Source: an uncultured bacterium | GTDB taxonomy: Bacteria; Fidelibacterota; Marinisomatia; Marinisomatales; UBA1611 | DNA length: 40,793 bases | Direction: 5' to 3' | NCBI GenBank assembly: GCA_964498175.1 | Contig: CAZCHA010000003.1 | Coordinates: 1 to 40,793 of the forward strand | Part shown: positions 1 through 40,793 of the stretch, in pieces | Position numbering within the stretch: position 1 is the first letter of the stretch | Layout of the letters: every line of letters starts with the position of its first letter | The notes under the pieces: generated by a model | The model's input: the letters and a program-made list of their open reading frames with translations, nothing else | What the model was told of the DNA's origin: nothing | Databases searched by the model: none | Position numbers and translations under genes: made by a program

Positions 1-317
1 ACAGTAATCAATTGGGTAAATAAAAATCCGATTGGACAAACATCAGATATTTTTTTTCCTGAATCATCAATATGCCCCACACATTCCGTGTGAGTTCCTG
101 TGCAGTGAATATCCACATTTGCCACGGAGACATTACAACCACCTCCACGATCTACAGACCCAATAAATCCATCTCTTTCAACTGGAATAGCCATCGGTTG
201 TATTGCGTTATAAAATATCGGATTTTTTCCATCAAATCTATTTGGAATAGACAAATCTATACCTGAATTCAAATCAATAGTATAATCCTGGGCAGAATGA
301 TTTAGAGCTATTTTCAA
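1..317 (-). CDS. Putative cyclase / kynurenine-formamidase-like protein, N-terminal part (3' end runs off the window)
   Basis: Absent from the ORF track because the window edge truncates it. My minus-strand translation is open from 317 to 1: (TTG)KIALNHSAQDYTIDLNSGIDLSIPNRFDGKNPIFYNAIQPMAIPVERDGFIGSVDRGGGCNVSVANVDIHCTGTHTECVGHIDDSGKKISDVCPIGFLF... The HCTGTHTECVGH stretch resembles the HxGTHxDxPxH metal site of the putative-cyclase family. The TTG start at 317..315, 1 nt after the upstream stop, is inferred. Confidence 0.45.
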   Translation of the reverse strand, partial: MKIALNHSAQDYTIDLNSGIDLSIPNRFDGKNPIFYNAIQPMAIPVERDGFIGSVDRGGGCNVSVANVDIHCTGTHTECVGHIDDSGKKISDVCPIGFLFTQLIT

Positions 318-318
318 A

Positions 319-549
319 TTAGTTTAAATTTTCCCGAATCAATTTTTCAACTTCACCCTCTTCTGGAAATCGTTCTAGCGCTTTCTTTGAAAAAATTAGG
401 TTATTTTCTAATGTTATTTCAAAAACGCCTCCACCACTGGAAATCAATTCAATATTTACATGATTAAATTTTGATTTTAATTCTACTTCCAAACTGGAAG
501 CCCGTGGTAAATAGTTTCACATGTTGCAATATTCGATAGATATATTCAT
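319..549 (-). CDS. Rdx-family (SelW/SelT/SelH-like) selenoprotein with CxxU motif; in-frame UGA at 519..517
   Basis: My minus-strand translation from ATG 549..547 is MNISIEYCNM-U-NYLPRASSLEVELKSKFNHVNIELISSGGGVFEITLENNLIFSKKALERFPEEGEVEKLIRENLN, with stop TAA at 321..319. The TGA falls exactly where the family has its CxxC/CxxU redox motif (C-N-M-U). The GGGVFEI...IFSKK...RFPE core is typical of Rdx proteins. The ATG overlaps the upstream gene's TGA stop (ATGA). The ORF track misses it because of the TGA. Confidence 0.8.
485..501 (-). promoter_or_regulatory. Candidate bacterial SECIS hairpin serving the SelW-like UGA
   Basis: In mRNA sense: UGA-AACUAUUUACCACGG-GCUUCCA-GUU-UGGAAGU. The stem is 6-7 bp with one G.U pair, starts 15 nt after the UGA, and has G/U in the apical loop. 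Folded by hand only. Confidence 0.5.
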
Positions 550-1052
550 GATTTTACTCCTATTTTAGCTTTTTCAAATATTTTTACAATATCCATTGCA
601 TGCGTATTCAAATTTACCTCATCAATGATGTGAATCAGTATCCCCTTTTCATCAATAAGAAATGTTTTCCTTGAAGCAAATAGGAATCGACTTACACCAT
701 ATATTTTTCCAACTTTTTTTTCATAATCTGATAAAAAATTAAAAGGGATTCTATATTCCTCTTTAAATGCTTTTAGAGAATTTTTTGAATCAAAACTGAT
801 CCCTAGGACCACAATACCTAATTCTTTATAATTATCAGATTCATCCCGGAATCCACATGCTTGTTTTGTTCAGCCCGGTGTAAATACCTTTGGGAAAAAG
901 TAAACTACTAATTTTTTACCTTTATAATAATCGAGAGAATGCAATTTTCCATCCTGGTCTTCCAATGAAAAATCTGGTGCCAACTGTCCAATCTCTGGCA
1001 TTTTCCCGAATAAGGGCATAATCAATATTCCTAATAAGATTAATTTTTTCAA
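546..1052 (-). CDS. Selenocysteine-containing peroxiredoxin (Bcp / AhpC-TSA family); one gene that the ORF track splits at an in-frame UGA (872..870)
   Basis: ORFs 870..1052 and 546..812 are in the same frame. Reading through the TGA gives ...KKLVVYFFPKVFTPG-U-TKQACGFRDESDNYKELGIVVLGISFDSKNSLKAFKEEYRIPFNFLSD... This is the canonical peroxiredoxin FTPGC(T) site with U in place of the peroxidatic Cys and a Cys five residues later (Bcp-type UxxxxC). The M of ORF 546..812 is an internal GTG (Val). The start is uncertain. TTG 1052 gives a signal-peptide-like KKLILLGILIMPLFG and a TTGA overlap with the upstream stop. ATG 1019 and ATG 1001 are alternatives. Confidence 0.85.
837..854 (-). promoter_or_regulatory. 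Candidate bacterial SECIS hairpin serving the peroxiredoxin UGA
   Basis: In mRNA sense: UGA-ACAAAACAAGCAUGU-GGAUUC-CGGGAU-GAAUCU. The stem is 6 bp with one G.U pair, has a G-rich apical loop, and again starts 15 nt after the UGA. Folded by hand only. Confidence 0.45.
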
Positions 1053-1690
1053 AGGACAAGGTCAATCACAGCCACATAATGGCTCGCACAACCACCTAAG
1101 ACGAAAACATGCCAAATAGCATGATTATAAGGCAATTTTTCCCATAAATAGAAAATTATACCAGCCATGTAAAACATTCCACCAATGAAAATAAACAGAA
1201 GAGAAAATTCAGGAATTTTTATAAACATTTGTTTTATAGCAACCACACAAAGCCAGCCCATTGCAACATACAGGATCACAAAAGGTTTTACAATCCGATT
1301 CTGATAATATAATTTTAAAATAATCCCAATGATGGCTAAAATCCAGATAACAGATAAAATTGACCATCCCCAAATACCTCTCATACTTACAAGACAAAAA
1401 GGGACATAAGATCCTGCAATCAATAGAAAAATTGCAGATTGATCAATTGTTTGAAATATTGTTTTCCATTTCGGCGTTCGGATTGTATGATAAATAGTGG
1501 ACGATAAAAATACAATAAGCATTGTAATGCCAAAGATACTAAAGCTGACCTGTTCCCAGATTCCACCTTTTAGATTAGCAAAATAAACCAAAAAACTCAA
1601 ACCCACTGCGCTGGCAATAGCGCCAATACCATGTGTCAATATATTGGCAATTTCTTCTTTATCCCAATGAAGTTGTTGATTTGGTTTCAT
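1049..1690 (-). CDS. Hemolysin III / PAQR-family integral membrane protein
   Basis: 213 aa and multi-pass hydrophobic. Family-typical blocks are EEIANILTHGIGA, SSTIYH, DQSAIFLLIAGSYVPF and HAIWHVFVLGG. Confidence 0.8.
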   Translation of the reverse strand: MKPNQQLHWDKEEIANILTHGIGAIASAVGLSFLVYFANLKGGIWEQVSFSIFGITMLIVFLSSTIYHTIRTPKWKTIFQTIDQSAIFLLIAGSYVPFCLVSMRGIWGWSILSVIWILAIIGIILKLYYQNRIVKPFVILYVAMGWLCVVAIKQMFIKIPEFSLLFIFIGGMFYMAGIIFYLWEKLPYNHAIWHVFVLGGCASHYVAVIDLVL

Positions 1691-1861
1691 AATGAAGGAA
1701 AAAACCTAGTCAGAGCAACACCTAAATGATAATATTTTTTAAAATTATTTCAAGTGTTACAAATATATCAGCTCAATTTTTACAAAGTCTATCTATTTCT
1801 TATTTAATGTGAATTAGACATATTAAATTGATGAATTGGAAAAATATAAATAAGGAAACTC

Positions 1862-2272
1862 ATGCAACGTTTAATTCTCTTTTTCATTTTTCTTTTATTG
1901 ATTGGATGCGGTAAAAAACCCCCTGTAAATATCTACGATTCGGATGAATATAAGAATCTAACTAAAAAAGAAATTATTGTGGGTGAATCCGTTTGGGTTA
2001 CCACTTGTTTTCGTTGCCATATGTATGGAAATATGGGCGCTGCATCTGTCCGTGATAAAGCACATTTTGAGCAATTGGCGGCCAAGGGGTTTGATCAATT
2101 ATATGAAAGTGTACTCAAGGGCATGGATGCTGAAGAAGGTGTTATGCCAGCAAAGGGTACCTGTTTTTCCTGCTCAGAAGATGAGATAAAAAAATCAGTT
2201 TATTATATTTTCCATTTGGCCAAAATAATTCAGGATGCCGAACTGGCTGAAAAAGAAATTAAAATTGAATAA
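1862..2272 (+). CDS. Class I c-type cytochrome (cytochrome c5-like) lipoprotein
   Basis: Signal peptide with lipobox (LLLIGCG). Single heme motif CFRCH. Distal ligand context GVMPAKG, followed by CFSC (the extra Cys pair typical of c5). AAGGA lies 6-10 nt upstream of the ATG. Confidence 0.7.
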   Translation: MQRLILFFIFLLLIGCGKKPPVNIYDSDEYKNLTKKEIIVGESVWVTTCFRCHMYGNMGAASVRDKAHFEQLAAKGFDQLYESVLKGMDAEEGVMPAKGTCFSCSEDEIKKSVYYIFHLAKIIQDAELAEKEIKIE

Positions 2273-2274
2273 TT

Positions 2275-4611
2275 TTAATTTTTAGAAAGTGAGATTCCTT
2301 CCATGGACTCTTCCAGTTCTCTTGCAACTGTCAGGAAGGTTTCCACATCCATTTCCTTTAAATAAACTGCACCATGAACGGCACGAAGGTGAGGATTCTC
2401 ATTCTGATACCAATAATCTCTACCTAACATTAATTGCAGATCTTGGTGCTGCTCGACCCAGATTTTTTGAGAGAGATCACAAAAAGGGCCTTCCAATTCA
2501 TAACTGGGAAAAGATGCATCTCTTTGGCTCAAATAACAATTCATAAAAGTAGATCGCAGGATCGCCATCGAATTCAATGTTACTGGGACAATCACGTCCG
2601 CTTCAGCAAGATCAAACCGGTACCAGACATTTCGATATCCCCAAATCCGTAAATGAGATAAATCTGATTCATCATTCCAGATTCGAATCGCATCAGCAAT
2701 AGCTTGTAACACTTTATAATGTGTGTCGGGCCCACTCCCTTCCGGATCAAGTGCTAAAGAAATAACCGTAGGCTTTATTTCCTTTAGTTGTTTCAGAATA
2801 GGCAACACATCTCGATTCCGTTCGGGAGATTTTGTAAAAATATCACCCGTATAAAATCCTAATCGAAGATGATATATATCCTGAACACGTACACCATAAT
2901 TGGACCAAACCAGTTCTTCCTCATATTCCCGAATTATCCCTTTCAATTTTTGGATTTCACCAGAGTTTTTTTCTCCATCATAATAATGCATTAATTCAGA
3001 AATTATAGAATTGATACGGTCTTCTAAAGCATTTTTATTCTTGATAGGATAAATCTTAATCAATCCACGAATAACTCGATGCGCCACAGCTCGATTTTGT
3101 TCACTTTTGTCAACCTTCGCCAAATTATCTAAATAATGGAAAACGTCTTTATCCCATTTTAATTTATAACCTTCGGAGAAAAAATCAGGGTAATCTGTCA
3201 TTTGTATTTTTCCCTGCAACAAGAATTCTAAAGTAAATGATAATATATTAGATATAAATCCATTTGTTACAGATGTAAACCCAGAAGTCATATTGACAAA
3301 ATGATGGGAATTACTGGGCTCTCTAATCAAATGAATAATGTGCGGCATCATCCCTAACATTATATCATCATGATGGGGTCCTGTATGGTAATATACCTGG
3401 TTCGATTCATTTTTTATTCCTCGCTGAACTTTTGCATGTATTTTATCTATAATCTCCGTTACAGTACCTTCACCCAGCCTAGGAATAGTTTTACAAATGG
3501 AATCATTTTTAAGATCATCATGAGATAATTTTTTCCCGAAGATATTTTTTCTTTTCGCCAGTCGTAAAAGTGCTCTTTGTTTCTTTACACCATCCCAATT
3601 TGAGTTTTCCCAATAATGTTTTTCAGTATCCTGGAGCAATTTTGCTGCACCATTAGTCAAGTAAAATCGGCTATATTCACATCGCTGTAAAACTGTAGCT
3701 GGGAATTTTACATCAGGCAAATTTTCCAGTGAAGTTTTCACAATGGATGCTTTCGCTTCCCCCGCAGCCGTAATGATCGCAACTGTATCATCTTTGAAAG
3801 TAATAGATGCTAATCCAATAGTAATCACAAGACGGTTCTTGCTGACTTCCATTCCGCCTAAGTCTGTTGCTGCTGCGGCTTGTGTTTCAAAGTTTGTTTC
3901 CATAAGCCTTGTGGTAGAATTATGATCTGATCCGCGAACATTAAACGCAATATGACCATCGGGACCTAAACCACCCAGAAAAAAACCTATTCCACCCATA
4001 TTTTGTATTTTTTCCTCGTATTCGGTACACCACTGATCAATCAAATAAATAGAACTTTGCTGGACTTTTTCCAATTCAGATTTTGGATCCCTGTGGCGTA
4101 GAGTCAGATCAATTATGTTATTTGGAAAAATATCTTTCCATTGTTTTGCATCGATTAATGGTATTTCTGCACAATTGATCAACAATGCATTCTCCCTTGA
4201 TATTCCAAAACCAGATAAGTAAAAATTATTCACATAATTAAAGAAACTGTTATGTTGTGAAGGATCTATTGGATAAAACTCATCAATTTGCACAAATTTT
4301 AGCTGGGAAAGATCTGGCTTTTGGTCTACACCCAACCCATTTTCTTTTCTTAGATAAATAAGATCTTTATCATCCCAATTATTGAGAAAATGATGAGTCC
4401 ATTTGATAAAATATTCGGGAGTTTTACCTGTTGGTAGACTAATGACACCTTCCGGATTCTTAGACACCCATTCTAGAAATCGTAATGATGTTAAAAGCCC
4501 AAGATCAGGAAAATTATCAACCAAGATATAGGGAATTTTTGTTGTCTGGTTTTGAATGTCTTGTCGTTGAAAAAATCGTTTTTCAACCTCAGACCAGTTC
4601 GGATAACTCAT
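2275..4611 (-). CDS. Fusion protein: N-terminal glucosamine-6-phosphate deaminase/isomerase (NagB-like) plus C-terminal LmbE/PIG-L-like putative deacetylase
   Basis: NagB-like blocks are ISLPTGKTP, VQIDEFYPI and GGLGPDGHIAFNVRGS in the first ~300 aa. An LmbE/PIG-L-like HPDD-type block (YYHTGPHHDDIMLG) sits near aa 410. There is no signal peptide. Long NagB-like proteins of this kind are annotated in Bacteroides but, as far as I recall, uncharacterised. Confidence 0.7.
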   Translation of the reverse strand: MSYPNWSEVEKRFFQRQDIQNQTTKIPYILVDNFPDLGLLTSLRFLEWVSKNPEGVISLPTGKTPEYFIKWTHHFLNNWDDKDLIYLRKENGLGVDQKPDLSQLKFVQIDEFYPIDPSQHNSFFNYVNNFYLSGFGISRENALLINCAEIPLIDAKQWKDIFPNNIIDLTLRHRDPKSELEKVQQSSIYLIDQWCTEYEEKIQNMGGIGFFLGGLGPDGHIAFNVRGSDHNSTTRLMETNFETQAAAATDLGGMEVSKNRLVITIGLASITFKDDTVAIITAAGEAKASIVKTSLENLPDVKFPATVLQRCEYSRFYLTNGAAKLLQDTEKHYWENSNWDGVKKQRALLRLAKRKNIFGKKLSHDDLKNDSICKTIPRLGEGTVTEIIDKIHAKVQRGIKNESNQVYYHTGPHHDDIMLGMMPHIIHLIREPSNSHHFVNMTSGFTSVTNGFISNILSFTLEFLLQGKIQMTDYPDFFSEGYKLKWDKDVFHYLDNLAKVDKSEQNRAVAHRVIRGLIKIYPIKNKNALEDRINSIISELMHYYDGEKNSGEIQKLKGIIREYEEELVWSNYGVRVQDIYHLRLGFYTGDIFTKSPERNRDVLPILKQLKEIKPTVISLALDPEGSGPDTHYKVLQAIADAIRIWNDESDLSHLRIWGYRNVWYRFDLAEADVIVPVTLNSMAILRSTFMNCYLSQRDASFPSYELEGPFCDLSQKIWVEQHQDLQLMLGRDYWYQNENPHLRAVHGAVYLKEMDVETFLTVARELEESMEGISLSKN

Positions 4612-4612
4612 A

Positions 4613-5953
4613 TTATTTTAAATAAACTATTTTTTTAACTGTTTTTGATCTTTCACCCAAAAGTTCTGCGATATAAAGGCTGGATCCAGTATTATTATTT
4701 GCATTTTTTACATTCCAATAATAAACATGGTTCCCTCTATCTAGTTTTTCATGGCTTAAGGTAACCACATTTTCGCCAGTAACTGAATAAATATTCAACT
4801 GAATAATCTCTGCATGGTCCAAATCAAATTCAAATCTACAGGATGGATTAAATGGATTGGGATATGCTTTTAGTGATAGTTTATTTGGAACTATGGCTGG
4901 CTCATTATGGTCAACATCTAAAAAATTTTCATCAATGGATTGAATTAATGCTTGTCCATTGGTTGTTTCATCGTATCCCAACGCCCAAATCATGACACCG
5001 CCTAGCTCTAGTTCGATCGCATATTCACACTTATAGCCTATGGATTCCTGATTATCATAAGTTATAATTCTCGAGTAATCATCTTTCCTTAAATAAGGAC
5101 AAAGTGCAATATTATCCCAGTTATATTCCCAACCATTATCGATTAGATTAGGAATTTCATTGTATCGCTTATCAGCAACATCGCCTGTAAAAGATTCGTT
5201 AATATCAGATGCATAATAACGTTTTCCCCAAAAAGGTAAACCCAAATTTATTTGTCCTTCTGGAATGCCTCTTGTATTAATCAAATAATTCATAGCAGTT
5301 TCACAGGAGCCATCAGGGTCTCCCGGCGGCGATTGATACAAAGGAGAATTATGTCCCGCATCATTGGTCCAACTGCCATGCATATCGTAGGTCATTGCAT
5401 TAAAAAAGTCCACATAAAATTGTAAAAAAGAAAAATCATACCATTGACCAGCCCAATTTGAAATAGGTACTGCCATAGTGATAAGTAATTCTGGATCATG
5501 AGCATTAAAGACCGAATCCATTTCAGCTATAAGAAAGTTAAGGTTTTGACGGTCCTCATTTGACCATGGATGTTCCCAATCCATATCTATACCATCGTAA
5601 CCATAGGTATCACAAATATCAATCAAATTATCAATAAACGTCAATCTCAATTGGGCATCGGCAGCAACTGTTGCAAATCCAACATCGTTTCCCCAACCTC
5701 CTAAGGATAATAAAAATTTCCCACCGCCCGAATGAATAGTTTCGCTATGACTTGTGTTCAACATATTAGAATAAGATAAAACATTTCCATTTACATCGGG
5801 CCAGGCAAATGCATGATTTACATGCGTCACGACTGATAAATCAATGTTAGAAACGGGAAATCCATTTTGTACCCACTGAGGATAATAACCAACAACTCTT
5901 TGGCCAAATAAAGAGCTCAAAATAAAGCAGAGGATTAAAGTTATTTTATTCAT
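4613..5953 (-). CDS. Secreted GH18 glycoside hydrolase (chitinase / endo-beta-N-acetylglucosaminidase type) with T9SS C-terminal sorting domain
   Basis: Signal peptide. Blocks VVGYYPQWV and LLSLGGWG. Catalytic YGYDGIDMDWEHP (the GH18 DxxDxDxE motif). Blocks MTYDMHGSW and GGVMIWALGYD. C-terminal AYPNPFNPSCRFEFDL...SLYIAEL...KKIVYLK. Confidence 0.85.
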   Translation of the reverse strand: MNKITLILCFILSSLFGQRVVGYYPQWVQNGFPVSNIDLSVVTHVNHAFAWPDVNGNVLSYSNMLNTSHSETIHSGGGKFLLSLGGWGNDVGFATVAADAQLRLTFIDNLIDICDTYGYDGIDMDWEHPWSNEDRQNLNFLIAEMDSVFNAHDPELLITMAVPISNWAGQWYDFSFLQFYVDFFNAMTYDMHGSWTNDAGHNSPLYQSPPGDPDGSCETAMNYLINTRGIPEGQINLGLPFWGKRYYASDINESFTGDVADKRYNEIPNLIDNGWEYNWDNIALCPYLRKDDYSRIITYDNQESIGYKCEYAIELELGGVMIWALGYDETTNGQALIQSIDENFLDVDHNEPAIVPNKLSLKAYPNPFNPSCRFEFDLDHAEIIQLNIYSVTGENVVTLSHEKLDRGNHVYYWNVKNANNNTGSSLYIAELLGERSKTVKKIVYLK

Positions 5954-6004
5954 GAATCAAATAAAAGCTCCTATACCTTTATGTTTGTTAAAAAATTAAA
6001 GGAG

Positions 6005-6841
6005 TTAATTAGAGTTAATTTTATAAAACATAACACCATCAAATCTTGGTTTTCCATCATTAAATAAATACGACAAAAAATCTACATTTACAGTTTTTTT
6101 ATGTTCTGATGATGCATGAATCAAATTTGTTTGATCAATCAAATACCCCTCATGGGCAATAACAATGCCCATTTTAAAATATCGTTTTTTTACAAAAGCT
6201 ACACCACTAACAGCGGGCAAATTTAGCAACATGTTATCCGTAATATTGACAGTTGGAATGAATTGAATTGTTTCATTCGATGACCAATTTAGATTTAAAA
6301 ATTCCGATCCATCCTGTTTTTTATTGAGTTCAATTTCAACTTTTTCCAAATCATTTTCATGTGCAATAGATGGTGTAATATCTACCGTTCGATCATGGTG
6401 CAAAAGCCTATCCGATGTATAATGCCATCGCGAAATGTAAGTAGGTTTTTTTTCTCCATTTTCATCCATTTTATAATGAATATCTACCATAACATCTCGA
6501 GCATTTTGCCAAGAGAAACTTTCTGCAAATGCGAGAGTGCTTAAAACATGAACTGTACAATCGGATGAATCAGCACGGAGTAATGGATCAGGATCTATCC
6601 CCGATTCTTCTCCCAAACAAAATAACCCGTAAGGTGTGCCGACGCGCCAAAGATTTAATGCTTTCACACGATCATGGAAATTGGGGAACCGTTCATGAAA
6701 TTGGGGTAAATAAAACTCAAATTCTGTTTCTGTAAGCAACCATGGGTCGGGAATAATATCTACCCATTTGAAGGGATCCGCCTGTATTGCACAACTTGTG
6801 ATTAAAAAACTAATCACAAAAATGTATTTTTTACCTACCAT
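6005..6841 (-). CDS. Lipoprotein, DUF1460-like (NlpC/P60-fold MurNAc-L-Ala amidase family acting on anhydro-muropeptides)
   Basis: Signal peptide with lipobox (FLITSCA). A candidate catalytic Cys lies in ADSSDCTVHVLSTLAFAES. A His-containing block GIVIAHEGYLIDQTNLIHASS lies near the C-terminus. This pattern matches what I remember of DUF1460, but the assignment is by eye only. Confidence 0.45.
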   Translation of the reverse strand: MVGKKYIFVISFLITSCAIQADPFKWVDIIPDPWLLTETEFEFYLPQFHERFPNFHDRVKALNLWRVGTPYGLFCLGEESGIDPDPLLRADSSDCTVHVLSTLAFAESFSWQNARDVMVDIHYKMDENGEKKPTYISRWHYTSDRLLHHDRTVDITPSIAHENDLEKVEIELNKKQDGSEFLNLNWSSNETIQFIPTVNITDNMLLNLPAVSGVAFVKKRYFKMGIVIAHEGYLIDQTNLIHASSEHKKTVNVDFLSYLFNDGKPRFDGVMFYKINSN

Positions 6842-6991
6842 TTCAATTTGGAATATTCTTCCTTTTCATGGTCATAAAATTAAAGGATAATTTTGTTATT
6901 ATTCATTTAGATTATGATGAATTCAACATAATTTATACACTATTCTTGTGCGGTATCCAATAATAATCCATCAATTCTATACTCGTATGTT

Positions 6992-8248
6992 ATGGCGAAA
7001 CATCCACTTATAGATTTATTAAGAAAAAAACAGTTATTTGATTTTCTTGCAGATCAATACGGTACACCACTTTATATCTATTCTAAAGAACGTTTAATTC
7101 ACAATATTGATTTACTAGACAAGACATTAAATGATAATTTTGATTCATATCATATTTGCTACACCATTAAAGCAAATAGCAATCCACATTTAATTAAAAT
7201 CCTCAAAAATGCTGTTCCGTCAATTGGTGCAGACTGTGCTAGCCCTGGTGAAATATATGTGGCAAAAAAAAGTGGAATAAAAAGCAATCATTGTATTTAT
7301 ACAGGGAATTATGAATCACCTGATGACCTAAAATTTGCACTTGAAAATAGAGTCCATATCAATTTAGATGATATTACATCATTTAATCGCATGAAGAAAA
7401 TTGGTCTCCCAGATGATATAGCGTTTCGACTAAATCCTGGTTTTGGAAAAGGAGCTTTTTCTCAAATCGTGACTGGAGGTAAAAATTCTAAATTTGGTGT
7501 TCCACACTATGATATTGTGGAAGCATACCGGCTCGCTAAGGAATCTGGCATTACAAAATTTGGGATTCAATGTATGACTGGGTCAGGAGTATTGGATCTT
7601 GATTATTACCCAAAACTCATCAATGAAATTTTAAAAGCTGTTGGATTGCTTAAAAAAGAATTAGATATCCATATGGATTATATTAGCCTGGGAGGTGGAT
7701 ATGGGATTCCTTACCATGATGATGAAACACCTTTAGATTTCAATAAAGTTTTTCGAAATGTGGCAAATAATTTCCATGCTTACTTCGATGAACGAAATGA
7801 AAAAAAACCATCTCTTTGGATTGAACCCGGTAAATCAGTGGTTGGGGATACGGGAATTTTGCTCACCCAAGTCACTGGGATAAAAGAAAGTTATAAATCA
7901 TATATTGGTGTGGATGCAGGCATGGAAACACTCATGCGACCTGCACTTTATGGGGCTTACCACCGGATATATAAAGTGGGAGACCCGTATGCACCTAAAA
8001 ACCATATAGTGGATGTCACAGGGCGTATTTGTGAAAATACGGATCGCATTGCAGTAGATCGCGAATTTCCTGATGTGGAAGAAGGTGATTTAATTGCAGT
8101 CATGGATACAGGTGCGTATTCCTATACAATGTCCCATCAATTTTGTACACGACCTCGTGCTGCCGAAATTCTTCTGAATGGAAAAAAATCAACCTTGATA
8201 CGAAAACGGGAAACAATTGAAGATATTTTTTCAGGTTGTGATATTTAG
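6992..8248 (+). CDS. lysA: Diaminopimelate decarboxylase-like PLP-dependent (fold type III) decarboxylase
   Basis: YGTPLYIY, the PLP-Lys block YTIKANSNP, TGGKNSKFG, SLGGGYGIPY, EPGKSVVG, GRICENTD and DTGAYSYTMS match the Orn/DAP/Arg decarboxylase family. The overall pattern is closest to LysA. No signal peptide. Confidence 0.7.
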   Translation: MAKHPLIDLLRKKQLFDFLADQYGTPLYIYSKERLIHNIDLLDKTLNDNFDSYHICYTIKANSNPHLIKILKNAVPSIGADCASPGEIYVAKKSGIKSNHCIYTGNYESPDDLKFALENRVHINLDDITSFNRMKKIGLPDDIAFRLNPGFGKGAFSQIVTGGKNSKFGVPHYDIVEAYRLAKESGITKFGIQCMTGSGVLDLDYYPKLINEILKAVGLLKKELDIHMDYISLGGGYGIPYHDDETPLDFNKVFRNVANNFHAYFDERNEKKPSLWIEPGKSVVGDTGILLTQVTGIKESYKSYIGVDAGMETLMRPALYGAYHRIYKVGDPYAPKNHIVDVTGRICENTDRIAVDREFPDVEEGDLIAVMDTGAYSYTMSHQFCTRPRAAEILLNGKKSTLIRKRETIEDIFSGCDI

Positions 8249-10664
8249 ATTTTATATAATAATAGGACTGGCTGGTTGGTTAATTGGTCAAACTGTTCCA
8301 AGTATCCACCAAACCCAATTGGAATACTATAACCAAAATTATATTCTTCCTGAATTACATAATATAGATCCTATCAAACCAAAGGTTGTACGAGATCGTA
8401 TACCATCTAGAGAGGTCTTTGGCTATCACCCTTATTGGATGGGGACTTCTTGGCAAAATTATAATTTTGATCTCATATCTACTTTGGCCTATTTCAGCGC
8501 TGAAGCAAACACCAATGGAAGTTTGGGGAATCTTCACGGATGGCCTATTACAGGTTTGATTAACGAAGCACATGATCACGGCACAAATGTTGTTTTATGT
8601 GTCACACTATTTAGTAGCAGTGGAATTGAAACTTTACTCAGCAGTGCAACCTATCGTCAAAACCTGATCGATAATCTATTAGAACAGGTGCAAGCGGGAA
8701 ATGCTGATGGTGTAAATGTTGATTTTGAATCTTTCCCTGCCTCTCAAAAAGAGAATATGGTTACATTTATAACAGATCTTACCGAAACGTTTCATTCTGA
8801 GATTCCCGGTTCACAAGTGACGCTGGCCATGCCGGCGGTGGATTGGAATGATGCCTGGGATTATAATGCATTGGCAACAATCAGTGATGGTCTCTTCATC
8901 ATGGGGTACGCATATCATTGGAGTGAGAGTTCTACGACAGGACCTGTGTCGCCATTGACCGGTCCCGGATACACACTTTCTTGGACAGTGATGGATTATT
9001 TGGAAAAAACCAATTTTCAAGCAGACAAATTGATCTTGGGTATACCTTACTATGGATTCGAATGGCCAACTACATCTAACACACCAGGTGCAGCAACTAC
9101 AGGAACTGGAGTTTCAAAAACATACTCTGAAATGGAACCACTTGCCCTTTCCTTTGGAAAACAATGGCATGAATCTTCCCAAACACCCTGGTATTATTAC
9201 CAAGATTCAAATTGGAATCAAGGGTGGTATGATGATAGCCTCTCTCTTTCATTGAAATATGATTTTGCCCTTTATCATGATTTGAAAGGCATCGGCATGT
9301 GGGCTTTGGGTTACGACGGTACCAACCCGGAACTATGGGAACTCCTTTATGCCAAATTTAGTGGAGGATTACCTCCCACTTCTCCAACTGATCTATATAT
9401 TAAAAATATTGGAGGGGGTGAAATTCAACTCGATTTTAACGGCGCAAGCGGGGCCGATGAATTTATTGTTTTAAGAGATTATCTTGAAATTGAATATGAT
9501 ATTGACACTATTGGTATTTTTTCCGAAACCCCAATAATAATTAGTGATTTATCAGAAGATGAAACATATTTCATTAAAGTCGTTGCAACAAATATCTTTG
9601 GGAATAGTGACCCAACTGAAATGCTGGGTGTAGTTCCAACGGATGAACCAATTTCTTGCTTAATTGTGAATGGGTTTGATAGAATGGCAGGGACAAATAA
9701 TACGTTTGATTTTATTCGCCAACATGGTAGTGCACTGCATATAGCAGGATATTCATTTGATTCGGCGTCCAATGAAGCAGTGATAAATGGAAACATTTCG
9801 TTAACCGATTACAATTATGTTGATTGGATTCTTGGCGAGGAGGGAACATCCACCAGTGCTTTTACAGGTACAGAGCAAACCCTAGTGAAATCTTTTTTAG
9901 AAAGTGGAAGATTTTTATTCGTCTCCGGATCAGAAATTGGTTATGACCTTTCCGGACAAGGCAGTACATCGGATAACCAATTTTATACTAATTATTTAAA
10001 AGCAGATTATATCTCCGATGCAGCTGGCAGTAATGTTTATAGTGGATATGGCGTTAATAATAGCATCTTGGACGGTATCACCGGACTTACCTTTGATGAT
10101 GGATCCCAAGGTACCTACGATGTTGATTGGCCCGATGGAATTTTTCCAGTAGGAGATGCTTCGATTTGTGCAAAATATGACGGGGTTAATTATTCAACAC
10201 AAGGTGGCCTGGGAGTTGAATATGTAGGCACATTTGGATCAGGAAATGTAGATGGTGGGTTGGTATATCTTGCAGTTGGATTTGAAACAATTTACCCCGA
10301 ATCTAAAAGAAATGAGCTAATGATGGAGATAATGAATTTTTATCAATCACAACTGGAAATTGGAGATAATTTACCAGCCCCAATGCCATCTTCCCTTGTA
10401 ATCGATAAATTGTATCCCAATCCAACTAATACTTCCCTCACAATTAAATTTTCATCAATGTTAAACGAGACAATTATAATAACCATTACAGATATTTTGG
10501 GTAGAGTTGTTAAACAATCAACCCTGACTTCAATCCAAAATAAAACCAGTTTTACCTGGGATGGGTTAGATCAAAAAGGTCAACCAAGTCCGACAGGCTT
10601 ATATTTAGTTTCTATCAGTAATGGAAAAACAATTGAATCCAGGAAAGTTACTTTATTAAAATGA
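8217..10664 (+). CDS. Secreted multidomain GH18-family hydrolase (GH18 + Fn3-like + uncharacterised ~235-aa domain + T9SS CTD)
   Basis: GH18 blocks are GYHPYWMG, NADGVNVDFES (acid pair D-x-E), IPYYGFEW and GIGMWALGYDG. An Fn3-like segment spans roughly aa 385-475. The CTD is LYPNPTNTSLTIKF...GLYLVSI...KVTLLK. The start is uncertain: TTG 8217 overlaps lysA by 32 nt, and GTG 8238 is an alternative. Confidence 0.75.
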   Translation: MKIFFQVVIFRFYIIIGLAGWLIGQTVPSIHQTQLEYYNQNYILPELHNIDPIKPKVVRDRIPSREVFGYHPYWMGTSWQNYNFDLISTLAYFSAEANTNGSLGNLHGWPITGLINEAHDHGTNVVLCVTLFSSSGIETLLSSATYRQNLIDNLLEQVQAGNADGVNVDFESFPASQKENMVTFITDLTETFHSEIPGSQVTLAMPAVDWNDAWDYNALATISDGLFIMGYAYHWSESSTTGPVSPLTGPGYTLSWTVMDYLEKTNFQADKLILGIPYYGFEWPTTSNTPGAATTGTGVSKTYSEMEPLALSFGKQWHESSQTPWYYYQDSNWNQGWYDDSLSLSLKYDFALYHDLKGIGMWALGYDGTNPELWELLYAKFSGGLPPTSPTDLYIKNIGGGEIQLDFNGASGADEFIVLRDYLEIEYDIDTIGIFSETPIIISDLSEDETYFIKVVATNIFGNSDPTEMLGVVPTDEPISCLIVNGFDRMAGTNNTFDFIRQHGSALHIAGYSFDSASNEAVINGNISLTDYNYVDWILGEEGTSTSAFTGTEQTLVKSFLESGRFLFVSGSEIGYDLSGQGSTSDNQFYTNYLKADYISDAAGSNVYSGYGVNNSILDGITGLTFDDGSQGTYDVDWPDGIFPVGDASICAKYDGVNYSTQGGLGVEYVGTFGSGNVDGGLVYLAVGFETIYPESKRNELMMEIMNFYQSQLEIGDNLPAPMPSSLVIDKLYPNPTNTSLTIKFSSMLNETIIITITDILGRVVKQSTLTSIQNKTSFTWDGLDQKGQPSPTGLYLVSISNGKTIESRKVTLLK

Positions 10665-11899
10665 TCCACCGGATTTCCTTTCTCCTTTTTCTCACTTTCT
10701 TTTTTGCACAAGAAAATCGCTCATCTATTCATCAAGAACAGTTGAAACACTTTAATAAAAAACCACCTCCCCCTGTTGAAAAAATTCATGTTTTAACAGG
10801 CTTGGATGTGCTGTTGGAAAAAAAGAAAAATATCATTCAGGGAAAGTCTATTGCACTGGTTACCAATCATAGCGGAATTGATAGATTTGGTATTTCTAAT
10901 TATAAGCGACTCATGACCATGAACGATGTGGATTTGAAAGTTATATTTACTCCTGAGCATGGGCTTTTTGGGAATGTCGATGCTGGAGCGGAAGTCTCCT
11001 ATTCAGAAAGTAATTTGGATTTACCTAAAGTCATTAGTCTCTATGGAAAAACTCGGAAACCTTCAATTGAAATGCTCGAAGGGGTTGATTTAATTCTCTA
11101 TGACATTCAAGATATTGGTGCTCGATTTTATACCTATATCACCACGCTAGGATTAGTCATGGAATCTGCTGCAGAATTAGAAATTTCAGTGATCGTTTTG
11201 GATCGTCCTAATCCAATTCGAGGCGATATTATTGAAGGACCAATCTTGAAATTGGATTATCAAACCTTTGTGGGTTATTACCCAATCCCAATTCGTTATG
11301 GTGGAACTGTAGGCGGCTTAGCCCAAAAAATAATTGCGAACAAATGGATCTCCCCTGTCCCGATTGTAGAAGTGATTGAAATGGAGGGTTGGGAACAAAG
11401 CCTTTGGTATGATGAAACAGACTTGCCTTGGATAAAACCATCTCCTAATATTCCTGATTTAGAAACTGCTATTATTTACCCTGGAATGTGTATCATAGAA
11501 GGAACAAATTTGAGTGAAGGTCGTGGAACTCAAAATCCATTTAAACAAATTGGTGCACCATGGGTAGATGGAAAACTTTTATCTCAAAAACTCAATAAAT
11601 TTAACTTACCGGGAGTTGTATTTAAGCCGGCCTTATTTACACCTATTTCCATTCCAGGAATGTCCAAACACCCAAAATTTCAGGATGAAAAATGTTCCGG
11701 GATCGAAATCGTTATCTTAGATCGAAATAATTATAACAGTGTAAATACAGGTATAGTTACTTTATTTATTTTTTACTCCATGTATTCCGAGAATATTACA
11801 TTTAAAGAAAAACACTTAAACCGACTGTGGGGTAGTGACCAATTATTAAAGGGAATAAAGAAAGGTACTTCGCCCCTGGATTTCATTCAATCCTACTAA
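10661..11899 (+). CDS. namZ: DUF1343 / NamZ-family exo-beta-N-acetylmuramidase, exported
   Basis: Signal peptide. Hallmark DUF1343 blocks are TGLDVLLE..GKSIALVTNHSGID, FTPEHGLFG, LYDIQDIGARFYTYITTLG, VLDRPNP, SPNIPD and EGTNLSEGRGT. The ATG overlaps the upstream stop (ATGA). Confidence 0.8.
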   Translation: MIHRISFLLFLTFFFAQENRSSIHQEQLKHFNKKPPPPVEKIHVLTGLDVLLEKKKNIIQGKSIALVTNHSGIDRFGISNYKRLMTMNDVDLKVIFTPEHGLFGNVDAGAEVSYSESNLDLPKVISLYGKTRKPSIEMLEGVDLILYDIQDIGARFYTYITTLGLVMESAAELEISVIVLDRPNPIRGDIIEGPILKLDYQTFVGYYPIPIRYGGTVGGLAQKIIANKWISPVPIVEVIEMEGWEQSLWYDETDLPWIKPSPNIPDLETAIIYPGMCIIEGTNLSEGRGTQNPFKQIGAPWVDGKLLSQKLNKFNLPGVVFKPALFTPISIPGMSKHPKFQDEKCSGIEIVILDRNNYNSVNTGIVTLFIFYSMYSENITFKEKHLNRLWGSDQLLKGIKKGTSPLDFIQSY

Positions 11900-11909
11900 G
11901 AAAAATACA

Positions 11910-13184
11910 CTATTTTATTAAAACTAGTTTCACAGTTTCTAAACCCGATTCATTTTCCGGATGGGCAAAGTATAAACCATTACCTAATTTTTGGCCAAGA
12001 TCATTTTTTCCATCCCAACTTAAATACTTAATTCCAGGTATCAAGTCGGTGCCGTATAAAGTTTTTACCTTTCTCCCAAGAATATCAAAAATATCTATAT
12101 ATAAGTCAGCACCGTTAGTTAATTCGATGCTAAATGTAACTTGGGTTGAAAACGGGTTTGGAAAGGCCGGTTGAAAAAATGAAATTGGAGGAATCTCCAT
12201 AGATTCCATATAATTAACAATATCTATGCGAATATTCGGCAATTCATACCAAACATTATCACCAGGACATGCAGTATTACCAAAATAATCCCTATGCCCA
12301 AGAAGTGATGCTGGATTTTGCTGGTAAGCATCTGAAATCCAACCAAATAATTGCATAATAGATTCTCGACTTTCAGATGTCATTGTCTGAAAACAATTCT
12401 CTTCGGGTGGATGGTAACACCCCAATAGGCAGACACCTATATTTCCTGAATTTGCACCACCTACATGTGACCCAACAACGGTTTCAGGTCGACCCTGATA
12501 AATATTGCCTCCACGATCAACAAGAAAATGATAGGCAATATCATTCCATCCTCGTCCATTCTGATGAAAATCTTGGATCCACCTAACTTGACTTTTACCT
12601 TCAGCTAAATTTTCTGCACTGCAACAGGCTGCATGATGAAGTGTCAACTTATCAATATAAGGATGGTTACTATAAGAATATTTTGGAGGTTCTGCTCCCC
12701 ATTCTTCTCTAGTAACAATGGATGGTTTTGGAACATCACCATCCATTATATTTATGGGGCGTGAAGTAATTTGAATCAATTCTAAATCTGGAATAAATCC
12801 AATCACTGATTTAATTTGTAATAATTCAGTAGCAACTATAGTATAGGAAAATTGACTTAATTTTTCCTTTGATTCATTGGTAAATGTTGCAAAGGTTGTA
12901 CCCGAGTTTTCGCTTTGGAATAAATTCCCCGAATAAGATATAGATTGACCTCTCCTATTAATAATAGAAAATGTAACACGAATAACAGATTCACTTTCAA
13001 TCTCAAGCGCACCACCTTCTAATAAATAATCTATTTGAGAAGATTTTCCTTCATGTATGAAGAAAGATAAACTGTCATGGACTTCAAGAGCAGGATATTC
13101 GTCAATTAATGGACCCAAATCCCCAACTTGGGAAAATATAAAAGAAAATAATAATAAAAATTGAAATGAGAAAATTCGTTTCAA
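11910..13184 (-). CDS. Secreted N-acetylmuramoyl-L-alanine amidase (Amidase_2 / PGRP fold) with T9SS CTD
   Basis: Signal peptide. Amidase_2 blocks are LTLHHAA, WNDIAYHFLVDRGGNIYQGR, GSHVGGANSGNIGVCLLG and GHRDYFGNTACPG. The CTD is AFPNPFSTQVTFSI...GLYFA...VKLVLIK. Confidence 0.8.
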   Translation of the reverse strand: MKRIFSFQFLLLFSFIFSQVGDLGPLIDEYPALEVHDSLSFFIHEGKSSQIDYLLEGGALEIESESVIRVTFSIINRRGQSISYSGNLFQSENSGTTFATFTNESKEKLSQFSYTIVATELLQIKSVIGFIPDLELIQITSRPINIMDGDVPKPSIVTREEWGAEPPKYSYSNHPYIDKLTLHHAACCSAENLAEGKSQVRWIQDFHQNGRGWNDIAYHFLVDRGGNIYQGRPETVVGSHVGGANSGNIGVCLLGCYHPPEENCFQTMTSESRESIMQLFGWISDAYQQNPASLLGHRDYFGNTACPGDNVWYELPNIRIDIVNYMESMEIPPISFFQPAFPNPFSTQVTFSIELTNGADLYIDIFDILGRKVKTLYGTDLIPGIKYLSWDGKNDLGQKLGNGLYFAHPENESGLETVKLVLIK

Positions 13185-13204
13185 TTCAATAATATATTTA
13201 TAGC

Positions 13205-14230
13205 TTAAAAATTAAACCCTATTGATAGTCGCTCTACAGAACCTAATGGCCCAAAATCTGAAATTGAATAATCCAATTTCAAGATGGTAGCAGTTCTCCA
13301 AATACGATAATCTAATCCTACACCAAATGTTGGGCCTTCAATTGACTCTTCTTTAAATAAAGAAGGAATCCCTGTACGTACGGAAACAAGATTATTAAAA
13401 ACTGCTTCCATGCCCATATTCACATACTCAGAATTATCATTAGGGTGTAATGCATCTATGCCATAGGTTAATCTTAAATTATTTGAATTAATGAATTCGC
13501 CAGAAATACCAACGCGGAAAAACAATGGTATTGGAAAAGATTCTGTTTCAAGATTTGCATTGATAAACTCAACATTCCCTTGATTCACTGGATCAGGATC
13601 CACACTGATTTTTTGATCTCTACCCTCTAATTTCATTTTTCCGCCATAATTACTTATAGATGCACCAAGCCTTATTCCTTTAAATGGTGTTGTAAATAAC
13701 GCACCAATATCCCCTGCAAAAGTACTCGCCGTTGCGTGCCAAATATTCTGCTGGATATATTTGATGGAGCCACCTAAGGAAAATTTATCCGTCAAGGAAC
13801 GGGCATAGCTTAGATTAACTGCTAAATCATTAGTAGAAAATTTTTCACCGGTTCCTTCTGGTTTTACAACAGTTCTTACAAGATCTTCCGGTGAAGAAAG
13901 GCTGATGATACCAAATCCTAATACACCTGCCCCAGGAAGAGAAATTCCTGTAAAAATATGTTGATGTTTCATAGTAGCGAGCCAATCATGGTTTCCAAAC
14001 TGAATACCAATACCTTGGATGCTTGCTAATCCAGCTGGATTCCAAAACATACTACTCAAATTGGATTTCAGGCCAACACCAGCATTGCCCATTGCGGTAC
14101 TGCGTGCATCCACACCTATTTTTAGAAACTGAGCCACTGTCGTACCCGATTTGGTAATAATTTGATTGTTTCCAAACTGTCCCAATAGGACAGTTGATAT
14201 GAACGTCATTTGAAATAATATTTTTATCAT
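13205..14230 (-). CDS. PorV/PorQ-family outer-membrane beta-barrel (T9SS shuttle-like)
   Basis: Signal peptide. The N-terminal GTTVAQFLKIGVDARSTAMGNAGVGL...FWNPAGLA is the characteristic PorV/PorQ opening. The rest shows an alternating beta-strand pattern and ends in ...LSIGFNF. It overlaps the upstream gene by 4 nt. Confidence 0.65.
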   Translation of the reverse strand: MIKILFQMTFISTVLLGQFGNNQIITKSGTTVAQFLKIGVDARSTAMGNAGVGLKSNLSSMFWNPAGLASIQGIGIQFGNHDWLATMKHQHIFTGISLPGAGVLGFGIISLSSPEDLVRTVVKPEGTGEKFSTNDLAVNLSYARSLTDKFSLGGSIKYIQQNIWHATASTFAGDIGALFTTPFKGIRLGASISNYGGKMKLEGRDQKISVDPDPVNQGNVEFINANLETESFPIPLFFRVGISGEFINSNNLRLTYGIDALHPNDNSEYVNMGMEAVFNNLVSVRTGIPSLFKEESIEGPTFGVGLDYRIWRTATILKLDYSISDFGPLGSVERLSIGFNF

Positions 14231-17200
14231 TTGATAACGGCAAACCTTCCAATTTTTTCACCCACGCCTGGTGCATTAACATGATAAATATATACACCAA
14301 AAGCCAATGGAAAATTGTCTTTTGTGGTCAAATCCCAATGTTCCTGCCCATTATTCATCTCAGTATCGTGATTTAATGTTTGGACATGGTCACCTGAAAC
14401 TGTATAAATAGAAATAGTGCATTGCATTGGTAAATGATTAAAATAAATTTTTCGGGAGCCTCTATCTTGAGGGTTCTGCAAATCCAATTGTTCTAAGACA
14501 TTGGTTACAACATAGGGGTTTGGTACAACAGAAATATTTTTCAATTCATCATGTGCTTTATTGCTATTATAATTACTAGCGACCGTTGAAAAAGTCATTG
14601 TATCACTCGTAGCAAATGGTCGATGTGTTCCGATGAAAAATACATCTCCATTTTCAGGAGATATTGTATCACCAAACTCAGGTTGAAAAAAAGTAAATTC
14701 CCACTTAGGCCTGAGAGGATCACCCTCCATAATGATTGCACGATCACCCGGTGTCCAAAGGCTATCTGACTCTCCTTCTTCAATTATGGTTACTTCTTCT
14801 TGAGCCAGCTCTCTCCCAACTGTTACATCCCAAACTTGAAAATTCATCCTTGAATAGCCGAAAGATGGATGCAACGCGCTACTACTGGTATCAGCGATTT
14901 CATCAAAAAACCTAATCTCATAATCTCCAGGATACATGAATTGGTCTGCACCATTAAATGGTATAACATCACCAATCCAATTTGACCTAGACGAAGATGA
15001 CCAGCCCGTACTTGATTGATCCAAAGCCAACTCTACATCCTGAACTGTAATATTAATCCCATCAAAAATTGGATTTAATTGTTCGGAGTTTACATGTTCA
15101 CTTTCAATAAATGGAAAATAGGTATACGATATGGTATAAATTTGACCATCTGACATTGTCCCTGAAGGTATCCCCCTAATTTTCCCAATATCATTTAATA
15201 TTTCATAATCAGTGCCCTGAATATATTCAGTCTCATTTTCATCTATAACGTGTACAGATTCACTAACAATATTCTCTTTTAACAAACCCACAAATTGATC
15301 TAATCTTATTGTTATTTTTTCTTCAATGGGCGTTAAATCTCTCAGACTATAGCGTGTAGGTGATTCTTTGAAGGTTAGCTGAAACATATTGTCATTTTCT
15401 ACTTCATCTGGACCAACAATTTCTAAGTGAACGGTAGCTGTGGACACGCCTGAAGGATGCGCAATAAATCCATTGATACTACCAGGTACATACCCTGTAG
15501 ATGGTGATCTCGGGATGACCCTCCTTGTATTTACATCAAGAATTAGCTCATTTGTTTCAGGGTTAACTGTAATAGTTTTGGAACATTCTGTAGGTGGTAT
15601 TTGTAAATCCACATCACCATGATCATAAGAAACAACAGTATAGTAGTAAGTTTGACCATTAATCACATTATTTGAATCGATAAACGAATGAACCAGCCCT
15701 GTATTATCACCTAAATTATAATGAGTCCCTCTACCGGAATACACTACAGAACTGAGACCATAGTAATCATTTTCAAGATCAAATCTTGCAGGTGCTCCAT
15801 TAACCATTTTTAATGGTTCAAAAAGAAATTTAGTACCAAAATCATCTGTAATTGTTTGTTGATCCAAAAATTGTGGATCCGTACTTCTATATATCACATA
15901 GCCCTCAAAATCATATTGATCTGATATAGGATCAATAGACTCTTCCGCCTTGTTATCCCAAAATAAGGTGACCTGTTCATCCCCAGGAACAGCAGTAATG
16001 ATAGGTTTCTCAGGCGGTTTAGCGAATTGGTAATTCCTTTCATAAATATCCTGTGCTGTAATAGCATTCAAAGTAAGATCATCATGGTCTTCTCCAACGA
16101 GTAACGCAATAGAGAATCTTCTGGTTTCACCTGCAGGGAGGTCAATAGGCCCTGAATTATAAATAAATACATAATCTCCAGCCTGGGTGGCATTTGCAGA
16201 ATCAAAAACTCCTGGCTGTAAAAAATCATTAAATACACGATCATCAGCAGCAATTGTTGTTCCCGAAAATGATGGAGACGAAAAACCGGTTAGCCCCACC
16301 ATATCTGCTTCATCTAAATCGGTCCATTCATAATTCGGTTCACCCGGTGCACGAATATCATATTGTTTATTACAATCTATTGGGGCCGTCGGTACTCCAT
16401 CACCCTCACCACAATCACCTGTGTTTGGAACACCATCTATACCAATATCATCATTTTCAACATCCCAGTCATTATCATCATCTTCATTATTATTTCTACT
16501 TTCATCAGTCATTCCATCATTATCATTATCTAAACCATCATAAGGATTGCCAGGACTTTCTAAAAACTTATACCCAAAAAAACCAGGGTTCCTGGCACTT
16601 CCACTTGCGCTACCATCTTCATCCCAACAATAAACCATATTTAATTCATGGTCAAAATAGGATAAATCATCACTCCAATCACTTGGGCCTCCAATATGAG
16701 GATCACCCCACATACCAAATATCACTTCATGAAGATCCTTTTCACTTTTATTTGTTACTTTATAGATTAGAAAAATAATATCTTCTGCTAATGGATTTGC
16801 CCATTGGTAATACCGATATTCGATCTGTAAACCCAAACCCTTTCGCGAAGAATCATCTGGAAAGGGATAATATTCAAACTCTTTGTTTCTTCGATCATCA
16901 CAAACAAAAAATGCTTCTTCATCTGCATTGGATGCACCTTGTCTTAAATCCCCTGGCCAAACATAATCTTTTAGATTGGGATTATACCAATCCTCTGCCC
17001 AACTATCAGGCTTTCCGTCAAAATCACGATCTATATCGCTAGATGTTGGAATTTTTTCAGAATTCGGATCCGCAAAATAAATGCCATTATCACTGTGTGA
17101 CAATGGCTCCCAAGTCCAATATTCTGACCCATCTGGAGATCGTTCAGGGTCTGTTACCAAACCATCACTAATGACCCTGGCAAACCAAGTTGTGTCCCCA

Positions 17201-17607
17201 TTTTCTACTTTTGGATAAGCATCCGGGTGACTATTGGGTTTCACCGGAACTTCAGCACAAATAAACGGCCCAAACTCATACCCATATCCCAAACCTTCCC
17301 AAATAATATCTGTGATTCGATTACCGGGCCTAGATATAGAACCATAATTCCAAATCTCGGATGTAATCTTATTCCCTGTGATAATTGCATATTGGCGGCG
17401 TAAAATCTGTTCATCCTCCTCTAAAATGCGGGCACGATTTCTTTCTGTCCAACGATAATACCGCTCAAACTTCGACTGACTCCATTCTTTCTTAGGGCCA
17501 TCTTTGAAATCTTTATCTAATAGAAATGGAAAAGCTGCATTGGTTAGATTACCAAAGATTAGAGCCACTCCAATCAAAAAACTTAGATGTAGATTTTTTG
17601 GACTCAT
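14227..17607 (-). CDS. Large (1126 aa) exported protein of unknown function: acidic Ca-binding-like repeats, Fn3-like segment, variant CTD-like C-terminus
   Basis: Signal peptide. An Asp/Asn-rich block DGLDNDNDGMTDESRNNNEDDDNDWDVENDDIGIDGVPNTGDCGEGDGVPT (nt 16378..16545) resembles thrombospondin-type-3 or dockerin Ca sites. An Fn3-like segment reads YVIYRSTDPQF...YYYTVVSYDHGD. The C-terminus VVPNPYVV...ISIYTVSGDHV...GVYIYHV...RFAVIK resembles a T9SS CTD with an insertion. It has 4-nt overlaps with both neighbours. Confidence 0.7.
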   Translation of the reverse strand: MSPKNLHLSFLIGVALIFGNLTNAAFPFLLDKDFKDGPKKEWSQSKFERYYRWTERNRARILEEDEQILRRQYAIITGNKITSEIWNYGSISRPGNRITDIIWEGLGYGYEFGPFICAEVPVKPNSHPDAYPKVENGDTTWFARVISDGLVTDPERSPDGSEYWTWEPLSHSDNGIYFADPNSEKIPTSSDIDRDFDGKPDSWAEDWYNPNLKDYVWPGDLRQGASNADEEAFFVCDDRRNKEFEYYPFPDDSSRKGLGLQIEYRYYQWANPLAEDIIFLIYKVTNKSEKDLHEVIFGMWGDPHIGGPSDWSDDLSYFDHELNMVYCWDEDGSASGSARNPGFFGYKFLESPGNPYDGLDNDNDGMTDESRNNNEDDDNDWDVENDDIGIDGVPNTGDCGEGDGVPTAPIDCNKQYDIRAPGEPNYEWTDLDEADMVGLTGFSSPSFSGTTIAADDRVFNDFLQPGVFDSANATQAGDYVFIYNSGPIDLPAGETRRFSIALLVGEDHDDLTLNAITAQDIYERNYQFAKPPEKPIITAVPGDEQVTLFWDNKAEESIDPISDQYDFEGYVIYRSTDPQFLDQQTITDDFGTKFLFEPLKMVNGAPARFDLENDYYGLSSVVYSGRGTHYNLGDNTGLVHSFIDSNNVINGQTYYYTVVSYDHGDVDLQIPPTECSKTITVNPETNELILDVNTRRVIPRSPSTGYVPGSINGFIAHPSGVSTATVHLEIVGPDEVENDNMFQLTFKESPTRYSLRDLTPIEEKITIRLDQFVGLLKENIVSESVHVIDENETEYIQGTDYEILNDIGKIRGIPSGTMSDGQIYTISYTYFPFIESEHVNSEQLNPIFDGINITVQDVELALDQSSTGWSSSSRSNWIGDVIPFNGADQFMYPGDYEIRFFDEIADTSSSALHPSFGYSRMNFQVWDVTVGRELAQEEVTIIEEGESDSLWTPGDRAIIMEGDPLRPKWEFTFFQPEFGDTISPENGDVFFIGTHRPFATSDTMTFSTVASNYNSNKAHDELKNISVVPNPYVVTNVLEQLDLQNPQDRGSRKIYFNHLPMQCTISIYTVSGDHVQTLNHDTEMNNGQEHWDLTTKDNFPLAFGVYIYHVNAPGVGEKIGRFAVIK

Positions 17608-20417
17608 AAGTTAATGCTCCAACCTATAGTCACTAATCTTGGCGGGCTATAATAATCCGGTCGGTTATGATATTCATCCCAAGTATGTACACCCGGTTCT
17701 CCATAATGACTTTTAAATGCTTCTGTCTCTTGGAGTGAACGATTTACATAAGTATAACCGGATCGACCAGTATCGGTATAAACATATTTTTCATTTCGAG
17801 TATCAAACACATTATAAACTTTTATGAATAATTCAAATTCCAGTTTGGCCATAGAAATTACTTTATAATACCTCATATCCAGTGACTTTTGAACTGGTTT
17901 CCGTGAACTGTTCGGGTAAGGGACATAATTTGCATTTGGAATATTTGGAGTATAAGGCCAGCCAGTACTCAATTTTCCGATAAAGCTGAGCCCCCATCCT
18001 TTTGGACCCGGTTCAGTAATTGTGATGGTAGAATTGAATACATGACTTTGATCCCATGACAAAGAAACAATTTTCTTTTCTTCCTCTTCACCTGTCAATG
18101 CATTGAAAAAGAAAGACCCACTATTTGTACTATTTCCTTCAGTAGTTTGGTAAGAATAATCTAGAAAAGCAGACAATCTCGATATAGGATCCCATCTTTT
18201 TGTTAAGCTGAAGGTAATCCCTTTCACCATGGCATAATCTTTATTTAAATAAATTGCATAGTCGGATGGACCATATACAGGGGAATTATAATGGATCGAT
18301 TGCAGTGCTAAAAGATTCCGAATATCCTTATAAAAAATACTGCTATTGATTGCCAAATGGCGACTCAATAGCTGCTGTAACCCAAATTCATACATTACGG
18401 TCTTTTCGGGTTTTAAATTACCATACCCAATACTCGGTGAAAGTCCTGCACCGAAAATACTTGTGAGAAATAATTTCCTAAGTGTGGGCATTTGATAAAA
18501 ATGACCGTATGAAAAATGTAAAATACCTTCATCCGTAATGGGGAATGCCACACCGATTCTGGGTGACCACATTGTTTTTTTCTTACTTTCCGATTCATCT
18601 CCTTCTGGGTCAATCAAATCATTGATATGCTTGGTATTTGGTTCGAATGTATCATAACGAATTCCTGCATTCATGATAAAACTCTCATATTCCAGTTTAT
18701 CCTGTAAATAAGAAGAATAAAAAGTCGCATTCTCAGTATAATAATTATGGGAAGGTGAACCATTTTCAGTAGGGATGGTTGGTATCTTATAGGTGTTCCC
18801 ATCAAATAACACAGAAAAGTTTCTTTCATTCAAATTATCATTTCTAAATTGAATGCCGGCTTTGACTTCATGGCGGGTAGTAATCTGCGATGTAATATCA
18901 AATTTACCACCTAGAGATTCAGAGTCTCTATAAGAATGTCCTCGATTAGATCCTCCAAAGGAGAATGTGGCTGAACTAGGGCTCCCTCTTATATTAATAG
19001 TTGAAGCATAATTTGAGTTAGGGAGAATATAAATATAACTGTCAACTATGGTTATTTCCTGATCCCCAATTGTATAAACACCAGGAGTATTTATTAATAA
19101 TGCCATATCTTCATCATCTCCGAATCCTGAACCACTTGTAAATGGAATAGCACTTTCCAAGCTGATAGGCGAGAACTGAAATGCCTTATAATCTGTTTTA
19201 TTTATAAAAATATGCCCTTCATAAAATGTTTTACTCCCTAAAGCTTGGTTTATTTTCAGAGAAAGATTATTATTGTTAGATCGATAGGTTGATATACCAT
19301 CAGGATTATATTTATAAAAATGAGAATAAGATTGAGACTCTCCCTGGCTCCCTAAATATTGTGTCGATAATTTAAGTCTTGGGGTTATCTTATAAGTGAG
19401 TTTCACTAACTGGTTGAATGATTCACTGGGATTCATTGCAACTAGACTACTATCCCCCCCCATTTGTATATACCATGTTTCCGTTTCAAAATTGGCATAA
19501 TCTTGAACAGTATGTTCACGAATACCATAGAGATATCCTTTCTGCCCAGTAAATTTAGAACTTGAGTTAAATGTTATTTTACCTTTTGTAAAGGGGATTG
19601 GCCCACTCAAATATCCTTCCCACGTTTGACGATTCAATAAGTCATAATCATCAATATTCGTATAAAGATCCGTATCATTAGAGTATCGATCACCTGTGTA
19701 CATAGTAAAACTACCATCGTAACCCCTACCACCTTCCTTGATCTGGATATTAACAATTCCACTCATGGCATTTCCATATTCTGCATTAAAAGTACCACTT
19801 ACCACTTTTAATTCTTGTAATGCTTTGTTGGATACATTTATAGAGAGTCCATTAGTAAAAAAGGGATTTGCAACCGAAATACCATCAATAAAATACCCCA
19901 CTTCATTACTTCTCCCGCCACGTATATGCAATTCACCACCGGCACCCTGATTAACGCCAGCCTGAGCAGTAAGGACACCTAGAAAGGACTCCACCGGCAT
20001 AGCGCTAATTTCTTCTGCAGTTGTAACCTTTTGCGATGATGTTAGATCTTTGTGTATGAGTGGTCTGTCAGCAGTAACAACTACCTCTTCCCCTTCAATA
20101 ACTTCTTGGACTAATGTAAAATTCTGTATTGATGTGCGGCCTGTATTTACAATTAAATCAGTTACTTTAACGGTTGCATATCCGATATAGGATGTTTTAA
20201 GTGTATATGTTCCCGGACGAACATTAATAATAATGAATTGTCCATTTACATCTGAATCGGCCCCAATTCCTTGACCTTCAACTATAATGCTTACACCTAG
20301 TAATGGTTCGCCAGAATCTTTCTCTACTACAATACCTGATATTTTTCCACTTTCGGCAAGAATGAAGGAGCCAAAAAGTAATAATGTTAATATCCTTAAT
20401 ATTGTTTTTTTTACCAT
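17604..20417 (-). CDS. TonB-dependent outer-membrane receptor with N-terminal carboxypeptidase-regulatory-like domain
   Basis: Signal peptide. The CarboxypepD_reg-like segment is GKISGIVVEKDSGEPLLGVSIIVEG...GQFIIINVRPGTYTLKTSYIGY. Plug-domain blocks are MPVESFLGVLTAQAGV and LHIRGGRSNEVGYFIDGISV. A long beta-barrel-like C-terminal region follows. No STN or anti-sigma signalling extension is visible, and there is no SusD-like neighbour. Confidence 0.85.
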   Translation of the reverse strand: MVKKTILRILTLLLFGSFILAESGKISGIVVEKDSGEPLLGVSIIVEGQGIGADSDVNGQFIIINVRPGTYTLKTSYIGYATVKVTDLIVNTGRTSIQNFTLVQEVIEGEEVVVTADRPLIHKDLTSSQKVTTAEEISAMPVESFLGVLTAQAGVNQGAGGELHIRGGRSNEVGYFIDGISVANPFFTNGLSINVSNKALQELKVVSGTFNAEYGNAMSGIVNIQIKEGGRGYDGSFTMYTGDRYSNDTDLYTNIDDYDLLNRQTWEGYLSGPIPFTKGKITFNSSSKFTGQKGYLYGIREHTVQDYANFETETWYIQMGGDSSLVAMNPSESFNQLVKLTYKITPRLKLSTQYLGSQGESQSYSHFYKYNPDGISTYRSNNNNLSLKINQALGSKTFYEGHIFINKTDYKAFQFSPISLESAIPFTSGSGFGDDEDMALLINTPGVYTIGDQEITIVDSYIYILPNSNYASTINIRGSPSSATFSFGGSNRGHSYRDSESLGGKFDITSQITTRHEVKAGIQFRNDNLNERNFSVLFDGNTYKIPTIPTENGSPSHNYYTENATFYSSYLQDKLEYESFIMNAGIRYDTFEPNTKHINDLIDPEGDESESKKKTMWSPRIGVAFPITDEGILHFSYGHFYQMPTLRKLFLTSIFGAGLSPSIGYGNLKPEKTVMYEFGLQQLLSRHLAINSSIFYKDIRNLLALQSIHYNSPVYGPSDYAIYLNKDYAMVKGITFSLTKRWDPISRLSAFLDYSYQTTEGNSTNSGSFFFNALTGEEEEKKIVSLSWDQSHVFNSTITITEPGPKGWGLSFIGKLSTGWPYTPNIPNANYVPYPNSSRKPVQKSLDMRYYKVISMAKLEFELFIKVYNVFDTRNEKYVYTDTGRSGYTYVNRSLQETEAFKSHYGEPGVHTWDEYHNRPDYYSPPRLVTIGWSINL

Positions 20418-20710
20418 GCCATAAATTTTATTGTTTACCTAGGATTTCCAGTTTGAATTGAAAAGAAATCTATATTAGAACCCACTGTTTTTTCAACTTT
20501 AATGTAATATTTGTTCCATTATTAGAATCTATCCTTTCTCACGAACCATAAGTTTAACAAAAGAGGGAAAATATCAATAGAGTTTTCTCTCTTAAAAATA
20601 AAAATTGAATAATGCATAACCATTTCCAGTAGTTAAACCTTAATTTTGAGAATGAAAATGGGTGTATTCCCTTGAGCTAAAATATTATTCGTAAAATTTA
20701 TAGATTCCAC

Positions 20711-21364
20711 ATGCTAAATAAGTCTCTCATGGTGATAGATCCTTCTGTCTATCAGCCGGAAATATCATCCTTTAATCATATAAATTCCCTAACGGGCATT
20801 AGCTGTACGTACCATCTTCCGGCTCTTACGAATGAAAAAAGTATTGATGATGAATTAGTTAATTCATGCGGAATTATCCTCATGGGCAGCGCTTCATCAG
20901 TTCATGATAAATCTGAATGGCAAAAAAGGCTATCCGATAATATGGTTAGAGCAATCGATTTGGAAATTCCAGTTTTAGGAATTTGTTATGGACACCAACT
21001 CATCGCTCACTTGTTTGGAGGGGCTGTGGATTTCTTATGGAACAGACAAAAGATGCTGGGCATCCGAAATGTTCATATCCAGGAAACTGAATTATGGGGT
21101 GAACCAATATCTGGGCCACTCATATTTTCTCATAAAGAAGGTGTGACCACTTGTCCTAAAGATTTTTCTATTATTGCGTCCAGTGATGATGTGGAGATCG
21201 AAGGAATTGCACATAACTCAAAACCGATATGGTCTTTCCAACCCCATATCGAAGCTACGTATCATTTTGCAAAGAGAGTAAAAATATCAAATGATGATTT
21301 CAAAAAAGCATTCCGGTTTGGGATCCAATTGTTAAATAAATTTATCCACCATCTAGACAATTAA
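20711..21364 (+). CDS. Class I glutamine-amidotransferase-like (GATase1 / peptidase C26-like) stand-alone protein
   Basis: The nucleophile elbow is PVLGICYGHQLIA and the His-Glu pair lies in FQPHIEAT. It is 217 aa, has no synthase partner domain and no signal peptide. Confidence 0.65.
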   Translation: MLNKSLMVIDPSVYQPEISSFNHINSLTGISCTYHLPALTNEKSIDDELVNSCGIILMGSASSVHDKSEWQKRLSDNMVRAIDLEIPVLGICYGHQLIAHLFGGAVDFLWNRQKMLGIRNVHIQETELWGEPISGPLIFSHKEGVTTCPKDFSIIASSDDVEIEGIAHNSKPIWSFQPHIEATYHFAKRVKISNDDFKKAFRFGIQLLNKFIHHLDN

Positions 21365-21368
21365 TTAA

Positions 21369-22769
21369 ATGACATTTTATAAAACCACTTTTTCAATCAT
21401 TCTTTTTTGGATTATTGCCTGTGCACCGCCTAAAGTGCTACTCGATAATCCCGGAATTCCAACCTTGAAAAAAGAGATTAATACTCTTATAGTAGATTCT
21501 AATCTTGATATCAATATGAGTTTAAAAATGACATCTCTCACTTCAGGGAAAACGTTGTATGCTCTCAATAGCCATAAAAAACTCATACCAGCCAGTAATA
21601 ATAAATTGTATACAAGCGCAGCCGCTTTAGTCTATTTGGGCACAGACTATACATTTGAAACGTCAATATATCAGAATCAGAAAAATATTTATCTGGTTGG
21701 CGATGGAGATCCTGACTTTTCTTTAGATAAATTGGATTCCCTAGCAGAAATTGTTTCAACGAGCATAACATCTATTGATACATTATTTGTGGATGAAAGT
21801 ATAATGGATACACTACATTACGGCGAAGGTTGGATGTGGGATGAGGGTCATTGGTGGTATGCTGCTCCAGTGAGCGCGCTTTCTTTGAATGATAATTGTG
21901 TCAAGTTTTTTGTCCAAGCCGGAAAAATGGGAGAACCAGTTACTATTCAAGCCCACCCATCAACAAACTATATACAAATAGATAATCAATCTATTACAGT
22001 AAATGACACCGTTGATTTTCAAAAGTTTAAGATTGATCGCGATTGGGCTGGCCGAACAAATCGATTTACAATCACAGGAGAAAAATTAATCAAGGCACCT
22101 GAGGATACAATCATTCGAAATATTTATCATCCCCCCCTTTTTGCTGGAACTGTATTAAGGGAAATGTTAGAAAAATATGGTACAACTGTTAAAAAGGTAG
22201 CTATTGGAAATAGTACAAAATCTTCTATTAAATTGACATCCCATATTTCAGATTCTCTTATTTACTCGGCTGAAAATCTCATGAATGAAAGTGATAATCT
22301 TACTGCAGAATTATTTATAAAAACATTGGGAGTCACAGATAGAATACCGGGAAACTGGAAGAATGGACTCAACGTTGTAAAATCTTTTTTAGCCGATACT
22401 ACAACGATTGATACAACGACCATTCGCTTGGTTGATGGATCAGGGGTTTCTAGATACAATTTAACATGTGCTGACCATTTTATAGATTTATTGACCTATA
22501 TGTATCAAAGTCCATTCAATAATGATTTTTTAAAAATACTTCCACACGGTGGTTCAGAAGGAACATTAAAAGATCGAATGAAAGTTCATGGTGATCGTAT
22601 TCGAGCCAAGACCGGCCATTTATCTGGTGTAAGTTGTTTATCAGGATACGCATTTTCTCCCACTTATGGACCTGTAGCCTTTTCTATGTTGATGAATGGG
22701 TATATTGGTTCATCCAGAGAATATCGCCAACTCCAAGACCGAATTTTAGGGCTGTTGATTCATGATTAA
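21369..22769 (+). CDS. dacB: D-alanyl-D-alanine carboxypeptidase/endopeptidase, PBP4 type (peptidase S13), lipoprotein
   Basis: Lipobox (WIIACA). SxxK in LIPASNNKLYTSAAAL. SxN in VDGSGVSRYN. KTG in AKTGHLSGVSCLSGY. The length and the insertion domain between SxxK and SxN are typical of PBP4. Confidence 0.85.
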   Translation: MTFYKTTFSIILFWIIACAPPKVLLDNPGIPTLKKEINTLIVDSNLDINMSLKMTSLTSGKTLYALNSHKKLIPASNNKLYTSAAALVYLGTDYTFETSIYQNQKNIYLVGDGDPDFSLDKLDSLAEIVSTSITSIDTLFVDESIMDTLHYGEGWMWDEGHWWYAAPVSALSLNDNCVKFFVQAGKMGEPVTIQAHPSTNYIQIDNQSITVNDTVDFQKFKIDRDWAGRTNRFTITGEKLIKAPEDTIIRNIYHPPLFAGTVLREMLEKYGTTVKKVAIGNSTKSSIKLTSHISDSLIYSAENLMNESDNLTAELFIKTLGVTDRIPGNWKNGLNVVKSFLADTTTIDTTTIRLVDGSGVSRYNLTCADHFIDLLTYMYQSPFNNDFLKILPHGGSEGTLKDRMKVHGDRIRAKTGHLSGVSCLSGYAFSPTYGPVAFSMLMNGYIGSSREYRQLQDRILGLLIHD

Positions 22770-23691
22770 ACCACCTGCTCTAAAACCAAATGCCACTATC
22801 GGCATTTTGAGTCCATCTTCATGGATGAATGAGTCAGATTTGAAATTGGCCATAGCTATATTTGAACAAAAGGGCTACCATCTTGTTTTGGGCGAAAGTG
22901 TATTTTTGAAAGATCATACATTTGCAGGCATGCCAGAACAAAGAGCCAAGGATATTAATGGCATGTTTGCCAATCCAAATATTGATGCTATTATTTGTGC
23001 TCGTGGAGGATATGGCGCTAATCGCGTTTTACCTTTACTCGATTATGATTTAATTAAAGCGAATCCGAAAATATTTATGGGGTATAGCGACGTGACAGCA
23101 TTTCTTACATCCATCACACAAAAAACCGGACTTGTTACCTTTCATGGTCCCATGTTGTCTAGCTTTAAAAAGGGTATGGTGGATTATAATTTTGATTTAA
23201 TAGAAAAAACTTTATTCGGCTATGAATCTATAACAATTCAATCACCACATGAATTACAACACCGTGTTTTAAAATCCGGAAAAGCTGTAGGCCCCCTTTG
23301 GGGCGGGAATATGTGTTTATTGGTTAATCGATTAGGAACAGCAGATCAACTCAATACGAATGGTACTATTCTATTTATTGAGGATATTGATGAATATTTA
23401 TATGCATTCGACCGCATGTTGGTCCACATGAAAGAAGCGGGAATGTTTCAAAATATTACTGGATTAATTATTGGAGAACTGGTGGATATGAAAGATCAAG
23501 ATATACCTTTCGGAAAATCAACGGATGAAATAGTCATGGATGTTTGTAGCGATTTGGATATTCCGATTATTTCCAATTTTCCCTGTGGACACGGTGTTTT
23601 TCAATCCACTTTGCCCATTTCCATCCCAGTTCAATTGGATGCAAAATTCAATTCATCAACATTAACATTATTGGATTCACCCGTAAAGTAA
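22762..23691 (+). CDS. ldcA: LD-carboxypeptidase (peptidase S66, muramoyl-tetrapeptide carboxypeptidase LdcA-like)
   Basis: Blocks are IGILSPSS, ARGGYGANR, the nucleophile block MGYSDVTAF, FIEDIDEYLY and FPCGHG (Ser-Glu-His triad context). No signal peptide. It overlaps dacB by 8 nt. Confidence 0.8.
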   Translation: MIKPPALKPNATIGILSPSSWMNESDLKLAIAIFEQKGYHLVLGESVFLKDHTFAGMPEQRAKDINGMFANPNIDAIICARGGYGANRVLPLLDYDLIKANPKIFMGYSDVTAFLTSITQKTGLVTFHGPMLSSFKKGMVDYNFDLIEKTLFGYESITIQSPHELQHRVLKSGKAVGPLWGGNMCLLVNRLGTADQLNTNGTILFIEDIDEYLYAFDRMLVHMKEAGMFQNITGLIIGELVDMKDQDIPFGKSTDEIVMDVCSDLDIPIISNFPCGHGVFQSTLPISIPVQLDAKFNSSTLTLLDSPVK

Positions 23692-23700
23692 GGAAATGAT

Positions 23701-24297
23701 ATGTTGAATTATATTTGGTTTGGAATGATGTTTATTGGCGTTGTCGTCGGTGCATTCACAGGGAACATTGATGCGGTAACAGAAGCGGCTATTGATATGG
23801 CAAAAGTAGCAGTAAATCTAGCAATTGGACTCATCGGAATTATGGCTCTCTGGCTAGGCATCATGAAAATAGCGGAAGAATCTGGACTGATTCGTGTCAT
23901 TGCCAAAGGTTTACGTCCTATAACGATTCGTCTTTTTCCTGACGTTCCGGAAGATCACCCTGCGATTGGGTCCATCGTATTAAATATGGCAGCCAATATA
24001 TTAGGATTGGGAAATGCGGCTACGCCGCTTGGGCTTAAAGCCATGGAAGAACTCCAAGAATTAAACCCGAACAAAGAAACAGCCACCAATGCCATGTGTA
24101 CCTTTTTGGCAATCAATACATCCAGCGTACAGTTAATTCTTCCAGCCACTGTGGTAGCACTCATGGGCACCCATTCCAGTCAGATATTTATTACAACTAT
24201 TGTGGCAACCGGAATGTCTACGATTGCTGCAATAGTTGCAGTAAAGTTTTTAGAAAAGCAGAAACGATTTTCTATTACTGAAGAGCGTCAATCATGA
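23701..24297 (+). CDS. spmA: Nucleoside-recognition (Gate) domain membrane protein, SpmA-like
   Basis: 198 aa and polytopic. MLNYIWFGMMFIG...AKVAVNLAIGLIG...NILGLGNAATPLGLKAM matches the SpmA pattern. AAGGAA lies upstream of the ATG. Confidence 0.7.
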   Translation: MLNYIWFGMMFIGVVVGAFTGNIDAVTEAAIDMAKVAVNLAIGLIGIMALWLGIMKIAEESGLIRVIAKGLRPITIRLFPDVPEDHPAIGSIVLNMAANILGLGNAATPLGLKAMEELQELNPNKETATNAMCTFLAINTSSVQLILPATVVALMGTHSSQIFITTIVATGMSTIAAIVAVKFLEKQKRFSITEERQS

Positions 24298-24842
24298 TAA
24301 ACTTATTTGTCAGTGGTGTGAATGAATTCTCAAAATACATTATTCCATTTCTATTGGTGGGCATCCCATTTTATGGATTGGTTTTCAAAAAAGTAAAAGT
24401 ATATGAAACTTTCGTAGAAGGTGCAAAGGATGGTTTTACTATTTCCGTCAGAATTATCCCATATCTTGTGGCAATACTTGTTGCTATTGGCATGTTTCGT
24501 GCTTCCGGCGCCCTGGATTTATTGCTTAATTTCCTTTCACCTGTTTTAACTCTAATCGGATTTCCGCCAGAGAATCTTCCTTTAGCGCTTATGCGGCCAT
24601 TATCCGGTAGCGGGTCTTTGGGATTATTAACCGATTTGGTCAATATCCATGGTCCTGACTCTCTTATTGCTAAAATTGGTGCCACCATGTTTGGTTCCAC
24701 AGAAACTACATTTTATGTATTGGCTGTTTATTTTGGATCGGTAGGGATTCGCAAGACACGTCATGCGTTGGTAGCAGGATTATTTGCTGATGCAGTAGGT
24801 GTTTTGAGTGCCGTTTACATATGTCAATTCTTCTTTGGCTAA
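24294..24842 (+). CDS. spmB: Nucleoside-recognition (Gate) domain membrane protein, SpmB-like
   Basis: 182 aa and polytopic. Blocks are FVEGAKDGF, MRPLSGSGSLG and MFGSTETTFYVLAVYFG. It overlaps the spmA-like gene by 4 nt. Confidence 0.7.
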   Translation: MINLFVSGVNEFSKYIIPFLLVGIPFYGLVFKKVKVYETFVEGAKDGFTISVRIIPYLVAILVAIGMFRASGALDLLLNFLSPVLTLIGFPPENLPLALMRPLSGSGSLGLLTDLVNIHGPDSLIAKIGATMFGSTETTFYVLAVYFGSVGIRKTRHALVAGLFADAVGVLSAVYICQFFFG

Positions 24843-24886
24843 ATGAATAGGCATCAAGGTCGCTAAGAATCACGAAGATAATATAT

Positions 24887-25561
24887 ATGATTAGAGTTCT
24901 AAGTTTCTTAGTTATCATCGCTTGTTGGGGATGTGGCAATTCTGGTTCAATCGTTTCAAAAGAAACAATCTCCAAACATGATTTAGTGGATATACAAGAA
25001 ATGGATTCAACTCTTTTGGTAGAACTAAAATATTCCACCACTGATAATTTTATGAAAACGGATGTCTATGGTGATTTAGAAATATGTTACATGCGAAGAG
25101 TTTCTGCTGAAATGCTTGGGAAGGCTCATTCCATTTTAAAAGAGGCCCATCCTGATCTTCGATTGTTAATTTATGATGGACTTCGCCCCCGTTCGATCCA
25201 ATGGATCCTTTGGAACACTTTAAGCGATGTTCCGGAATCAGAAAGGTCTAATTTCGTGGCGAATCCCAGATCGGGGTCGATTCATAATTTTGGTGCTGCG
25301 GTTGATCTTACAGTTGCTCATAAAAATGGGACACCGCTAGATATGGGAACTCACTACGATTATTTCGGTGATTTGGCATTCCCAAGACTGGAAGATTCTT
25401 TGAAAGTGGTTGGAGATTTAACACTAGAACAGGTTCATAACCGTCTTATTTTAAGAGATGCCATGACCCAGGCTGGATTTAGCCCTATCACCACAGAATG
25501 GTGGCATTTTGATTCATTCCCCTATAAAGAGACGAAACAGAAATTCACAATAATAGAATAA
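24887..25561 (+). CDS. D-alanyl-D-alanine dipeptidase (VanX/DdpX type, peptidase M15D) with lipoprotein signal
   Basis: IYDGLRPRSIQ, the zinc-site block SGSIHNFGAAVDLT, and EWWHFD are VanX-family hallmarks. The N-terminus MIRVLSFLVIIACWGCG looks like a signal peptide with a lipobox. Confidence 0.8.
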   Translation: MIRVLSFLVIIACWGCGNSGSIVSKETISKHDLVDIQEMDSTLLVELKYSTTDNFMKTDVYGDLEICYMRRVSAEMLGKAHSILKEAHPDLRLLIYDGLRPRSIQWILWNTLSDVPESERSNFVANPRSGSIHNFGAAVDLTVAHKNGTPLDMGTHYDYFGDLAFPRLEDSLKVVGDLTLEQVHNRLILRDAMTQAGFSPITTEWWHFDSFPYKETKQKFTIIE

Positions 25562-25644
25562 ATGAAGAATCGTCATTATAATAAATTGATTCCTGTTATA
25601 GCAACTTCTCCAACGACTTAGAAGACCCTACTAAATAATTCATA

Positions 25645-27021
25645 ATGACCGAATATAAAAGAGACTTGGGACTGAAGGAGTCCGTTGCAATAGTATTAAG
25701 CCGAATCATTGGTTCGGGGATTTTTCGAACACCGGCACCCATCATGGCTTTGGTGGGATGTACCTCCCTGTTCGGATTGGTTTGGGTCATTGGCGGGATC
25801 ATTACAATCTTTGGTGCGGTTATTTACGCTGAACTCACAGCTATGCTTCCCAAATCCGGAGGTCCCTACGTTTTCCTGAAAGAGGCCTATGGTCCATACA
25901 TCGCATTCCTTCGTGGATGGGCAATGTTCTTTGTATCAGAGACAGCATCTATTGTTGCCGTTGCTTTGGTTTTTACCGAATACCTGAATGCCATTTGGGA
26001 AATAACAATGGGAACACAATTTAATCTTTTTGTCACATTTGCAATTTCTTTAGTGACAATCTGGGGATTAACGGGCATCAATTTGTTTGGTGTCAGTATA
26101 AGTGGAAAATTTCAGGTTATTTTCAGCACGATAAAGGTTGGTGCTGTAGGCGCAATTATAGGAATGACGCTCACATCATTTTCTACTGGAAATGTAGGTA
26201 ATTTTACAAATCCTCTTTGGCCTGAATCCTTCGGTTGGGAGACTGTTCTTGCTGTTGGCGCAGCATTACGTTATTCATTTTTTGCTTTCAGCGGATGGGA
26301 AGGGGCCACCTACATGGCTGAAGAGGTAAAGGATCCGCAAAGGACACTTCCTTTATCACTTTTTTTTGGGATTGGTGGTGTAACCTTACTTTATATTGGA
26401 ACCAATCTTGGATATTTATACCAACTTAATGTACAAGAAATTATTGAGAATAAATGGGTTGCCACCGCTGCTATGAAAGTTGTTCTCGGTGCTACTGGTG
26501 GTGTACTCATTTCTGTAGCTGTTGCTATTAATGCATTTGGAAATATTAGCACCCAAATTCTTTGTAAAGGCAGAACCTGGCATGCTATGGCGCGAGATGG
26601 TCTCTTTTTCGATAAATTTAAGGTATTACACCCTGTATTTAAATCGCCTAATAATGCCCTAATTGGTCAAGGGATTTGGGCAACCATATTGCTATTCTTT
26701 TCTGTGGTGGCAACCTATTTACAATCGGGTGTCAGTGGTTCTAATGCCTATGAGATTATGATTGATTTTTTTTCCGCAACCAGCACTATTTTCAATTTAT
26801 TGACTTTTGGGGCAATCTATGTTTTACGAAAAAAATGGCCTCAAAAGGATCGGCCTTATAAAGCACTCATGTATCCCTGGAGTATGATTATTGTTTTAAT
26901 TCTATATTCTTCATTTTTGGTTATCACCTTGATTACTGCATTCATTCCATCTTTGGTTGGGTTGGCCCTCACCTTCAGTGGCACTTTTTACTATTTGAAA
27001 AAAGTAAAAAATAAATCATGA
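25645..27021 (+). CDS. APC-superfamily amino-acid permease
   Basis: 458 aa with about 12 hydrophobic spans. The N-terminal IIGSGIFRTP signature, a FAFSGWEG block and general APC/LAT-like organisation. Confidence 0.8.
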   Translation: MTEYKRDLGLKESVAIVLSRIIGSGIFRTPAPIMALVGCTSLFGLVWVIGGIITIFGAVIYAELTAMLPKSGGPYVFLKEAYGPYIAFLRGWAMFFVSETASIVAVALVFTEYLNAIWEITMGTQFNLFVTFAISLVTIWGLTGINLFGVSISGKFQVIFSTIKVGAVGAIIGMTLTSFSTGNVGNFTNPLWPESFGWETVLAVGAALRYSFFAFSGWEGATYMAEEVKDPQRTLPLSLFFGIGGVTLLYIGTNLGYLYQLNVQEIIENKWVATAAMKVVLGATGGVLISVAVAINAFGNISTQILCKGRTWHAMARDGLFFDKFKVLHPVFKSPNNALIGQGIWATILLFFSVVATYLQSGVSGSNAYEIMIDFFSATSTIFNLLTFGAIYVLRKKWPQKDRPYKALMYPWSMIIVLILYSSFLVITLITAFIPSLVGLALTFSGTFYYLKKVKNKS

Positions 27022-28112
27022 ACAAGATCACATTTGTTATCCTTCCACTTTTGTCTATGGTCGTAGTTTTTACTTCTTGTGGAGAAAAAGATTTAGGGTC
27101 ACCTATTACTGAAGTGGACTCTGGAATTATTGATTCGCTTTTATCGGATTATGATTTGGTAGAAGGTCCAGGCGCTGCAGTTATGATCATTAAAGATGGA
27201 GATATTTTATTTTCTAAAGGATATGGATTGGCCAATTTGGAAGAGGGAATTTCCAATACAAATGAAACCAATTTCAGGTTGGCATCCATTACAAAACAAT
27301 TCACGGCAATGTGCATTATGATATTAATAAATCATGGTGAATTAGATTTTGAATCGACTTTGACAGATATTTTTTCAGCTTTCCCTCCTTATGGGAATAA
27401 TATAACCATTCGCCAAATGTTAAATCACACATCAGGACTGATGGATTACGAATCATTGATTCCTGATGATGCCTCAGAACAAGTGTCTGACTGGGACATA
27501 TACACCATGATGTTAGGCCTAAATTCAACCTATTTTACACCGGGAACACATTATCGCTACAGCAATACGGGCTACGCTTTATTAGCCATGATCGTTGAAG
27601 AAAAATCTGGACTCATTTTTTCGGAATTTTTAGAGAAAAATATTTTTTCACCCTTGGAGATGAATAATAGCGTTGCCCACCAAGAAGGAATCTCAAATAT
27701 CACAAACCGTGCTTATGGTTATTCTCAGGGAGATGATGGGTATAATCTGGATGATCAAAGTTTAACCAGCGCCGTATTGGGAGATGGCGGCATATATACA
27801 TCATTAAACGATATGTTCCGTTGGGATCAAAGTTTGTATACAGATAGCCTTGTTCCTTATGAAATATTAAATGAAGCATTTACTTCCGGAGAGTTATCCA
27901 ATGGTGAAAAAACAGGTTATGGATTTGGTTGGCGAATTGATTCTTATTTTTATCGGGACCGAGTTCATCATACAGGAAGCACACGTGGGTTTCGAAATGT
28001 GTTCATGCGATTTCCAGACCAACACATTAGTATTCTAATTCTCACAAACAGAAACTCTGGAAGTCCAATCAATATCGCAGAAAAAATTGCCGATTATCTT
28101 TTTGACGCTTAA
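27018..28112 (+). CDS. Beta-lactamase-fold serine hydrolase (class C / DD-peptidase-like family), lipoprotein
   Basis: Lipobox (VFTSCG). SxxK in LASITKQFTA. YxN in YSNTGYALL. A KTG-equivalent HTG in HHTGSTRGF. It overlaps the permease gene by 4 nt. Confidence 0.75.
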   Translation: MNKITFVILPLLSMVVVFTSCGEKDLGSPITEVDSGIIDSLLSDYDLVEGPGAAVMIIKDGDILFSKGYGLANLEEGISNTNETNFRLASITKQFTAMCIMILINHGELDFESTLTDIFSAFPPYGNNITIRQMLNHTSGLMDYESLIPDDASEQVSDWDIYTMMLGLNSTYFTPGTHYRYSNTGYALLAMIVEEKSGLIFSEFLEKNIFSPLEMNNSVAHQEGISNITNRAYGYSQGDDGYNLDDQSLTSAVLGDGGIYTSLNDMFRWDQSLYTDSLVPYEILNEAFTSGELSNGEKTGYGFGWRIDSYFYRDRVHHTGSTRGFRNVFMRFPDQHISILILTNRNSGSPINIAEKIADYLFDA

Positions 28113-28221
28113 CTAAATTCGATTCATGATCCAACTTTTACCCATTCTAATTTCTTCTCTTTTCCAATACTGCAGACAGATTTTGGTAAGAATCGGGAAA
28201 ATTTAATCATTCTATTATCAT

Positions 28222-29487
28222 TTAATATTCTAGTTTAAATCGATTCAAATCAGGGACGTAATCTTTTTCTCTAAATAATTCAAATTCGTAAATGACTCTC
28301 CCCAACTCTGATAAAAAAGGAATTGTTAATGAGTCATAATCATAGGTATTATCATTAATTATTCCATTTTTATTTCCGTAAACGACTGCGCTTAAGAAAA
28401 ATTCCACATTATTATCAAAATCTACTATATAGGCATTATCAATAAGAAAACCGTATGCAAGCCCTACTTTATTGAATGACCTAATACTGGGTGGAATTGT
28501 AGCATGATTATCCCCAAAAAGAAAAAATTTGCAATAACTATCATAATATTTTTGCCGATCGTAAACCGGTTTATTACTTTCTCGAGGTAATATGGACATA
28601 CATTTAAATAAATAATTTTTATCTCGTTCAGTCAGATTCATTTTTCTATTTTCAAATACCTCAGGAAAAATTGTATGAATCAAGAAAGTGTGCTTATCTT
28701 TCAAACTCATGTAGTTTTTCTTTGAAAATTCGAATGGTTTGGGAATCACTTCATCACCAACTCTATGAGATTCTCCAATAAAATAATTATCAAAGGGAGC
28801 ATCTAGGGTTAATTGACCGATCTCACTTTCCTGCTGATGAAGAATCCCATCTTGATTGAAAAATTTAATTTGGTTGGTCACCAAATTTTGTTTTTCGCTC
28901 AGTCCAATCCCAAGTCGATGACGAATTCTTGTACTCCTGTACCCAAGTTCCCAAAGCCGTTTATTGATATAATCCCTGCCAAGAAATTCATATAGTCTGT
29001 TAAAAGCATCATTATCTGATATAATGAAAAGTTTATGGATAAAATGCGCTATAGATGGATAACCAGAATGTGACGTCTCGTCCCGATTCATCCCAAGTAA
29101 ACCGATTGGATGATCTTCAATTTTCATGGGTGTATCCATATCTATTGAAGAGATGTTATTTAATTTTTCCAAAGCTAACACAGCAATCGGAAATTTTATG
29201 GCACTTGCCGGATAAAAATAGGTTCCATCTTTCATCCCAAATTGAAATGTCTCAAAAGTTGGCTCATTGAATTGATTGCGGTGTACCATGGTGTAAATTA
29301 CCTGAAACCTATAAAGTTCTGGAGCCTGAAGTATTGGTTGGAAACGGGAATTTACGTGCTTCAATATCTGTGAGAAATCGAGATTTTTCTCTTGTTCCAT
29401 TTCCATTTCATTGCCAATAACCTTGACAGAACATATGAGGGTAAATAATAAAAATAAATTGATGAATGAATTATTTTTTAATGACAT
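28222..29487 (-). CDS. Exported serine hydrolase, class A beta-lactamase-like fold
   Basis: Signal peptide. SxxK in YPASAIKFPIAVLA. SDN in FIISDNDAFN. A possible KTG-like KVG in FNKVGLAYG. Assigned by motif spacing only. Confidence 0.55.
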   Translation of the reverse strand: MSLKNNSFINLFLLFTLICSVKVIGNEMEMEQEKNLDFSQILKHVNSRFQPILQAPELYRFQVIYTMVHRNQFNEPTFETFQFGMKDGTYFYPASAIKFPIAVLALEKLNNISSIDMDTPMKIEDHPIGLLGMNRDETSHSGYPSIAHFIHKLFIISDNDAFNRLYEFLGRDYINKRLWELGYRSTRIRHRLGIGLSEKQNLVTNQIKFFNQDGILHQQESEIGQLTLDAPFDNYFIGESHRVGDEVIPKPFEFSKKNYMSLKDKHTFLIHTIFPEVFENRKMNLTERDKNYLFKCMSILPRESNKPVYDRQKYYDSYCKFFLFGDNHATIPPSIRSFNKVGLAYGFLIDNAYIVDFDNNVEFFLSAVVYGNKNGIINDNTYDYDSLTIPFLSELGRVIYEFELFREKDYVPDLNRFKLEY

Positions 29488-30871
29488 TCAGTATGCCCTG
29501 AGTCAATATTGTTACGATAATATTTGTGGTAACAGATAAGAAAATAAACCAAGTCCATGCCAAGCCTATTTGTTTGAGAAAAAATACAACTAAGAAACTG
29601 GATATCAGCCCTATAATCAAACTGATTTGAGAAAATGAGTAATCAAGCTTGCTCAATAAAAATAGGCCCAATAACCCACCATATGTAAATGATGCAATTT
29701 GAAGCCCCATAATTACAATAGCAGAATCTCCTTCATCAAATATAAGTGCAATACCAATGAGTACAGTCGCCCAAATACCACTAACAATCCGTGATTTTTT
29801 CAGATCAGCTTCACCCCTTAACCAATCCGTAATAGTGGATGAAGCCAAAGAATTGATGGATGAGCTCAGGGTAGACATTGCTGCAGACAGGATTCCTGCT
29901 AAAAGTAAACCTTTAACACCGACCGGCAAATGATCAATAATAAATGTCGGAAATTCCCTATCTTTAACCAGTTCTACTCCGCCAATGTAAATGTAGATCA
30001 AAGATCCAGCTAATAAAAAAATTCCAAATTGTAGAAAAACAAATAAGCCACTGCCGATCATAGCTTTTGTTCCGGATTCAATGTCTTTAGTCCCTAAAAC
30101 ACGTTGAACCATCATATAGTCAGCACCGTGGGATGAAAAAGACAAAAACAATCCACCAATTACCGCACTTATGAATAAATAGGGATCATGAATAAAATCA
30201 CCGCTGAAATTCAGGATCTGCAATTTCCCTGCTTCGCTCAATTGAATAAATGCATCCCCTGCTGATGGTGCCATATTAAACAGGATATAAAATATAGAAA
30301 TCAGGCCGCCGGCCAAATAAAGCACAAATTGAAAACTATCAATCCAAACGATAGTGCGGATACCTCCAAGGAGTGAATAAACCAGGGTTACAATTCCGAT
30401 CACCAATACTGCAACAGGCAATGACCATCCCGTTACAACCTGTACAATAACTGCCGTGGCAAGATATCGAATTCCATCGGCAAGAATCCGGGTAATGAGA
30501 AAAACAGCCGATGCAACTTTTTGTATCTCCGAACCAAATTTATTACCCAATACTTCATAAATGGATGTGACTCCTGATTGGAAATATTGTGGTAGTAAAA
30601 ACAGGCTTACCAAAATTCTTCCCAGGATGTAACCGATAGCTAATTGGAGGAATAACCAATTCCCGCGATAAGCAATTCCTGGAATGCTGATAAAGGTCAA
30701 TACAGATGTTTCTGTGGCTACGATGGAAAACATGGCTACAACCCATGGAATGTTTTTTCCACCAAGAAAATAATCAGAAGTGGATTTATTGAGCCTGCTC
30801 TGCCACCACCCGAATCCCATGAGTCCAATTAAAAATAAAAAAATTATTGATGTGTCTATCCAGTGTAACAT
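29471..30871 (-). CDS. Sodium:solute symporter (SSS/SSF family)
   Basis: 466 aa and polytopic. The N-terminal SDYFLGGKNIPWVVAMFSIVATETSVLTFISIPGIAY is a typical SSF opening. The downstream gene overlaps it by 17 nt. Confidence 0.8.
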   Translation of the reverse strand: MLHWIDTSIIFLFLIGLMGFGWWQSRLNKSTSDYFLGGKNIPWVVAMFSIVATETSVLTFISIPGIAYRGNWLFLQLAIGYILGRILVSLFLLPQYFQSGVTSIYEVLGNKFGSEIQKVASAVFLITRILADGIRYLATAVIVQVVTGWSLPVAVLVIGIVTLVYSLLGGIRTIVWIDSFQFVLYLAGGLISIFYILFNMAPSAGDAFIQLSEAGKLQILNFSGDFIHDPYLFISAVIGGLFLSFSSHGADYMMVQRVLGTKDIESGTKAMIGSGLFVFLQFGIFLLAGSLIYIYIGGVELVKDREFPTFIIDHLPVGVKGLLLAGILSAAMSTLSSSINSLASSTITDWLRGEADLKKSRIVSGIWATVLIGIALIFDEGDSAIVIMGLQIASFTYGGLLGLFLLSKLDYSFSQISLIIGLISSFLVVFFLKQIGLAWTWFIFLSVTTNIIVTILTQGILNVIKK

Positions 30872-30896
30872 ATTCTTATATGATTTTTTTTGGGAT

Positions 30897-33407
30897 CTAT
30901 TTTAATAGAATCATTCTGCCTGAATTTTTAATATCATCAGACATGAGCGAATAAATATAAACGCCTGATGAAACTTTTTCGCCATAAATATTTGTTCCAT
31001 CCCAGATTAAATAATATTCACCCGGTTCATAAATAGAGTTTGTCAGTTCTTTAATTTTATTTCCGAGAATATCAAATACTGTTAAAATTATGCGTCGAGA
31101 ATCACTGGTTTGGAATTTAATTTTTGTTGTGGGATTAAATGGGTTTGGGTAATTCCCAGTTAAGGTAATTCCAACTGGAAGCTCTTCTGTATTTATTGAT
31201 AATTCGAATTCGTCAACGATCCGGAAATCATCAATATATATTTTCCCAAATTGTGCTTGTCCCGCAGAATAGGTTAATTGAAAACTATCAAATCTCATTG
31301 TTCCATCTAATTGACCATCTCCAATCCATTCACCTGTTCCATCAAGATCCAAATCCCAATAAACTAATTTCCATCCAATCCAATCGATGATATACCAAGG
31401 GCTCACTTCGTGGTATTCTGCTCCAGTACTGGGAAGGTTGTCATCAACGGCAAACCTGAATTTGTTACCAGAGCCATCTCCAAAAACATAAGCCTGCATG
31501 GTTTTGCTATCGTTGAAGGTAATATTTCTCGGAGGGCCACCACTTAAATAAACTCGGATTAGCCAATCAGAAGAATTGAAATTCCAGCCATAATTAATTT
31601 CCATTGATTGAGTGCTGCCATACAACCCGTTAATTGTTTCCATATTCGGTAACATGGAGGTACTATCGGTAATAATTCCCGTCGTACTCCCAGAACTTTG
31701 CGGTCCCCACCAATTATCTTGAAAATTTTGTTCCATTGCATCAATTAGTGTGATATTCAAATCAATGTTTCCGGTATTAAAAGAATAAGAATGGTTGAAT
31801 GGAATCGAATTATTGAAGTTATCATTAAGTCCAGAATAGATTCTGGTAACATACACTTCATCAGGATGTAAACTATTAAATGGGAAAAAACACATAGAAC
31901 TTCGCCCTAAAACATTGTAGTGCACCCATTCACCTTCCACACCTGAATGATCTTGAAAACGTTCCAGAAAAAAGAATGATTCTACTAAAGAGTCTGGCCC
32001 AATTACTTCATCAAACTGTATATTGACAATGGGATTCAACTCGACATTTTGGGATACATTGGGCGGAATAACAGCAATAATTTCAGGCGGTGTCATATCT
32101 GCCGGGCCTGTGCGGAAAGTCAAAATAAAATCACCTCCTGGAACTCCATCTTTGTCACCATCTAAATAATGACCATAAACATCTCGTGCTTCTTCCAAAA
32201 TTGTTAACAAATAATCTGTTTCAAATTCTAATCCATCAGGTACAATTGTTAAGGTTCGAAAATTGTTTCCCCAAGTTTCGGTAAACTCAGTTGGCGGATT
32301 TAATGAAAGAGATTCATCCACTGTTTCCTGATCCATCGGACGAGAGAATTGGATTTCAATAATATCCCAAGCAGGGAAAAGAGAGTCACCCTGAATCGGA
32401 ATAGTTTCAACTATTACAGGTGCTTGGCTGGATAATAAAAACACATCGTGAAAGGTAATAAAAGAATCAGCTACTGTTACCATTGCAGTATCAGGGTAAT
32501 AATTATCTGCAGTTACTATGACTTCATAACTGGAATCTATGAGTCCATCAAACCAATAAAAACCATTTCTTAGTTCATTTACATCGGATGAATAATTATG
32601 AAAAAGTGATTCGAATGTATCCGTTGTATATGAAAGCTCTCCAAGAGAAATTGTTGCACCATTAATGGGATATTCTGATTCCAAATCATAAACCTGTCCT
32701 GCTATTTGCCCCACAAATGGTCTGCCAATTTCATGATATTTTAAAATGGACCAATAAAACAAATAAGCCAGCATTCTTTTGTATTCATCATTCATAACTA
32801 ATTGATTCTGTGCAGGATTTGTATGATGCCCTTCTTCACTGAGTTCTGACGGCATATTCGTATTCCGATTTACATATAGATAAGGGCCACCCGAATTTGC
32901 GCAATAATCGCTCCATGTGTAAAAACTGCAATCCCCCCAGGATCCTGTAGTTGCAATTCTCATTCCATCTGTTAAAATATCAATCATGAATGAGCTCATT
33001 TCCTCTCCACCAACAGGCGGATCGGGATTCCCATTATTTAATTCTCCCCATAACATTAAAGTTTTATTTGTATTTGAATTGGAACTAGCATCGCTATGGA
33101 TAGAATGATACCAGGATGCACTTACAGAATTAGCATAATTCGTTCGTTGATACAAGGAAACGGTCTGGTTGTCATTTGTTCTGGAAATGTAGACAGAATC
33201 TATATCAGTTTGATTCTCTAATATATCTTTTAAGTGCAGACCTACTCTCAGGACTTCCTCTGCTTCTGAATAGCCATTGATCCCCATATTTTCAGTTCGG
33301 CTGTGGCCAGGATCAATAAAAATATCCCAACCATTCAATCCTGTAACTTGTGACAGACACGTACTAGCCATGAAAACTATGATCAGTCTAATTAAAAATT
33401 GAATCAT
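30897..33407 (-). CDS. Secreted multidomain N-acetylmuramoyl-L-alanine amidase (Amidase_3 + CarboxypepD_reg-like + 2 Ig-like + uncharacterised domain + T9SS CTD)
   Basis: Signal peptide. Amidase_3 blocks are IFIDPGHS, YSEAEEVLRVGLHL, YISRTND..VSLYQRTNYAN and WYHSIHSDA. A CarboxypepD_reg-like segment reads GQIAGQVYDLESEYPINGATISL. Two SbsA/Big_5-like Ig domains span roughly aa 330-545. A conserved unknown domain spans roughly aa 550-733. The CTD is NYPNPFNPTTKIKF...GVYIYSL...RMILLK. Confidence 0.8.
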   Translation of the reverse strand: MIQFLIRLIIVFMASTCLSQVTGLNGWDIFIDPGHSRTENMGINGYSEAEEVLRVGLHLKDILENQTDIDSVYISRTNDNQTVSLYQRTNYANSVSASWYHSIHSDASSNSNTNKTLMLWGELNNGNPDPPVGGEEMSSFMIDILTDGMRIATTGSWGDCSFYTWSDYCANSGGPYLYVNRNTNMPSELSEEGHHTNPAQNQLVMNDEYKRMLAYLFYWSILKYHEIGRPFVGQIAGQVYDLESEYPINGATISLGELSYTTDTFESLFHNYSSDVNELRNGFYWFDGLIDSSYEVIVTADNYYPDTAMVTVADSFITFHDVFLLSSQAPVIVETIPIQGDSLFPAWDIIEIQFSRPMDQETVDESLSLNPPTEFTETWGNNFRTLTIVPDGLEFETDYLLTILEEARDVYGHYLDGDKDGVPGGDFILTFRTGPADMTPPEIIAVIPPNVSQNVELNPIVNIQFDEVIGPDSLVESFFFLERFQDHSGVEGEWVHYNVLGRSSMCFFPFNSLHPDEVYVTRIYSGLNDNFNNSIPFNHSYSFNTGNIDLNITLIDAMEQNFQDNWWGPQSSGSTTGIITDSTSMLPNMETINGLYGSTQSMEINYGWNFNSSDWLIRVYLSGGPPRNITFNDSKTMQAYVFGDGSGNKFRFAVDDNLPSTGAEYHEVSPWYIIDWIGWKLVYWDLDLDGTGEWIGDGQLDGTMRFDSFQLTYSAGQAQFGKIYIDDFRIVDEFELSINTEELPVGITLTGNYPNPFNPTTKIKFQTSDSRRIILTVFDILGNKIKELTNSIYEPGEYYLIWDGTNIYGEKVSSGVYIYSLMSDDIKNSGRMILLK

Positions 33408-34321
33408 TGAATGGTACCAATAATTAGTTCACCTTGAGGATATATTGTTATTGATATAAATTGGCCATCTGACGAAATAGATGGATTCATTTCAATTTGG
33501 TCATCTGTATTGGTTAATTGAGATATGGAATCAGAATCCTTATCCCATATAAAAATATCACCATCTATTAATTCATATCCATTATCTTTTAATCTCATGA
33601 ATAAAATATAATCTCCAGAAGGTGAAACGGATGGTGCATTCCCTACCCCAATTTCCTGATATTTTTCTGTTAATAGATCAAAAAAATATAGGCTACCACC
33701 ATATAGTTCGAATGAGATTAAATTAGTAGAATACGAAGTTGAAAGATTGAGAATATCCGATGGAAATTGTTTTATAAGCACAGCAGATCTAGGATTGTCT
33801 TTTTTAAATAATTTGTTCCCAATAGCATATACTATGGGGTAATTCCATTCTACATTTTTATTTTCTATCGAATAGGATTTCAATTTATTTTCAAGTAAAT
33901 AATGAAGTGAATTATTGCCAGACCAACCAACAGGTAGTATTTTTTTCATTGTAAAATCAATAATCGTATTCAGAACGACACCATTTTGATCAAGTAAAAT
34001 CAAAGAATTCATTCTTCTTTTTTGATTATATTTAGTTTTGAGAATTAACACGAACTTTCCATTTGGTGACCATTTCGCGCTAAATGCATTTAGATATCCT
34101 GTATTAAATAAAGTAGTTTCTACTGAAAGTGGATCAAAAATAAAACAACTAGACTGGTTATCATTTGATAAAAACAATTCAGTGTGGTTTGGAATCCACT
34201 CTGATCGCAAATTAGGCAGGTTCAATTCCATTTCTTCCCACTCTACAACCATATTAGTTTGGGAAAATAGTGCCACATTAAAAAACAGGTTAATTTTGAA
34301 AAACAAATTCATATTCATCAT
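33404..34321 (-). CDS. Exported TolB-like / PD40 beta-propeller repeat protein
   Basis: Signal peptide. Repeated PD40-like units are AKWSPNGKFVLIL, SVSPSGDYILFMR and MNPSISSDGQFISI. It overlaps the amidase start by 4 nt. Confidence 0.5.
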   Translation of the reverse strand: MMNMNLFFKINLFFNVALFSQTNMVVEWEEMELNLPNLRSEWIPNHTELFLSNDNQSSCFIFDPLSVETTLFNTGYLNAFSAKWSPNGKFVLILKTKYNQKRRMNSLILLDQNGVVLNTIIDFTMKKILPVGWSGNNSLHYLLENKLKSYSIENKNVEWNYPIVYAIGNKLFKKDNPRSAVLIKQFPSDILNLSTSYSTNLISFELYGGSLYFFDLLTEKYQEIGVGNAPSVSPSGDYILFMRLKDNGYELIDGDIFIWDKDSDSISQLTNTDDQIEMNPSISSDGQFISITIYPQGELIIGTIQ

Positions 34322-34414
34322 TGATAGAAATATTTAATATTTATGTTCGTAAAATATTTAGTGGAAGAGTCTTTAAATTAATATATTAATATTCTTTACA
34401 CAGGAACAAATTTA

Positions 34415-37400
34415 ATGATAAATATAAAAAAGGTGCTTCTCGTCTTTTCATTAACCCTTCCCTTCCTAAAAGCTAATCCATCTGATAGAGAATTTCGGGC
34501 GTCTTGGGTAATAACCTGGGAATATATTGGGTCATCCCAGAGTTCGGATGAAATAATGATCCGGATAGACGAGATAATGGATAATCATGCCGATGCCAAT
34601 ATGACCGCTGTACTTTTTCAGGTCAGGCAAAGCGGCACTGTTTACTACGAATCTTCCTATGAACCGTGGGGATACTATGCAGGGTATGGGAATCCTGGAA
34701 TCGATCCGCTTGAGTATGCCGTAAATGCAGCCCATGAAAGAGGCCTTGAACTGCACGCCTGGTTTAACGTGTTTCAAACATCCAGTATGCATGAAGGAGC
34801 TCCCGCTGAAGTCCACCCAGAATGGATCTGTCGGGACCAGAGTGGAAATCCCATGACATCTCACCGAAGCGTATCACCGGGTCTTGAAGATGTAAGACAG
34901 TATACAGTGAATGTTGCCATGGAAATTGTAAATAATTATGATATTGATGGACTTCATTTAGACTATGTCAGATGGAACGAATATTCCAGCAGCTCACAGA
35001 ATATTTTACCCCCTGGTCAGATTGAAGAGATCAGAATGATGGACGGAATTATTTCTGATGAAATGTTAAACGATCTGGAAAATTCCAGGACAGGAAGGTA
35101 TTTATATGATGTTGATCATCCATACTCATCCGGGATTCCGGATGATTATTCCAGCTGGGAGGATTGGTGGAGAGATGGAGTGACTGCATTTGTTAGTACC
35201 TTGCATGATTCTATTCAAACGGTAAAGCCCTTTGTAAGACTGTCATCCGCCGTATTGGGAAGATATAACTGGGGAGGGTGGCAGGGATATGGTACCGTCT
35301 ACCAGGACGCCGCATTGTGGATGAATGACGGTTATGTAGACCATTTAACACCGATGCACTACCACTGGACTTCACCCAACAGTTTTGTTCAAATGTTAAC
35401 AGGATCTAACCAGAGCTGGGCACCCTATATCCAAGATGGCATCCAGGCTGGAAGACTATTCTCTGCCGGACCTGGTTCTTATGTTTTGGCGGATCAAAAT
35501 TTATGGGATAACCATCCAGAAATCGTCGATGCTGTGCGAAATATTGACTTTGTCGATGGGTTCCAGTTTTTTAGTAATGGCACCTGGGAAGATTATCAAT
35601 ACTGGGAAGAAGCGGGTCACACCTTTTTTAAAGATAAAGCTATTGTCAGGAATATCACATACTACGCAACAAACACAGATCTTCCTCCAGACCCAAATAT
35701 TACCCTAGCTCAGATCAATGATCTTGAATACCAAGTTGATATTGCAACAAATTCGGCAGAGAGTTCCGTATGGACAGTGGTTAGCCTTTCCCCATCAGAC
35801 AGTTCAGATATGTCAAGCTCAATCCATTCCATACACTTTGGTTCAGATGATATATTGGTTCCCTTGACATTTGATGGACTGCAGCCTTATGAAGGTGCTT
35901 ACCATGTACATGTGCAAAATTTTAATCGCTTTTGGATTGAATCTGAAACAAGCGCTCAGGAGACAACAGGAGAAATCCCTTCTTACCCTCCAACCCTTAT
36001 AGATATCAACCTGGATACAGGTGATACTATAGCAGTAAACACTATGATAAGAATAGAATTCTCTAAGGAAATAGATCCATCATCATTCACATCATCATTT
36101 TCATTAAGCCCGGAACCGGACATAGTTGAAATTGATTGGTCCGATTACTGGGAAGATGAAGGAAGAGTGGTTTTAATATCGTTCCCTGATCTGCTGGAGT
36201 TTGATTTGGATTATTCACTAGATATATCTGCTGAGCTGACTGATATTATTGGTATCCATTTTGATGGCAACATGGATGGAGTTGCAGGGGATGGATTTTC
36301 TATTACATTTCATACAGAATCAACAGACCTCACCGGCCCACAGGTAACCGAATTTTATCCACCCACTGAATTTATTTTTGATACAGAAGGTGTGTTCAAT
36401 ATCACCTGGGACGAAATGGTAGACCCTGCTTCCATAAACCAGATGTCTGTTCAGTTTCAGTCTAGTGGACAGTACCTGACAACAGACCATATTGAAAATA
36501 CAATTGATGAAATAACCACAGTTTCTTTAAAGCCGTTTGCACCCCTATTGAATGATGCCAGCTGTACAGTCATTCTTAATGGAATTACAGACACGCTCGG
36601 CAATGCCATAGTCAACGCTCTTGAGTATTCTTATAACACTGTACCCTTCTATTATTCCAGTAAAACGTATATAGACCGGTTTAATTCAGGTGCAGGATGG
36701 TGGCAGCCCGATGGGAGTGGATCTACCACCGGGATCCTTGGCAGTGAAACCCAGTTTGGGTACAACAGTTCAGTGTTTGTTCCAGGGGTCAGTATGAACC
36801 CAAACGGAAGAAAATCCGGATCACTTCGGTATGGCTGGGATCCAGATGCTTCCAGTTCATTTTTAAGGCTTCATAATGCGGGTGACCCATCAGATGTTGC
36901 ATTGGATACATCAAACGTGCTCCAAGTATATGTGTATAGTGATGGCAGTGGAAACCAGTTCAGCATATCACTCTATGAATATTCAAATGGCTCTCTCACG
37001 GGAGATATTATTGAAGTTATGGCATGGGAAGAATTAAACTGGATAGGATGGAAATTGATCGAGTGGGATCTTTCAGATCCGGAACAGGTCGGGAACTGGC
37101 TTAGCAGTGACCAGACCATGGATGGGGATGCATATTTTTTAGATGGGTTTCTAATGAAACCGGGGCAGGATAGTGATATGAGCGGAAGGGTTTATTTTGA
37201 TGATCTGCGAATTGTTACCAAAGCTGAAGGAGATCCACCCATGAACTCTGCGCCAGTCATCACCGCTCTACCAGATACAATTATTGAGAATGGTGATAAT
37301 TTTTATTTTTATGTTGAGTTTTCAGATAATAATGAAAATGATATACACCAGATCACTGCTACCACGGATACATCTTCAGTCACAGCTACTATTTACGGAC

Positions 37401-37843
37401 ACACGTCTGGTTCCGTTGTGAATATCGAGTATGAACCCTTTATAGGTGAAACAAACATTACAGTAACCGTCAATGATTTTGGTCTTGGTGAGCTGGCAGA
37501 TACGGTTCAGTTCCTTTTAACCGTTCAGGGTGATTTATTCCTTTTTGATGAACCCATACCCGATAAATTTTCTCTGGGGAGCGCCTATCCTAACCCATTT
37601 AATCCCGTTGTAACTATTCCCTTTACGATTGAGAAACCAAGAGATGTATCAATCCATATCTTTGATATTTCGGGCAGGAAGATTAATACAATCCTTCAGA
37701 ACCAGTTTCTCTTCCCCGGTCTATACGATAAAAATTGGAATGGGTTCAATGACCAGGGGAGACAAGTATCTACAGGTACATATATTATTCAGATCGCTTC
37801 AGGAACTGAACTGCACCACCAAAAAATAACATTAATAAAATAA
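34415..37843 (+). CDS. Secreted multidomain GHL10-family (YngK / DigH-YddW-like) glycoside hydrolase with Ig-like domains, uncharacterised domain, cadherin-like segment and T9SS CTD
   Basis: Signal peptide. The GHL10 (former DUF187) blocks are FRASWVITWEY, NMTAVLFQVRQSGTVYYESSYEPW, DPLEYAVNAAHERGLELHAWFNVF, IDGLHLDYVRW and TPMHYHW. Two SbsA-like Ig domains span roughly aa 525-745. The shared unknown domain spans roughly aa 750-935. The CTD is AYPNPFNPVVTIPF...GTYIIQI...KITLIK. Confidence 0.75.
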   Translation: MINIKKVLLVFSLTLPFLKANPSDREFRASWVITWEYIGSSQSSDEIMIRIDEIMDNHADANMTAVLFQVRQSGTVYYESSYEPWGYYAGYGNPGIDPLEYAVNAAHERGLELHAWFNVFQTSSMHEGAPAEVHPEWICRDQSGNPMTSHRSVSPGLEDVRQYTVNVAMEIVNNYDIDGLHLDYVRWNEYSSSSQNILPPGQIEEIRMMDGIISDEMLNDLENSRTGRYLYDVDHPYSSGIPDDYSSWEDWWRDGVTAFVSTLHDSIQTVKPFVRLSSAVLGRYNWGGWQGYGTVYQDAALWMNDGYVDHLTPMHYHWTSPNSFVQMLTGSNQSWAPYIQDGIQAGRLFSAGPGSYVLADQNLWDNHPEIVDAVRNIDFVDGFQFFSNGTWEDYQYWEEAGHTFFKDKAIVRNITYYATNTDLPPDPNITLAQINDLEYQVDIATNSAESSVWTVVSLSPSDSSDMSSSIHSIHFGSDDILVPLTFDGLQPYEGAYHVHVQNFNRFWIESETSAQETTGEIPSYPPTLIDINLDTGDTIAVNTMIRIEFSKEIDPSSFTSSFSLSPEPDIVEIDWSDYWEDEGRVVLISFPDLLEFDLDYSLDISAELTDIIGIHFDGNMDGVAGDGFSITFHTESTDLTGPQVTEFYPPTEFIFDTEGVFNITWDEMVDPASINQMSVQFQSSGQYLTTDHIENTIDEITTVSLKPFAPLLNDASCTVILNGITDTLGNAIVNALEYSYNTVPFYYSSKTYIDRFNSGAGWWQPDGSGSTTGILGSETQFGYNSSVFVPGVSMNPNGRKSGSLRYGWDPDASSSFLRLHNAGDPSDVALDTSNVLQVYVYSDGSGNQFSISLYEYSNGSLTGDIIEVMAWEELNWIGWKLIEWDLSDPEQVGNWLSSDQTMDGDAYFLDGFLMKPGQDSDMSGRVYFDDLRIVTKAEGDPPMNSAPVITALPDTIIENGDNFYFYVEFSDNNENDIHQITATTDTSSVTATIYGHTSGSVVNIEYEPFIGETNITVTVNDFGLGELADTVQFLLTVQGDLFLFDEPIPDKFSLGSAYPNPFNPVVTIPFTIEKPRDVSIHIFDISGRKINTILQNQFLFPGLYDKNWNGFNDQGRQVSTGTYIIQIASGTELHHQKITLIK

Positions 37844-37847
37844 GTCT

Positions 37848-39119
37848 ATGAAAAAATACACAATCATCTTTTTATCCGTTTTACTATGGAAATGTACAGC
37901 ACCTGAAAACACCGTTACCATCCTGGACCCTGTCACTGCAGGCCAGGTAAACGAAGTGCGAACCGGGCTGGATGTTTTGTTAGAAGATCATTCTAATTAC
38001 CTGAAAGGAAAAACAATTGGCCTTGTAACAAATCATACAGGTATCTCAAGAAAGGGTGAAAAAAACTATAAACTCTTTGAAAATAATCCTGATATAACCC
38101 TGAAACGGATATTTGCACCAGAGCATGGATTCTATGGTGAAGCAAGCGCGGGAACTAAAGTTGAATATGACAACCAAAAAGACTCCGGGCCGGAAATCGT
38201 CTCCCTGTATGGAAAAACCAGGAAACCAACCGCTGAAATGCTTGAAGGAATTGACCTGGTCATTTACGATATACAGGATGTGGGGGCCCGTTTCTATACC
38301 TACATATCCACTCTTGGAATTGTCATGGAAGCAGCCGGCGAGAATGGTGTAAATGTAATGGTCCTTGACAGACCTAATCCCCTTGGGGGAGAGATCATTG
38401 AAGGGGCTATTCTGGATACGGCATTTAAATCATTTGTCGGATACTATCCCATTCCAACACGATACGCATTAACCGTTGGCGAACTGAGCCAGATGGCTGT
38501 AAAAGAAGGCTGGCTCTCATCTGTACCTCCGGAATTGATCGTAGTAACAATGGATGGCTGGAAACGATCCATGTTTTTTGATGATACAGATTTAACCTGG
38601 ATTCCTCCATCACCAAATATTCCAGATCTGAAGACTGCAATTATCTATCCCGGCATGTGTCTCTATGAAGCCACTAACGTTAGTGAAGGCAAAGGTACAA
38701 ATAAAGCTTTCAAACAAATAGGAGCTCCCTGGATGAATTATGACATTGCCAAGGAAATGAAAATTCAGGGTTTAAAAGGCGTGGACTTTAAATATGCAAA
38801 GTTTAAACCAAAAAACTTACCGGGCCGTGCAGAAAATCCAAAATTTGAAGGTTATTTCTGCGTAGGTCAGAAAATAGTTATAACTGATAAAAATGAATTC
38901 AGGTCTGTGGATACAGTAATCTATAGTTTAATGATTACGATTATGTTTTATATGGATAATTTCAGGTATGATTCAAAAAGAATTGGTTATTTATGGGGAA
39001 ACAATTTAATGAACAGATTTTTAAGGGGGGATTTAAAACCAAAAACCCTGTTTACACTATTAAAACAAGATCAAGAAAAATTTATTATTCAGTCTGCTCC
39101 CTATTATCTATATCAATAA
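37848..39119 (+). CDS. namZ: Second DUF1343 / NamZ-family exo-beta-N-acetylmuramidase, lipoprotein
   Basis: Lipobox-like LLWKCT. It has the same hallmark blocks as 10661..11899: TGLDVLLE..GKTIGLVTNHTGIS, FAPEHGFYG, IYDIQDVGARFYTYISTLG, VLDRPNP, SPNIPD and EATNVSEGKGT. By eye it is roughly 55-60% identical to the first copy. Confidence 0.8.
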   Translation: MKKYTIIFLSVLLWKCTAPENTVTILDPVTAGQVNEVRTGLDVLLEDHSNYLKGKTIGLVTNHTGISRKGEKNYKLFENNPDITLKRIFAPEHGFYGEASAGTKVEYDNQKDSGPEIVSLYGKTRKPTAEMLEGIDLVIYDIQDVGARFYTYISTLGIVMEAAGENGVNVMVLDRPNPLGGEIIEGAILDTAFKSFVGYYPIPTRYALTVGELSQMAVKEGWLSSVPPELIVVTMDGWKRSMFFDDTDLTWIPPSPNIPDLKTAIIYPGMCLYEATNVSEGKGTNKAFKQIGAPWMNYDIAKEMKIQGLKGVDFKYAKFKPKNLPGRAENPKFEGYFCVGQKIVITDKNEFRSVDTVIYSLMITIMFYMDNFRYDSKRIGYLWGNNLMNRFLRGDLKPKTLFTLLKQDQEKFIIQSAPYYLYQ

Positions 39120-39124
39120 TAAAT

Positions 39125-40209
39125 CTACTTCAGGTACAGTATTTTTTTACTATGAATGCTGTTTCCTGTTTGAATCATAACCAGGTAAGTGACACTTGCT
39201 ATTTGTTGGTTGTGTGCGGGGCTCCATTGGAATGAGTGATTGCCTTGAACAAAATTACCTTCTGCCAATGTCTGGATTGCTCTACCATTAATATCATACA
39301 GGCTGAGATTTGTGTGACCAGTTTTTGATATTTAAAATTTTATCTGAGTCTGAGGGTTAAAAGGATTGGGATAACTCTCTAGCTCAACCTGATCTGGAAG
39401 GATTGTTGGCACACCTTTTTCTAAATTGAGCCAGTAGGTGTTGATTGCTCCTGTTAGAGACTCTTCTGACTCAAAATCATCATAGCCCATGGCCCATACC
39501 ATGACTCCTCCAAGGTTCCTATTTTGAGAAAATTCACATTTATCTTTAATAGAAAGGGGGTTATCATATGTAGTGATTTGTTATGTATCTGTATCAATTA
39601 AATAAGGACATTTAGCAACATCATCCCAATGTGATGACCAGCGTGGCTACTCCAGCTACCATGAATATCATAGGTCATGGCGTTAAAATAATCTACATGT
39701 TAATTTAGACTGTTCATTTCATACCATTGTCCTGCCCAGTTTGAGGTAGGCAGTGCCATGGGCATGAGAAGTTCAGGGTTAGAATCATCTAAAACAGAAT
39801 CAAGTTCAGCTATAAATAATGAAAGATTATTCTTTTGCTCATTTGTTTGCGGATACTCCCTGTCAATATCGGCCCCATCATAACCATAAGAAATGAATTC
39901 AGACCGCAGCTCATAGGTAGACGTGGCGACCACGAATCCATCAGCAGTACCCCAACCACCCAGTGAAAGGAGAAATTTCCTGTTATTATTATGGATGTGA
40001 TCAGCAATAGATGCATCAAATGTACCGCTTGTGGCTTCGATACCACCTTGCTCATTCGGCCAGGCAAAGACATGATTGATGTGAGTAAAGGTTTCTAAAT
40101 CAAGATCCTGTGGCTGAAATTCATCCTGCATCCAGTACGGATAATAACCGACCACCCTCTGGGAATAAGCATAACCAATAAGTAAAAAGAAAAGTAAACG
40201 AAGTTTCAT
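39125..40209 (-). pseudogene. Decayed paralogue of the GH18-CTD gene at 4613..5953 (nonsense mutations, frameshift, internal deletions)
   Basis: ORF 39700..40209 aligns to the N-terminal half of the intact GH18 (RVVGYYPYWMQ, FLLSLGGWG, YGYDGADIDREYP, NWAGQWY). It lacks about 8 aa before the catalytic block and ends at an in-frame TAA. My translation downstream continues the homology in pieces. The first piece is HVDYFNAMTYDIHGSWSSHAGHH. After a frame change and a gap of about 90 aa comes WDDVAKCPYLIDTDT-TAA-QITTYDNPLSIKDKCEF..LGGVMVWAMGYDD...ESYPNPFNPQTQIKF-TAA-ISKTGHTNLSLYDINGRAI...ILYLK, with the final stop TAG at 39125..39127. Confidence 0.75.
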
Positions 40210-40220
40210 ATCTATAAACT

Positions 40221-40246
40221 AAAAAGGGGCCAGATGGCCCCTTTTT
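40221..40246 (-). terminator. Rho-independent terminator after the partial CTD-protein gene
   Basis: The sequence is AAAAAGGGGCC-AGAT-GGCCCCTTTTT. It has a perfect 6-bp G/C stem, a 4-nt loop, and flanking A and T tracts, so it could work in either direction. It lies 27 nt downstream of the stop at 40273. Confidence 0.75.
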
Positions 40247-40272
40247 AGTTTGAGAATACTAAGTATTCCTAT

Positions 40273-40793
40273 TTATTTGACAAATGTCATTCTGCGGTGC
40301 AATACCATTGACTTTGTCTTCAACTGGTAAATGTACATACCGGTTGCAACTTTCGTTCCAATCTGGTTATTTCCATCCCAGCGAACTACGTGCTGGCCTG
40401 ATCTCATTTCCTGATCGATCAGTGTTTTAACCAGCCTACCTTCAAGATTGTAAATATTTACGCTTACGTGCTCGCTAGCAGGTATCGTAAACTCAATCTT
40501 TGTGTTTGGATTGAACGGGTTTGGATAGTTCTGGTTAAGTACATACCCACTCGGAACTACACTCTTTGGGTCATCCGAGACGGATGAGTAATCCATTGTA
40601 TACAGATAGACTCCATTGCTGTAAAAATCAGCAAGGTAGAGATCACCATCAGCATCCCAGGCAGCTCCACGGGGACCATCAGTGACTCCTTCACCAGTGC
40701 CCTCCCAGTCATGCCAGTTACCGACTATAGCAATTGGCTCTTCTGTATCTGCTGGATCAAATAACCAATTTCCACCACCAGTAGGGCCTCCCC
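40273..40793 (-). CDS. C-terminal part of a secreted protein (beta-propeller/NHL-like segment + T9SS CTD); 5' end outside the window
   Basis: The track starts it at an internal Met (40596). My translation stays open to the window edge: GGPTGGGNWLFDPADTEEPIAIVGNWHDWEGTGEGVTDGPRGAAWDADGDLYLADFYSNGVYLYTMDYSS... The CTD is NYPNPFNPNTKIEFTIP...GMYIYQL...RMTFVK. Confidence 0.7.
   Translation of the reverse strand, partial: GGPTGGGNWLFDPADTEEPIAIVGNWHDWEGTGEGVTDGPRGAAWDADGDLYLADFYSNGVYLYTMDYSSVSDDPKSVVPSGYVLNQNYPNPFNPNTKIEFTIPASEHVSVNIYNLEGRLVKTLIDQEMRSGQHVVRWDGNNQIGTKVATGMYIYQLKTKSMVLHRRMTFVK

Follow-up and report, generated by a model that had tools for sequence, protein, structure and literature searches.

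Gene content and sorting signals

The window, the whole stretch of 40,793 nucleotides that was analysed, derives from an uncultured marine member of the Marinimicrobia (SAR406), not of the Bacteroidota. It carries a 37 kb cluster (positions 2275-39119) of closely packed genes with frequent 4-nt overlaps, for which the ORF listing gave exactly the 24 intact ORFs counted in an earlier note on this DNA (Table 1). Pfam and NCBIfam profile searches placed more than half of the 24 genes in peptidoglycan-specific families (two NamZ, three MurNAc-L-Ala amidase folds, GHL10, a SleL/YdhD-like GH18, PBP4, LD-carboxypeptidase, D-Ala-D-Ala dipeptidase and LysA), upholding the NamZ, GHL10, amidase, S13, S66 and M15 assignments made in that note; the naive binomial chance of at least 13 such genes among 24, assuming a 2% background, was 2e-16. 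Catalytic motifs were intact in the enzymes checked. No regulator gene was present in the locus, and MurQ, MurNAc/GlcNAc kinases, NagA, NagZ, AmpG and the L-Ala-D/L-Glu epimerase were found neither in the window, for which the lack of the MurNAc-6-P etherase, the kinases and NagA had already been pointed out, nor in the 10 kb rightward of it.

Table 1. Features of the locus with the profile matches on which their assignment is based
Position	Strand	Feature	Match
2275..4611	-	NagB-like cytoplasmic protein, 778 aa, GlcN-6-P deaminase-like core, no signal peptide	NF002557 192 bits vs 384, sub-threshold
4613..5953	-	GH18a, classical chitinase-type, signal peptide, T9SS-like tail	PF00704 221 bits
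6005..6841	-	AmiA-like lipoprotein (DUF1460, NlpC/P60-type MurNAc-L-Ala amidase family)	PF07313 73 bits; lipobox ITSC, residue 14
6992..8248	+	LysA, diaminopimelate decarboxylase, cytoplasmic	TIGR01048 363 bits vs cutoff 298
8217..10664	+	GH18b, YdhD/YaaH/SleL-like, T9SS type-A tail	PF00704 114 bits
10661..11899	+	NamZ copy a (GH171 exo-beta-N-acetylmuramidase family), signal peptide	NamZ_N 245 bits, NamZ_C 142 bits
11910..13184	-	Amidase_2/PGRP-type MurNAc-L-Ala amidase, T9SS tail, final gene of receptor operon	PF01510 61 bits
13205..14230	-	PorV/PorQ-family outer-membrane barrel	NF033709 195 bits vs cutoff 90
14227..17607	-	Secreted all-beta multidomain protein, 1126 aa, divergent T9SS-like C-terminal domain	
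17604..20417	-	TonB-dependent transporter (CarboxypepD_reg, Plug, barrel)	PF00593 103 bits, PF13715, PF07715
20711..21364	+	Stand-alone class-I glutamine-amidotransferase/C26-like hydrolase, cytoplasmic	PF00117 67 bits, PF07722 32 bits
21369..22769	+	PBP4-type DD-carboxypeptidase/endopeptidase (S13) lipoprotein	TIGR00666 244 bits vs cutoff 108
22762..23691	+	S66 LD-carboxypeptidase, LdcA-like, cytoplasmic	PF02016 141 bits, PF17676 102 bits
23701..24842	+	Two Gate-domain (SpmA/SpmB-like) inner-membrane proteins	PF07670 in each
24887..25561	+	M15 D-Ala-D-Ala dipeptidase (DdpX/VanX family), lipoprotein signal	PF01427 85 bits; NF007557 126 bits, below cutoff 176
25645..27021	+	APC-family amino-acid permease	PF13520 183 bits
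27018..28112	+	Class-C beta-lactamase-fold/D-aminopeptidase-like lipoprotein	PF00144 188 bits
28222..29487	-	Beta-lactamase2-fold exported protein	PF13354 55 bits
29471..30871	-	Sodium:solute symporter (SSS)	TIGR00813 149 bits, below superfamily cutoff 184; PF00474 100 bits
30897..33407	-	Amidase_3 MurNAc-L-Ala amidase, Big_5 Ig-like domains, T9SS-like tail	PF01520 71 bits, PF13205 77 bits
33404..34321	-	PD40/TolB-like beta-propeller, signal peptide, co-transcribed with Amidase_3	PF07676 27 bits
34415..37843	+	GHL10 (DigH/Cwp19 family) glycosidase, Big_5 domains, T9SS type-A tail	PF02638 118 bits
37848..39119	+	NamZ copy b (GH171), signal peptide	NamZ_N 271 bits, NamZ_C 118 bits; PDB 4k05 E 4e-69
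39125..40209	-	Third GH18 gene with sorting tail, frameshifted; pseudogene paralogous to GH18a	

Amidase_2 matched PGRP and T7-lysozyme structures in the PDB (down to E 2e-24) and kept the His, His and Cys of the aligned conserved motifs HH.., GHRD and ACPG, and GHL10 matched Cwp19 (5oq2, E 2e-23). Both GH18 enzymes had been assigned to murein. This is favoured for GH18b (motif DGVNVDFE), whose best PDB matches were YdhD (3cz8), YaaH (4s3k) and a cortical-lytic enzyme (4s3j), members of a subfamily acting on spore-cortex peptidoglycan; GH18a (DGIDMDWE) had chitinases as its best PDB matches. In the pseudogene, an ORF of 169 aa covers the N-terminal half, other frames hold the C-terminal and tail parts, and the gene is broken identically in four independent assemblies.

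Among the other enzymes, motifs were found for the PBP4-type protein (SxxK, SDN and KTG), the M15 dipeptidase (SxHxxGxAxD and EWWH), the GATase/C26-like hydrolase (GICYGHQ and HIE, both intact) and the class-C-like hydrolase (SITK, YSN and KTG/HTG), for which the top NCBIfam model was a D-aminopeptidase (NF009622, 145 bits, under cutoff). The S66 enzyme scored under the cutoff of the E. coli LdcA equivalog model, and the beta-lactamase2-fold protein had no PDB sequence match. For the gene described earlier as a NagB-LmbE fusion, the sub-threshold NagB-like core was retained (PDB NagB E 4e-15, residues 169-297), whereas the LmbE/PIG-L region was a weak match only (PIG-L E 0.002).

Compartments were predicted by a hydrophobicity and lipobox heuristic which, together with the C-terminal sorting domains, reproduced the clean sorting by compartment that had been claimed. 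Lipoboxes were detected in the AmiA-like protein, PBP4 and DdpX (IIAC in the latter two) and the class-C-like hydrolase, and the NagB-like protein, LysA, GATase and LdcA had no N-terminal hydrophobic segment; this pattern of predicted segments and lipoboxes is exactly the one that the model set out below requires. The TIGR04183 sorting-domain model (cutoff 23) was passed by GH18b (41.6 bits), GHL10 (29.4 bits) and Amidase_2 (25.6 bits) and narrowly missed by Amidase_3 (20.7 bits) and GH18a, the tail of which also scored 21 bits, under the cutoff, with Pfam Por_Secre_tail. A local CTD HMM, built from five of the window's own tails with that of Amidase_3 among them, gave E 9e-40 for Amidase_3 (its own training sequence), E 1e-16 for GH18a and E 2e-6 for the 1126-aa protein, whose tail was picked up solely by this model; by this measure, related C-terminal domains are common to the five enzymes and the 1126-aa protein. 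The matches to type-A sorting-domain models, with Amidase_3 and GH18a just short of the curated cutoff, agree with the earlier view of these domains as T9SS signals and suggest that the tailed enzymes may be exported by a T9SS, a system that most of the literature confines to Bacteroidota.

The predicted outer-membrane triad and its neighbours in other phyla

In the receptor operon, three translationally coupled genes (the triad) precede the Amidase_2 gene: 4-nt overlaps join the transporter gene to the 1126-aa gene and the latter to the PorV-like gene, and Amidase_2 starts 20 nt past the PorV-like gene. The earlier note had recognised the TonB-dependent receptor, which we confirmed; the operon also encodes the barrel and the 1126-aa protein. 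Its statement that SusC and SusD are lacking was borne out, as the transporter scored 64 bits with TIGR04056 (cutoff 368), ruling out SusC/RagA membership, and a profile search found no SusD match anywhere in the window. The barrel is a distinct paralogue and neither PorV nor PorQ proper, both equivalog models scoring far under cutoff.

The 1126-aa protein matched no Pfam family and has relatives amounting to 4185 representatives at 50% identity (E<=1e-3). Its AF2 prediction reached a pLDDT of 85.5 and a pTM of 0.77, and Foldseek returned weak partial matches only (TM at most 0.25), to the GH94/GH116/GH149 beta-sandwich and to PorZ. PorQ and PorV barrels anchor PorZ and PorU (PMC12365241), and cognate shuttle genes adjoin their cargo genes (PMC12618676). 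We propose that the barrel and the 1126-aa protein form a pair like PorQ/PorZ and that the 1126-aa protein works at the surface as the transporter's partner; since it has no informative structural neighbour, a role in capture is a guess.

Synteny in related genomes, which the earlier note had raised, was found at two levels. Further contigs and MAGs of Marinimicrobia carry the locus at 60-96% protein identity and with much of the gene set kept, and the triad, conserved across several FCB phyla, was met with in 83 more loci, which come from Marinimicrobia, Rhodothermales, Ignavibacteriota, Kryptoniota, KSB1 and Calditrichota MAGs. In 81 of these 83 loci the 1126-aa gene has a PorV-like barrel gene next to it, and a TonB-dependent transporter is present in 75, the remainder being on truncated contigs; an FG-GAP T9SS gene that stands before the receptor in 46 loci elsewhere is missing from the window. 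At least one strictly peptidoglycan-specific gene was located within 10 kb of the triad in 41 of the 70 informative loci, defined as those with at least seven genes (naive chance estimate 2e-15), and a recurrent link between the import core and genes for cell-wall breakdown was seen in at least four related phyla.

A gene for secreted Amidase_2 stands no more than 10 kb from the triad in 23-25 other loci from two phyla, mostly directly downstream of the PorV-like gene, and LysA in 7-8 others (one of them Melioribacteraceae). GHL10 is found by the triad in nine loci of Marinimicrobia and Rhodothermales, with a T9SS-type tail on the Rhodothermales L028 copy; DUF1460 is kept nearby in six other loci, besides a second DUF1460 cluster, and NagB-like homologues in seven, adjoining a MurQ-like gene in three Ignavibacterium loci. 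In L021 and L023 the triad has an Amidase_3 homologue downstream of it, which in L021 follows at once, paired with PD40. The position of the GATase/C26-like gene is kept in L007, L011 and L022, and in L007 the second Gate protein is fused to the M15 dipeptidase. Ignavibacterium triads are accompanied by M23 (with a sorting tail), MurQ-like, NagB-like and MR_MLE genes, and Kryptoniota triads by a GH3-NagZ::beta-lactamase fusion, a BadF/MurK-family kinase and SSS. Other triads are joined by NamZ and SSS, or by PBP4, DUF1460 and APC, with the APC permease behind the other two in L065 and L075. SSS genes adjoin NamZ, NagZ or kinase genes by the triad in L077, L078 and L087, and the symporter is a candidate amino-sugar (MurNAc/GlcNAc) importer.

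That the peptidoglycan partner varies by lineage argues for a shared function over inherited synteny. No peptidoglycan gene was recognised within 10 kb of the triad in about 40% of the informative loci, nor in any KSB1-like or Calditrichota locus, and thus the triad may be used for other substrates in some lineages.

A proposed model for the use of foreign murein

We consider the cluster to be a murein (peptidoglycan) utilisation locus with a PUL-like organisation built from different parts, and give this reading about two chances in three. The PUL analogue for murein suggested in the earlier note is favoured by the present computations and strengthened by the conserved, peptidoglycan-flanked triad. 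Like a PUL in organisation, the locus differs in having a non-SusC TonB-dependent transporter and no SusD, for which the 1126-aa protein is proposed instead. In the following scheme activities, localisation and substrates are predicted from sequence. Outside the cell, enzymes with Sec signals and T9SS-type C-terminal domains would be displayed or released. Stem peptides would be taken off foreign sacculi by Amidase_3 and the PGRP-type Amidase_2, and the denuded glycan would be cleaved by GHL10, by GH18b with its likeness to SleL/YdhD and perhaps by the chitinase-like GH18a. At the outer membrane, the barrel would anchor the 1126-aa protein at the surface via its divergent sorting domain, and this protein would, in the role of SusD, capture fragments for the transporter. 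In the periplasm, the two NamZ would free MurNAc or disaccharides, and the DUF1460 amidase, PBP4, the lipoprotein D-Ala-D-Ala dipeptidase and the beta-lactamase-fold hydrolases would trim peptides. Products would then cross the inner membrane via the SSS symporter, the APC permease and the SpmA/B-like pair, to be channelled to metabolism by the LD-carboxypeptidase, the GATase/C26-like hydrolase, the NagB-like protein and LysA, which would turn meso-DAP into lysine. In T. forsythia, two NamZ and the sodium-symporter-type MurT salvage foreign peptidoglycan after amidase stripping.

Since GH18a resembles a chitinase, chitin may be a co-substrate. The murein taken up may also be salvaged for the cell's own wall instead of serving as food, a reading that is relevant because only one isolate of the phylum is in culture, a peptidoglycan auxotroph that both assimilates and catabolises exogenous muropeptides (PMC11652737).

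The earlier note knew of no such system, and we likewise found no description of such outer-membrane and extracellular murein-utilisation machinery in the searchable literature. As the cultured isolate already lives on muropeptides, living on foreign murein is no new idea.

Gene content, enzyme families and export signals

A listing of the ORFs of at least 100 aa in the window gave 33, and the stretch 2275–39119 was filled almost without gaps by 24 intact, non-overlapping ORFs, in agreement with the 24 intact genes that an earlier note, made from the sequence alone, had counted at 2.3–39.1 kb. These genes form six apparent transcription units, in which start/stop overlaps of 4 nt are frequent. 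For 13 or more peptidoglycan (PG) genes among the 24, a naive binomial P is ~2e-16 when a PG-gene background of 2% is assumed. Essentially all of the families proposed in that note were recovered with Pfam and NCBIfam models, mostly well above the curated cutoffs; the exception was the NagB-like protein, which proved divergent (192 bits against an NCBIfam cutoff of 384, with E 4e-15 for NagB structures in the PDB). Pfam and NCBIfam searches of the window gave no match to any DNA-binding or sensor domain, Rfam and tRNA scans of the window gave no match, and the 37-kb locus was thus devoid of Rfam elements and of regulator genes, be it for a transcription factor, a sensor kinase, an ECF sigma or an anti-sigma factor.

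Features of the locus and its surroundings (window coordinates unless a related contig is named; genes within a unit in order of transcription)
Feature	Unit	Strand	Position	Remark
AmiA-like	1	-		
GH18a	1	-	4613–5953	
NagB-like	1	-	2275–4611	778 aa
LysA	2	+		
GH18b	2	+	8217–10664	longest ORF, TTG start
GH18b start/LysA end	2	+	8217–8248	32-nt overlap
NamZ-a	2	+	10661–11899	
TBDR	3	-	17604–20417	TonB-dependent transporter
1126-aa protein	3	-	14227–17607	all-beta
PorV-like	3	-	13205–14230	PorV/PorQ-family barrel
Amidase_2	3	-		
Triad	3	-	13205–20417	TBDR, 1126-aa protein, PorV-like
GATase	4	+		
PBP4	4	+		
LdcA	4	+		
Gate	4	+		SpmA-like
Gate	4	+		SpmB-like
M15 dipeptidase	4	+	24887–25561	DdpX/VanX family, lipobox IIAC
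PBP4 to M15 dipeptidase	4	+	21369–25561	
APC	4	+		
Class-C-like hydrolase	4	+		
PD40	5	-		
Amidase_3	5	-		
SSS	5	-		
Beta-lactamase2	5	-		
GHL10	6	+		
NamZ-b	6	+	37848–39119	
Third GH18	none	-	39125–40209	GH18a paralogue, split over at least three frames
Second receptor-centred cluster		-	40273–40793	window part
C-terminus of NHL-repeat protein		-	40273–40596	107-aa ORF
Second receptor-centred cluster			12426–21272	on related contigs L090–L092
Gate–M15 fusion			2379–3542	387 aa, on related Marinimicrobia contig L007

The co-located carbohydrate-active enzymes are two GH18 proteins, one GHL10 and two NamZ/GH171 proteins, alongside three amidases. Catalytic motifs were retained in the GH18 enzymes (DGIDMDWE and, in GH18b, DGVNVDFE), PBP4 (SxxK, SDN and KTG), the class-C-like hydrolase (SITK, YSN and KTG), the M15 dipeptidase (SxHxxGxAxD and EWWH) and the GATase (GICYGHQ and HIE), and Amidase_2, when aligned to PGRP and T7-lysozyme amidases, kept the His, His and Cys of the conserved motifs. 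Both NamZ proteins scored above the gathering thresholds (NamZ_N and NamZ_C, 245 and 142 bits for NamZ-a, 271 and 118 bits for NamZ-b), and NamZ-b matched a PDB structure of DUF1343 at E 4e-69. LysA passed the equivalog model TIGR01048 (362.9 bits, cutoff 297.9) and the GHL10 protein passed PF02638 (118 bits, cutoff 27.9), with Clostridioides difficile Cwp19 (5oq2) matched at E 2.3e-23. The top PDB matches of GH18b were YdhD (3cz8), YaaH (4s3k) and a cortical-lytic enzyme (4s3j), by which it is a predicted member of the spore-cortex PG-acting GH18 subgroup (YdhD/YaaH/SleL). A weak GH85 match had raised the possibility of an N-glycan ENGase, a reading that was dropped because the solved relatives are cortex PG hydrolases.

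Characterised members of these families act on different parts of murein. MurNAc-L-Ala amidases take off the stem peptides, the GHL10 family includes DigH and Cwp19, whose targets are PG glycans, and YaaH/SleL-type GH18 enzymes use spore-cortex PG as substrate. NamZ enzymes depend on MurNAc ends that are free of peptide and liberate MurNAc or disaccharides, and the sequence is compatible with either mode (MurNAc or GlcNAc-MurNAc). LdcA, PBP4 and DdpX trim peptides, LysA decarboxylates meso-DAP, and DUF1460 is by its Pfam name a family of NlpC/P60-type amidases. The order from PBP4 to the dipeptidase is one that we take to resemble the dacB-spmA-spmB operon of Bacillus subtilis, and on contig L007 an SpmB-like Gate protein is fused with an M15 dipeptidase. 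The fusion and the gene order hint that the SpmA/B-like membrane proteins may handle PG-derived peptides. The DdpX/VanX-family dipeptidase carries a lipoprotein signal and is therefore predicted to be periplasmic; the characterised DdpX and VanX enzymes are reported to be cytoplasmic.

The ordering of the genes by compartment that the earlier note had described was reproduced by a heuristic check of hydrophobicity and lipoboxes together with sorting-domain models. Sorting domains of the type IX secretion (T9SS) type would place their proteins beyond the outer membrane. GH18b (41.6), Amidase_2 (25.6) and GHL10 (29.4) passed TIGR04183 at its cutoff of 23, whereas Amidase_3 (20.7) and, with the Pfam tail model, GH18a (21.2) fell just under the cutoff. 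Against a local CTD HMM built from five of the window's own C-terminal tails, the GH18a tail gave E 1e-16; the E 9e-40 of the Amidase_3 tail is circular, as this tail was used in building the HMM. The C-terminus of the 1126-aa protein could be aligned to the T9SS tails encoded around it but is divergent, with PNPFNP replaced; it matched the local CTD HMM at E 2e-6 (residues 1060–1112) and a PorU-tail model at E 9.5e-4, and matched none of the library sorting-domain models. An N-terminal hydrophobic segment, as expected of a Sec signal peptide, was found by the heuristic check in all six putative T9SS cargo proteins, namely the five enzymes and the 1126-aa protein.

Some observations concern the edges of the genes and of the locus. 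Public gene calls start GH18b 21 nt further downstream, giving 808 aa, so that its true start is uncertain. The third GH18 gene, which has a sorting tail, is broken into a 169-aa N-terminal ORF and fragments of 56 and 47 aa; identical fragmentation in four independent metagenome assemblies ruled out an assembly error, and it is therefore a real pseudogene. To the right of the window lies a second, different receptor-centred cluster, which contains an NHL-repeat protein with a T9SS tail, a 714-aa protein without a Pfam family, a TIG-domain protein and a TonB-dependent-receptor-like gene of 1014 aa with CarboxypepD_reg and a weak Plug match. Near-identical contigs occur in many marine metagenomes, several JGI marine samples included; the sample prefixes SUTE22 and SCRA20 may denote the Cariaco Basin.

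The conserved receptor triad and its neighbours across phyla

The transporter of unit 3 (TBDR) has CarboxypepD_reg, Plug and barrel domains. It reached only 63.8 bits with the SusC/RagA model TIGR04056 (cutoff 368.25), the match being limited to the N-terminal 180 residues, and no SusD-family Pfam match was found among 28 window proteins, the neighbour of the TBDR being the 1126-aa protein. The description of the locus as one without SusC/SusD was thus borne out. The barrel passed the family model NF033709 (194.8, cutoff 90) but failed both equivalogs, PorV (75 against 250) and PorQ (67 against 220), and is therefore a separate paralogue inside the PorV/PorQ family.

No relative of the 1126-aa protein was found in Pfam, NCBIfam or the sequences of the PDB, a profile search of the PDB included; an NCBIfam 'phage tail tube' match (E 9e-6) was far under its cutoff and was taken as noise. 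The family is nevertheless large, with 4185 representatives at 50% identity (E<=1e-3) across the FCB phyla, and would merit its own family definition. Named homologues, at 60–74% identity, all come from MAGs of Candidatus Marinimicrobia/Neomarinimicrobiota, and the closest species-representative genomes have proteins of 94% and 87% identity, the latter a Marinimicrobia MAG. On these matches the host was placed in Marinimicrobia (SAR406, Marinisomatota, Fidelibacterota), and an origin in Bacteroidota was rejected. An AlphaFold model made with only 22 close homologues had a pLDDT of 49 and was discarded, and searching again with a profile built from distant members recovered nearly the same close homologues; when the alignment held 53 diverse sequences, the model reached pLDDT 85.5 and pTM 0.77. 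In this model the N-terminus has a signal sequence and long helices, the body is all-beta and multidomain with Asp-rich DxDxDG-type loops, Ig/fn3-like domains are present and a beta-sandwich stands at the end. Foldseek against the PDB gave partial beta-sandwich matches with TM <=0.25 (N-domains of GH94, GH116 and GH149, PorZ and S-layer proteins). As these likenesses are partial, no activity can be assigned to the protein, and readings of it as an enzyme or a lectin were not adopted.

A scan of one genome per species found at least 573 relatives of the 1126-aa protein, and the best 80 of these, together with three from metagenome look-ups, made up a set of 83 loci from Marinimicrobia, KSB1, Rhodothermales, Ignavibacteriota/Melioribacteraceae, Calditrichota and Kryptoniota MAGs. 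Within this selection, the gene was accompanied by a PorV-like gene in 81 of the 83 loci and by a TBDR in 75, the misses of the latter being contigs broken off. A protein of ~550–1100 aa with FG-GAP/VCBS repeats and a T9SS tail was encoded directly upstream of the TBDR in 46 of 84 loci (L008, L009, L012, L013, L021 and others among L026–L089). The window has no such gene; upstream of its TBDR are a 294-nt intergenic region and the divergent GATase gene.

To characterize the neighbours, the ORFs of all 83 loci, with flanks of 10 kb, were clustered and the recurrent ones were annotated, singletons being left out. Among these best 80 of at least 573 plus three, the neighbours were centred on PG, yet they were lineage-specific. 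In 23 loci Amidase_2 was no more than 10 kb away from the triad, mostly straight after the barrel, and was seen in Marinimicrobia and most Rhodothermales loci with 40–49% identity. GHL10 was near the triad in nine loci, and the copy in the Rhodothermales locus L028 carries a T9SS tail. Ignavibacterium loci have a T9SS-tailed M23 peptidase, a MurQ-like SIS/GKRP protein, a 777-aa NagB-like protein and an MR_MLE epimerase-like gene, whereas three Bacteroidota-labelled or Melioribacteraceae loci have a Golvesin_C/fn3 protein followed by PBP4, a DUF1460 amidase and an APC permease. Kryptoniota loci carry an SSS symporter, a BadF/BcrA-family (MurK/NagK-type) kinase and a GH3-NagZ::beta-lactamase fusion, the Rhodothermus homologue of which, RmNag3, is a characterised beta-N-acetylglucosaminidase (PMC6987092). 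NamZ and SSS were found in one Ignavibacteriales locus, and NlpC/P60-SH3, MR_MLE, alanine racemase and LysA in other Marinimicrobia loci.

Of the 70 loci in the set with at least seven genes, 41 had one or more strictly PG-specific genes at a distance of 10 kb or less, for which a rough chance estimate is 2e-15. By group, such genes were found in 10 of 13 informative loci of Marinimicrobia, 18 of 23 of Rhodothermales, 2 of 2 of Kryptoniota, 8 of 20 of Ignavibacteriota, 3 of 5 of Bacteroidota-labelled contigs, 0 of 4 of KSB1-like and 0 of 3 of Calditrichota/other; all of these counts are lower bounds because singleton neighbours were left unannotated. Since the PG partners differ while the triad stays constant, the linkage is better explained by a shared function than by inherited gene order. 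In four Marinimicrobia loci (L018–L020 and L024), triads of 54–55% identity have HAD, NUDIX and other unrelated genes as neighbours, and no PG gene was seen there; it is probable that there are dispersed loci or paralogous triads for other substrates.

Proposed function and competing explanations

We consider that the locus serves the uptake and use of exogenous PG, with a probability of about 0.7. The interpretation of it in the earlier note as a murein analogue of a polysaccharide utilisation locus (PUL) was supported by all computable tests, and knowledge of the host phylum, of the triad and of the repeated PG linkage in at least four related phyla takes it considerably further. Secreted amidases and glycosidases would break up foreign sacculi, and the 1126-aa protein, tethered by its cognate barrel, would catch fragments for the TBDR. 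NamZ enzymes, an amidase and peptidases may then complete the degradation in the periplasm, and the SSS, APC and SpmA/B-like carriers would bring the products across the inner membrane to cytoplasmic enzymes that channel them to metabolism. MurQ, kinases, NagA and NagZ are absent from the window and from the 10 kb to its right, so either they are encoded elsewhere or the branch for MurNAc has gaps.

The PorQ and PorV barrels anchor PorZ and PorU, respectively, on the cell surface, and cognate shuttle genes adjoin the genes of their cargo. The pairing of the 1126-aa protein with the barrel is one that we infer solely from gene order, and the specific role proposed for the two is a hypothesis that we rate at slightly less than an even chance. 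The triad may also, at somewhat less than even odds, represent an unrecognised outer-membrane uptake architecture of Marinimicrobia, Rhodothermales, Ignavibacteriota and Kryptoniota with PG fragments as its ancestral and main cargo, in which a T9SS-delivered surface protein, held by its own PorV/PorQ-type barrel, would replace the SusD lipoprotein.

The most serious alternative is that the cell uses foreign murein mainly to build its own wall from the MurNAc, DAP and D-amino acids in it, rather than for carbon, nitrogen and energy. The host phylum makes this plausible: its sole cultured member cannot make PG and assimilates exogenous muropeptides, a trait said to go back to the ancestor of the phylum (PMC11652737), and the NamZ pair with the SSS symporter parallels the salvage route of Tannerella forsythia. 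Many genes of the locus would, however, destroy the precursors (LysA, which converts DAP to Lys, the D-Ala-D-Ala dipeptidase, the LD-carboxypeptidase and the NagB-like deaminase), and none of Mpl, AmgK/MurU and MurK was seen in the window. As the cultured species also catabolises muropeptides (PMC11652737), feeding and salvage are not exclusive, and we regard salvage as the main purpose as unlikely. It is far less probable that ordinary division amidases, PBPs and recycling enzymes have clustered by chance or for co-regulation. The PBP4, LdcA, DUF1460 amidase and Amidase_3 families are indeed known in remodelling and recycling of the own wall, but T9SS-type sorting domains on five lytic enzymes, one of them an Amidase_3 with Ig-like domains, predict a location beyond the outer membrane and off the own sacculus. 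Moreover, a TonB-dependent importer stands at the centre of the cluster, the same importer adjoins differing secreted PG hydrolases (M23, GHL10 and Amidase_2) in other phyla, and the classical recycling core of AmpG, NagZ, AnmK and Mpl is absent from the window. Export tails, importer and absent core together leave such housekeeping the least probable of the explanations considered.

Chitin or another GlcNAc-containing glycan, such as those of glycoproteins, is very unlikely to be the main substrate with the PG genes as passengers. GH18a is of the classical chitinase type, its neighbouring paralogue is now a pseudogene, GH18b has the weak match to GH85 and a NagB-like gene fits any source of GlcNAc; the first two point to chitin, or to stretches that resemble it, as a secondary substrate. 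Nevertheless, the window has no GH20/GH3 hexosaminidase, chitin-binding module, NagA or NagK, and two NamZ, three MurNAc-L-Ala amidases, LdcA, PBP4, DdpX and LysA would be useless for chitin, while GH18b is nearest to spore-cortex PG hydrolases and the triad partners across phyla are PG-specific. An equally low probability was given to the view that the secreted amidases and glycosidases chiefly kill or lyse neighbours, with uptake secondary. Secreted PG hydrolases are frequent as antibacterial effectors and the sorting-tailed M23 peptidase of the Ignavibacterium loci belongs to the lysostaphin-type lytic family; however, the murein of intact Gram-negative cells, which dominate in seawater, is out of reach of free enzymes, no immunity genes or delivery system were seen, and import and catabolism take up most of the locus. 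A role in antagonism is thus possible but poorly supported.

Relation to known systems and significance

Consumption of exogenous PG would place the locus close to two known kinds of system. Like the SusC/SusD PULs of Bacteroidota, it combines secreted or surface glycan-cutting enzymes, a TonB importer that begins with a carboxypeptidase-regulatory-like domain, exo-enzymes of the periplasm, transporters of the inner membrane and catabolism in the cytoplasm; the chitin PUL of Flavobacterium johnsoniae reportedly also includes a T9SS-secreted chitinase. In contrast with PULs, its TBDR lies outside SusC/RagA and is partnered by the 1126-aa protein and the PorV/PorQ-family barrel instead of SusD, it has no hybrid two-component or ECF/anti-sigma regulator, and its host belongs to Marinimicrobia. 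Its proposed substrate, unlike that of PULs, is a glycopeptide, so half of the locus consists of peptidases. With the salvage route of T. forsythia (NamZ1/NamZ2, AmpG and MurT-MurK-MurQ) it shares amidase-stripped foreign PG, two periplasmic NamZ and MurNAc uptake of the sodium-symporter type. Neither the amidase nor the outer-membrane route of T. forsythia is known, and its genes are dispersed, whereas the present locus groups candidate secreted amidases, endo-glycosidases and an outer-membrane importer. From the T. forsythia-type set, the window holds the SSS symporter but no AmpG, BadF-family kinase or SIS/MurQ; BadF-family kinase and MurQ-like genes do adjoin the triad in Kryptoniota and Ignavibacterium loci. 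Thus the locus resembles both systems in function, and since SusC, SusD, MurK/MurQ and AmpG are missing from its genes it is neither of them by membership.

Recycling of the Escherichia coli type (AmpG, NagZ, AmpD, LdcA, AnmK, MurQ and Mpl) resembles it in steps of the LdcA-family, DD-peptidase and amidase kinds and in the principle of trimming muropeptides, but handles the cell's own periplasmic turnover products and needs neither secreted enzymes nor an outer-membrane importer; AmpG, NagZ, AmpD, AnmK and Mpl were not detected in the window or in the 10 kb to its right. In the pairs PorQ–PorZ and PorV–PorU and in type-B cargo with PorP/SprF, cargo with a sorting domain likewise adjoins, and is held by, a dedicated FadL-like barrel; here, however, the pair is in an operon with a TBDR, and its links are with nutrient genes instead of with secretion machinery or gliding. 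Earlier SAR406 genomics found many Por-tail proteins and predicted PG degradation only from GH23, GH103 and CBM50 (PMC5596340). Literature searching gave no information on the T9SS core machinery (SprA/Sov, PorK/L/M/N and PorU) in Marinimicrobia. Fidelibacter multiformis IA91, the sole cultured member of Marinimicrobia and thus of the phylum of the host, is summarised as lacking PG synthesis, as assimilating and catabolising exogenous muropeptides, as using the PG fragments of others for wall, carbon and energy, and as taking soluble recycling intermediates from growing bacteria; that summary mentions neither secreted lytic enzymes nor TonB-dependent uptake (PMC11652737). In the full-text literature searched, which does not extend to the primary Fidelibacter paper (Nat Microbiol 2024), there was no description of a TonB-dependent, T9SS-linked PG utilisation locus, of the triad or of any dedicated extracellular-plus-outer-membrane system of PG consumption. 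As for PG-linked TonB receptors, neither the Rhodothermus GH3 paper (PMC6987092) nor the Caulobacter recycling paper describes this locus. We class it among outer-membrane glycan-foraging loci, from which it stands out by its accessory architecture and its probable substrate, and it comes from an uncultured phylum of ecological importance.

Few uncultured bacteria are as abundant in the deep and in the oxygen-poor ocean as Marinimicrobia (SAR406), and PG, which almost every bacterium produces, is considered to be a sizeable share of marine dissolved organic nitrogen. The gene set makes testable who consumes bacterial cell walls in the ocean, how PG fragments pass over a Gram-negative outer membrane, a step also unsolved in Tannerella, and whether T9SS cargo and PorV-like barrels act as accessory subunits of TonB-dependent transporters. 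Core relatives occur in the cultivated groups Ignavibacterium, Melioribacter and Rhodothermales, which may bring genetics within reach. In addition, the family of the 1126-aa protein, with ~4,000 clusters at 50% identity and no Pfam model, gains a context from the locus. If our reading is true, the triad would provide the outer-membrane gateway that has been missing for the consumption of murein, the muropeptide dependence of Marinimicrobia included, and in the dark ocean it would be one of the routes for recycling the nitrogen of bacterial cell walls.

Follow-up and report, generated by a model that had tools for sequence, protein, structure and literature searches.

In Bacteroidota, the genes porU and porV are adjacent. 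It is established that proteins bearing a T9SS C-terminal domain (CTD) are anchored on cognate PorV-like barrels in the pairs PorZ-PorQ and PorU-PorV, and likewise for type-B CTDs with PorP/SprF; such barrels retain their CTD proteins in uncleaved form (PMC10202324). PorV itself is established as a shuttle that connects SprA with the attachment complex (PMC10202324). An alginate locus of Rhodothermus marinus contains genes for a TonB-dependent receptor (TBDR, 2805 nt) and, listed by the authors as two hypothetical genes without interpretation, for a protein with a T9SS type-A sorting domain and for a PorV/PorQ-family protein (1056 nt) (PMC9530828, Fig. 2).

We analysed a stretch of 40,793 nt (the window) that encodes a triad of a TBDR, a secreted protein of 1126 aa with the working name "BIG", and a PorV-like barrel. 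The features are as follows.

20418..20710, no strand: divergent intergenic region of 293 nt, 5' of the TBDR gene; presumed operon promoter region from the gene layout
17604..20417, minus strand: TBDR, 937 aa (ORF list)
14227..17607, minus strand: BIG, 1126 aa (ORF list); exported, almost all-beta, multidomain
17536..17607, minus strand: signal peptide of BIG, aa 1-24, ...GNLTNA/A; read from the sequence
16288..16545, minus strand: Asp-rich DxDxDG-type loops of BIG, aa 355-440; by alignment columns, the family's best-conserved core
15598..16020, minus strand: Fn3-like beta-sandwich of BIG with insertions, aa ~530-670; PPEKP..VTLFWD..FEGYVIYRS..NGQTYYYTVVSYD
14230..14574, minus strand: divergent, highly conserved type-A T9SS CTD of BIG, aa ~1012-1126; VVPNPY, insertion of ~20 aa, beta-sandwich, ends ...RFAVIK
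13205..14230, minus strand: PorV/PorQ-family barrel, 341 aa (ORF list)
11910..13184, minus strand: N-acetylmuramoyl-L-alanine amidase, 424 aa (ORF list); Amidase_2 and Por_Secre_tail (Pfam); secreted, canonical type-A CTD

An earlier note on this DNA had described the three genes as coupled by 4-nt overlaps and followed by a CTD-bearing amidase, and both statements agree with our reading. The overlap is ATGA in each case, at 17604..17607 between the TBDR stop and the BIG start (...AAC TTA TGA / ATG AGT) and at 14227..14230 between the BIG stop and the barrel start (...ATC AAA TGA / ATG ATA). The amidase gene starts 20 nt downstream of the barrel stop codon and probably closes the operon. No promoter was located in 20418..20710, because a scan for the sigma-70 consensus yielded matches at chance level, and no regulator genes were found in the window. 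The absence of a SusD-like gene was also borne out: a family search of the window, covering 27 non-overlapping ORFs with a length of 120 aa or more, detected no SusD-like family, and the gene after that of the TBDR is BIG. Beyond these 27, the ORF list has a 28th entry (16254..16778, plus strand, 174 aa), antisense within BIG.

The TBDR has a Sec signal, an N-terminal CarboxypepD_reg domain, as had been noted from the letters alone, a plug and a barrel of the 22-strand type. The corresponding Pfam families were all matched, i.e. CarbopepD_reg_2 (aa 26-114), Plug PF07715 (aa 123-220, 38.2 bits, cut-off 23.9) and TonB_dep_Rec_b-barrel PF00593 (aa 467-853, 103.4 bits, cut-off 27). Between its N-terminal domain and plug is a hydrophobic strand, EEVVVTADRPLIHKDLT (aa ~109-125); by its position and motif it is TonB-box-like, and the motif is kept in 59 of 59 orthologues. 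The score against the SusC/RagA model TIGR04056 is below the cut-off (63.8 versus 368.25 bits), with a match confined to aa 25-206, and Pfam detects no N-terminal signalling (STN) domain.

The barrel is a member of the PorV family by sequence and predicted fold. It matches NF033709, the model of the PorV/PorQ family, over the full length (aa 30-341 versus positions 1-326 of 326; 194.8 bits, cut-off 90), and its sole sequence match in the PDB is PorV (6h3i_F, E 2e-9). A protein with 94% identity is named "PorV/PorQ family protein" by NCBI. The scores are below the equivalog cut-offs for PorV (NF033710, 75.1 versus 250) and PorQ (NF033711, 66.8 versus 220) as well as below that of the PorV2 model (59.1 versus 325 bits), and the barrel therefore represents a separate subfamily. 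The AF2 model (pLDDT 82) has 14 strands, and the first two Foldseek ranks are the solved PorV structures 8gl6_F and 6h3i_F (TM 0.69 and 0.68; E 1e-15 and 2e-12), which substantiates the earlier description as PorV/PorQ-like. The refuting case named in that note, a FadL or other barrel unlike PorV, is not what the model shows. Three invariant motifs, PEGTGE, GRD..DPDP..GNVEF and HPNDN.E, map to predicted, presumably extracellular loops.

The family of BIG is very large and unnamed; its proteins have 1100-1600 aa and form 4185 clusters at 50% identity (E<=1e-3). No Pfam or NCBIfam family scores above its cut-off, the PDB contains no sequence relative, and no carbohydrate-binding or peptide-binding module was recognised. 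In line with the export claimed for it, BIG has a Sec signal peptide (aa 1-24); on reading the sequence, a lipobox cysteine is absent, as it is in distant homologues. The Asp-rich repeats reported at 16378..16545 correspond to aa 355-410 (DGLDNDNDGMTDES...DDIGIDG), within the best-conserved region of the family, where eight Asp residues (D360, D362, D364, D368, D376, D387, D391 and D398) and also Gly columns are invariant. The motif suggests that these loops probably bind Ca2+; in the AF2 model of BIG (pLDDT 78.7) the region is a coil with lower pLDDT. The proposed Fn3-like segment at aa ~530-670 stands as far as the fold is concerned, with the strand pattern of a beta-sandwich in the model and conserved motifs; at the sequence level, the match to the Fn3-like PDB chain 3mpc is sub-threshold (E 0.27).

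The C-terminus of BIG had been read as a T9SS CTD with an insertion, and profile alignment upholds this. Comparison of the family with 12 canonical CTDs (hhalign) resulted in a probability of 97.2% and an E value of 3e-11 over 68 columns that reach the last residue; by this measure the BIG C-terminus is homologous to type-A T9SS CTDs, albeit divergent. PF18962 and TIGR04183 give no match at E<=0.1, BIG itself has no CHU_C match, and the PorU model matches weakly, with its CTD part (E 9.5e-4). The motifs VVPNPY, GVYIYH and ...AVIK are conserved in the family, and the mean column identity is 56% for the CTD versus 31% for the whole protein. In the AF2 model the CTD forms a beta-sandwich at aa 1053-1124, and the insertion falls on the one stretch of the domain with low confidence, aa 1031-1050. 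Canonical Por_Secre_tail domains are present on five further proteins of the window. Core T9SS genes, for example sprA and gldKLMN, are not part of the window. SAR406 genomes have been reported to hold many proteins of the Por_Secre_tail type (bioRxiv 10.1101/095471).

Conservation of the triad was addressed with 79 related loci. All three genes are present in 67 of them, always in the order TBDR, BIG, PorV-like barrel and on the same strand; where one gene is missing, the cause is usually a contig end or fragmentary matches. The 67 full loci belong to Marinimicrobia, Rhodothermales, Ignavibacteria, Kryptoniota, Calditrichota and KSB1. For distant members of the BIG family (27-39% identity) the gaps within the triad are 30 nt or less, and the order is kept at all four loci on long contigs. 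Tandem triads occur at some loci, with one barrel gene per BIG gene even there. The triad is thus genuinely conserved as a unit, in at least six FCB lineages at phylum or class level, and the recurrence of the same order and strand in related loci with enough flank shows that the adjacency, for which chance had been considered, is not accidental.

The 40-kb window is a peptidoglycan-catabolism island, in which the bacterial cell wall serves as food. It encodes two GH18, Amidase_2, Amidase_3 and GHL10 enzymes, each with a CTD, and in addition an AmiA-like amidase, two NamZ proteins, S13, S66 and M15 peptidases, an Orn/DAP decarboxylase, and SSF and amino-acid permeases. An Amidase_2 homologue is found 3' of the barrel at 12 loci labelled Rhodothermales/Bacteroidetes and at two Marinimicrobia loci, and there is an additional, weaker match at locus L036. 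One distant triad, L080, is followed by a CBM20 protein with a CTD, a LacI regulator and two alpha-amylases, i.e. a starch locus, and another, L083, by a GHL10 enzyme with a CTD. The occurrence of the triad in substrate-specific catabolic loci is supported for peptidoglycan (window), for starch (L080) and, with a shorter middle protein, for alginate (R. marinus), a setting that speaks for the uptake of nutrients. At the 77 closest loci sampled, housekeeping genes and genes for FG-GAP proteins with a CTD make up most of the flanks, and glycoside hydrolases are not enriched. Hence not every triad resides in a catabolic locus, and a "PUL-like" reading rests on a subset of loci, as most of the closest relatives are without CAZyme flanks.

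With moderate confidence, we favour the view that the three genes encode one outer-membrane complex for nutrient acquisition that operates without SusD, a scheme of which we infer every step. The CTD of BIG would stay uncleaved and be captured by the PorV-family barrel encoded directly downstream (compare PorQ-PorZ and PorV-PorU), which would tether the large, all-beta and presumably Ca2+-stabilised protein on the cell surface. Polymer fragments bound by BIG would then be handed to the adjacent TBDR and imported with TonB energy. For the copy in the window, the substrate would probably be peptidoglycan debris (glycan strands or muropeptides), set free outside the cell by products of genes around the triad, namely the CTD-bearing amidases, GH18 and GHL10 proteins. 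The NamZ exo-muramidases, LD-/DD-carboxypeptidases, D-Ala-D-Ala dipeptidase, permeases and a DAP-decarboxylase-type enzyme of the island could complete the breakdown. The capture and import proposed in the earlier note are supported in part, by triad conservation, the PorV-family barrel, the CTD of BIG and its missing lipobox, the lack of SusD and the catabolic loci; that the barrel anchors BIG and that substrate passes to the TBDR is what we infer beyond these data.

The best of the alternatives, although an unlikely one, is that the PorV paralogue is a mere dedicated shuttle for the CTD of BIG from the T9SS translocon, after which BIG would be cleaved and then either released or attached to LPS, as ordinary cargo is, with neither a permanent anchor nor a need for contact with the TBDR. 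Shuttling from SprA to the attachment complex is what PorV is established to do (PMC10202324), and the CTD of BIG is too divergent for canonical CTD models and might therefore need a shuttle of its own. However, the ratio of one barrel per BIG even in tandem triads fits better to a stoichiometric, lasting partnership, which the very high conservation of the CTD likewise favours, and the invariant linkage to the TBDR would be left unexplained.

BIG could also be a new type of enzyme at the surface, with hydrolase or lyase activity and an unrecognised fold, so that the triad would couple extracellular cleavage directly to import; we regard this as rather improbable. The N-terminal 350 aa contain invariant acidic or polar residues (N79, D238, R265, N286, D314, D329 and E350), and Foldseek matches domains of GH116 and GH94 enzymes. 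Yet these matches concern the N-terminal beta-sandwich domains, which are non-catalytic, at a TM of about 0.2; all Foldseek matches of BIG are partial beta-sandwich matches, with weak whole-chain values (TM about 0.18-0.25), and the model contains neither an (alpha/alpha)6 nor a TIM barrel. The same conserved core occurs at peptidoglycan, starch and non-catabolic loci, and its presence at loci for unrelated substrates argues against a substrate-specific catalytic site.

Just as improbable is a device for surface structure, adhesion or envelope biogenesis, e.g. a T9SS-linked adhesin platform, in which the TBDR-like barrel would be an anchor or signal transducer and import would be secondary. 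It is favoured by the commonest neighbours of the triad, CTD-bearing FG-GAP beta-propellers, which make up 25 of 26 upstream ORFs and 23 of 102 flank ORFs, by the PPIase genes 5' of the TBDR in L080 and L082, and by the lack of catabolic genes at most of the closest loci. In contrast, the TBDR has a conserved plug and TonB-box-like strand and is devoid of an STN signalling domain, and the triads of the window, L080 and L083 lie within clear catabolic loci. Finally, it is highly improbable that the barrel works independently of BIG as a channel of the FadL type, for a product that is small and hydrophobic or amphipathic: it shares the FadL/Toluene_X fold, with a weak Pfam match to Toluene_X (E 0.0028) and structural matches to FadL and TodX (TM about 0.5), but is clearly nearer to PorV (TM 0.69; E 1e-15 versus 1e-8), matches NF033709 over its full length, and is strictly paired with a CTD-bearing protein, which suits PorV-family biology.

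Peptidoglycan is a major, poorly understood part of marine dissolved organic matter. Extending the favoured reading of a SusD-free acquisition complex, we tentatively suggest that FCB bacteria outside the class Bacteroidia may generally take up polymers through a T9SS-dependent "utilisome", in which a giant binding protein with a CTD would sit atop a TBDR, retained by a PorV paralogue of its own, the copy in the window being specialised for peptidoglycan scavenging. If true, this route would span Marinimicrobia/SAR406, Rhodothermales, Ignavibacteria, Kryptoniota, Calditrichota and KSB1.

The triad shares with the SusC/SusD PULs ("utilisomes") of Bacteroidota that the gene for a TBDR with a CarboxypepD_reg domain adjoins that of a surface-exposed partner (presumed for BIG), that the surrounding loci encode enzymes for one polymer, both secreted and periplasmic, and that several paralogous copies, some in tandem, occur per genome. 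It differs in that SusD and a surface lipoprotein are lacking, the TBDR is below the SusC/RagA cut-off, the partner is a non-lipoprotein of 1100-1600 aa with a T9SS CTD, a PorV-family barrel is always the third component, and the substrate in the window is probably peptidoglycan. With PorQ-PorZ and PorV-PorU of Porphyromonas gingivalis it has in common a PorV-family barrel of 14 strands and a large beta-rich protein; the CTD of the latter resembles type A and probably stays uncleaved, acting as the anchor. Unlike PorU and PorZ, BIG has no C25 peptidase domain and no double propeller of the PorZ type; the barrel is below the equivalog cut-offs of both PorV and PorQ, a TBDR always precedes the pair, and multiple paralogous copies exist, which would be unexpected for housekeeping genes of the attachment complex.

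Type-B CTD cargo with PorP/SprF-like barrels (SprB-SprF of Flavobacterium johnsoniae) likewise combines a cargo gene with an adjoining dedicated barrel gene, and the barrel has been proposed as the surface anchor of the cargo. In the triad, by contrast, the CTD aligns with type A, the barrel is PorV/PorQ rather than PorP/SprF, and a TBDR is included. The alginate locus of R. marinus has the same gene order, amid alginate lyases, a likeness of order and annotation (PMC9530828), and its middle protein, with 727 aa, is shorter than BIG. The module of BIG, barrel and TBDR is apparently an undescribed variant that combines two known principles. Of the "new architecture" suggested earlier, the anchoring of a CTD protein on a barrel was already known (PMC10202324); what is new is the obligate coupling, both to a TBDR and to the unnamed family of proteins of 1100-1600 aa.

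Three genes, termed the triad here, follow each other on the minus strand, i.e. those for a TonB-dependent receptor (TBDR), for BIG, a large secreted protein, and for a barrel of the PorV/PorQ family. An amidase gene comes next.

Genes of the operon (ORF list; domains of the last protein from Pfam)
17604..20417, minus strand: TBDR, 937 aa
14227..17607, minus strand: BIG, 1126 aa
13205..14230, minus strand: PorV-like barrel, 341 aa
11910..13184, minus strand: Amidase_2 and Por_Secre_tail protein, 424 aa

The earlier note had reported 4-nt overlaps at both junctions of the triad, an amidase with a C-terminal domain (CTD) of type IX secretion system (T9SS) cargo 20 nt downstream of the barrel gene, and the lack of a SusD-like gene, and all of this held. 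Both overlaps read ATGA, so that the stop codon overlaps the start codon, Pfam assigned the amidase both of its domains, and none of the 27 non-overlapping window ORFs of at least 120 aa is SusD-like. A divergent intergenic region of 293 nt lies upstream of the TBDR gene. Scans of the operon for sigma-70 promoters (41 found, 39.3 expected) and intrinsic terminators (6 found, 5.8 expected) stayed at chance level; this group may use promoters of a different kind. On balance, we lean towards reading the triad as a three-component outer-membrane uptake complex, and this applies to the whole model including contacts, binding, and substrate.

The first gene carries the CarbopepD_reg_2, Plug, and TonB_dep_Rec_b-barrel domains (Pfam), in line with its initial assignment as a TBDR. 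With the SusC/RagA model it reached 63.8 bits (cut-off 368), and the match was confined to the N-terminal 180 residues. At the TonB-box position, the hydrophobic strand EEVVVTADRPLIHKDLT is kept in 59 of 59 orthologues.

The adjacency of the three genes is not due to chance, as tblastn searches with the window proteins revealed a common order and strand across related loci. Scanning one genome per species yielded at least 596 loci, the best 79 of which were compared; they belong to Marinimicrobia/Neomarinimicrobiota, Rhodothermales, Ignavibacteriales, Melioribacteraceae, Kryptoniota, Calditrichota, and KSB1. All three genes were detected by tblastn in 67 of these 79 loci, and the order is TBDR, BIG, PorV-like barrel on the same strand wherever the flank suffices; loci without one of the genes usually have a contig end or fragmentary matches. 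Triads with gaps of at most 30 nt were also present at loci of distant BIG relatives with 27-39% identity (L080, L081, L082, L083, and L086/L087), and all three partners are homologous to the window proteins (blastp). One of these loci contains two complete tandem triads (L086:6329-22341), whose BIG proteins have 1490 aa and 1226 aa, and second copies were found in L028, L057, L065, L073, and L075 as well. The module has therefore been duplicated and has diverged within genomes.

The C-terminus of BIG (VVPNPY...GVYIYH...RFAVIK) is a T9SS-type CTD, as had been suspected from its sequence, and profile-profile alignment established its homology to type-A CTDs. The last 112 residues of the family aligned with 12 canonical type-A CTDs up to the final residue (97.2%, E 3e-11). 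The PNPY motif lies some 25 residues upstream of its usual position, and the sole low-confidence segment of the domain in the AF2 model, aa 1031-1050, lies between this motif and the sandwich. The mean column identity is 56% for the CTD versus 31% for the whole protein, and this conservation fits a lasting function of the CTD better than a disposable signal.

The barrel matches the PorV/PorQ family NF033709 over its full length (194.8 bits, cut-off 90). It cannot be assigned to PorV or PorQ proper, because it remains far below the cut-offs of both equivalog models. The motifs PEGTGE, GRD..DPDP..GNVEF, and HPNDN.E are invariant and sit in extracellular loops as predicted from the FadL/PorV topology. 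Invariant motifs at such positions are unusual among outer-membrane proteins, and their predicted location suggests a conserved partner for the barrel. That the barrel acts only as a shuttle is, in our view, unlikely, albeit the best of the alternatives.

BIG itself matched no Pfam or NCBIfam family above cut-off, and sequence and profile searches of the PDB gave nothing significant, i.e. no solved relative. A word-indexed search retrieved 1301 relatives, while the exhaustive search, with clustering at 50% identity, yielded 4185 clusters (E<=1e-3), 582 of them with E<=1e-30; repeating the search with the family profile returned nearly the same sequences and few additions. Among the matches listed, the homologues are named “hypothetical protein” or “predicted secreted protein”. 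BIG has a Sec signal and lacks a lipobox, and the same is true of its distant homologues. The Asp-rich stretch (aa 355-410) belongs to the most conserved core of the family, and the predicted Fn3-like sandwich follows it in the AF2 model, so both features of the first reading were recovered.

This model, built from 24 sequences (pLDDT 78.7, pTM 0.60), is nearly all beta; its Asp-rich region is coil-like, and a beta-sandwich forms the end. Whole-chain Foldseek searches of the PDB gave weak partial matches to the non-catalytic N-terminal sandwich domains of GH116 and GH94 (TM ~0.2), and further weak matches to beta-sandwich domains, Fn3 arrays, and, at rank 41, PorZ; no function was readable from them. 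As the glycosidase matches concern non-catalytic domains, we consider it improbable that BIG is a new surface enzyme. A PorU homologue, raised from the PorU-like size and the position before a PorV-family gene, was rejected, because there is no Peptidase_C25 match, the BIG model is nearly all-beta, and the match to the PorU model is confined to its CTD part, which is also the case for the amidase.

Nearly the whole 40.8-kb window, especially 4613..13184 and 20711..39119, reads as a peptidoglycan-catabolism island. A regulator gene was not recognised in the window.

Genes of the island in the window
two GH18+CTD proteins, AmiA-like amidase
Orn/DAP-type decarboxylase
two NamZ exo-N-acetylmuramidases
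Amidase_2+CTD, Amidase_3+Big_5+CTD, and GHL10+CTD proteins
GATase/C26 protein
S13 DD-carboxypeptidase, S66 LD-carboxypeptidase, M15 D-Ala-D-Ala dipeptidase
two beta-lactamase-fold proteins
amino-acid permease, SSF symporter
two “Gate” (SpmA/B-like) proteins

Beside a GH18 gene, a 778-aa ORF (2275..4611, minus strand) has no significant Pfam family and weak matches to PIG-L (GlcNAc deacetylase, E 0.002) and Glucosamine_iso (E 0.016); within the island, it may be a candidate for a new fusion of amino-sugar deacetylase and deaminase. A 169-aa ORF (39700..40209, minus strand) resembles GH18 only over the N-terminal half of the profile (positions 1-167 of 317), and no continuing ORF was found; it may be a pseudogene or result from a frameshift or a faulty assembly.

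At other loci, an Amidase_2 homologue follows the barrel gene in 12 Rhodothermales/Bacteroidetes-labelled and two Marinimicrobia loci, with a weaker match at L036, and peptidoglycan genes occur sporadically beside triads (M15 at L028, GH18 and S13 at L033, GH18 at L024, NamZ at L032). The triad of L080 is followed by a CBM20+CTD protein, a LacI regulator, and two alpha-amylases; by its downstream genes, it sits in a starch locus. At L083, GHL10+CTD and a second TBDR follow. The sampled flanks of the 77 closest loci contain mostly housekeeping genes; only FG-GAP propellers with a CTD and Amidase_2 were enriched, and a general CAZyme enrichment was not found at these 77 loci. The catabolic context is thus clear for a subset of loci only, which counts against a simple picture of a polysaccharide utilisation locus. 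Such flanks could also suit an adhesion or envelope device instead of an importer; with the peptidoglycan island and the starch locus on the other side, there is little probability for this reading, about as little as for an enzyme.

Directly upstream of the TBDR gene and on the same strand, many lineages encode FG-GAP/VCBS propeller proteins of ~550-700 aa with a canonical T9SS CTD (L008:1039-2889, L010:983-2857, L028:1019-2860, and 22 others in an alignment of these neighbours, also L086:4376-6058), thereby forming a four-gene unit with the triad. FG-GAP+CTD proteins accounted for 25 of the 26 upstream ORFs examined. The window has no such gene; a divergent GATase gene takes its place. At L080:3343-5043 and L082:166-1839, the gene directly upstream of the TBDR gene codes for a SurA/PpiD-like PPIase with Rotamase domains, possibly a sign of a dedicated folding factor.

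The AF2 model of the barrel, built from 41 sequences (pLDDT 82, pTM 0.76), has 14 strands. Its best Foldseek matches are the PorV chains 8gl6_F (E 1.3e-15, TM 0.69) and 6h3i_F (TM 0.68), the latter, PorV of Flavobacterium johnsoniae, being also its sole sequence relative in the PDB (E 2e-9), whereas FadL, TodX, and BamG reached a TM of just ~0.5. The proposed PorV likeness is therefore borne out in fold, and a FadL-type channel, with which the barrel shares its topology, is very improbable.

The analysis shows how the genes are linked, to which families they are assigned, that the CTD is homologous to type-A CTDs, which fold is predicted, and in what context the genes lie. Protein contacts, binding function, and substrate are the parts that we infer. 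BIG would be secreted via Sec and then via the T9SS, and its conserved, atypical CTD would be captured and retained by the dedicated PorV paralogue. According to a review, PorQ keeps PorZ and PorV keeps PorU by the CTD, and the same has been proposed for type-B cargo with PorP/SprF (PMC10202324). BIG would then capture polymer fragments, which the TBDR would import, powered by TonB. In the window, the substrate would most likely be peptidoglycan debris, which the amidases and glycosidases with a CTD would produce, and the set of NamZ, carboxypeptidases, and dipeptidase would complete the breakdown.

In the dark ocean, SAR406 (Marinimicrobia) ranks among the most common groups of bacteria. To our knowledge, work on its numerous TBDRs and “Por sorting domain” proteins has not yet gone beyond counting them. 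If the model is true, outer-membrane uptake machinery would be identified for several abundant, largely uncultured lineages including SAR406, and a family of more than 4000 clusters (50% identity), now without name, domain model, or structure, would gain a function. The T9SS PorV family would take on a further role in nutrient import, that of a permanent anchor, and the surface lipoproteins of Bacteroidia (SusD, SGBPs) would have an evolutionary alternative. The peptidoglycan island would offer a genetic handle on the recycling of cell-wall debris and D-amino acids in seawater.

In a literature search that left most subscription journals outside, no published description of the triad or the BIG family was found beyond one figure. 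It shows an alginate locus of Rhodothermus marinus with a TonB receptor, a 727-aa protein with a T9SS type-A sorting domain, and a protein of the PorV/PorQ family, given as hypothetical genes without interpretation (PMC9530828). That locus ends with a PD40-domain protein (PMC9530828); likewise, a 305-aa PD40-repeat protein in the window (33404..34321, minus strand) has a 4-nt overlap with the start of the Amidase_3+Big_5+CTD gene (30897..33407, minus strand). Like SusCD systems, the triad brings together a receptor and a partner at the surface, in loci dedicated to particular substrates, and duplication and divergence within genomes are common to both. It is nevertheless not a SusCD system, because SusD is absent and the SusC model is not reached. 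With the T9SS attachment complex, the model shares the principle of anchoring, but the barrel belongs to a subfamily of its own, and BIG is related to neither PorU nor PorZ.

Follow-up and report, generated by a model that had tools for sequence, protein, structure and literature searches.

The window, by which we mean the whole 40.8-kb stretch of DNA that was analysed, holds a cluster of eight genes that combines putative peptidoglycan peptide hydrolases with the membrane proteins SpmA and SpmB (Table 1). This raises the question whether the eight genes act as one unit, and whether their substrate is the cell's own wall or foreign peptidoglycan.

Organization of the operon and its enzymes

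The eight ORFs at 20711..28112 (+ strand) encode proteins of 217, 466, 309, 198, 182, 224, 458 and 364 aa, in this order, with spacings of 4, -8, 9, -4, 44, 83 and -4 nt. These coordinates matched exactly the spacings and the single strand given in an earlier sequence-only reading, whose gene order and family assignments were upheld for all eight genes by Pfam and NCBIfam. The junction of the PBP4 stop and the LdcA start reads ATGATTAA, and ATGA overlaps were present between spmA and spmB and between the permease and S12 genes. Within the operon, no internal terminator or promoter signals rose above shuffled expectation, and an Rfam search found no Rfam elements. In the divergent intergenic region upstream, no sigma-70-like signal exceeded shuffled expectation; FCB-type promoters lie outside the tool's coverage. 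An assembly artefact was dismissed because at least six marine metagenomes yielded the identical locus in independent assemblies. As judged from sequence, the eight genes are a real operon, and one beyond chance because its core order is kept in relatives at 45-60% protein identity with differing flanks.

Table 1. Positions and supporting observations of the features in the window
Coordinates	Strand	Feature	Supporting observations
4613..6841	-	Secreted GH18 and AmiA-like (MurNAc-L-Ala amidase-like) lipoprotein	AmiA-like N-terminus ends in ...LITSC
6992..11899	+	LysA, secreted GH18/GH85, NamZ operon	Overlaps of 32 and 4 nt; GH18 + Por_Secre_tail; NamZ N + C domains
11910..13184	-	T9SS-secreted Amidase_2 (N-acetylmuramoyl-L-alanine amidase)	
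13205..17607	-	1126-aa protein with T9SS-type C-terminus, and PorV-like outer-membrane protein	Co-directional with TonB receptor; weak PorV match
17604..20417	-	TonB-dependent outer-membrane receptor	Plug, TonB_dep_Rec_b-barrel, CarboxypepD_reg; divergent from operon
20418..20710	.	Divergent intergenic region, presumed shared promoter/regulatory	293 nt between TonB-dependent receptor gene (-) and first operon gene (+)
20711..21364	+	GATase-like, stand-alone class-I glutamine-amidotransferase-fold hydrolase, predicted cytoplasmic	PF00117 67.5 bits; Peptidase_C26 32.5 bits
21369..22769	+	PBP4-type (S13) DD-carboxypeptidase/DD-endopeptidase, lipoprotein-like, predicted exported	TIGR00666 243.6 bits vs cut-off 107.8; PF02113 2e-85
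22762..23691	+	S66 LD-carboxypeptidase (LdcA-like), predicted cytoplasmic	PF02016 + PF17676; start overlaps PBP4 stop by 8 nt
23701..24297	+	SpmA-like Gate-domain membrane protein, 198 aa	PF07670; at least 4 TM segments (hydropathy)
24294..24842	+	SpmB-like Gate-domain membrane protein, 182 aa	PF07670; at least 4 TM segments; ATGA overlap with spmA
24887..25561	+	M15 (VanX/DdpX-family) zinc D-Ala-D-Ala dipeptidase-like, lipoprotein-like, predicted exported	PF01427 84.7 bits
25645..27021	+	APC-superfamily amino-acid permease	PF13520 183 bits
27018..28112	+	S12 serine hydrolase, D-stereospecific peptidase type, lipoprotein-like, predicted exported	PF00144 187.5 bits; ATGA overlap with permease gene
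28222..34321	-	Beta-lactamase2-like serine hydrolase, SSF sodium:solute symporter, T9SS-secreted Amidase_3, PD40 protein	Convergent with operon
34415..39119	+	T9SS-secreted GHL10 glycosidase-like protein and second NamZ exo-muramidase	

Catalytic residues were intact in all five operon enzymes, as seen in the translations and in alignments with solved structures and homologues. PBP4 showed SNNK, SDN and KTG motifs and an N-terminus ending in ...FWIIAC (...FSC/YSC in orthologues). In LdcA, the triad positions GYSD, IED and CGH lined up with solved S66 enzymes and no signal peptide was detected; its sequence was equally close to MccF and to solved LdcA and scored under the NCBIfam equivalog cut-off (155.6 versus 378). 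The top NCBIfam match of the M15 protein was DdpX (PRK10178, 126 bits, under the cut-off of 176), its motifs SxHxxGxAxD, EWWH and RP lined up with VanX (1r44), and its N-terminus read ...VIIACWGC (LGCS, SACN or SGCN in orthologues). The S12 protein, with SITK, YSN and HTG motifs and the N-terminus ...VFTSC, was rejected as a class C beta-lactamase (85.8 against a cut-off of 415); its closest solved relatives were Pab87 (2qmi), a D-aminopeptidase (1ei5), the R61 DD-peptidase and alkaline D-peptidase.

The GATase-like protein has neither a signal peptide nor a TM segment, and no synthase partner is present. Its residues Cys92, His179 and Glu181 were invariant in 25 homologues, and its AF2 model (pLDDT 94.8) matched best, among PDB folds, the gamma-glutamyl peptidase GGP1 (9k7j, TMq 0.79), with GuaA GATase subunits close behind. 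The protein is fused to S66 in one 506-aa ORF in two independent gammaproteobacterial MAGs (L055 and L057), and the GATase and LdcA genes overlap by 4 nt in L007. We regard it as a candidate for either a gamma-D-Glu-mDAP hydrolase or an amidase of stem peptides, although the presence of NlpC/P60 alongside it in some loci (L026-29, L035 and L055) means that it may not be the hydrolase. Homologues of at most 43% identity were found in unrelated contexts.

PBP4, M15, S12 and their orthologues share an N-terminal hydrophobic segment that ends in Cys, as in lipoprotein-type signal peptides; LdcA and the GATase-like protein lack a signal peptide, and SpmA, SpmB and the APC permease are integral membrane proteins. 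With three lipoprotein-type, three membrane and two signal-less products, the operon thus spans periplasm, membrane and cytoplasm. The description of the genes as a "disassembly line" therefore stood for the stem-peptide theme, which both the window and the cross-phylum neighbours bear out, but not for a single linear line.

Conserved core and its neighbors

To follow the gene order across genomes, we surveyed 80 species-representative loci. All eight genes were found in only one of them (L014), which carries an additional second S66 gene; M15, APC and S12 proved to be variable accessories. The complete order, whose co-occurrence the earlier reading had put up for examination, is thus lineage-specific, and the conserved unit, as deduced from the compared loci, is [GATase]-[PBP4]-LdcA-SpmA-SpmB. 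LdcA directly precedes SpmA in 37/39 loci of Marinimicrobia type and in 25/28 from Gammaproteobacteria, and SpmB follows SpmA in every assessable locus of both groups (43/43 and 27/27). Among Marinimicrobia-type loci, 32 of 37 have PBP4-LdcA and 19 of 37 GATase-PBP4-LdcA, and several relatives hold a second S66 paralogue within the operon.

LdcA-SpmA-SpmB recurs in Gammaproteobacteria, and in Clostridia the order is SpmA-SpmB-LdcA. Neighbors in other phyla are LysA, alanine racemase, an Ala-Glu epimerase-like protein, NlpC/P60, DgcN and M14/M20 peptidases. Gammaproteobacterial loci combine the Ala-Glu-epimerase-like gene, a lipoprotein NlpC/P60-SH3b, LdcA, SpmA, SpmB, alanine racemase, S12, DgcN (an equivalog, 498 bits versus 480) and LysA (also an equivalog); clostridial loci combine LysA, an epimerase-like gene, SpmA, SpmB, LdcA, M20 and Bla2. 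In L073 and L078, an M14 peptidase gene directly follows SpmB. By gene context, a theme of DAP-type stem-peptide processing is strongly supported.

The two Gate-domain proteins carry the JGI name "spore maturation protein A". SpmA identity is 85-99% across Marinimicrobia, 75-84% for the gammaproteobacterial proteins and about 65% for the clostridial ones. SpmAB alone among the transporters is shared by the loci of all three groups and consistently linked to LdcA; SpmA and SpmB are therefore candidate halves of a split stem-peptide permease. They could instead be exporters or ion channels, and a few SpmAB loci lack peptidoglycan neighbors (L084) or LdcA (L071, L056 and L062). In L041, L070 and L072, three gammaproteobacterial loci, an APC permease orthologue of 65-66% identity adjoins alanine racemase; by this context, we infer that the permease takes up amino acids once they are released, most likely D-Ala/L-Ala.

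The surrounding island and a proposed salvage pathway

The operon appears to be one module of a peptidoglycan-utilization island that extends over the window, in which we found three to four GH18 proteins, GHL10, Amidase_2, Amidase_3, an AmiA-like protein, two NamZ and numerous T9SS C-terminal domains, along with the TonB receptor. The receptor holds the same divergent position in L026, L028, L029, L031 and L081. The 1126-aa protein beside it had no Pfam match, and its C-terminus (...GRFAVIK) resembles other T9SS cargo of the window; the trio of receptor, 1126-aa protein and PorV-like protein is kept in relatives. On the other side of the operon, the Bla2-SSF-Amidase_3-PD40 block is kept in L026, L028, L029 and L081. 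LysA scored 362.9 bits with TIGR01048 (cut-off 297.9), and its putative operon would tie DAP decarboxylation to glycan-strand degradation; LysA-GH18-NamZ also occurs in L047, and LysA-NamZ in L044, L032, L040 and L086. Searching the window by tblastn with NlpC/P60, M14, M20 and epimerase queries returned nothing, and the window has no enzyme for conversion of L-Ala-D-Glu, D-Glu or D-Ala. The earlier claim that the genes cover most bonds of the stem peptide was therefore overstated: no established enzyme for L-Ala-D-Glu or gamma-D-Glu-mDAP is encoded, and the GATase-like protein is the only candidate.

We consider it likely that the operon is the peptide-handling module of a peptidoglycan-utilization island in marine Marinimicrobia (Fidelibacterota, SAR406). 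Each step of the pathway proposed here rests on homology, signal peptides and gene context. T9SS-secreted glycosidases and amidases whose genes surround the operon would fragment exogenous murein, and the fragments would enter the periplasm via the adjacent TonB-dependent receptor. There, PBP4 would cut D-Ala-mDAP cross-links and terminal D-Ala, and the S12 D-stereospecific peptidase and the DdpX-like M15 dipeptidase would remove or split D-Ala-containing ends. The free stem peptide (tetra-, tripeptide or fragment) might then be imported by SpmA/SpmB, and released amino acids, chiefly D-Ala/L-Ala, by the APC permease. In the cytoplasm, LdcA would take off the L,D-linked terminal D-Ala, the Cys-His-Glu hydrolase may next attack the gamma-D-Glu-mDAP amide, and LysA, encoded 12 kb upstream, would convert mDAP to L-lysine. 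The products would be used as nutrients and perhaps for building the cell's own wall as well. Such salvage is biologically plausible because Fidelibacter multiformis IA91, the first Marinimicrobia brought into culture and the phylum's only cultured member, lives on exogenous muropeptides as a source of wall, carbon and energy (PMC11652737), although this peptidoglycan auxotroph is an anaerobe from the subsurface.

Known systems and alternative explanations

The sequence-only reading knew of no single operon with these activities. Murein-peptide operons are known, but the literature that could be searched contained none of exactly this eight-gene composition. Bacillus subtilis ykfABCD, reportedly described as a murein-peptide operon by Schmidt et al. 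2001, encodes the LdcA-type YkfA, the L-Ala-D/L-Glu epimerase YkfB, the gamma-D-Glu-diamino-acid endopeptidase YkfC and the ABC ATPase YkfD; E. coli mpaA-ycjG-mppA and ddpXABCDF likewise combine murein-peptide enzymes. As in ykfABCD, where the genes are co-transcribed, a cytoplasmic S66 carboxypeptidase is central to a set of genes for stem-peptide breakdown that has its own transporter, and gammaproteobacterial relatives have the full YkfA/B/C-like trio around SpmAB. In contrast to ykfABCD, the window lacks the epimerase and NlpC/P60, SpmA/SpmB and an APC permease stand in place of the ABC system, and the operon additionally encodes an enzyme of the GATase fold and, as putative periplasmic lipoproteins, PBP4, M15 and S12. 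The E. coli murein tripeptide pathway proceeds through MppA-Opp import, LdcA, the gamma-D-Glu-DAP amidase MpaA, the epimerase YcjG and PepD. The proposed sequence of import, removal of L,D-linked D-Ala and gamma-D-Glu-mDAP cleavage is the same, and the M14 gene after SpmB in two loci is of the MpaA family, but the E. coli genes are scattered, with an ABC importer, unlinked LysA and no GATase-fold enzyme.

The D-Ala-D-Ala dipeptidases of E. coli ddpXABCDF and Salmonella PcgL serve feeding on D-Ala-D-Ala, and a nutritional role rather than vancomycin resistance is also predicted here. PcgL is periplasmic, as predicted for the M15 lipoprotein; the ddpX/PcgL system pairs with a dipeptide ABC transporter, whereas the M15 gene, below the DdpX equivalog cut-off, accompanies an APC permease. 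As in polysaccharide-utilization loci of Bacteroidota, a TonB-dependent receptor, secreted or periplasmic hydrolases and inner-membrane importers are clustered for one polymer, and NamZ and AmiA-like proteins, Pfam family names said to stem from work on peptidoglycan salvage in Tannerella forsythia, are shared with the salvage genes of that species. Unlike in Bacteroidota loci, no SusD-like partner was detected in the window, and the receptor is accompanied by T9SS cargo and a PorV-like protein. To our knowledge, nothing equivalent to the peptide-handling operon has been described in either system.

In the B. subtilis sporulation operon dacB-spmA-spmB, a gene for a D-Ala-removing carboxypeptidase is co-transcribed with spmA-spmB (PMC8745062, PMC13188902), and the two-gene Gate-domain architecture and protein sizes are similar to those found here. 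DacB, however, is an S11 DD-carboxypeptidase of the mother cell that acts in cortex maturation, whereas the enzymes accompanying SpmAB here are S13 PBP4 and S66 LdcA, and the operon lies within a nutrient-acquisition island of an FCB bacterium that does not sporulate. What SpmAB does biochemically in Bacillus is still unestablished (PMC3533761). E. coli yjiH-yjiG-iadA also has a split pair of small membrane proteins whose genes overlap by 4 nt, and downstream of them a gene for a peptidase, isoaspartyl dipeptidase. SpmB is distantly similar to YjiG (E = 4e-11; "Gate family protein" in RefSeq), and BLASTP of SpmA against YjiH ("uncharacterized") was not significant; the function of YjiG/YjiH is likewise unestablished (PMC13311989).

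Housekeeping recycling or remodelling of the cell's own wall, with self-derived peptides recaptured as in E. coli and no feeding on foreign peptidoglycan, would fit PBP4 and LdcA as classical enzymes of these processes and the presence of the PBP4-LdcA-SpmAB core in most Marinimicrobia genomes sampled. We nevertheless consider it unlikely: the T9SS-tagged glycosidases and amidases and the adjoining TonB-dependent receptor indicate an extracellular substrate; Mpl, AmpG, NagZ and AnmK were not seen among the annotated window ORFs; amino-acid catabolism is indicated by LysA, M15 and APC in this window and by Alr, DgcN and epimerase among the relatives; and a second S66 paralogue inside the operon in several relatives also speaks against it. 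Imported peptides might instead be trimmed by LdcA to the tripeptide and re-used for wall building; the LdcA step is what renders a recycled peptide safe for re-use. This would resemble IA91, which is unable to synthesize peptidoglycan and relies on muropeptides from outside, a dependence said to be ancestral to the phylum but retained by anaerobic sublineages (PMC11652737), whereas the assemblies here are from the marine water column. With no Mpl ligase or UDP-MurNAc pathway gene in the window, and with the LysA linkage and a D-Ala-D-Ala dipeptidase, which destroy building blocks rather than conserve them, we judge it improbable as the main role; it is compatible with nutritional salvage and not exclusive of it.

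Pfam names such as Beta-lactamase, Beta-lactamase2, D-ala-D-ala dipeptidase and PBP4 are typical of resistome screens, and a VanX-like protein, class-C-like and class-A-like beta-lactamase-fold proteins and a low-molecular-weight PBP could be taken for an antibiotic-resistance or tolerance cluster. This is very improbable, given the class C score noted above, a VanX score of 53 against 320, the lack of VanH, VanA, VanR or VanS, D-peptidases rather than beta-lactamases as nearest solved relatives of S12, and amino-acid and peptide catabolic enzymes as neighbors in three phyla. We give hardly any credence to a fortuitous run of independently functioning genes on a shared strand: internal promoters could fit in the 44-nt and 83-nt gaps, and M15, APC and S12 vary in presence, but four junctions overlap or measure 4-9 nt, the order is kept across many species-level genomes and phyla despite the divergence noted above, and two operon members are joined in the GATase::S66 fusion.

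For SpmA and SpmB, long-mysterious membrane proteins whose substrate has yet to be demonstrated in any organism (PMC3533761, PMC13311989), the conserved core of this operon suggests a job.

The operon and its predicted compartments

ORF calling returned the eight genes of the operon with exactly the coordinates, strand, and spacings (in order, 4, -8, 9, -4, 44, 83, and -4 nt) of the sequence-only reading, and all eight family assignments were upheld by Pfam and NCBIfam. At the PBP4-LdcA junction (ATGATTAA), the PBP4 stop falls within the LdcA start region; the SpmA-SpmB and APC-S12 junctions are both ATGA overlaps. Judged from this spacing, a single transcript for all eight genes is plausible. 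Counts of internal terminators and sigma-70 promoters in the operon did not exceed the shuffled expectation, which is neutral for or against internal signals, and an Rfam scan of the entire window gave no match. Independent assemblies of the locus from at least six marine metagenomes show that the operon is no assembly artifact. The contig occurs in JGI 3300009110 and 3300007504 and in the ENA SUTE22-1 assemblies. In one near-identical assembly (L004; ENA SUTE22-1 scaffold_2576), the PBP4 and M15 calls and the call at the APC position were truncated and no GATase or SpmB gene was called, which points to frameshifts or misassembly of this copy.

Features of the operon and of the surrounding region
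Feature	Position	Strand	Supporting models or remarks
778-aa cytoplasmic protein	2275..4611	-	no Pfam annotation
GH18	4613..5953		T9SS C-terminal domain
AmiA-like amidase	6005..6841		lipoprotein
LysA-GH18/GH85-NamZ	6992..11899	+	apparent operon
GH18/GH85	8217..10664		T9SS C-terminal domain
NamZ, first	10661..11899		exo-muramidase
Amidase_2	11910..13184		T9SS C-terminal domain
TonB receptor, 1126-aa T9SS-type protein, and PorV-like protein	13205..20417	-	trio
TonB-dependent receptor	17604..20417	-	divergent from operon
GATase-like	20711..21364	+	class-I GATase, secondary Peptidase_C26 match (Pfam/NCBIfam)
PBP4	21369..22769	+	Peptidase_S13; equivalog TIGR00666 above cut-off
LdcA	22762..23691	+	Peptidase_S66, N and C domains (Pfam)
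SpmA	23701..24297	+	Gate domain (Pfam)
SpmB	24294..24842	+	Gate domain (Pfam)
M15	24887..25561	+	Peptidase_M15 (Pfam)
APC permease	25645..27021	+	AA_permease_2 (Pfam)
S12	27018..28112	+	Beta-lactamase PF00144 (Pfam)
Beta-lactamase2-like hydrolase and SSF symporter	28222..30871
Beta-lactamase2-fold hydrolase	28222..29487	-	convergent to operon
Amidase_3	30897..33407		T9SS C-terminal domain
GHL10	34415..37843		T9SS C-terminal domain
NamZ, second	37848..39119		exo-muramidase
Broken GH18 paralogue	39125..40209	-	split over at least three frames

PBP4 matched TIGR00666 (243.6 bits; cut-off, 107.8) and PF02113 (287.6 bits) over the whole protein, and its translation contains the active-site motifs SxxK, SxN, and KTG as SNNK, SDN, and KTG; by family it is a predicted DD-endopeptidase/DD-carboxypeptidase. 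In M15 (PF01427, 84.7 bits), the zinc and catalytic residues in RP, SxHxxGxAxD, and EWWH line up with those of VanX (1r44), with scores below the cut-offs of the equivalogs (curated NCBIfam models) for DdpX (126.3 versus 176) and VanX (53.2 versus 320). LdcA carries both S66 domains (PF02016, 140.6 bits; PF17676, 101.6 bits), and its GYSD, IED, and CGH match the positions of the Ser-Glu-His triad in solved S66 proteins. Its score against the muramoyltetrapeptide carboxypeptidase equivalog PRK11253 (155.6 bits) did not reach the cut-off of 378, and the solved structures of MccF (3gjz) and LdcA (6uuk) score alike, so that its identity as LdcA versus an MccF-type S66 protein rests on gene context.

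The serine hydrolase S12 had been described as class-C-like. Its membership in PF00144 held, and SxxK, YxN, and H/KxG are all present (SITK, YSN, and HTG); the class C beta-lactamase model did not fit (NF033085, 85.8 versus a cut-off of 415). The closest solved proteins are D-peptidases, namely, Pab87 (2qmi; 7e-37), D-aminopeptidase (1ei5; 2e-27), the R61 DD-peptidase (3e-23), and alkaline D-peptidase (4y7p; 5e-22), with a score of 145 against the D-aminopeptidase equivalog, under its cut-off of 443. On model cut-offs and context, an antibiotic-resistance reading of the operon was rejected.

Compartments were assigned heuristically from N termini and hydropathy. PBP4, M15, S12, and their orthologues elsewhere have one N-terminal hydrophobic segment that ends in Cys (…IIAC, …LGCS/SACN, and …FTSC/SSCD). 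Such an N terminus never occurred in LdcA or the GATase-like protein, in the window or in orthologues; neither protein has a hydropathy segment, and no signal peptide or transmembrane segment was found in the window's LdcA or in 14 orthologues. SpmA and SpmB have at least four segments each. By these assignments, the operon would encode enzymes that trim in the periplasm, two transport systems of the inner membrane, and a pair of enzymes that finishes the work in the cytoplasm. The sequence-only reading had taken it for a stem-peptide disassembly line: its observation was confirmed and its interpretation supported in part, in that the peptidoglycan theme stood, and for the whole window, while a line within a single compartment did not, given proteins predicted for periplasm, inner membrane, and cytoplasm.

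The predicted peptidoglycan island around the operon

The whole window, of which LysA alone had been cited before, is a predicted peptidoglycan utilization island. Besides LysA, it encodes five hydrolases tagged for secretion by the T9SS, amidases of three types, two NamZ proteins, a TonB receptor, and an SSF symporter. Its G+C content is ∼36%, and homologues of the GATase-like protein and SpmA carry the labels Candidatus Marinimicrobia, Neomarinimicrobiota, or Fidelibacterota (an FCB-group phylum). LysA scored above the lysA equivalog cut-off. Its gene shares 32 nt with the GH18 gene that follows, and the GH18 and NamZ genes share 4 nt, so that DAP decarboxylation is linked to the breakdown of glycan rather than to genes for making lysine. 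Among the related loci from other genomes or assemblies (L numbers), the order LysA-GH18-NamZ recurs in L047, and LysA-NamZ in L044, L032, L040, and L086. A scan of 27 window ORFs, each at least 120 aa long, showed no transcription regulator. The same ORFs, a set that leaves out a 174-aa ORF (16254..16778) lying inside the gene of the 1126-aa protein, gave no family match to a SusD-like partner of the TonB receptor. The island differs in this from a Bacteroidota-type PUL, which pairs a SusC-like receptor with an adjacent SusD-like lipoprotein; among the scanned ORFs, a TonB receptor only was found.

Several neighbors recur elsewhere. The outer-membrane set, a trio of the TonB receptor, the 1126-aa protein, and the PorV-like protein, is conserved beside the operon in several genomes. 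In the 1126-aa protein, which has no Pfam match, there are Asp-rich repeats of a calcium-binding-like kind and a C terminus of the T9SS type; its AlphaFold model (pLDDT, 49.5) is too poor for use. The 778-aa protein recurs near an AmiA-like gene or SSF symporter in L014, L035, L047, L052, L054, L058, and L088. The Beta-lactamase2-fold hydrolase lies 4.5 kb from LdcA. Serine hydrolases of this fold are found together with an S66 gene in Gammaproteobacteria (L059, 18530..19780; L038; L062) and Clostridia (L090, 13360..14211) and adjoin a second S66 paralogue in Marinimicrobia L068 and L080; from this context, it may be a further unrecognized stem-peptide enzyme. The GH18 paralogue appears split, with its N-terminal half at 39700..40209 and two pieces, at 39332..39502 and 39125..39268, that carry the GH18 end and a T9SS C-terminal domain; this is either a pseudogene or an error of sequencing.

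Conservation of gene order within and beyond Marinimicrobia

A search with SpmA, limited to one genome per species, found at least 444 relatives, and the best 80 loci were fetched and compared with all window proteins by tblastn. In loci of the Marinimicrobia type, SpmB followed SpmA without exception (43/43), and LdcA lay directly 5' of SpmA in 37 of 39. PBP4-LdcA was found in 32 of 37 loci and GATase-PBP4-LdcA in 19 of 37. M15 was directly 3' of SpmB in 14 of 39, and of 27 loci, 11 had APC in the same run, 3 had S12, and 4 had a second S66 paralogue. Of the 80 best loci, drawn from at least 444, only L014 has the full eight-gene set, together with an extra S66 gene. Thus, when the proposed gene order was checked across genomes, the LdcA-SpmA-SpmB core stood and the full order did not, and the eight-gene operon extends this conserved core in a lineage-specific way. 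The window has no NlpC/P60 gene. In other Marinimicrobia, such genes lie in or just outside the operon, as in L007 (5910..6695, with SH3 domains by Pfam) and, by 27 to 30% tblastn similarity only, around 12103 in L026, L028, L029, and L035. Two contigs with a typical Marinimicrobia operon and flanks, labeled "Methanobacteriota archaeon NAT36" (L029; NZXM01000032.1) and "Winogradskyella sp." (L032; CAXRJK010000028.1), are probably misbinned.

LdcA-SpmA-SpmB was also intact in 25 of 28 gammaproteobacterial loci. The neighbors there include an MR_MLE enzyme with L-Ala-D/L-Glu epimerase as its best match, a lipoprotein with NlpC/P60 and SH3b domains (YkfC-like), alanine racemase, an S12/DUF3471 hydrolase, an NhaC-like carrier, DgcN (equivalog, 498 bits versus 480), LysA (equivalog), a second S66 protein, and a Beta-lactamase2-like hydrolase, which together would form an independent toolkit for stem peptides and D-amino acids. 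In L073 and L078, a class-IV aminotransferase gene lies upstream, and SpmB is followed directly by an M14 peptidase gene. The clostridial order is sigma-54 activator, LysA, epimerase-like, SpmA, SpmB, LdcA, M20 peptidase, and Beta-lactamase2. SpmA/SpmB identity is 85 to 99% within the phylum, 75 to 84% to Gammaproteobacteria (Woeseiaceae, Lysobacterales, Chromatiales, and others), and ∼65% to Clostridia (64 to 66% for the closest Firmicutes relatives fetched). From Marinimicrobia (36% G+C) to several gammaproteobacterial orders (46 to 66% G+C), the 75 to 84% identity of SpmA and SpmB compares with only 50 to 59% for the adjoining LdcA, reflecting either extreme constraint or ancient lateral transfer.

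Candidate roles of SpmA/SpmB and the GATase-like protein

To our knowledge, SpmA and SpmB have for 30 years been regarded solely as "spore maturation proteins" cotranscribed with dacB, and JGI labels the homologues "spore maturation protein A." The annotated window ORFs include no sporulation gene, and the host belongs to the Fidelibacterota, in the FCB group. Both are small membrane proteins with PF07670, encoded by adjacent, overlapping genes. Their biochemical function, like that of E. coli YjiG, is given as unknown (PMC3533761, PMC13311989). The enzymes differ among the operon versions compared, and SpmAB is the one transporter that, with few exceptions, is always beside LdcA; because of this constancy, we propose it as a stem-peptide permease. 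The exceptions are L084, whose neighbors are unrelated, and L071, L056, and L062, which lack the upstream LdcA.

The GATase-like protein has the GATase fold (PF00117; AlphaFold pLDDT, 94.8) and an invariant Cys92-His179-Glu181 triad. Among PDB folds, it was matched best by GGP1, a gamma-glutamyl peptidase that stands alone, with a narrow margin over GuaA GATase subunits. GuaA models scored far under cut-off, and Peptidase C26 (PF07722) gave 32.5 bits versus 20.5, covering part of the model only. No synthase partner for this stand-alone 217-aa protein was found in the operon or related operons. Homologues at least 44% identical to it are Marinimicrobia genes in the same operon position, and in L007 the GATase gene overlaps LdcA by 4 nt. 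Homologues of at most 43% identity (L008, L009, and L010) lie in unrelated surroundings, which rules out a peptidoglycan link for the whole family and restricts it to the Marinimicrobia clade and a fused gammaproteobacterial form. The latter is a single 506-aa GATase::S66 ORF in two independent metagenome-assembled genomes (L055, 8456..9976; L057, 4110..5630), with PF00117 at 48-189, S66 at 210-326, and S66C at 373-487. Its GATase domain is divergent (31% identical to the window protein); SpmA and SpmB follow 3', and an epimerase-like gene and a lipoprotein NlpC/P60 gene lie 5'. By the Rosetta-stone argument, such a fusion implies that both enzymes act on one molecule.

Because of the operon-linked clade, the LdcA fusion, the GGP1 fold match, and the missing synthase partner, we favor hydrolysis of the gamma-D-Glu-mDAP amide as the candidate activity, a possible assignment somewhat short of even odds. 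It is weakened by the co-occurrence of GATase and NlpC/P60 genes in some loci (L026 to L029, L035, L055, and L057), which also refutes a complementary distribution of GATase versus NlpC/P60, M14, or M20 as a sign of shared function. Alternatively, the protein would deamidate amidated stem peptides. Taken jointly, the proposal would be that SpmA/SpmB form a two-component permease for stem peptides or fragments, with murein-peptide uptake coupled to LdcA as their ancestral, widespread role, and that the GATase-fold protein is a new cysteine gamma-D-glutamyl-meso-diaminopimelate hydrolase (or stem-peptide amidase) replacing MpaA/YkfC in marine Marinimicrobia; in this full form it is speculative and rather unlikely.

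Murein-peptide operons are known, such as B. subtilis ykfABCD and E. coli mpaA/ycjG/mppA and ddpXABCDF, and the operon is probably a murein-peptide uptake and catabolism cluster of this type. A ykfABCD-type operon combines LdcA with an L-Ala-D/L-Glu epimerase and a gamma-D-Glu-DAP endopeptidase, whereas the window encodes LdcA alone of these; the gammaproteobacterial relatives also have epimerase-like and NlpC/P60 genes. New are the added lipoproteins, predicted to trim D-Ala in the periplasm, and the setting in a peptidoglycan island with T9SS and TonB components. The B. subtilis dacB operon pairs a D-Ala carboxypeptidase gene with spmA-spmB (PMC8745062, PMC13188902), and in yjiH-yjiG-iadA of E. 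coli K-12, two genes for small membrane proteins are likewise joined by one for a dipeptidase. YjiG is annotated as Gate family and has detectable similarity to SpmB; YjiH, annotated "uncharacterized," was rejected as the SpmA counterpart for lack of significant similarity. We found no specific description in the literature of this operon, of an LdcA-SpmAB link (or SpmAB with peptidoglycan recycling), or of Marinimicrobia peptidoglycan degradation, which for SAR406 was a general prediction from CAZymes only (PMC5596340).

The main value of the analysis lies in its two predictions, for SpmAB and for the GATase-fold enzyme. The cross-phylum LdcA-SpmA-SpmB module yields a concrete hypothesis for SpmA/SpmB and perhaps also for E. 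coli YjiH/YjiG, and the GATase::LdcA fusion nominates a new candidate enzyme for the gamma-D-Glu-mDAP step. In the sea, a large share of organic nitrogen is peptidoglycan with its D-amino acids, and this share turns over slowly; SAR406/Marinimicrobia rank with the most abundant uncultured lineages in dark and low-oxygen ocean waters. A gene set that is complete, resolved by compartment, and leads from hydrolases at the cell surface to lysine would account for the life of Marinimicrobia on bacterial necromass and would tie in with the only cultured member of the phylum, which lives on exogenous muropeptides (PMC11652737).

What the first reader, a model, noticed from the sequence alone, without database searches (positions are those of the whole stretch)
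31209..37219. An amidase and a GHL10 glycosidase share the same non-catalytic scaffold, including an unassigned ~185-aa domain
Seen: the Amidase_3 protein (30897..33407, minus strand) and the GHL10 protein (34415..37843, plus strand) have different catalytic heads. After the head, both carry two SbsA-like Ig domains, then a homologous domain (nt 31209..31760 and 36662..37219), then a T9SS CTD. Blocks shared by the two copies of the unknown domain are as follows. WWGPQSSGSTTGII pairs with WWQPDGSGSTTGIL. INYGW pairs with LRYGW. QAYVFGDGSGNKF pairs with QVYVYSDGSGNQF. IDWIGWKLVYWDL pairs with LNWIGWKLIEWDL. GKIYIDDFRIV pairs with GRVYFDDLRIV. Inference: this is a jelly-roll/CBM-like module that targets two sequentially acting enzymes (peptide stripping, then glycan cutting) to the same substrate. 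It is possibly a new peptidoglycan-binding module.
Basis: partly seen in the sequence, partly recalled or inferred. Interest (0 to 1): 0.62.

Follow-up and report, generated by a model that had tools for sequence, protein, structure and literature searches.

The report
Shared CBM-like module on murein-degrading enzymes
Two secreted cell-wall-degrading enzymes of a marine bacterium carry the same uncatalogued ~185-residue beta-sandwich domain, a distant cousin of known sugar-binding modules, which probably holds bacterial cell-wall fragments at the cell surface while they are broken down for food.

Summary
The amidase (30897..33407, -) and the GHL10 protein (34415..37843, +) share a homologous scaffold (31% identity over 417 aa, E=1e-41). 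The excised ~185-aa domain "X" aligns on its own at 34% identity (E=2e-27). X has no Pfam, NCBIfam or PDB sequence match.

AlphaFold models of both copies (pLDDT 96 and 93) are beta-jelly-rolls. Their best structural match is the spirochete flagellar sheath protein FlaA1, recently proposed as a new CBM family, followed by CBM11/30/27/16.

X defines a family of at least 313 clusters (50% identity) in FCB-group bacteria. About 85% of classifiable members are Amidase_3 or GHL10 enzymes with this same scaffold. In three of three informative cases, non-catalytic X proteins lie directly after a GHL10 | PD40 | Amidase_3 gene module.

The whole window is a peptidoglycan-catabolism island. A GHL10 enzyme, Cwp19, is a proven peptidoglycan lytic transglycosylase.

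So "CBM-like module shared by two murein enzymes" is supported. "Binds peptidoglycan" is the best inference but is untested. A minority of members, such as phosphatase fusions, argue against strict specificity.

I rate it a new variant of a known kind, of moderate interest.

The parts
30897..33407 (-). Amidase_3 - CarboxypepD_reg - Big_5 x2 - X - T9SS CTD protein, 836 aa
   Evidence: ORF; Pfam. N-terminus MIQFLIRLIIVFMASTCLSQ looks like a signal peptide (read from sequence).
32748..33323 (-). Amidase_3 catalytic head (aa 29-220)
   Evidence: PF01520 E=2.2e-19, 70.6 bits against a cut-off of 27.
31773..32708 (-). CarboxypepD_reg-like domain (aa 234-314) plus two Big_5 Ig-like domains (aa ~335-545)
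   Evidence: Pfam. The Big_5 part aligns with the GHL10 protein.
31209..31760 (-). Domain X, amidase copy (aa 550-733): FlaA-like/CBM11-like beta-jelly-roll
   Evidence: BLASTP E=2e-27 to the other copy. HMM aa 551-732. AF2 pLDDT 96.3, pTM 0.92. Foldseek top hit FlaA1 9cyn, E=2.7e-8.
30900..31151 (-). T9SS type A C-terminal sorting domain (aa 753-836)
   Evidence: PF18962 at 24.5 bits, just under the cut-off of 27. BLASTP E=1e-14 to the GHL10 protein's CTD, which passes TIGR04183.
33404..34321 (-). PD40/Tricorn_N-like beta-propeller protein, 305 aa; its stop overlaps the amidase start by 4 nt
   Evidence: Pfam. Immediately upstream of the Amidase_3-X gene in 63 of 82 related loci.
34415..37843 (+). 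GHL10 - mid - Big_5 x2 - X - insert - T9SS CTD protein, 1142 aa
   Evidence: ORF; Pfam. The head aligns to Cwp19 (5oq2) at E=1.4e-24.
34559..35422 (+). GHL10 TIM-barrel head (aa 49-336 by Pfam; the conserved region runs to aa ~400)
   Evidence: PF02638 E=6.1e-34. Motifs QVRQSGT, HAWFN, LHLDY and MHYHW are conserved in orthologues.
35987..36649 (+). Two Big_5 Ig-like domains (aa ~525-745)
   Evidence: Pfam; BLASTP.
36662..37219 (+). Domain X, GHL10 copy (aa 750-935)
   Evidence: AF2 pLDDT 92.8, pTM 0.89. Foldseek top hit FlaA1 9cyn, E=3.9e-7.
37220..37564 (+). Extra ~115-aa insert between X and the CTD (weak PKD-like), found only in a subclade of GHL10-X proteins
   Evidence: PKD_4 E=0.01. 'GHL_ins' was detected in 5 of the GHL10-X loci.
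37586..37840 (+). T9SS type A CTD (aa 1058-1142)
   Evidence: TIGR04183 at 29.4 bits against a cut-off of 23. PF18962 at 26.2 bits.
37848..39119 (+). NamZ exo-beta-N-acetylmuramidase, immediately downstream of the GHL10 gene
   Evidence: NamZ_N E=4.8e-81 and NamZ_C E=7.5e-34. The same order is kept in L004, L009, L010 and L017.

Best explanation
Domain X is a ~185-residue beta-jelly-roll of the cleft-type carbohydrate-binding-module fold. It is a distant relative of the spirochete FlaA sheath CBM and of CBM11. It forms its own family in FCB-group bacteria (Marinimicrobia/Fidelibacterota, KSB1, Calditrichota, Rhodothermia, Ignavibacteria).

Proposed role: X is the non-catalytic substrate-holding module of a conserved, T9SS-exported peptidoglycan-harvesting module. 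An Amidase_3 enzyme strips stem peptides. A GHL10 glycan-cleaving enzyme, of the Cwp19 type (muramidase or lytic transglycosylase), cuts the strands. Each is built as head, Ig-like spacers, X, CTD. In some lineages a head-less X 'adhesin' encoded next to them plays the part of a surface glycan-binding protein.

X is proposed to bind the glycan backbone of murein fragments. This would keep them at the cell surface while the heads act. The products would then pass through the neighbouring TonB-dependent receptor to NamZ, the GH18 enzymes, the LD- and DD-carboxypeptidases, the D-Ala-D-Ala dipeptidase and the DAP decarboxylase encoded in the same island.

Shown: the homology, the fold, the family's extent, the architectures and the synteny.
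Inferred: glycan binding, peptidoglycan as the ligand, and the order of enzyme action.
For: Homology of the two copies:
- E=2e-27 for X alone; E=1e-41 for the whole scaffold.

Fold:
- Two independent models, pLDDT 96.3 and 92.8.
- Both give FlaA1 (9cyn) as the top match, then CBM11/30/27/16/22/4.
- The X profile hits FlaA chains 10pl and 9pin at E=2e-6 over the whole domain.
- 9 of 39 members give sub-threshold Pfam FlaA hits, and 9 of 39 give CBM_11 hits.
- FlaA is described as a Ca-stabilised CBM whose groove binds flagellin O-glycans (PMC12889604).

Family and architectures:
- 313 clusters at E<=1e-3 in 1.84 billion representatives.
- Of 88 classifiable representatives, 58 have Amidase_3 heads, 16 GHL10 and 1 GH18.

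Synteny:
- PD40 then Amidase_3-X in 63 of 82 loci. A GHL10 gene lies nearby in 29, with X detected in 17 or more.
- Head-less X proteins P0199, P0252 and P0194 each lie directly after GHL10-CTD | PD40 | Amidase_3-CTD.

Peptidoglycan context:
- The window holds NamZ x2, GH18 x3, Amidase_2, AmiA-like, S66, S13, M15, DAP decarboxylase, a NagB-like protein, a TonB receptor and a PorV-like protein.
- GHL10 precedent: Cwp19 cleaves peptidoglycan (PMC6016235). The window's head aligns to it at E=1.4e-24.
- The cultured phylum member Fidelibacter multiformis lives on exogenous muropeptides (PMC11652737).
- Neither enzyme carries any known wall-binding module.
Against: - No binding data exist. The ligand is inferred from association only.
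- The conserved signature (W17, P20, SGST, W59, R69, GDGS, E118, W122, W127, GW, W135, D177) is the same in X copies on non-murein proteins. These include a tandem purple-acid-phosphatase pair beside an S1-P1 nuclease, an X-Flg_new protein and a CBM48/CBM20/X25-bearing protein. All sit in unrelated gene contexts.
- Almost all members are T9SS cargo, so 'cell-surface protein' is as common a denominator as 'murein enzyme'.
- The nearest characterised relatives bind non-murein glycans.
- The sequence link to FlaA is weak. hhalign against a single FlaA sequence gives only 19% probability, and the window's own copies do not hit PF04620 at E<=10.
- I could not inspect model coordinates, so I do not know whether the invariant aromatics line a groove or pack the core.
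Confidence: 0.55

Rival explanations
1. X is a lectin-like module for a non-murein glycan. Most plausibly this is the producer's own surface glycan (anionic LPS, O-glycan or capsule), or a generic particle polysaccharide. In this reading X retains T9SS cargo of any kind on the cell surface or on marine particles, much as FlaA2 holds on to flagellin O-glycans.
For: - Nearly every member carries a T9SS CTD or another surface-display tag such as a dockerin.
- The same conserved signature occurs on phosphatase, Flg_new and starch-CBM proteins.
- The closest relatives bind O-glycans or beta-glucans.
Against: - About 85% of classifiable members are murein-enzyme fusions.
- The head-less X proteins are encoded inside the GHL10 | PD40 | amidase module in 3 of 3 informative cases.
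- Other T9SS cargo in the same window (two GH18, one Amidase_2) lack X. X is therefore not a general T9SS cargo feature.
Confidence: 0.22
2. X is a protein-protein or structural module rather than a glycan binder. It might dock the co-operonic PD40 beta-propeller or another module component. Or it might oligomerise the enzymes into a surface array, echoing the way FlaA assembles into a sheath.
For: - PD40 is encoded immediately upstream of Amidase_3-X in 63 of 82 loci, with a 4-nt overlap in the window.
- FlaA proteins make extensive protein contacts within the sheath.
- Jelly-rolls such as MAM domains and gingipain cleaved-adhesin domains also appear among the fold matches.
Against: - GHL10-X genes have no PD40 partner of their own.
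- PD40 also precedes amidase paralogues that carry module Y instead of X (L002, L041). PD40 therefore tracks the amidase head, not X.
- The many invariant Trp residues plus Arg, Asp and Glu are more typical of sugar sites.
Confidence: 0.13
3. X is mainly a secretion or folding aid: a stalk domain that presents the CTD to the T9SS, or spaces the head away from the outer membrane. It would have no ligand.
For: In the amidase class X sits about 20 residues before the CTD.
Against: - In a whole clade X is N-terminal and far from the CTD (P0199, P0204, P0252, P0194).
- In the window's GHL10 protein another domain separates X from the CTD.
- Some proteins carry two X copies (P0150, P0242).
- Other CTD proteins in the window lack X.
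- Strong conservation of surface-type residues across at least five phylum-level lineages is unexpected for a mere spacer.
Confidence: 0.05

Closest known systems
Spirochete flagellar sheath proteins FlaA1/FlaA2 (Pfam PF04620; PDB 9cyn, 10pl, 9pin, 10lk), proposed in 2026 as a new CBM family (PMC12889604)
   Same: - Best structural match of both X models (E=2.7e-8 and 3.9e-7, TM ~0.6).
- Best sequence-profile match (E=2e-6 over profile positions 2-179 of 181).
- Shared motifs: GxG...D, GW and the C-terminal FDD/FDE strand.
- Same size: a single-domain jelly-roll of about 180-200 aa.
   Different: - Identity is 11-14% in the Foldseek alignments to FlaA1, and 20% in the hhalign alignment to a FlaA chain.
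- hhalign probability is only 19% against one FlaA sequence.
- The window copies miss PF04620 entirely.
- X has its own signature (WW-P--SGSTTG, W59, R69, E118, W122, W127, W135) that is absent from FlaA.
- X is a module inside secreted enzymes of FCB bacteria, not a free-standing periplasmic filament sheath subunit.
CBM11 of Clostridium thermocellum Lic26A-Cel5E (PF03425; PDB 1v0a, 2lro, 6r31) and related cleft-type beta-sandwich CBMs (CBM30, 27, 16, 22, 4)
   Same: - Jelly-roll fold, with TM 0.58-0.61 normalised to the query (0.62-0.65 to the target) and E about 1e-5.
- 9 of 39 X members give sub-threshold CBM_11 hits.
- It is an appended, non-catalytic module on glycan-active enzymes.
   Different: - Profile E is only 0.04.
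- The CBM11 ligands are beta-1,3-1,4 and beta-1,4 glucans.
- No X-bearing enzyme seen here is a glucanase.
Cwp19 of Clostridioides difficile (GHL10 head plus three CWB2 wall-binding repeats; PMC6016235, PMC5765458)
   Same: Same design logic: a GHL10 peptidoglycan-cleaving head joined to a non-catalytic module that ties it to a cell-wall polymer. The heads are homologous (E=1.4e-24).
   Different: - Cwp19 is an autolysin anchored to its own wall by CWB2.
- The window protein is a T9SS-exported enzyme in a catabolic island, and it carries X instead of CWB2.
- The Arg132 that was conjectured to be catalytic in Cwp19 is Gln, His or Ala in the X-bearing clade.
Polysaccharide utilisation loci of Bacteroidota (surface enzyme with CBM, surface glycan-binding proteins, TonB-dependent transporter)
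   Same: - Surface-exposed enzymes with a CBM-like module.
- A head-less binding protein encoded alongside.
- A TonB-dependent receptor, periplasmic exo-enzymes and transporters in one island.
   Different: - No SusD homologue was found in the window.
- Display is by T9SS CTD, not by lipidation.
- The presumed substrate is peptidoglycan.
Established peptidoglycan-binding modules (LysM/CBM50, SPOR, AMIN, SH3b, PG_binding_1)
   Same: X occupies the position such modules occupy in other amidases, where they provide non-catalytic targeting.
   Different: No sequence or fold relationship. None of these families is detected in either protein. All of them are small alpha/beta or beta-barrel folds, not 185-aa jelly-rolls.

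Membership tests
FlaA-type CBM (PF04620; PMC12889604) | Bent jelly-roll beta-sandwich with a concave groove | tested here: met
   Both AF2 models are all-beta sandwiches. FlaA1 (9cyn) is the top Foldseek hit: TM 0.60-0.64, E=2.7e-8 and 3.9e-7. The groove geometry itself could not be inspected.
FlaA-type CBM (PF04620; PMC12889604) | Sequence membership: passes the PF04620 model | tested here: not met
   The window copies give no hit at E<=10. 9 of 39 family members give sub-threshold hits, best 7.4e-6. The X profile against FlaA chains gives E=2e-6. hhalign probability is 19%. X is a remote relative, not a member.
FlaA-type CBM (PF04620; PMC12889604) | Calcium-dependent fold stabilisation | not testable with these tools
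   Acidic positions D7, D95, D158 and D177 are conserved, but no coordinates or metal prediction were available.
FlaA-type CBM (PF04620; PMC12889604) | Free-standing sheath subunit of spirochete periplasmic flagella that binds flagellin O-glycans | tested here: not met
   X is an internal module of T9SS-exported enzymes in FCB bacteria.
CBM11 (PF03425) | Passes the PF03425 model | tested here: not met
   No hit for the window copies. 9 of 39 members give sub-threshold hits. Profile against 1v0a gives E=0.04.
CBM11 (PF03425) | Binds beta-1,3-1,4 / beta-1,4 glucans in a concave cleft lined by tyrosines | not testable with these tools
   Needs binding assays or coordinates. No X-bearing protein has a glucanase head.
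Carbohydrate-binding module in the general CAZy sense | Discretely folded non-catalytic module appended to carbohydrate-active enzymes | tested here: met
   X is an autonomous, high-confidence fold. It is appended to Amidase_3, GHL10 and GH18 heads.
Carbohydrate-binding module in the general CAZy sense | Demonstrated carbohydrate binding | not testable with these tools
   Requires expression and binding assays.
T9SS type A cargo | C-terminal sorting domain (PF18962 / TIGR04183) plus an N-terminal signal peptide | tested here: met
   GHL10 protein: TIGR04183 at 29.4 bits against a cut-off of 23. Amidase: PF18962 at 24.5 bits, just below the cut-off of 27, but homologous to the former at E=1e-14. 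Orthologues pass. A PorV-like gene lies in the window. The N-termini are hydrophobic.
GHL10 peptidoglycan-cleaving enzymes (Cwp19 type) | PF02638 TIM-barrel head homologous to Cwp19 | tested here: met
   PF02638 E=6.1e-34. Match to 5oq2 at E=1.4e-24.
GHL10 peptidoglycan-cleaving enzymes (Cwp19 type) | Lytic transglycosylase or muramidase activity on peptidoglycan | not testable with these tools
   Activity is shown only for Cwp19. Another GHL10-annotated protein is reported, by its paper's title, to act on starch (PMC9967864, listed; paper not read). The family is therefore not uniform.
Known peptidoglycan-binding modules (LysM, SPOR, AMIN, SH3b, PG_binding_1) | Match to the corresponding Pfam models | tested here: not met
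   None is listed for either protein at E<=0.1, nor for X at E<=10.

The most novel reading that the evidence does not exclude
X is the founding member of a new peptidoglycan-glycan-binding CBM family. It would be the first jelly-roll-type murein binder, and the shared 'handle' of a widespread T9SS-based peptidoglycan-harvesting module in Marinimicrobia and other FCB bacteria. Its kinship with FlaA would then support the idea, raised for FlaA1, that FlaA-type grooves can engage the cell wall.
Probability: 0.3. Interest if true: 0.72.

Novelty: new variant of a known kind. Interest (0 to 1): 0.55.

Why it matters
Peptidoglycan is a large and poorly understood pool of marine organic matter. Marinimicrobia (SAR406, Fidelibacterota) are abundant in the ocean, and their one described isolate lives on other bacteria's wall fragments.

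A conserved surface module of amidase, GHL10 and an X 'handle', set inside a complete catabolic island, would give a concrete and testable mechanism for how these bacteria capture and dismantle murein outside the cell.

For carbohydrate-enzyme research, X is a well-defined candidate new CBM family: at least 313 clusters, a high-confidence fold and a clear signature. It would also extend the newly proposed FlaA-type CBM class beyond spirochetes.

Cultured carriers such as Roseithermus sacchariphilus make experiments feasible; MAGs assigned to Caldithrix abyssi and Melioribacter roseus also carry it.

Tried and rejected
- The word-index homologue searches returned only N-terminally truncated or frameshift-split pieces. 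They were useless for reading architectures. I used the exhaustive search and local classification instead.
- Alignment A3 was too diverse for the genome scan. The tighter A4 was seeded from amidase-type X, so the 80 loci over-represent the amidase class.
- PDB sequence searches with single X copies found nothing. The C-terminal 379 aa of the GHL10 protein also found nothing.
- hhalign of the X profile against one FlaA sequence gave only 19% probability. I therefore do not claim FlaA family membership.
- The viral fold library gave only generic CenC-like CBMs in tail fibres.
- The 93-bp divergent intergenic region (34322..34414) has only AT-rich, chance-level inverted repeats.
- Expression: a few short contigs, 93-96% identical, from one oligo-dT library touch the amidase gene and the GHL10/NamZ junction. 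That is too little to call, and it cannot be told apart from DNA carry-over.
- Literature searches found no description of this domain or locus type.
- Rejected: chance similarity; X as a general T9SS cargo feature, because other CTD proteins in the window lack it; X as a known wall-binding module.

Full report
**Observation.**
Pfam gives these architectures:
- Minus-strand protein, 836 aa: Amidase_3 (aa 29-220), a CarboxypepD_reg-like domain (aa 234-314), two Big_5 Ig-like stretches, and a T9SS sorting domain.
- Plus-strand protein, 1142 aa: GHL10 (aa 49-336), two Big_5 stretches, and a sorting domain.

BLASTP aligns the post-head regions at 31% identity over 417 columns (E=1e-41). The CTDs align separately at E=1e-14. 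A family HMM finds X at aa 551-732 and 750-936 and nowhere else in the six-frame translation of the window.

X has no Pfam hit at E<=10, no NCBIfam hit and no PDB sequence hit. The only corrections concern the GHL10 protein: it has an unassigned 'mid' segment (aa ~400-520), and a ~115-aa weakly PKD-like insert between X and its CTD.

**Fold and nearest relatives.**
A 67-sequence alignment gave an AlphaFold model of the amidase copy with pLDDT 96.3 and pTM 0.92. It is an all-beta sandwich. The GHL10 copy, modelled separately, gave pLDDT 92.8 and pTM 0.89 with the same strand order.

Foldseek against the PDB puts the Leptospira flagellar sheath protein FlaA1 (9cyn) first for both models (E=2.7e-8 and 3.9e-7, TM about 0.6). 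Cleft-type CBMs follow: CBM11, 30, 27, 16, 22 and 4. Further down come MAM domains, the N-terminal domain of chondroitinase ABC and a gingipain cleaved-adhesin domain.

Sequence-level evidence:
- An X-only profile (A3) hits FlaA chains 10pl and 9pin at E=2e-6 across the whole domain. CBM11 scores only E=0.04.
- 9 of 39 family members give sub-threshold Pfam hits to FlaA, and 9 of 39 to CBM_11.
- hhalign against a single FlaA sequence gives only 19% probability.

I therefore call X a remote relative of FlaA, not a member of its family.

A 2026 preprint describes FlaA as a new CBM family. It is a bent, calcium-stabilised jelly-roll. The FlaA2 groove binds flagellin O-glycans, and the authors speculate that the exposed FlaA1 groove may contact peptidoglycan (PMC12889604).

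**The family.**
An exhaustive HMM search of 1.84 billion representatives found 313 clusters at E<=1e-3, of which 78 score E<=1e-30.

I classified the listed representatives locally against the window's domains, and sent the unrecognised ones to Pfam:

| Class | Representatives |
|---|---|
| Amidase_3 - (CPD_reg) - Big_5 x2 - X - CTD | 58 |
| GHL10 - mid - Big_5 x2 - X - (insert) - CTD | 16 |
| GH18 | 1 |
| Other architectures | about 13 |
| Fragments | 49 |

The other architectures are these:
- N-terminal X followed by Cleaved_Adhesin, a dockerin or Flg_new repeats.
- A purple-acid-phosphatase/Metallophos - Big_5 x2 - X - CTD protein.
- A protein bearing CBM48, CBM20 and X25.

In a neighbour-joining tree the GHL10-borne X domains form essentially one clade, apart from the amidase-borne ones. 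The N-terminal types form another clade. This points to an old split followed by vertical descent, not repeated shuffling (no bootstrap support was computed).

The conserved signature is common to all classes. It comprises D7, F9, W17, P20, S23-G24-S25-T26, G28, W59, R69, G94-D95-G96-S97, R102, E118, W122, W127, G129-W130, W135, W145, D158 and D177. Only three columns are class-specific.

**Distribution and synteny.**
A scan of one genome per GTDB species, with patterns taken from amidase-type X, confirmed 216 stretches. They come from Marinimicrobia/Neomarinimicrobiota/Fidelibacterota, KSB1, Calditrichota (a MAG labelled Caldithrix abyssi), Rhodothermia (including the complete genome of Roseithermus sacchariphilus), a MAG labelled Melioribacter roseus, and other Bacteroidota. 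The window itself recurs in marine and seawater metagenomes.

Across 82 loci:
- A PD40/Tricorn_N-like beta-propeller gene lies immediately upstream of Amidase_3-X in 63.
- A GHL10 gene lies nearby in 29, with X detected in 17 or more.
- TonB-receptor and PorV-like genes recur.
- Close relatives (L004, L009, L010, L017) keep the window's order: GH18 | NamZ | GHL10-X | PD40 | Ami-X | SSF ... S66 | S13 | GATase | TonB receptor.

The short hits from the word-index search are frameshift-split pieces of these same genes.

**Are the non-murein architectures a counter-example?**
Partly.
- Inside the module: the head-less X proteins P0199, P0252 (Cleaved_Adhesin type) and P0194 (dockerin type) each lie directly after PKD | GHL10-CTD | PD40 | Amidase_3-CTD. 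That is three of three informative cases; the contig for P0204 is cut at the gene start. In those lineages the GHL10 gene lacks X. X is therefore either fused to GHL10 or encoded beside it, a Rosetta-stone-like pattern that ties X to this module.
- Outside the module: the phosphatase pair, an X-Flg_new protein and the starch-CBM protein sit in unrelated neighbourhoods. GH18-X has a GHL10 gene about 8 kb away.

**Context in the window.**
The 40.8-kb window is a peptidoglycan-catabolism island. It encodes:
- a NagB-like protein;
- three GH18 genes: two complete ones with CTDs and one truncated fragment;
- an AmiA-like amidase and an Amidase_2 with a CTD;
- DAP decarboxylase;
- two NamZ exo-muramidases;
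- a PorV-like protein, a 1126-aa unknown protein and a TonB receptor;
- a C26/GATase, an S13 DD-carboxypeptidase, an S66 LD-carboxypeptidase and an M15 D-Ala-D-Ala dipeptidase;
- permeases, two beta-lactamase-fold proteins and an SSF transporter.

The GHL10 head aligns to Cwp19 (5oq2) at E=1.4e-24. Cwp19 is a proven peptidoglycan lytic transglycosylase (PMC6016235). The head's motifs are conserved among X-bearing orthologues. The only described isolate of this phylum, Fidelibacter multiformis, depends on exogenous muropeptides (PMC11652737).

**Mechanism proposed.**
Shown:
- the homology, fold, architectures and synteny;
- the T9SS tags.

Inferred:
- Both enzymes are exported by the T9SS and displayed on, or released from, the surface.
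- X binds the glycan backbone of murein fragments.
- The amidase removes stem peptides and GHL10 cuts the strands.
- Oligomers enter through the TonB receptor and are finished by NamZ, GH18 and the peptidases.

I put this at 0.55. The rivals are:

| Rival explanation | Confidence |
|---|---|
| Lectin for a non-murein or self-surface glycan | 0.22 |
| Protein-protein or structural module | 0.13 |
| Secretion stalk with no ligand | 0.05 |

PD40 also precedes amidase paralogues that carry a different C-terminal module. PD40 therefore tracks the amidase head rather than X.

**Limits.**
- The locus set is biased toward the amidase class.
- The tree has no support values.
- Expression evidence is negligible.
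- No paper describing this domain or locus type was found, but the library is incomplete.

**Verdict.**
This is a real, conserved and uncatalogued CBM-like domain family, distantly related to FlaA and CBM11. It is used mainly as the shared non-catalytic module of a peptidoglycan-degrading enzyme pair. Peptidoglycan as the ligand is plausible but unproven. I rate it a new variant of a known kind, with interest 0.55.

Noticed in passing
window 33404..34321 (-): A PD40/Tricorn_N-like beta-propeller gene overlaps the amidase start by 4 nt. It is the immediate upstream partner of Amidase_3 in 63 of 82 loci. This includes amidase paralogues that carry module Y instead of X, so it is a conserved operon partner of the amidase head. 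Its role is unknown; it might handle stem peptides or regulate the amidase.
   Followed up: partly
window 9339..10361 (+), aa ~375-715 of the 815-aa GH18 protein (8217..10664): A second unassigned shared module, 'Y', of about 340 aa with an fn3-like start. It has no Pfam hit at E<=10 and no PDB sequence hit. In other genomes it is fused to Amidase_3 heads (L002, L041; probably L059, where no head was assigned) and to a GHL10 head (L043), at E=1e-56 to 1e-66. So the murein heads are combined with at least two alternative C-terminal modules.
   Followed up: partly
window 13205..20417 (-): A TonB-dependent receptor (17604..20417), a 1126-aa protein with no Pfam family (14227..17607) and a PorV-like protein (13205..14230) form a triplet. 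TonB-receptor and PorV-like genes recur near X loci (L066, L070, L081; also L044 and L076 with the 1126-aa homologue). No SusD homologue was seen in the window.
   Followed up: no
window 1..40793: The whole window reads as a peptidoglycan-catabolism island. It holds a NagB-like protein, three GH18 genes (one a truncated fragment), AmiA-like, Amidase_2, DAP decarboxylase, NamZ x2, C26/GATase, S13, S66, M15, two Gate-domain proteins, an amino-acid permease, two beta-lactamase-fold proteins and an SSF transporter.
   Followed up: partly
window 35612..35974 and 37220..37564 (+): The GHL10 protein has two further unassigned segments. The 'mid' domain is conserved in GHL10-X orthologues. The ~115-aa insert between X and the CTD gives only a weak PKD_4 hit (E=0.01) and occurs only in a subclade: 5 of the GHL10-X loci.
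   Followed up: no
window 34415..35680 (+); alignment: In the X-bearing GHL10 clade, the residue equivalent to Cwp19 Arg132 (conjectured catalytic in PMC5765458) is Gln, His or Ala. The Asp of the conserved 'LHLDY' motif is kept. The window's own X copy on GHL10 also departs from near-invariant positions: G94 to S, R102 to S, S120 to M and D126 to N.
   Followed up: partly
L006 (PBRL01000070.1) and L017 (NZXM01000032.1): Contigs labelled 'Chloroflexota bacterium' and 'Methanobacteriota archaeon' carry this Marinimicrobia-type locus. X is 75% and 72% identical, and in L017 the gene order is the same as in the window. These are probably mis-binned contigs in those MAGs.
   Followed up: no
window 2275..4611 (-): A 778-aa protein whose central part matches glucosamine-6-phosphate deaminase-like models (PRK02122, E=1e-56). 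It is far longer than NagB and has no Pfam hit at E<=0.001.
   Followed up: no
P0150 (1200 aa) and P0242 (1880 aa): Some amidase-class proteins carry two X copies in tandem arrays with Big_5 domains. Some extend C-terminally with many Flg_new/InlB B-repeat domains before the CTD.
   Followed up: no
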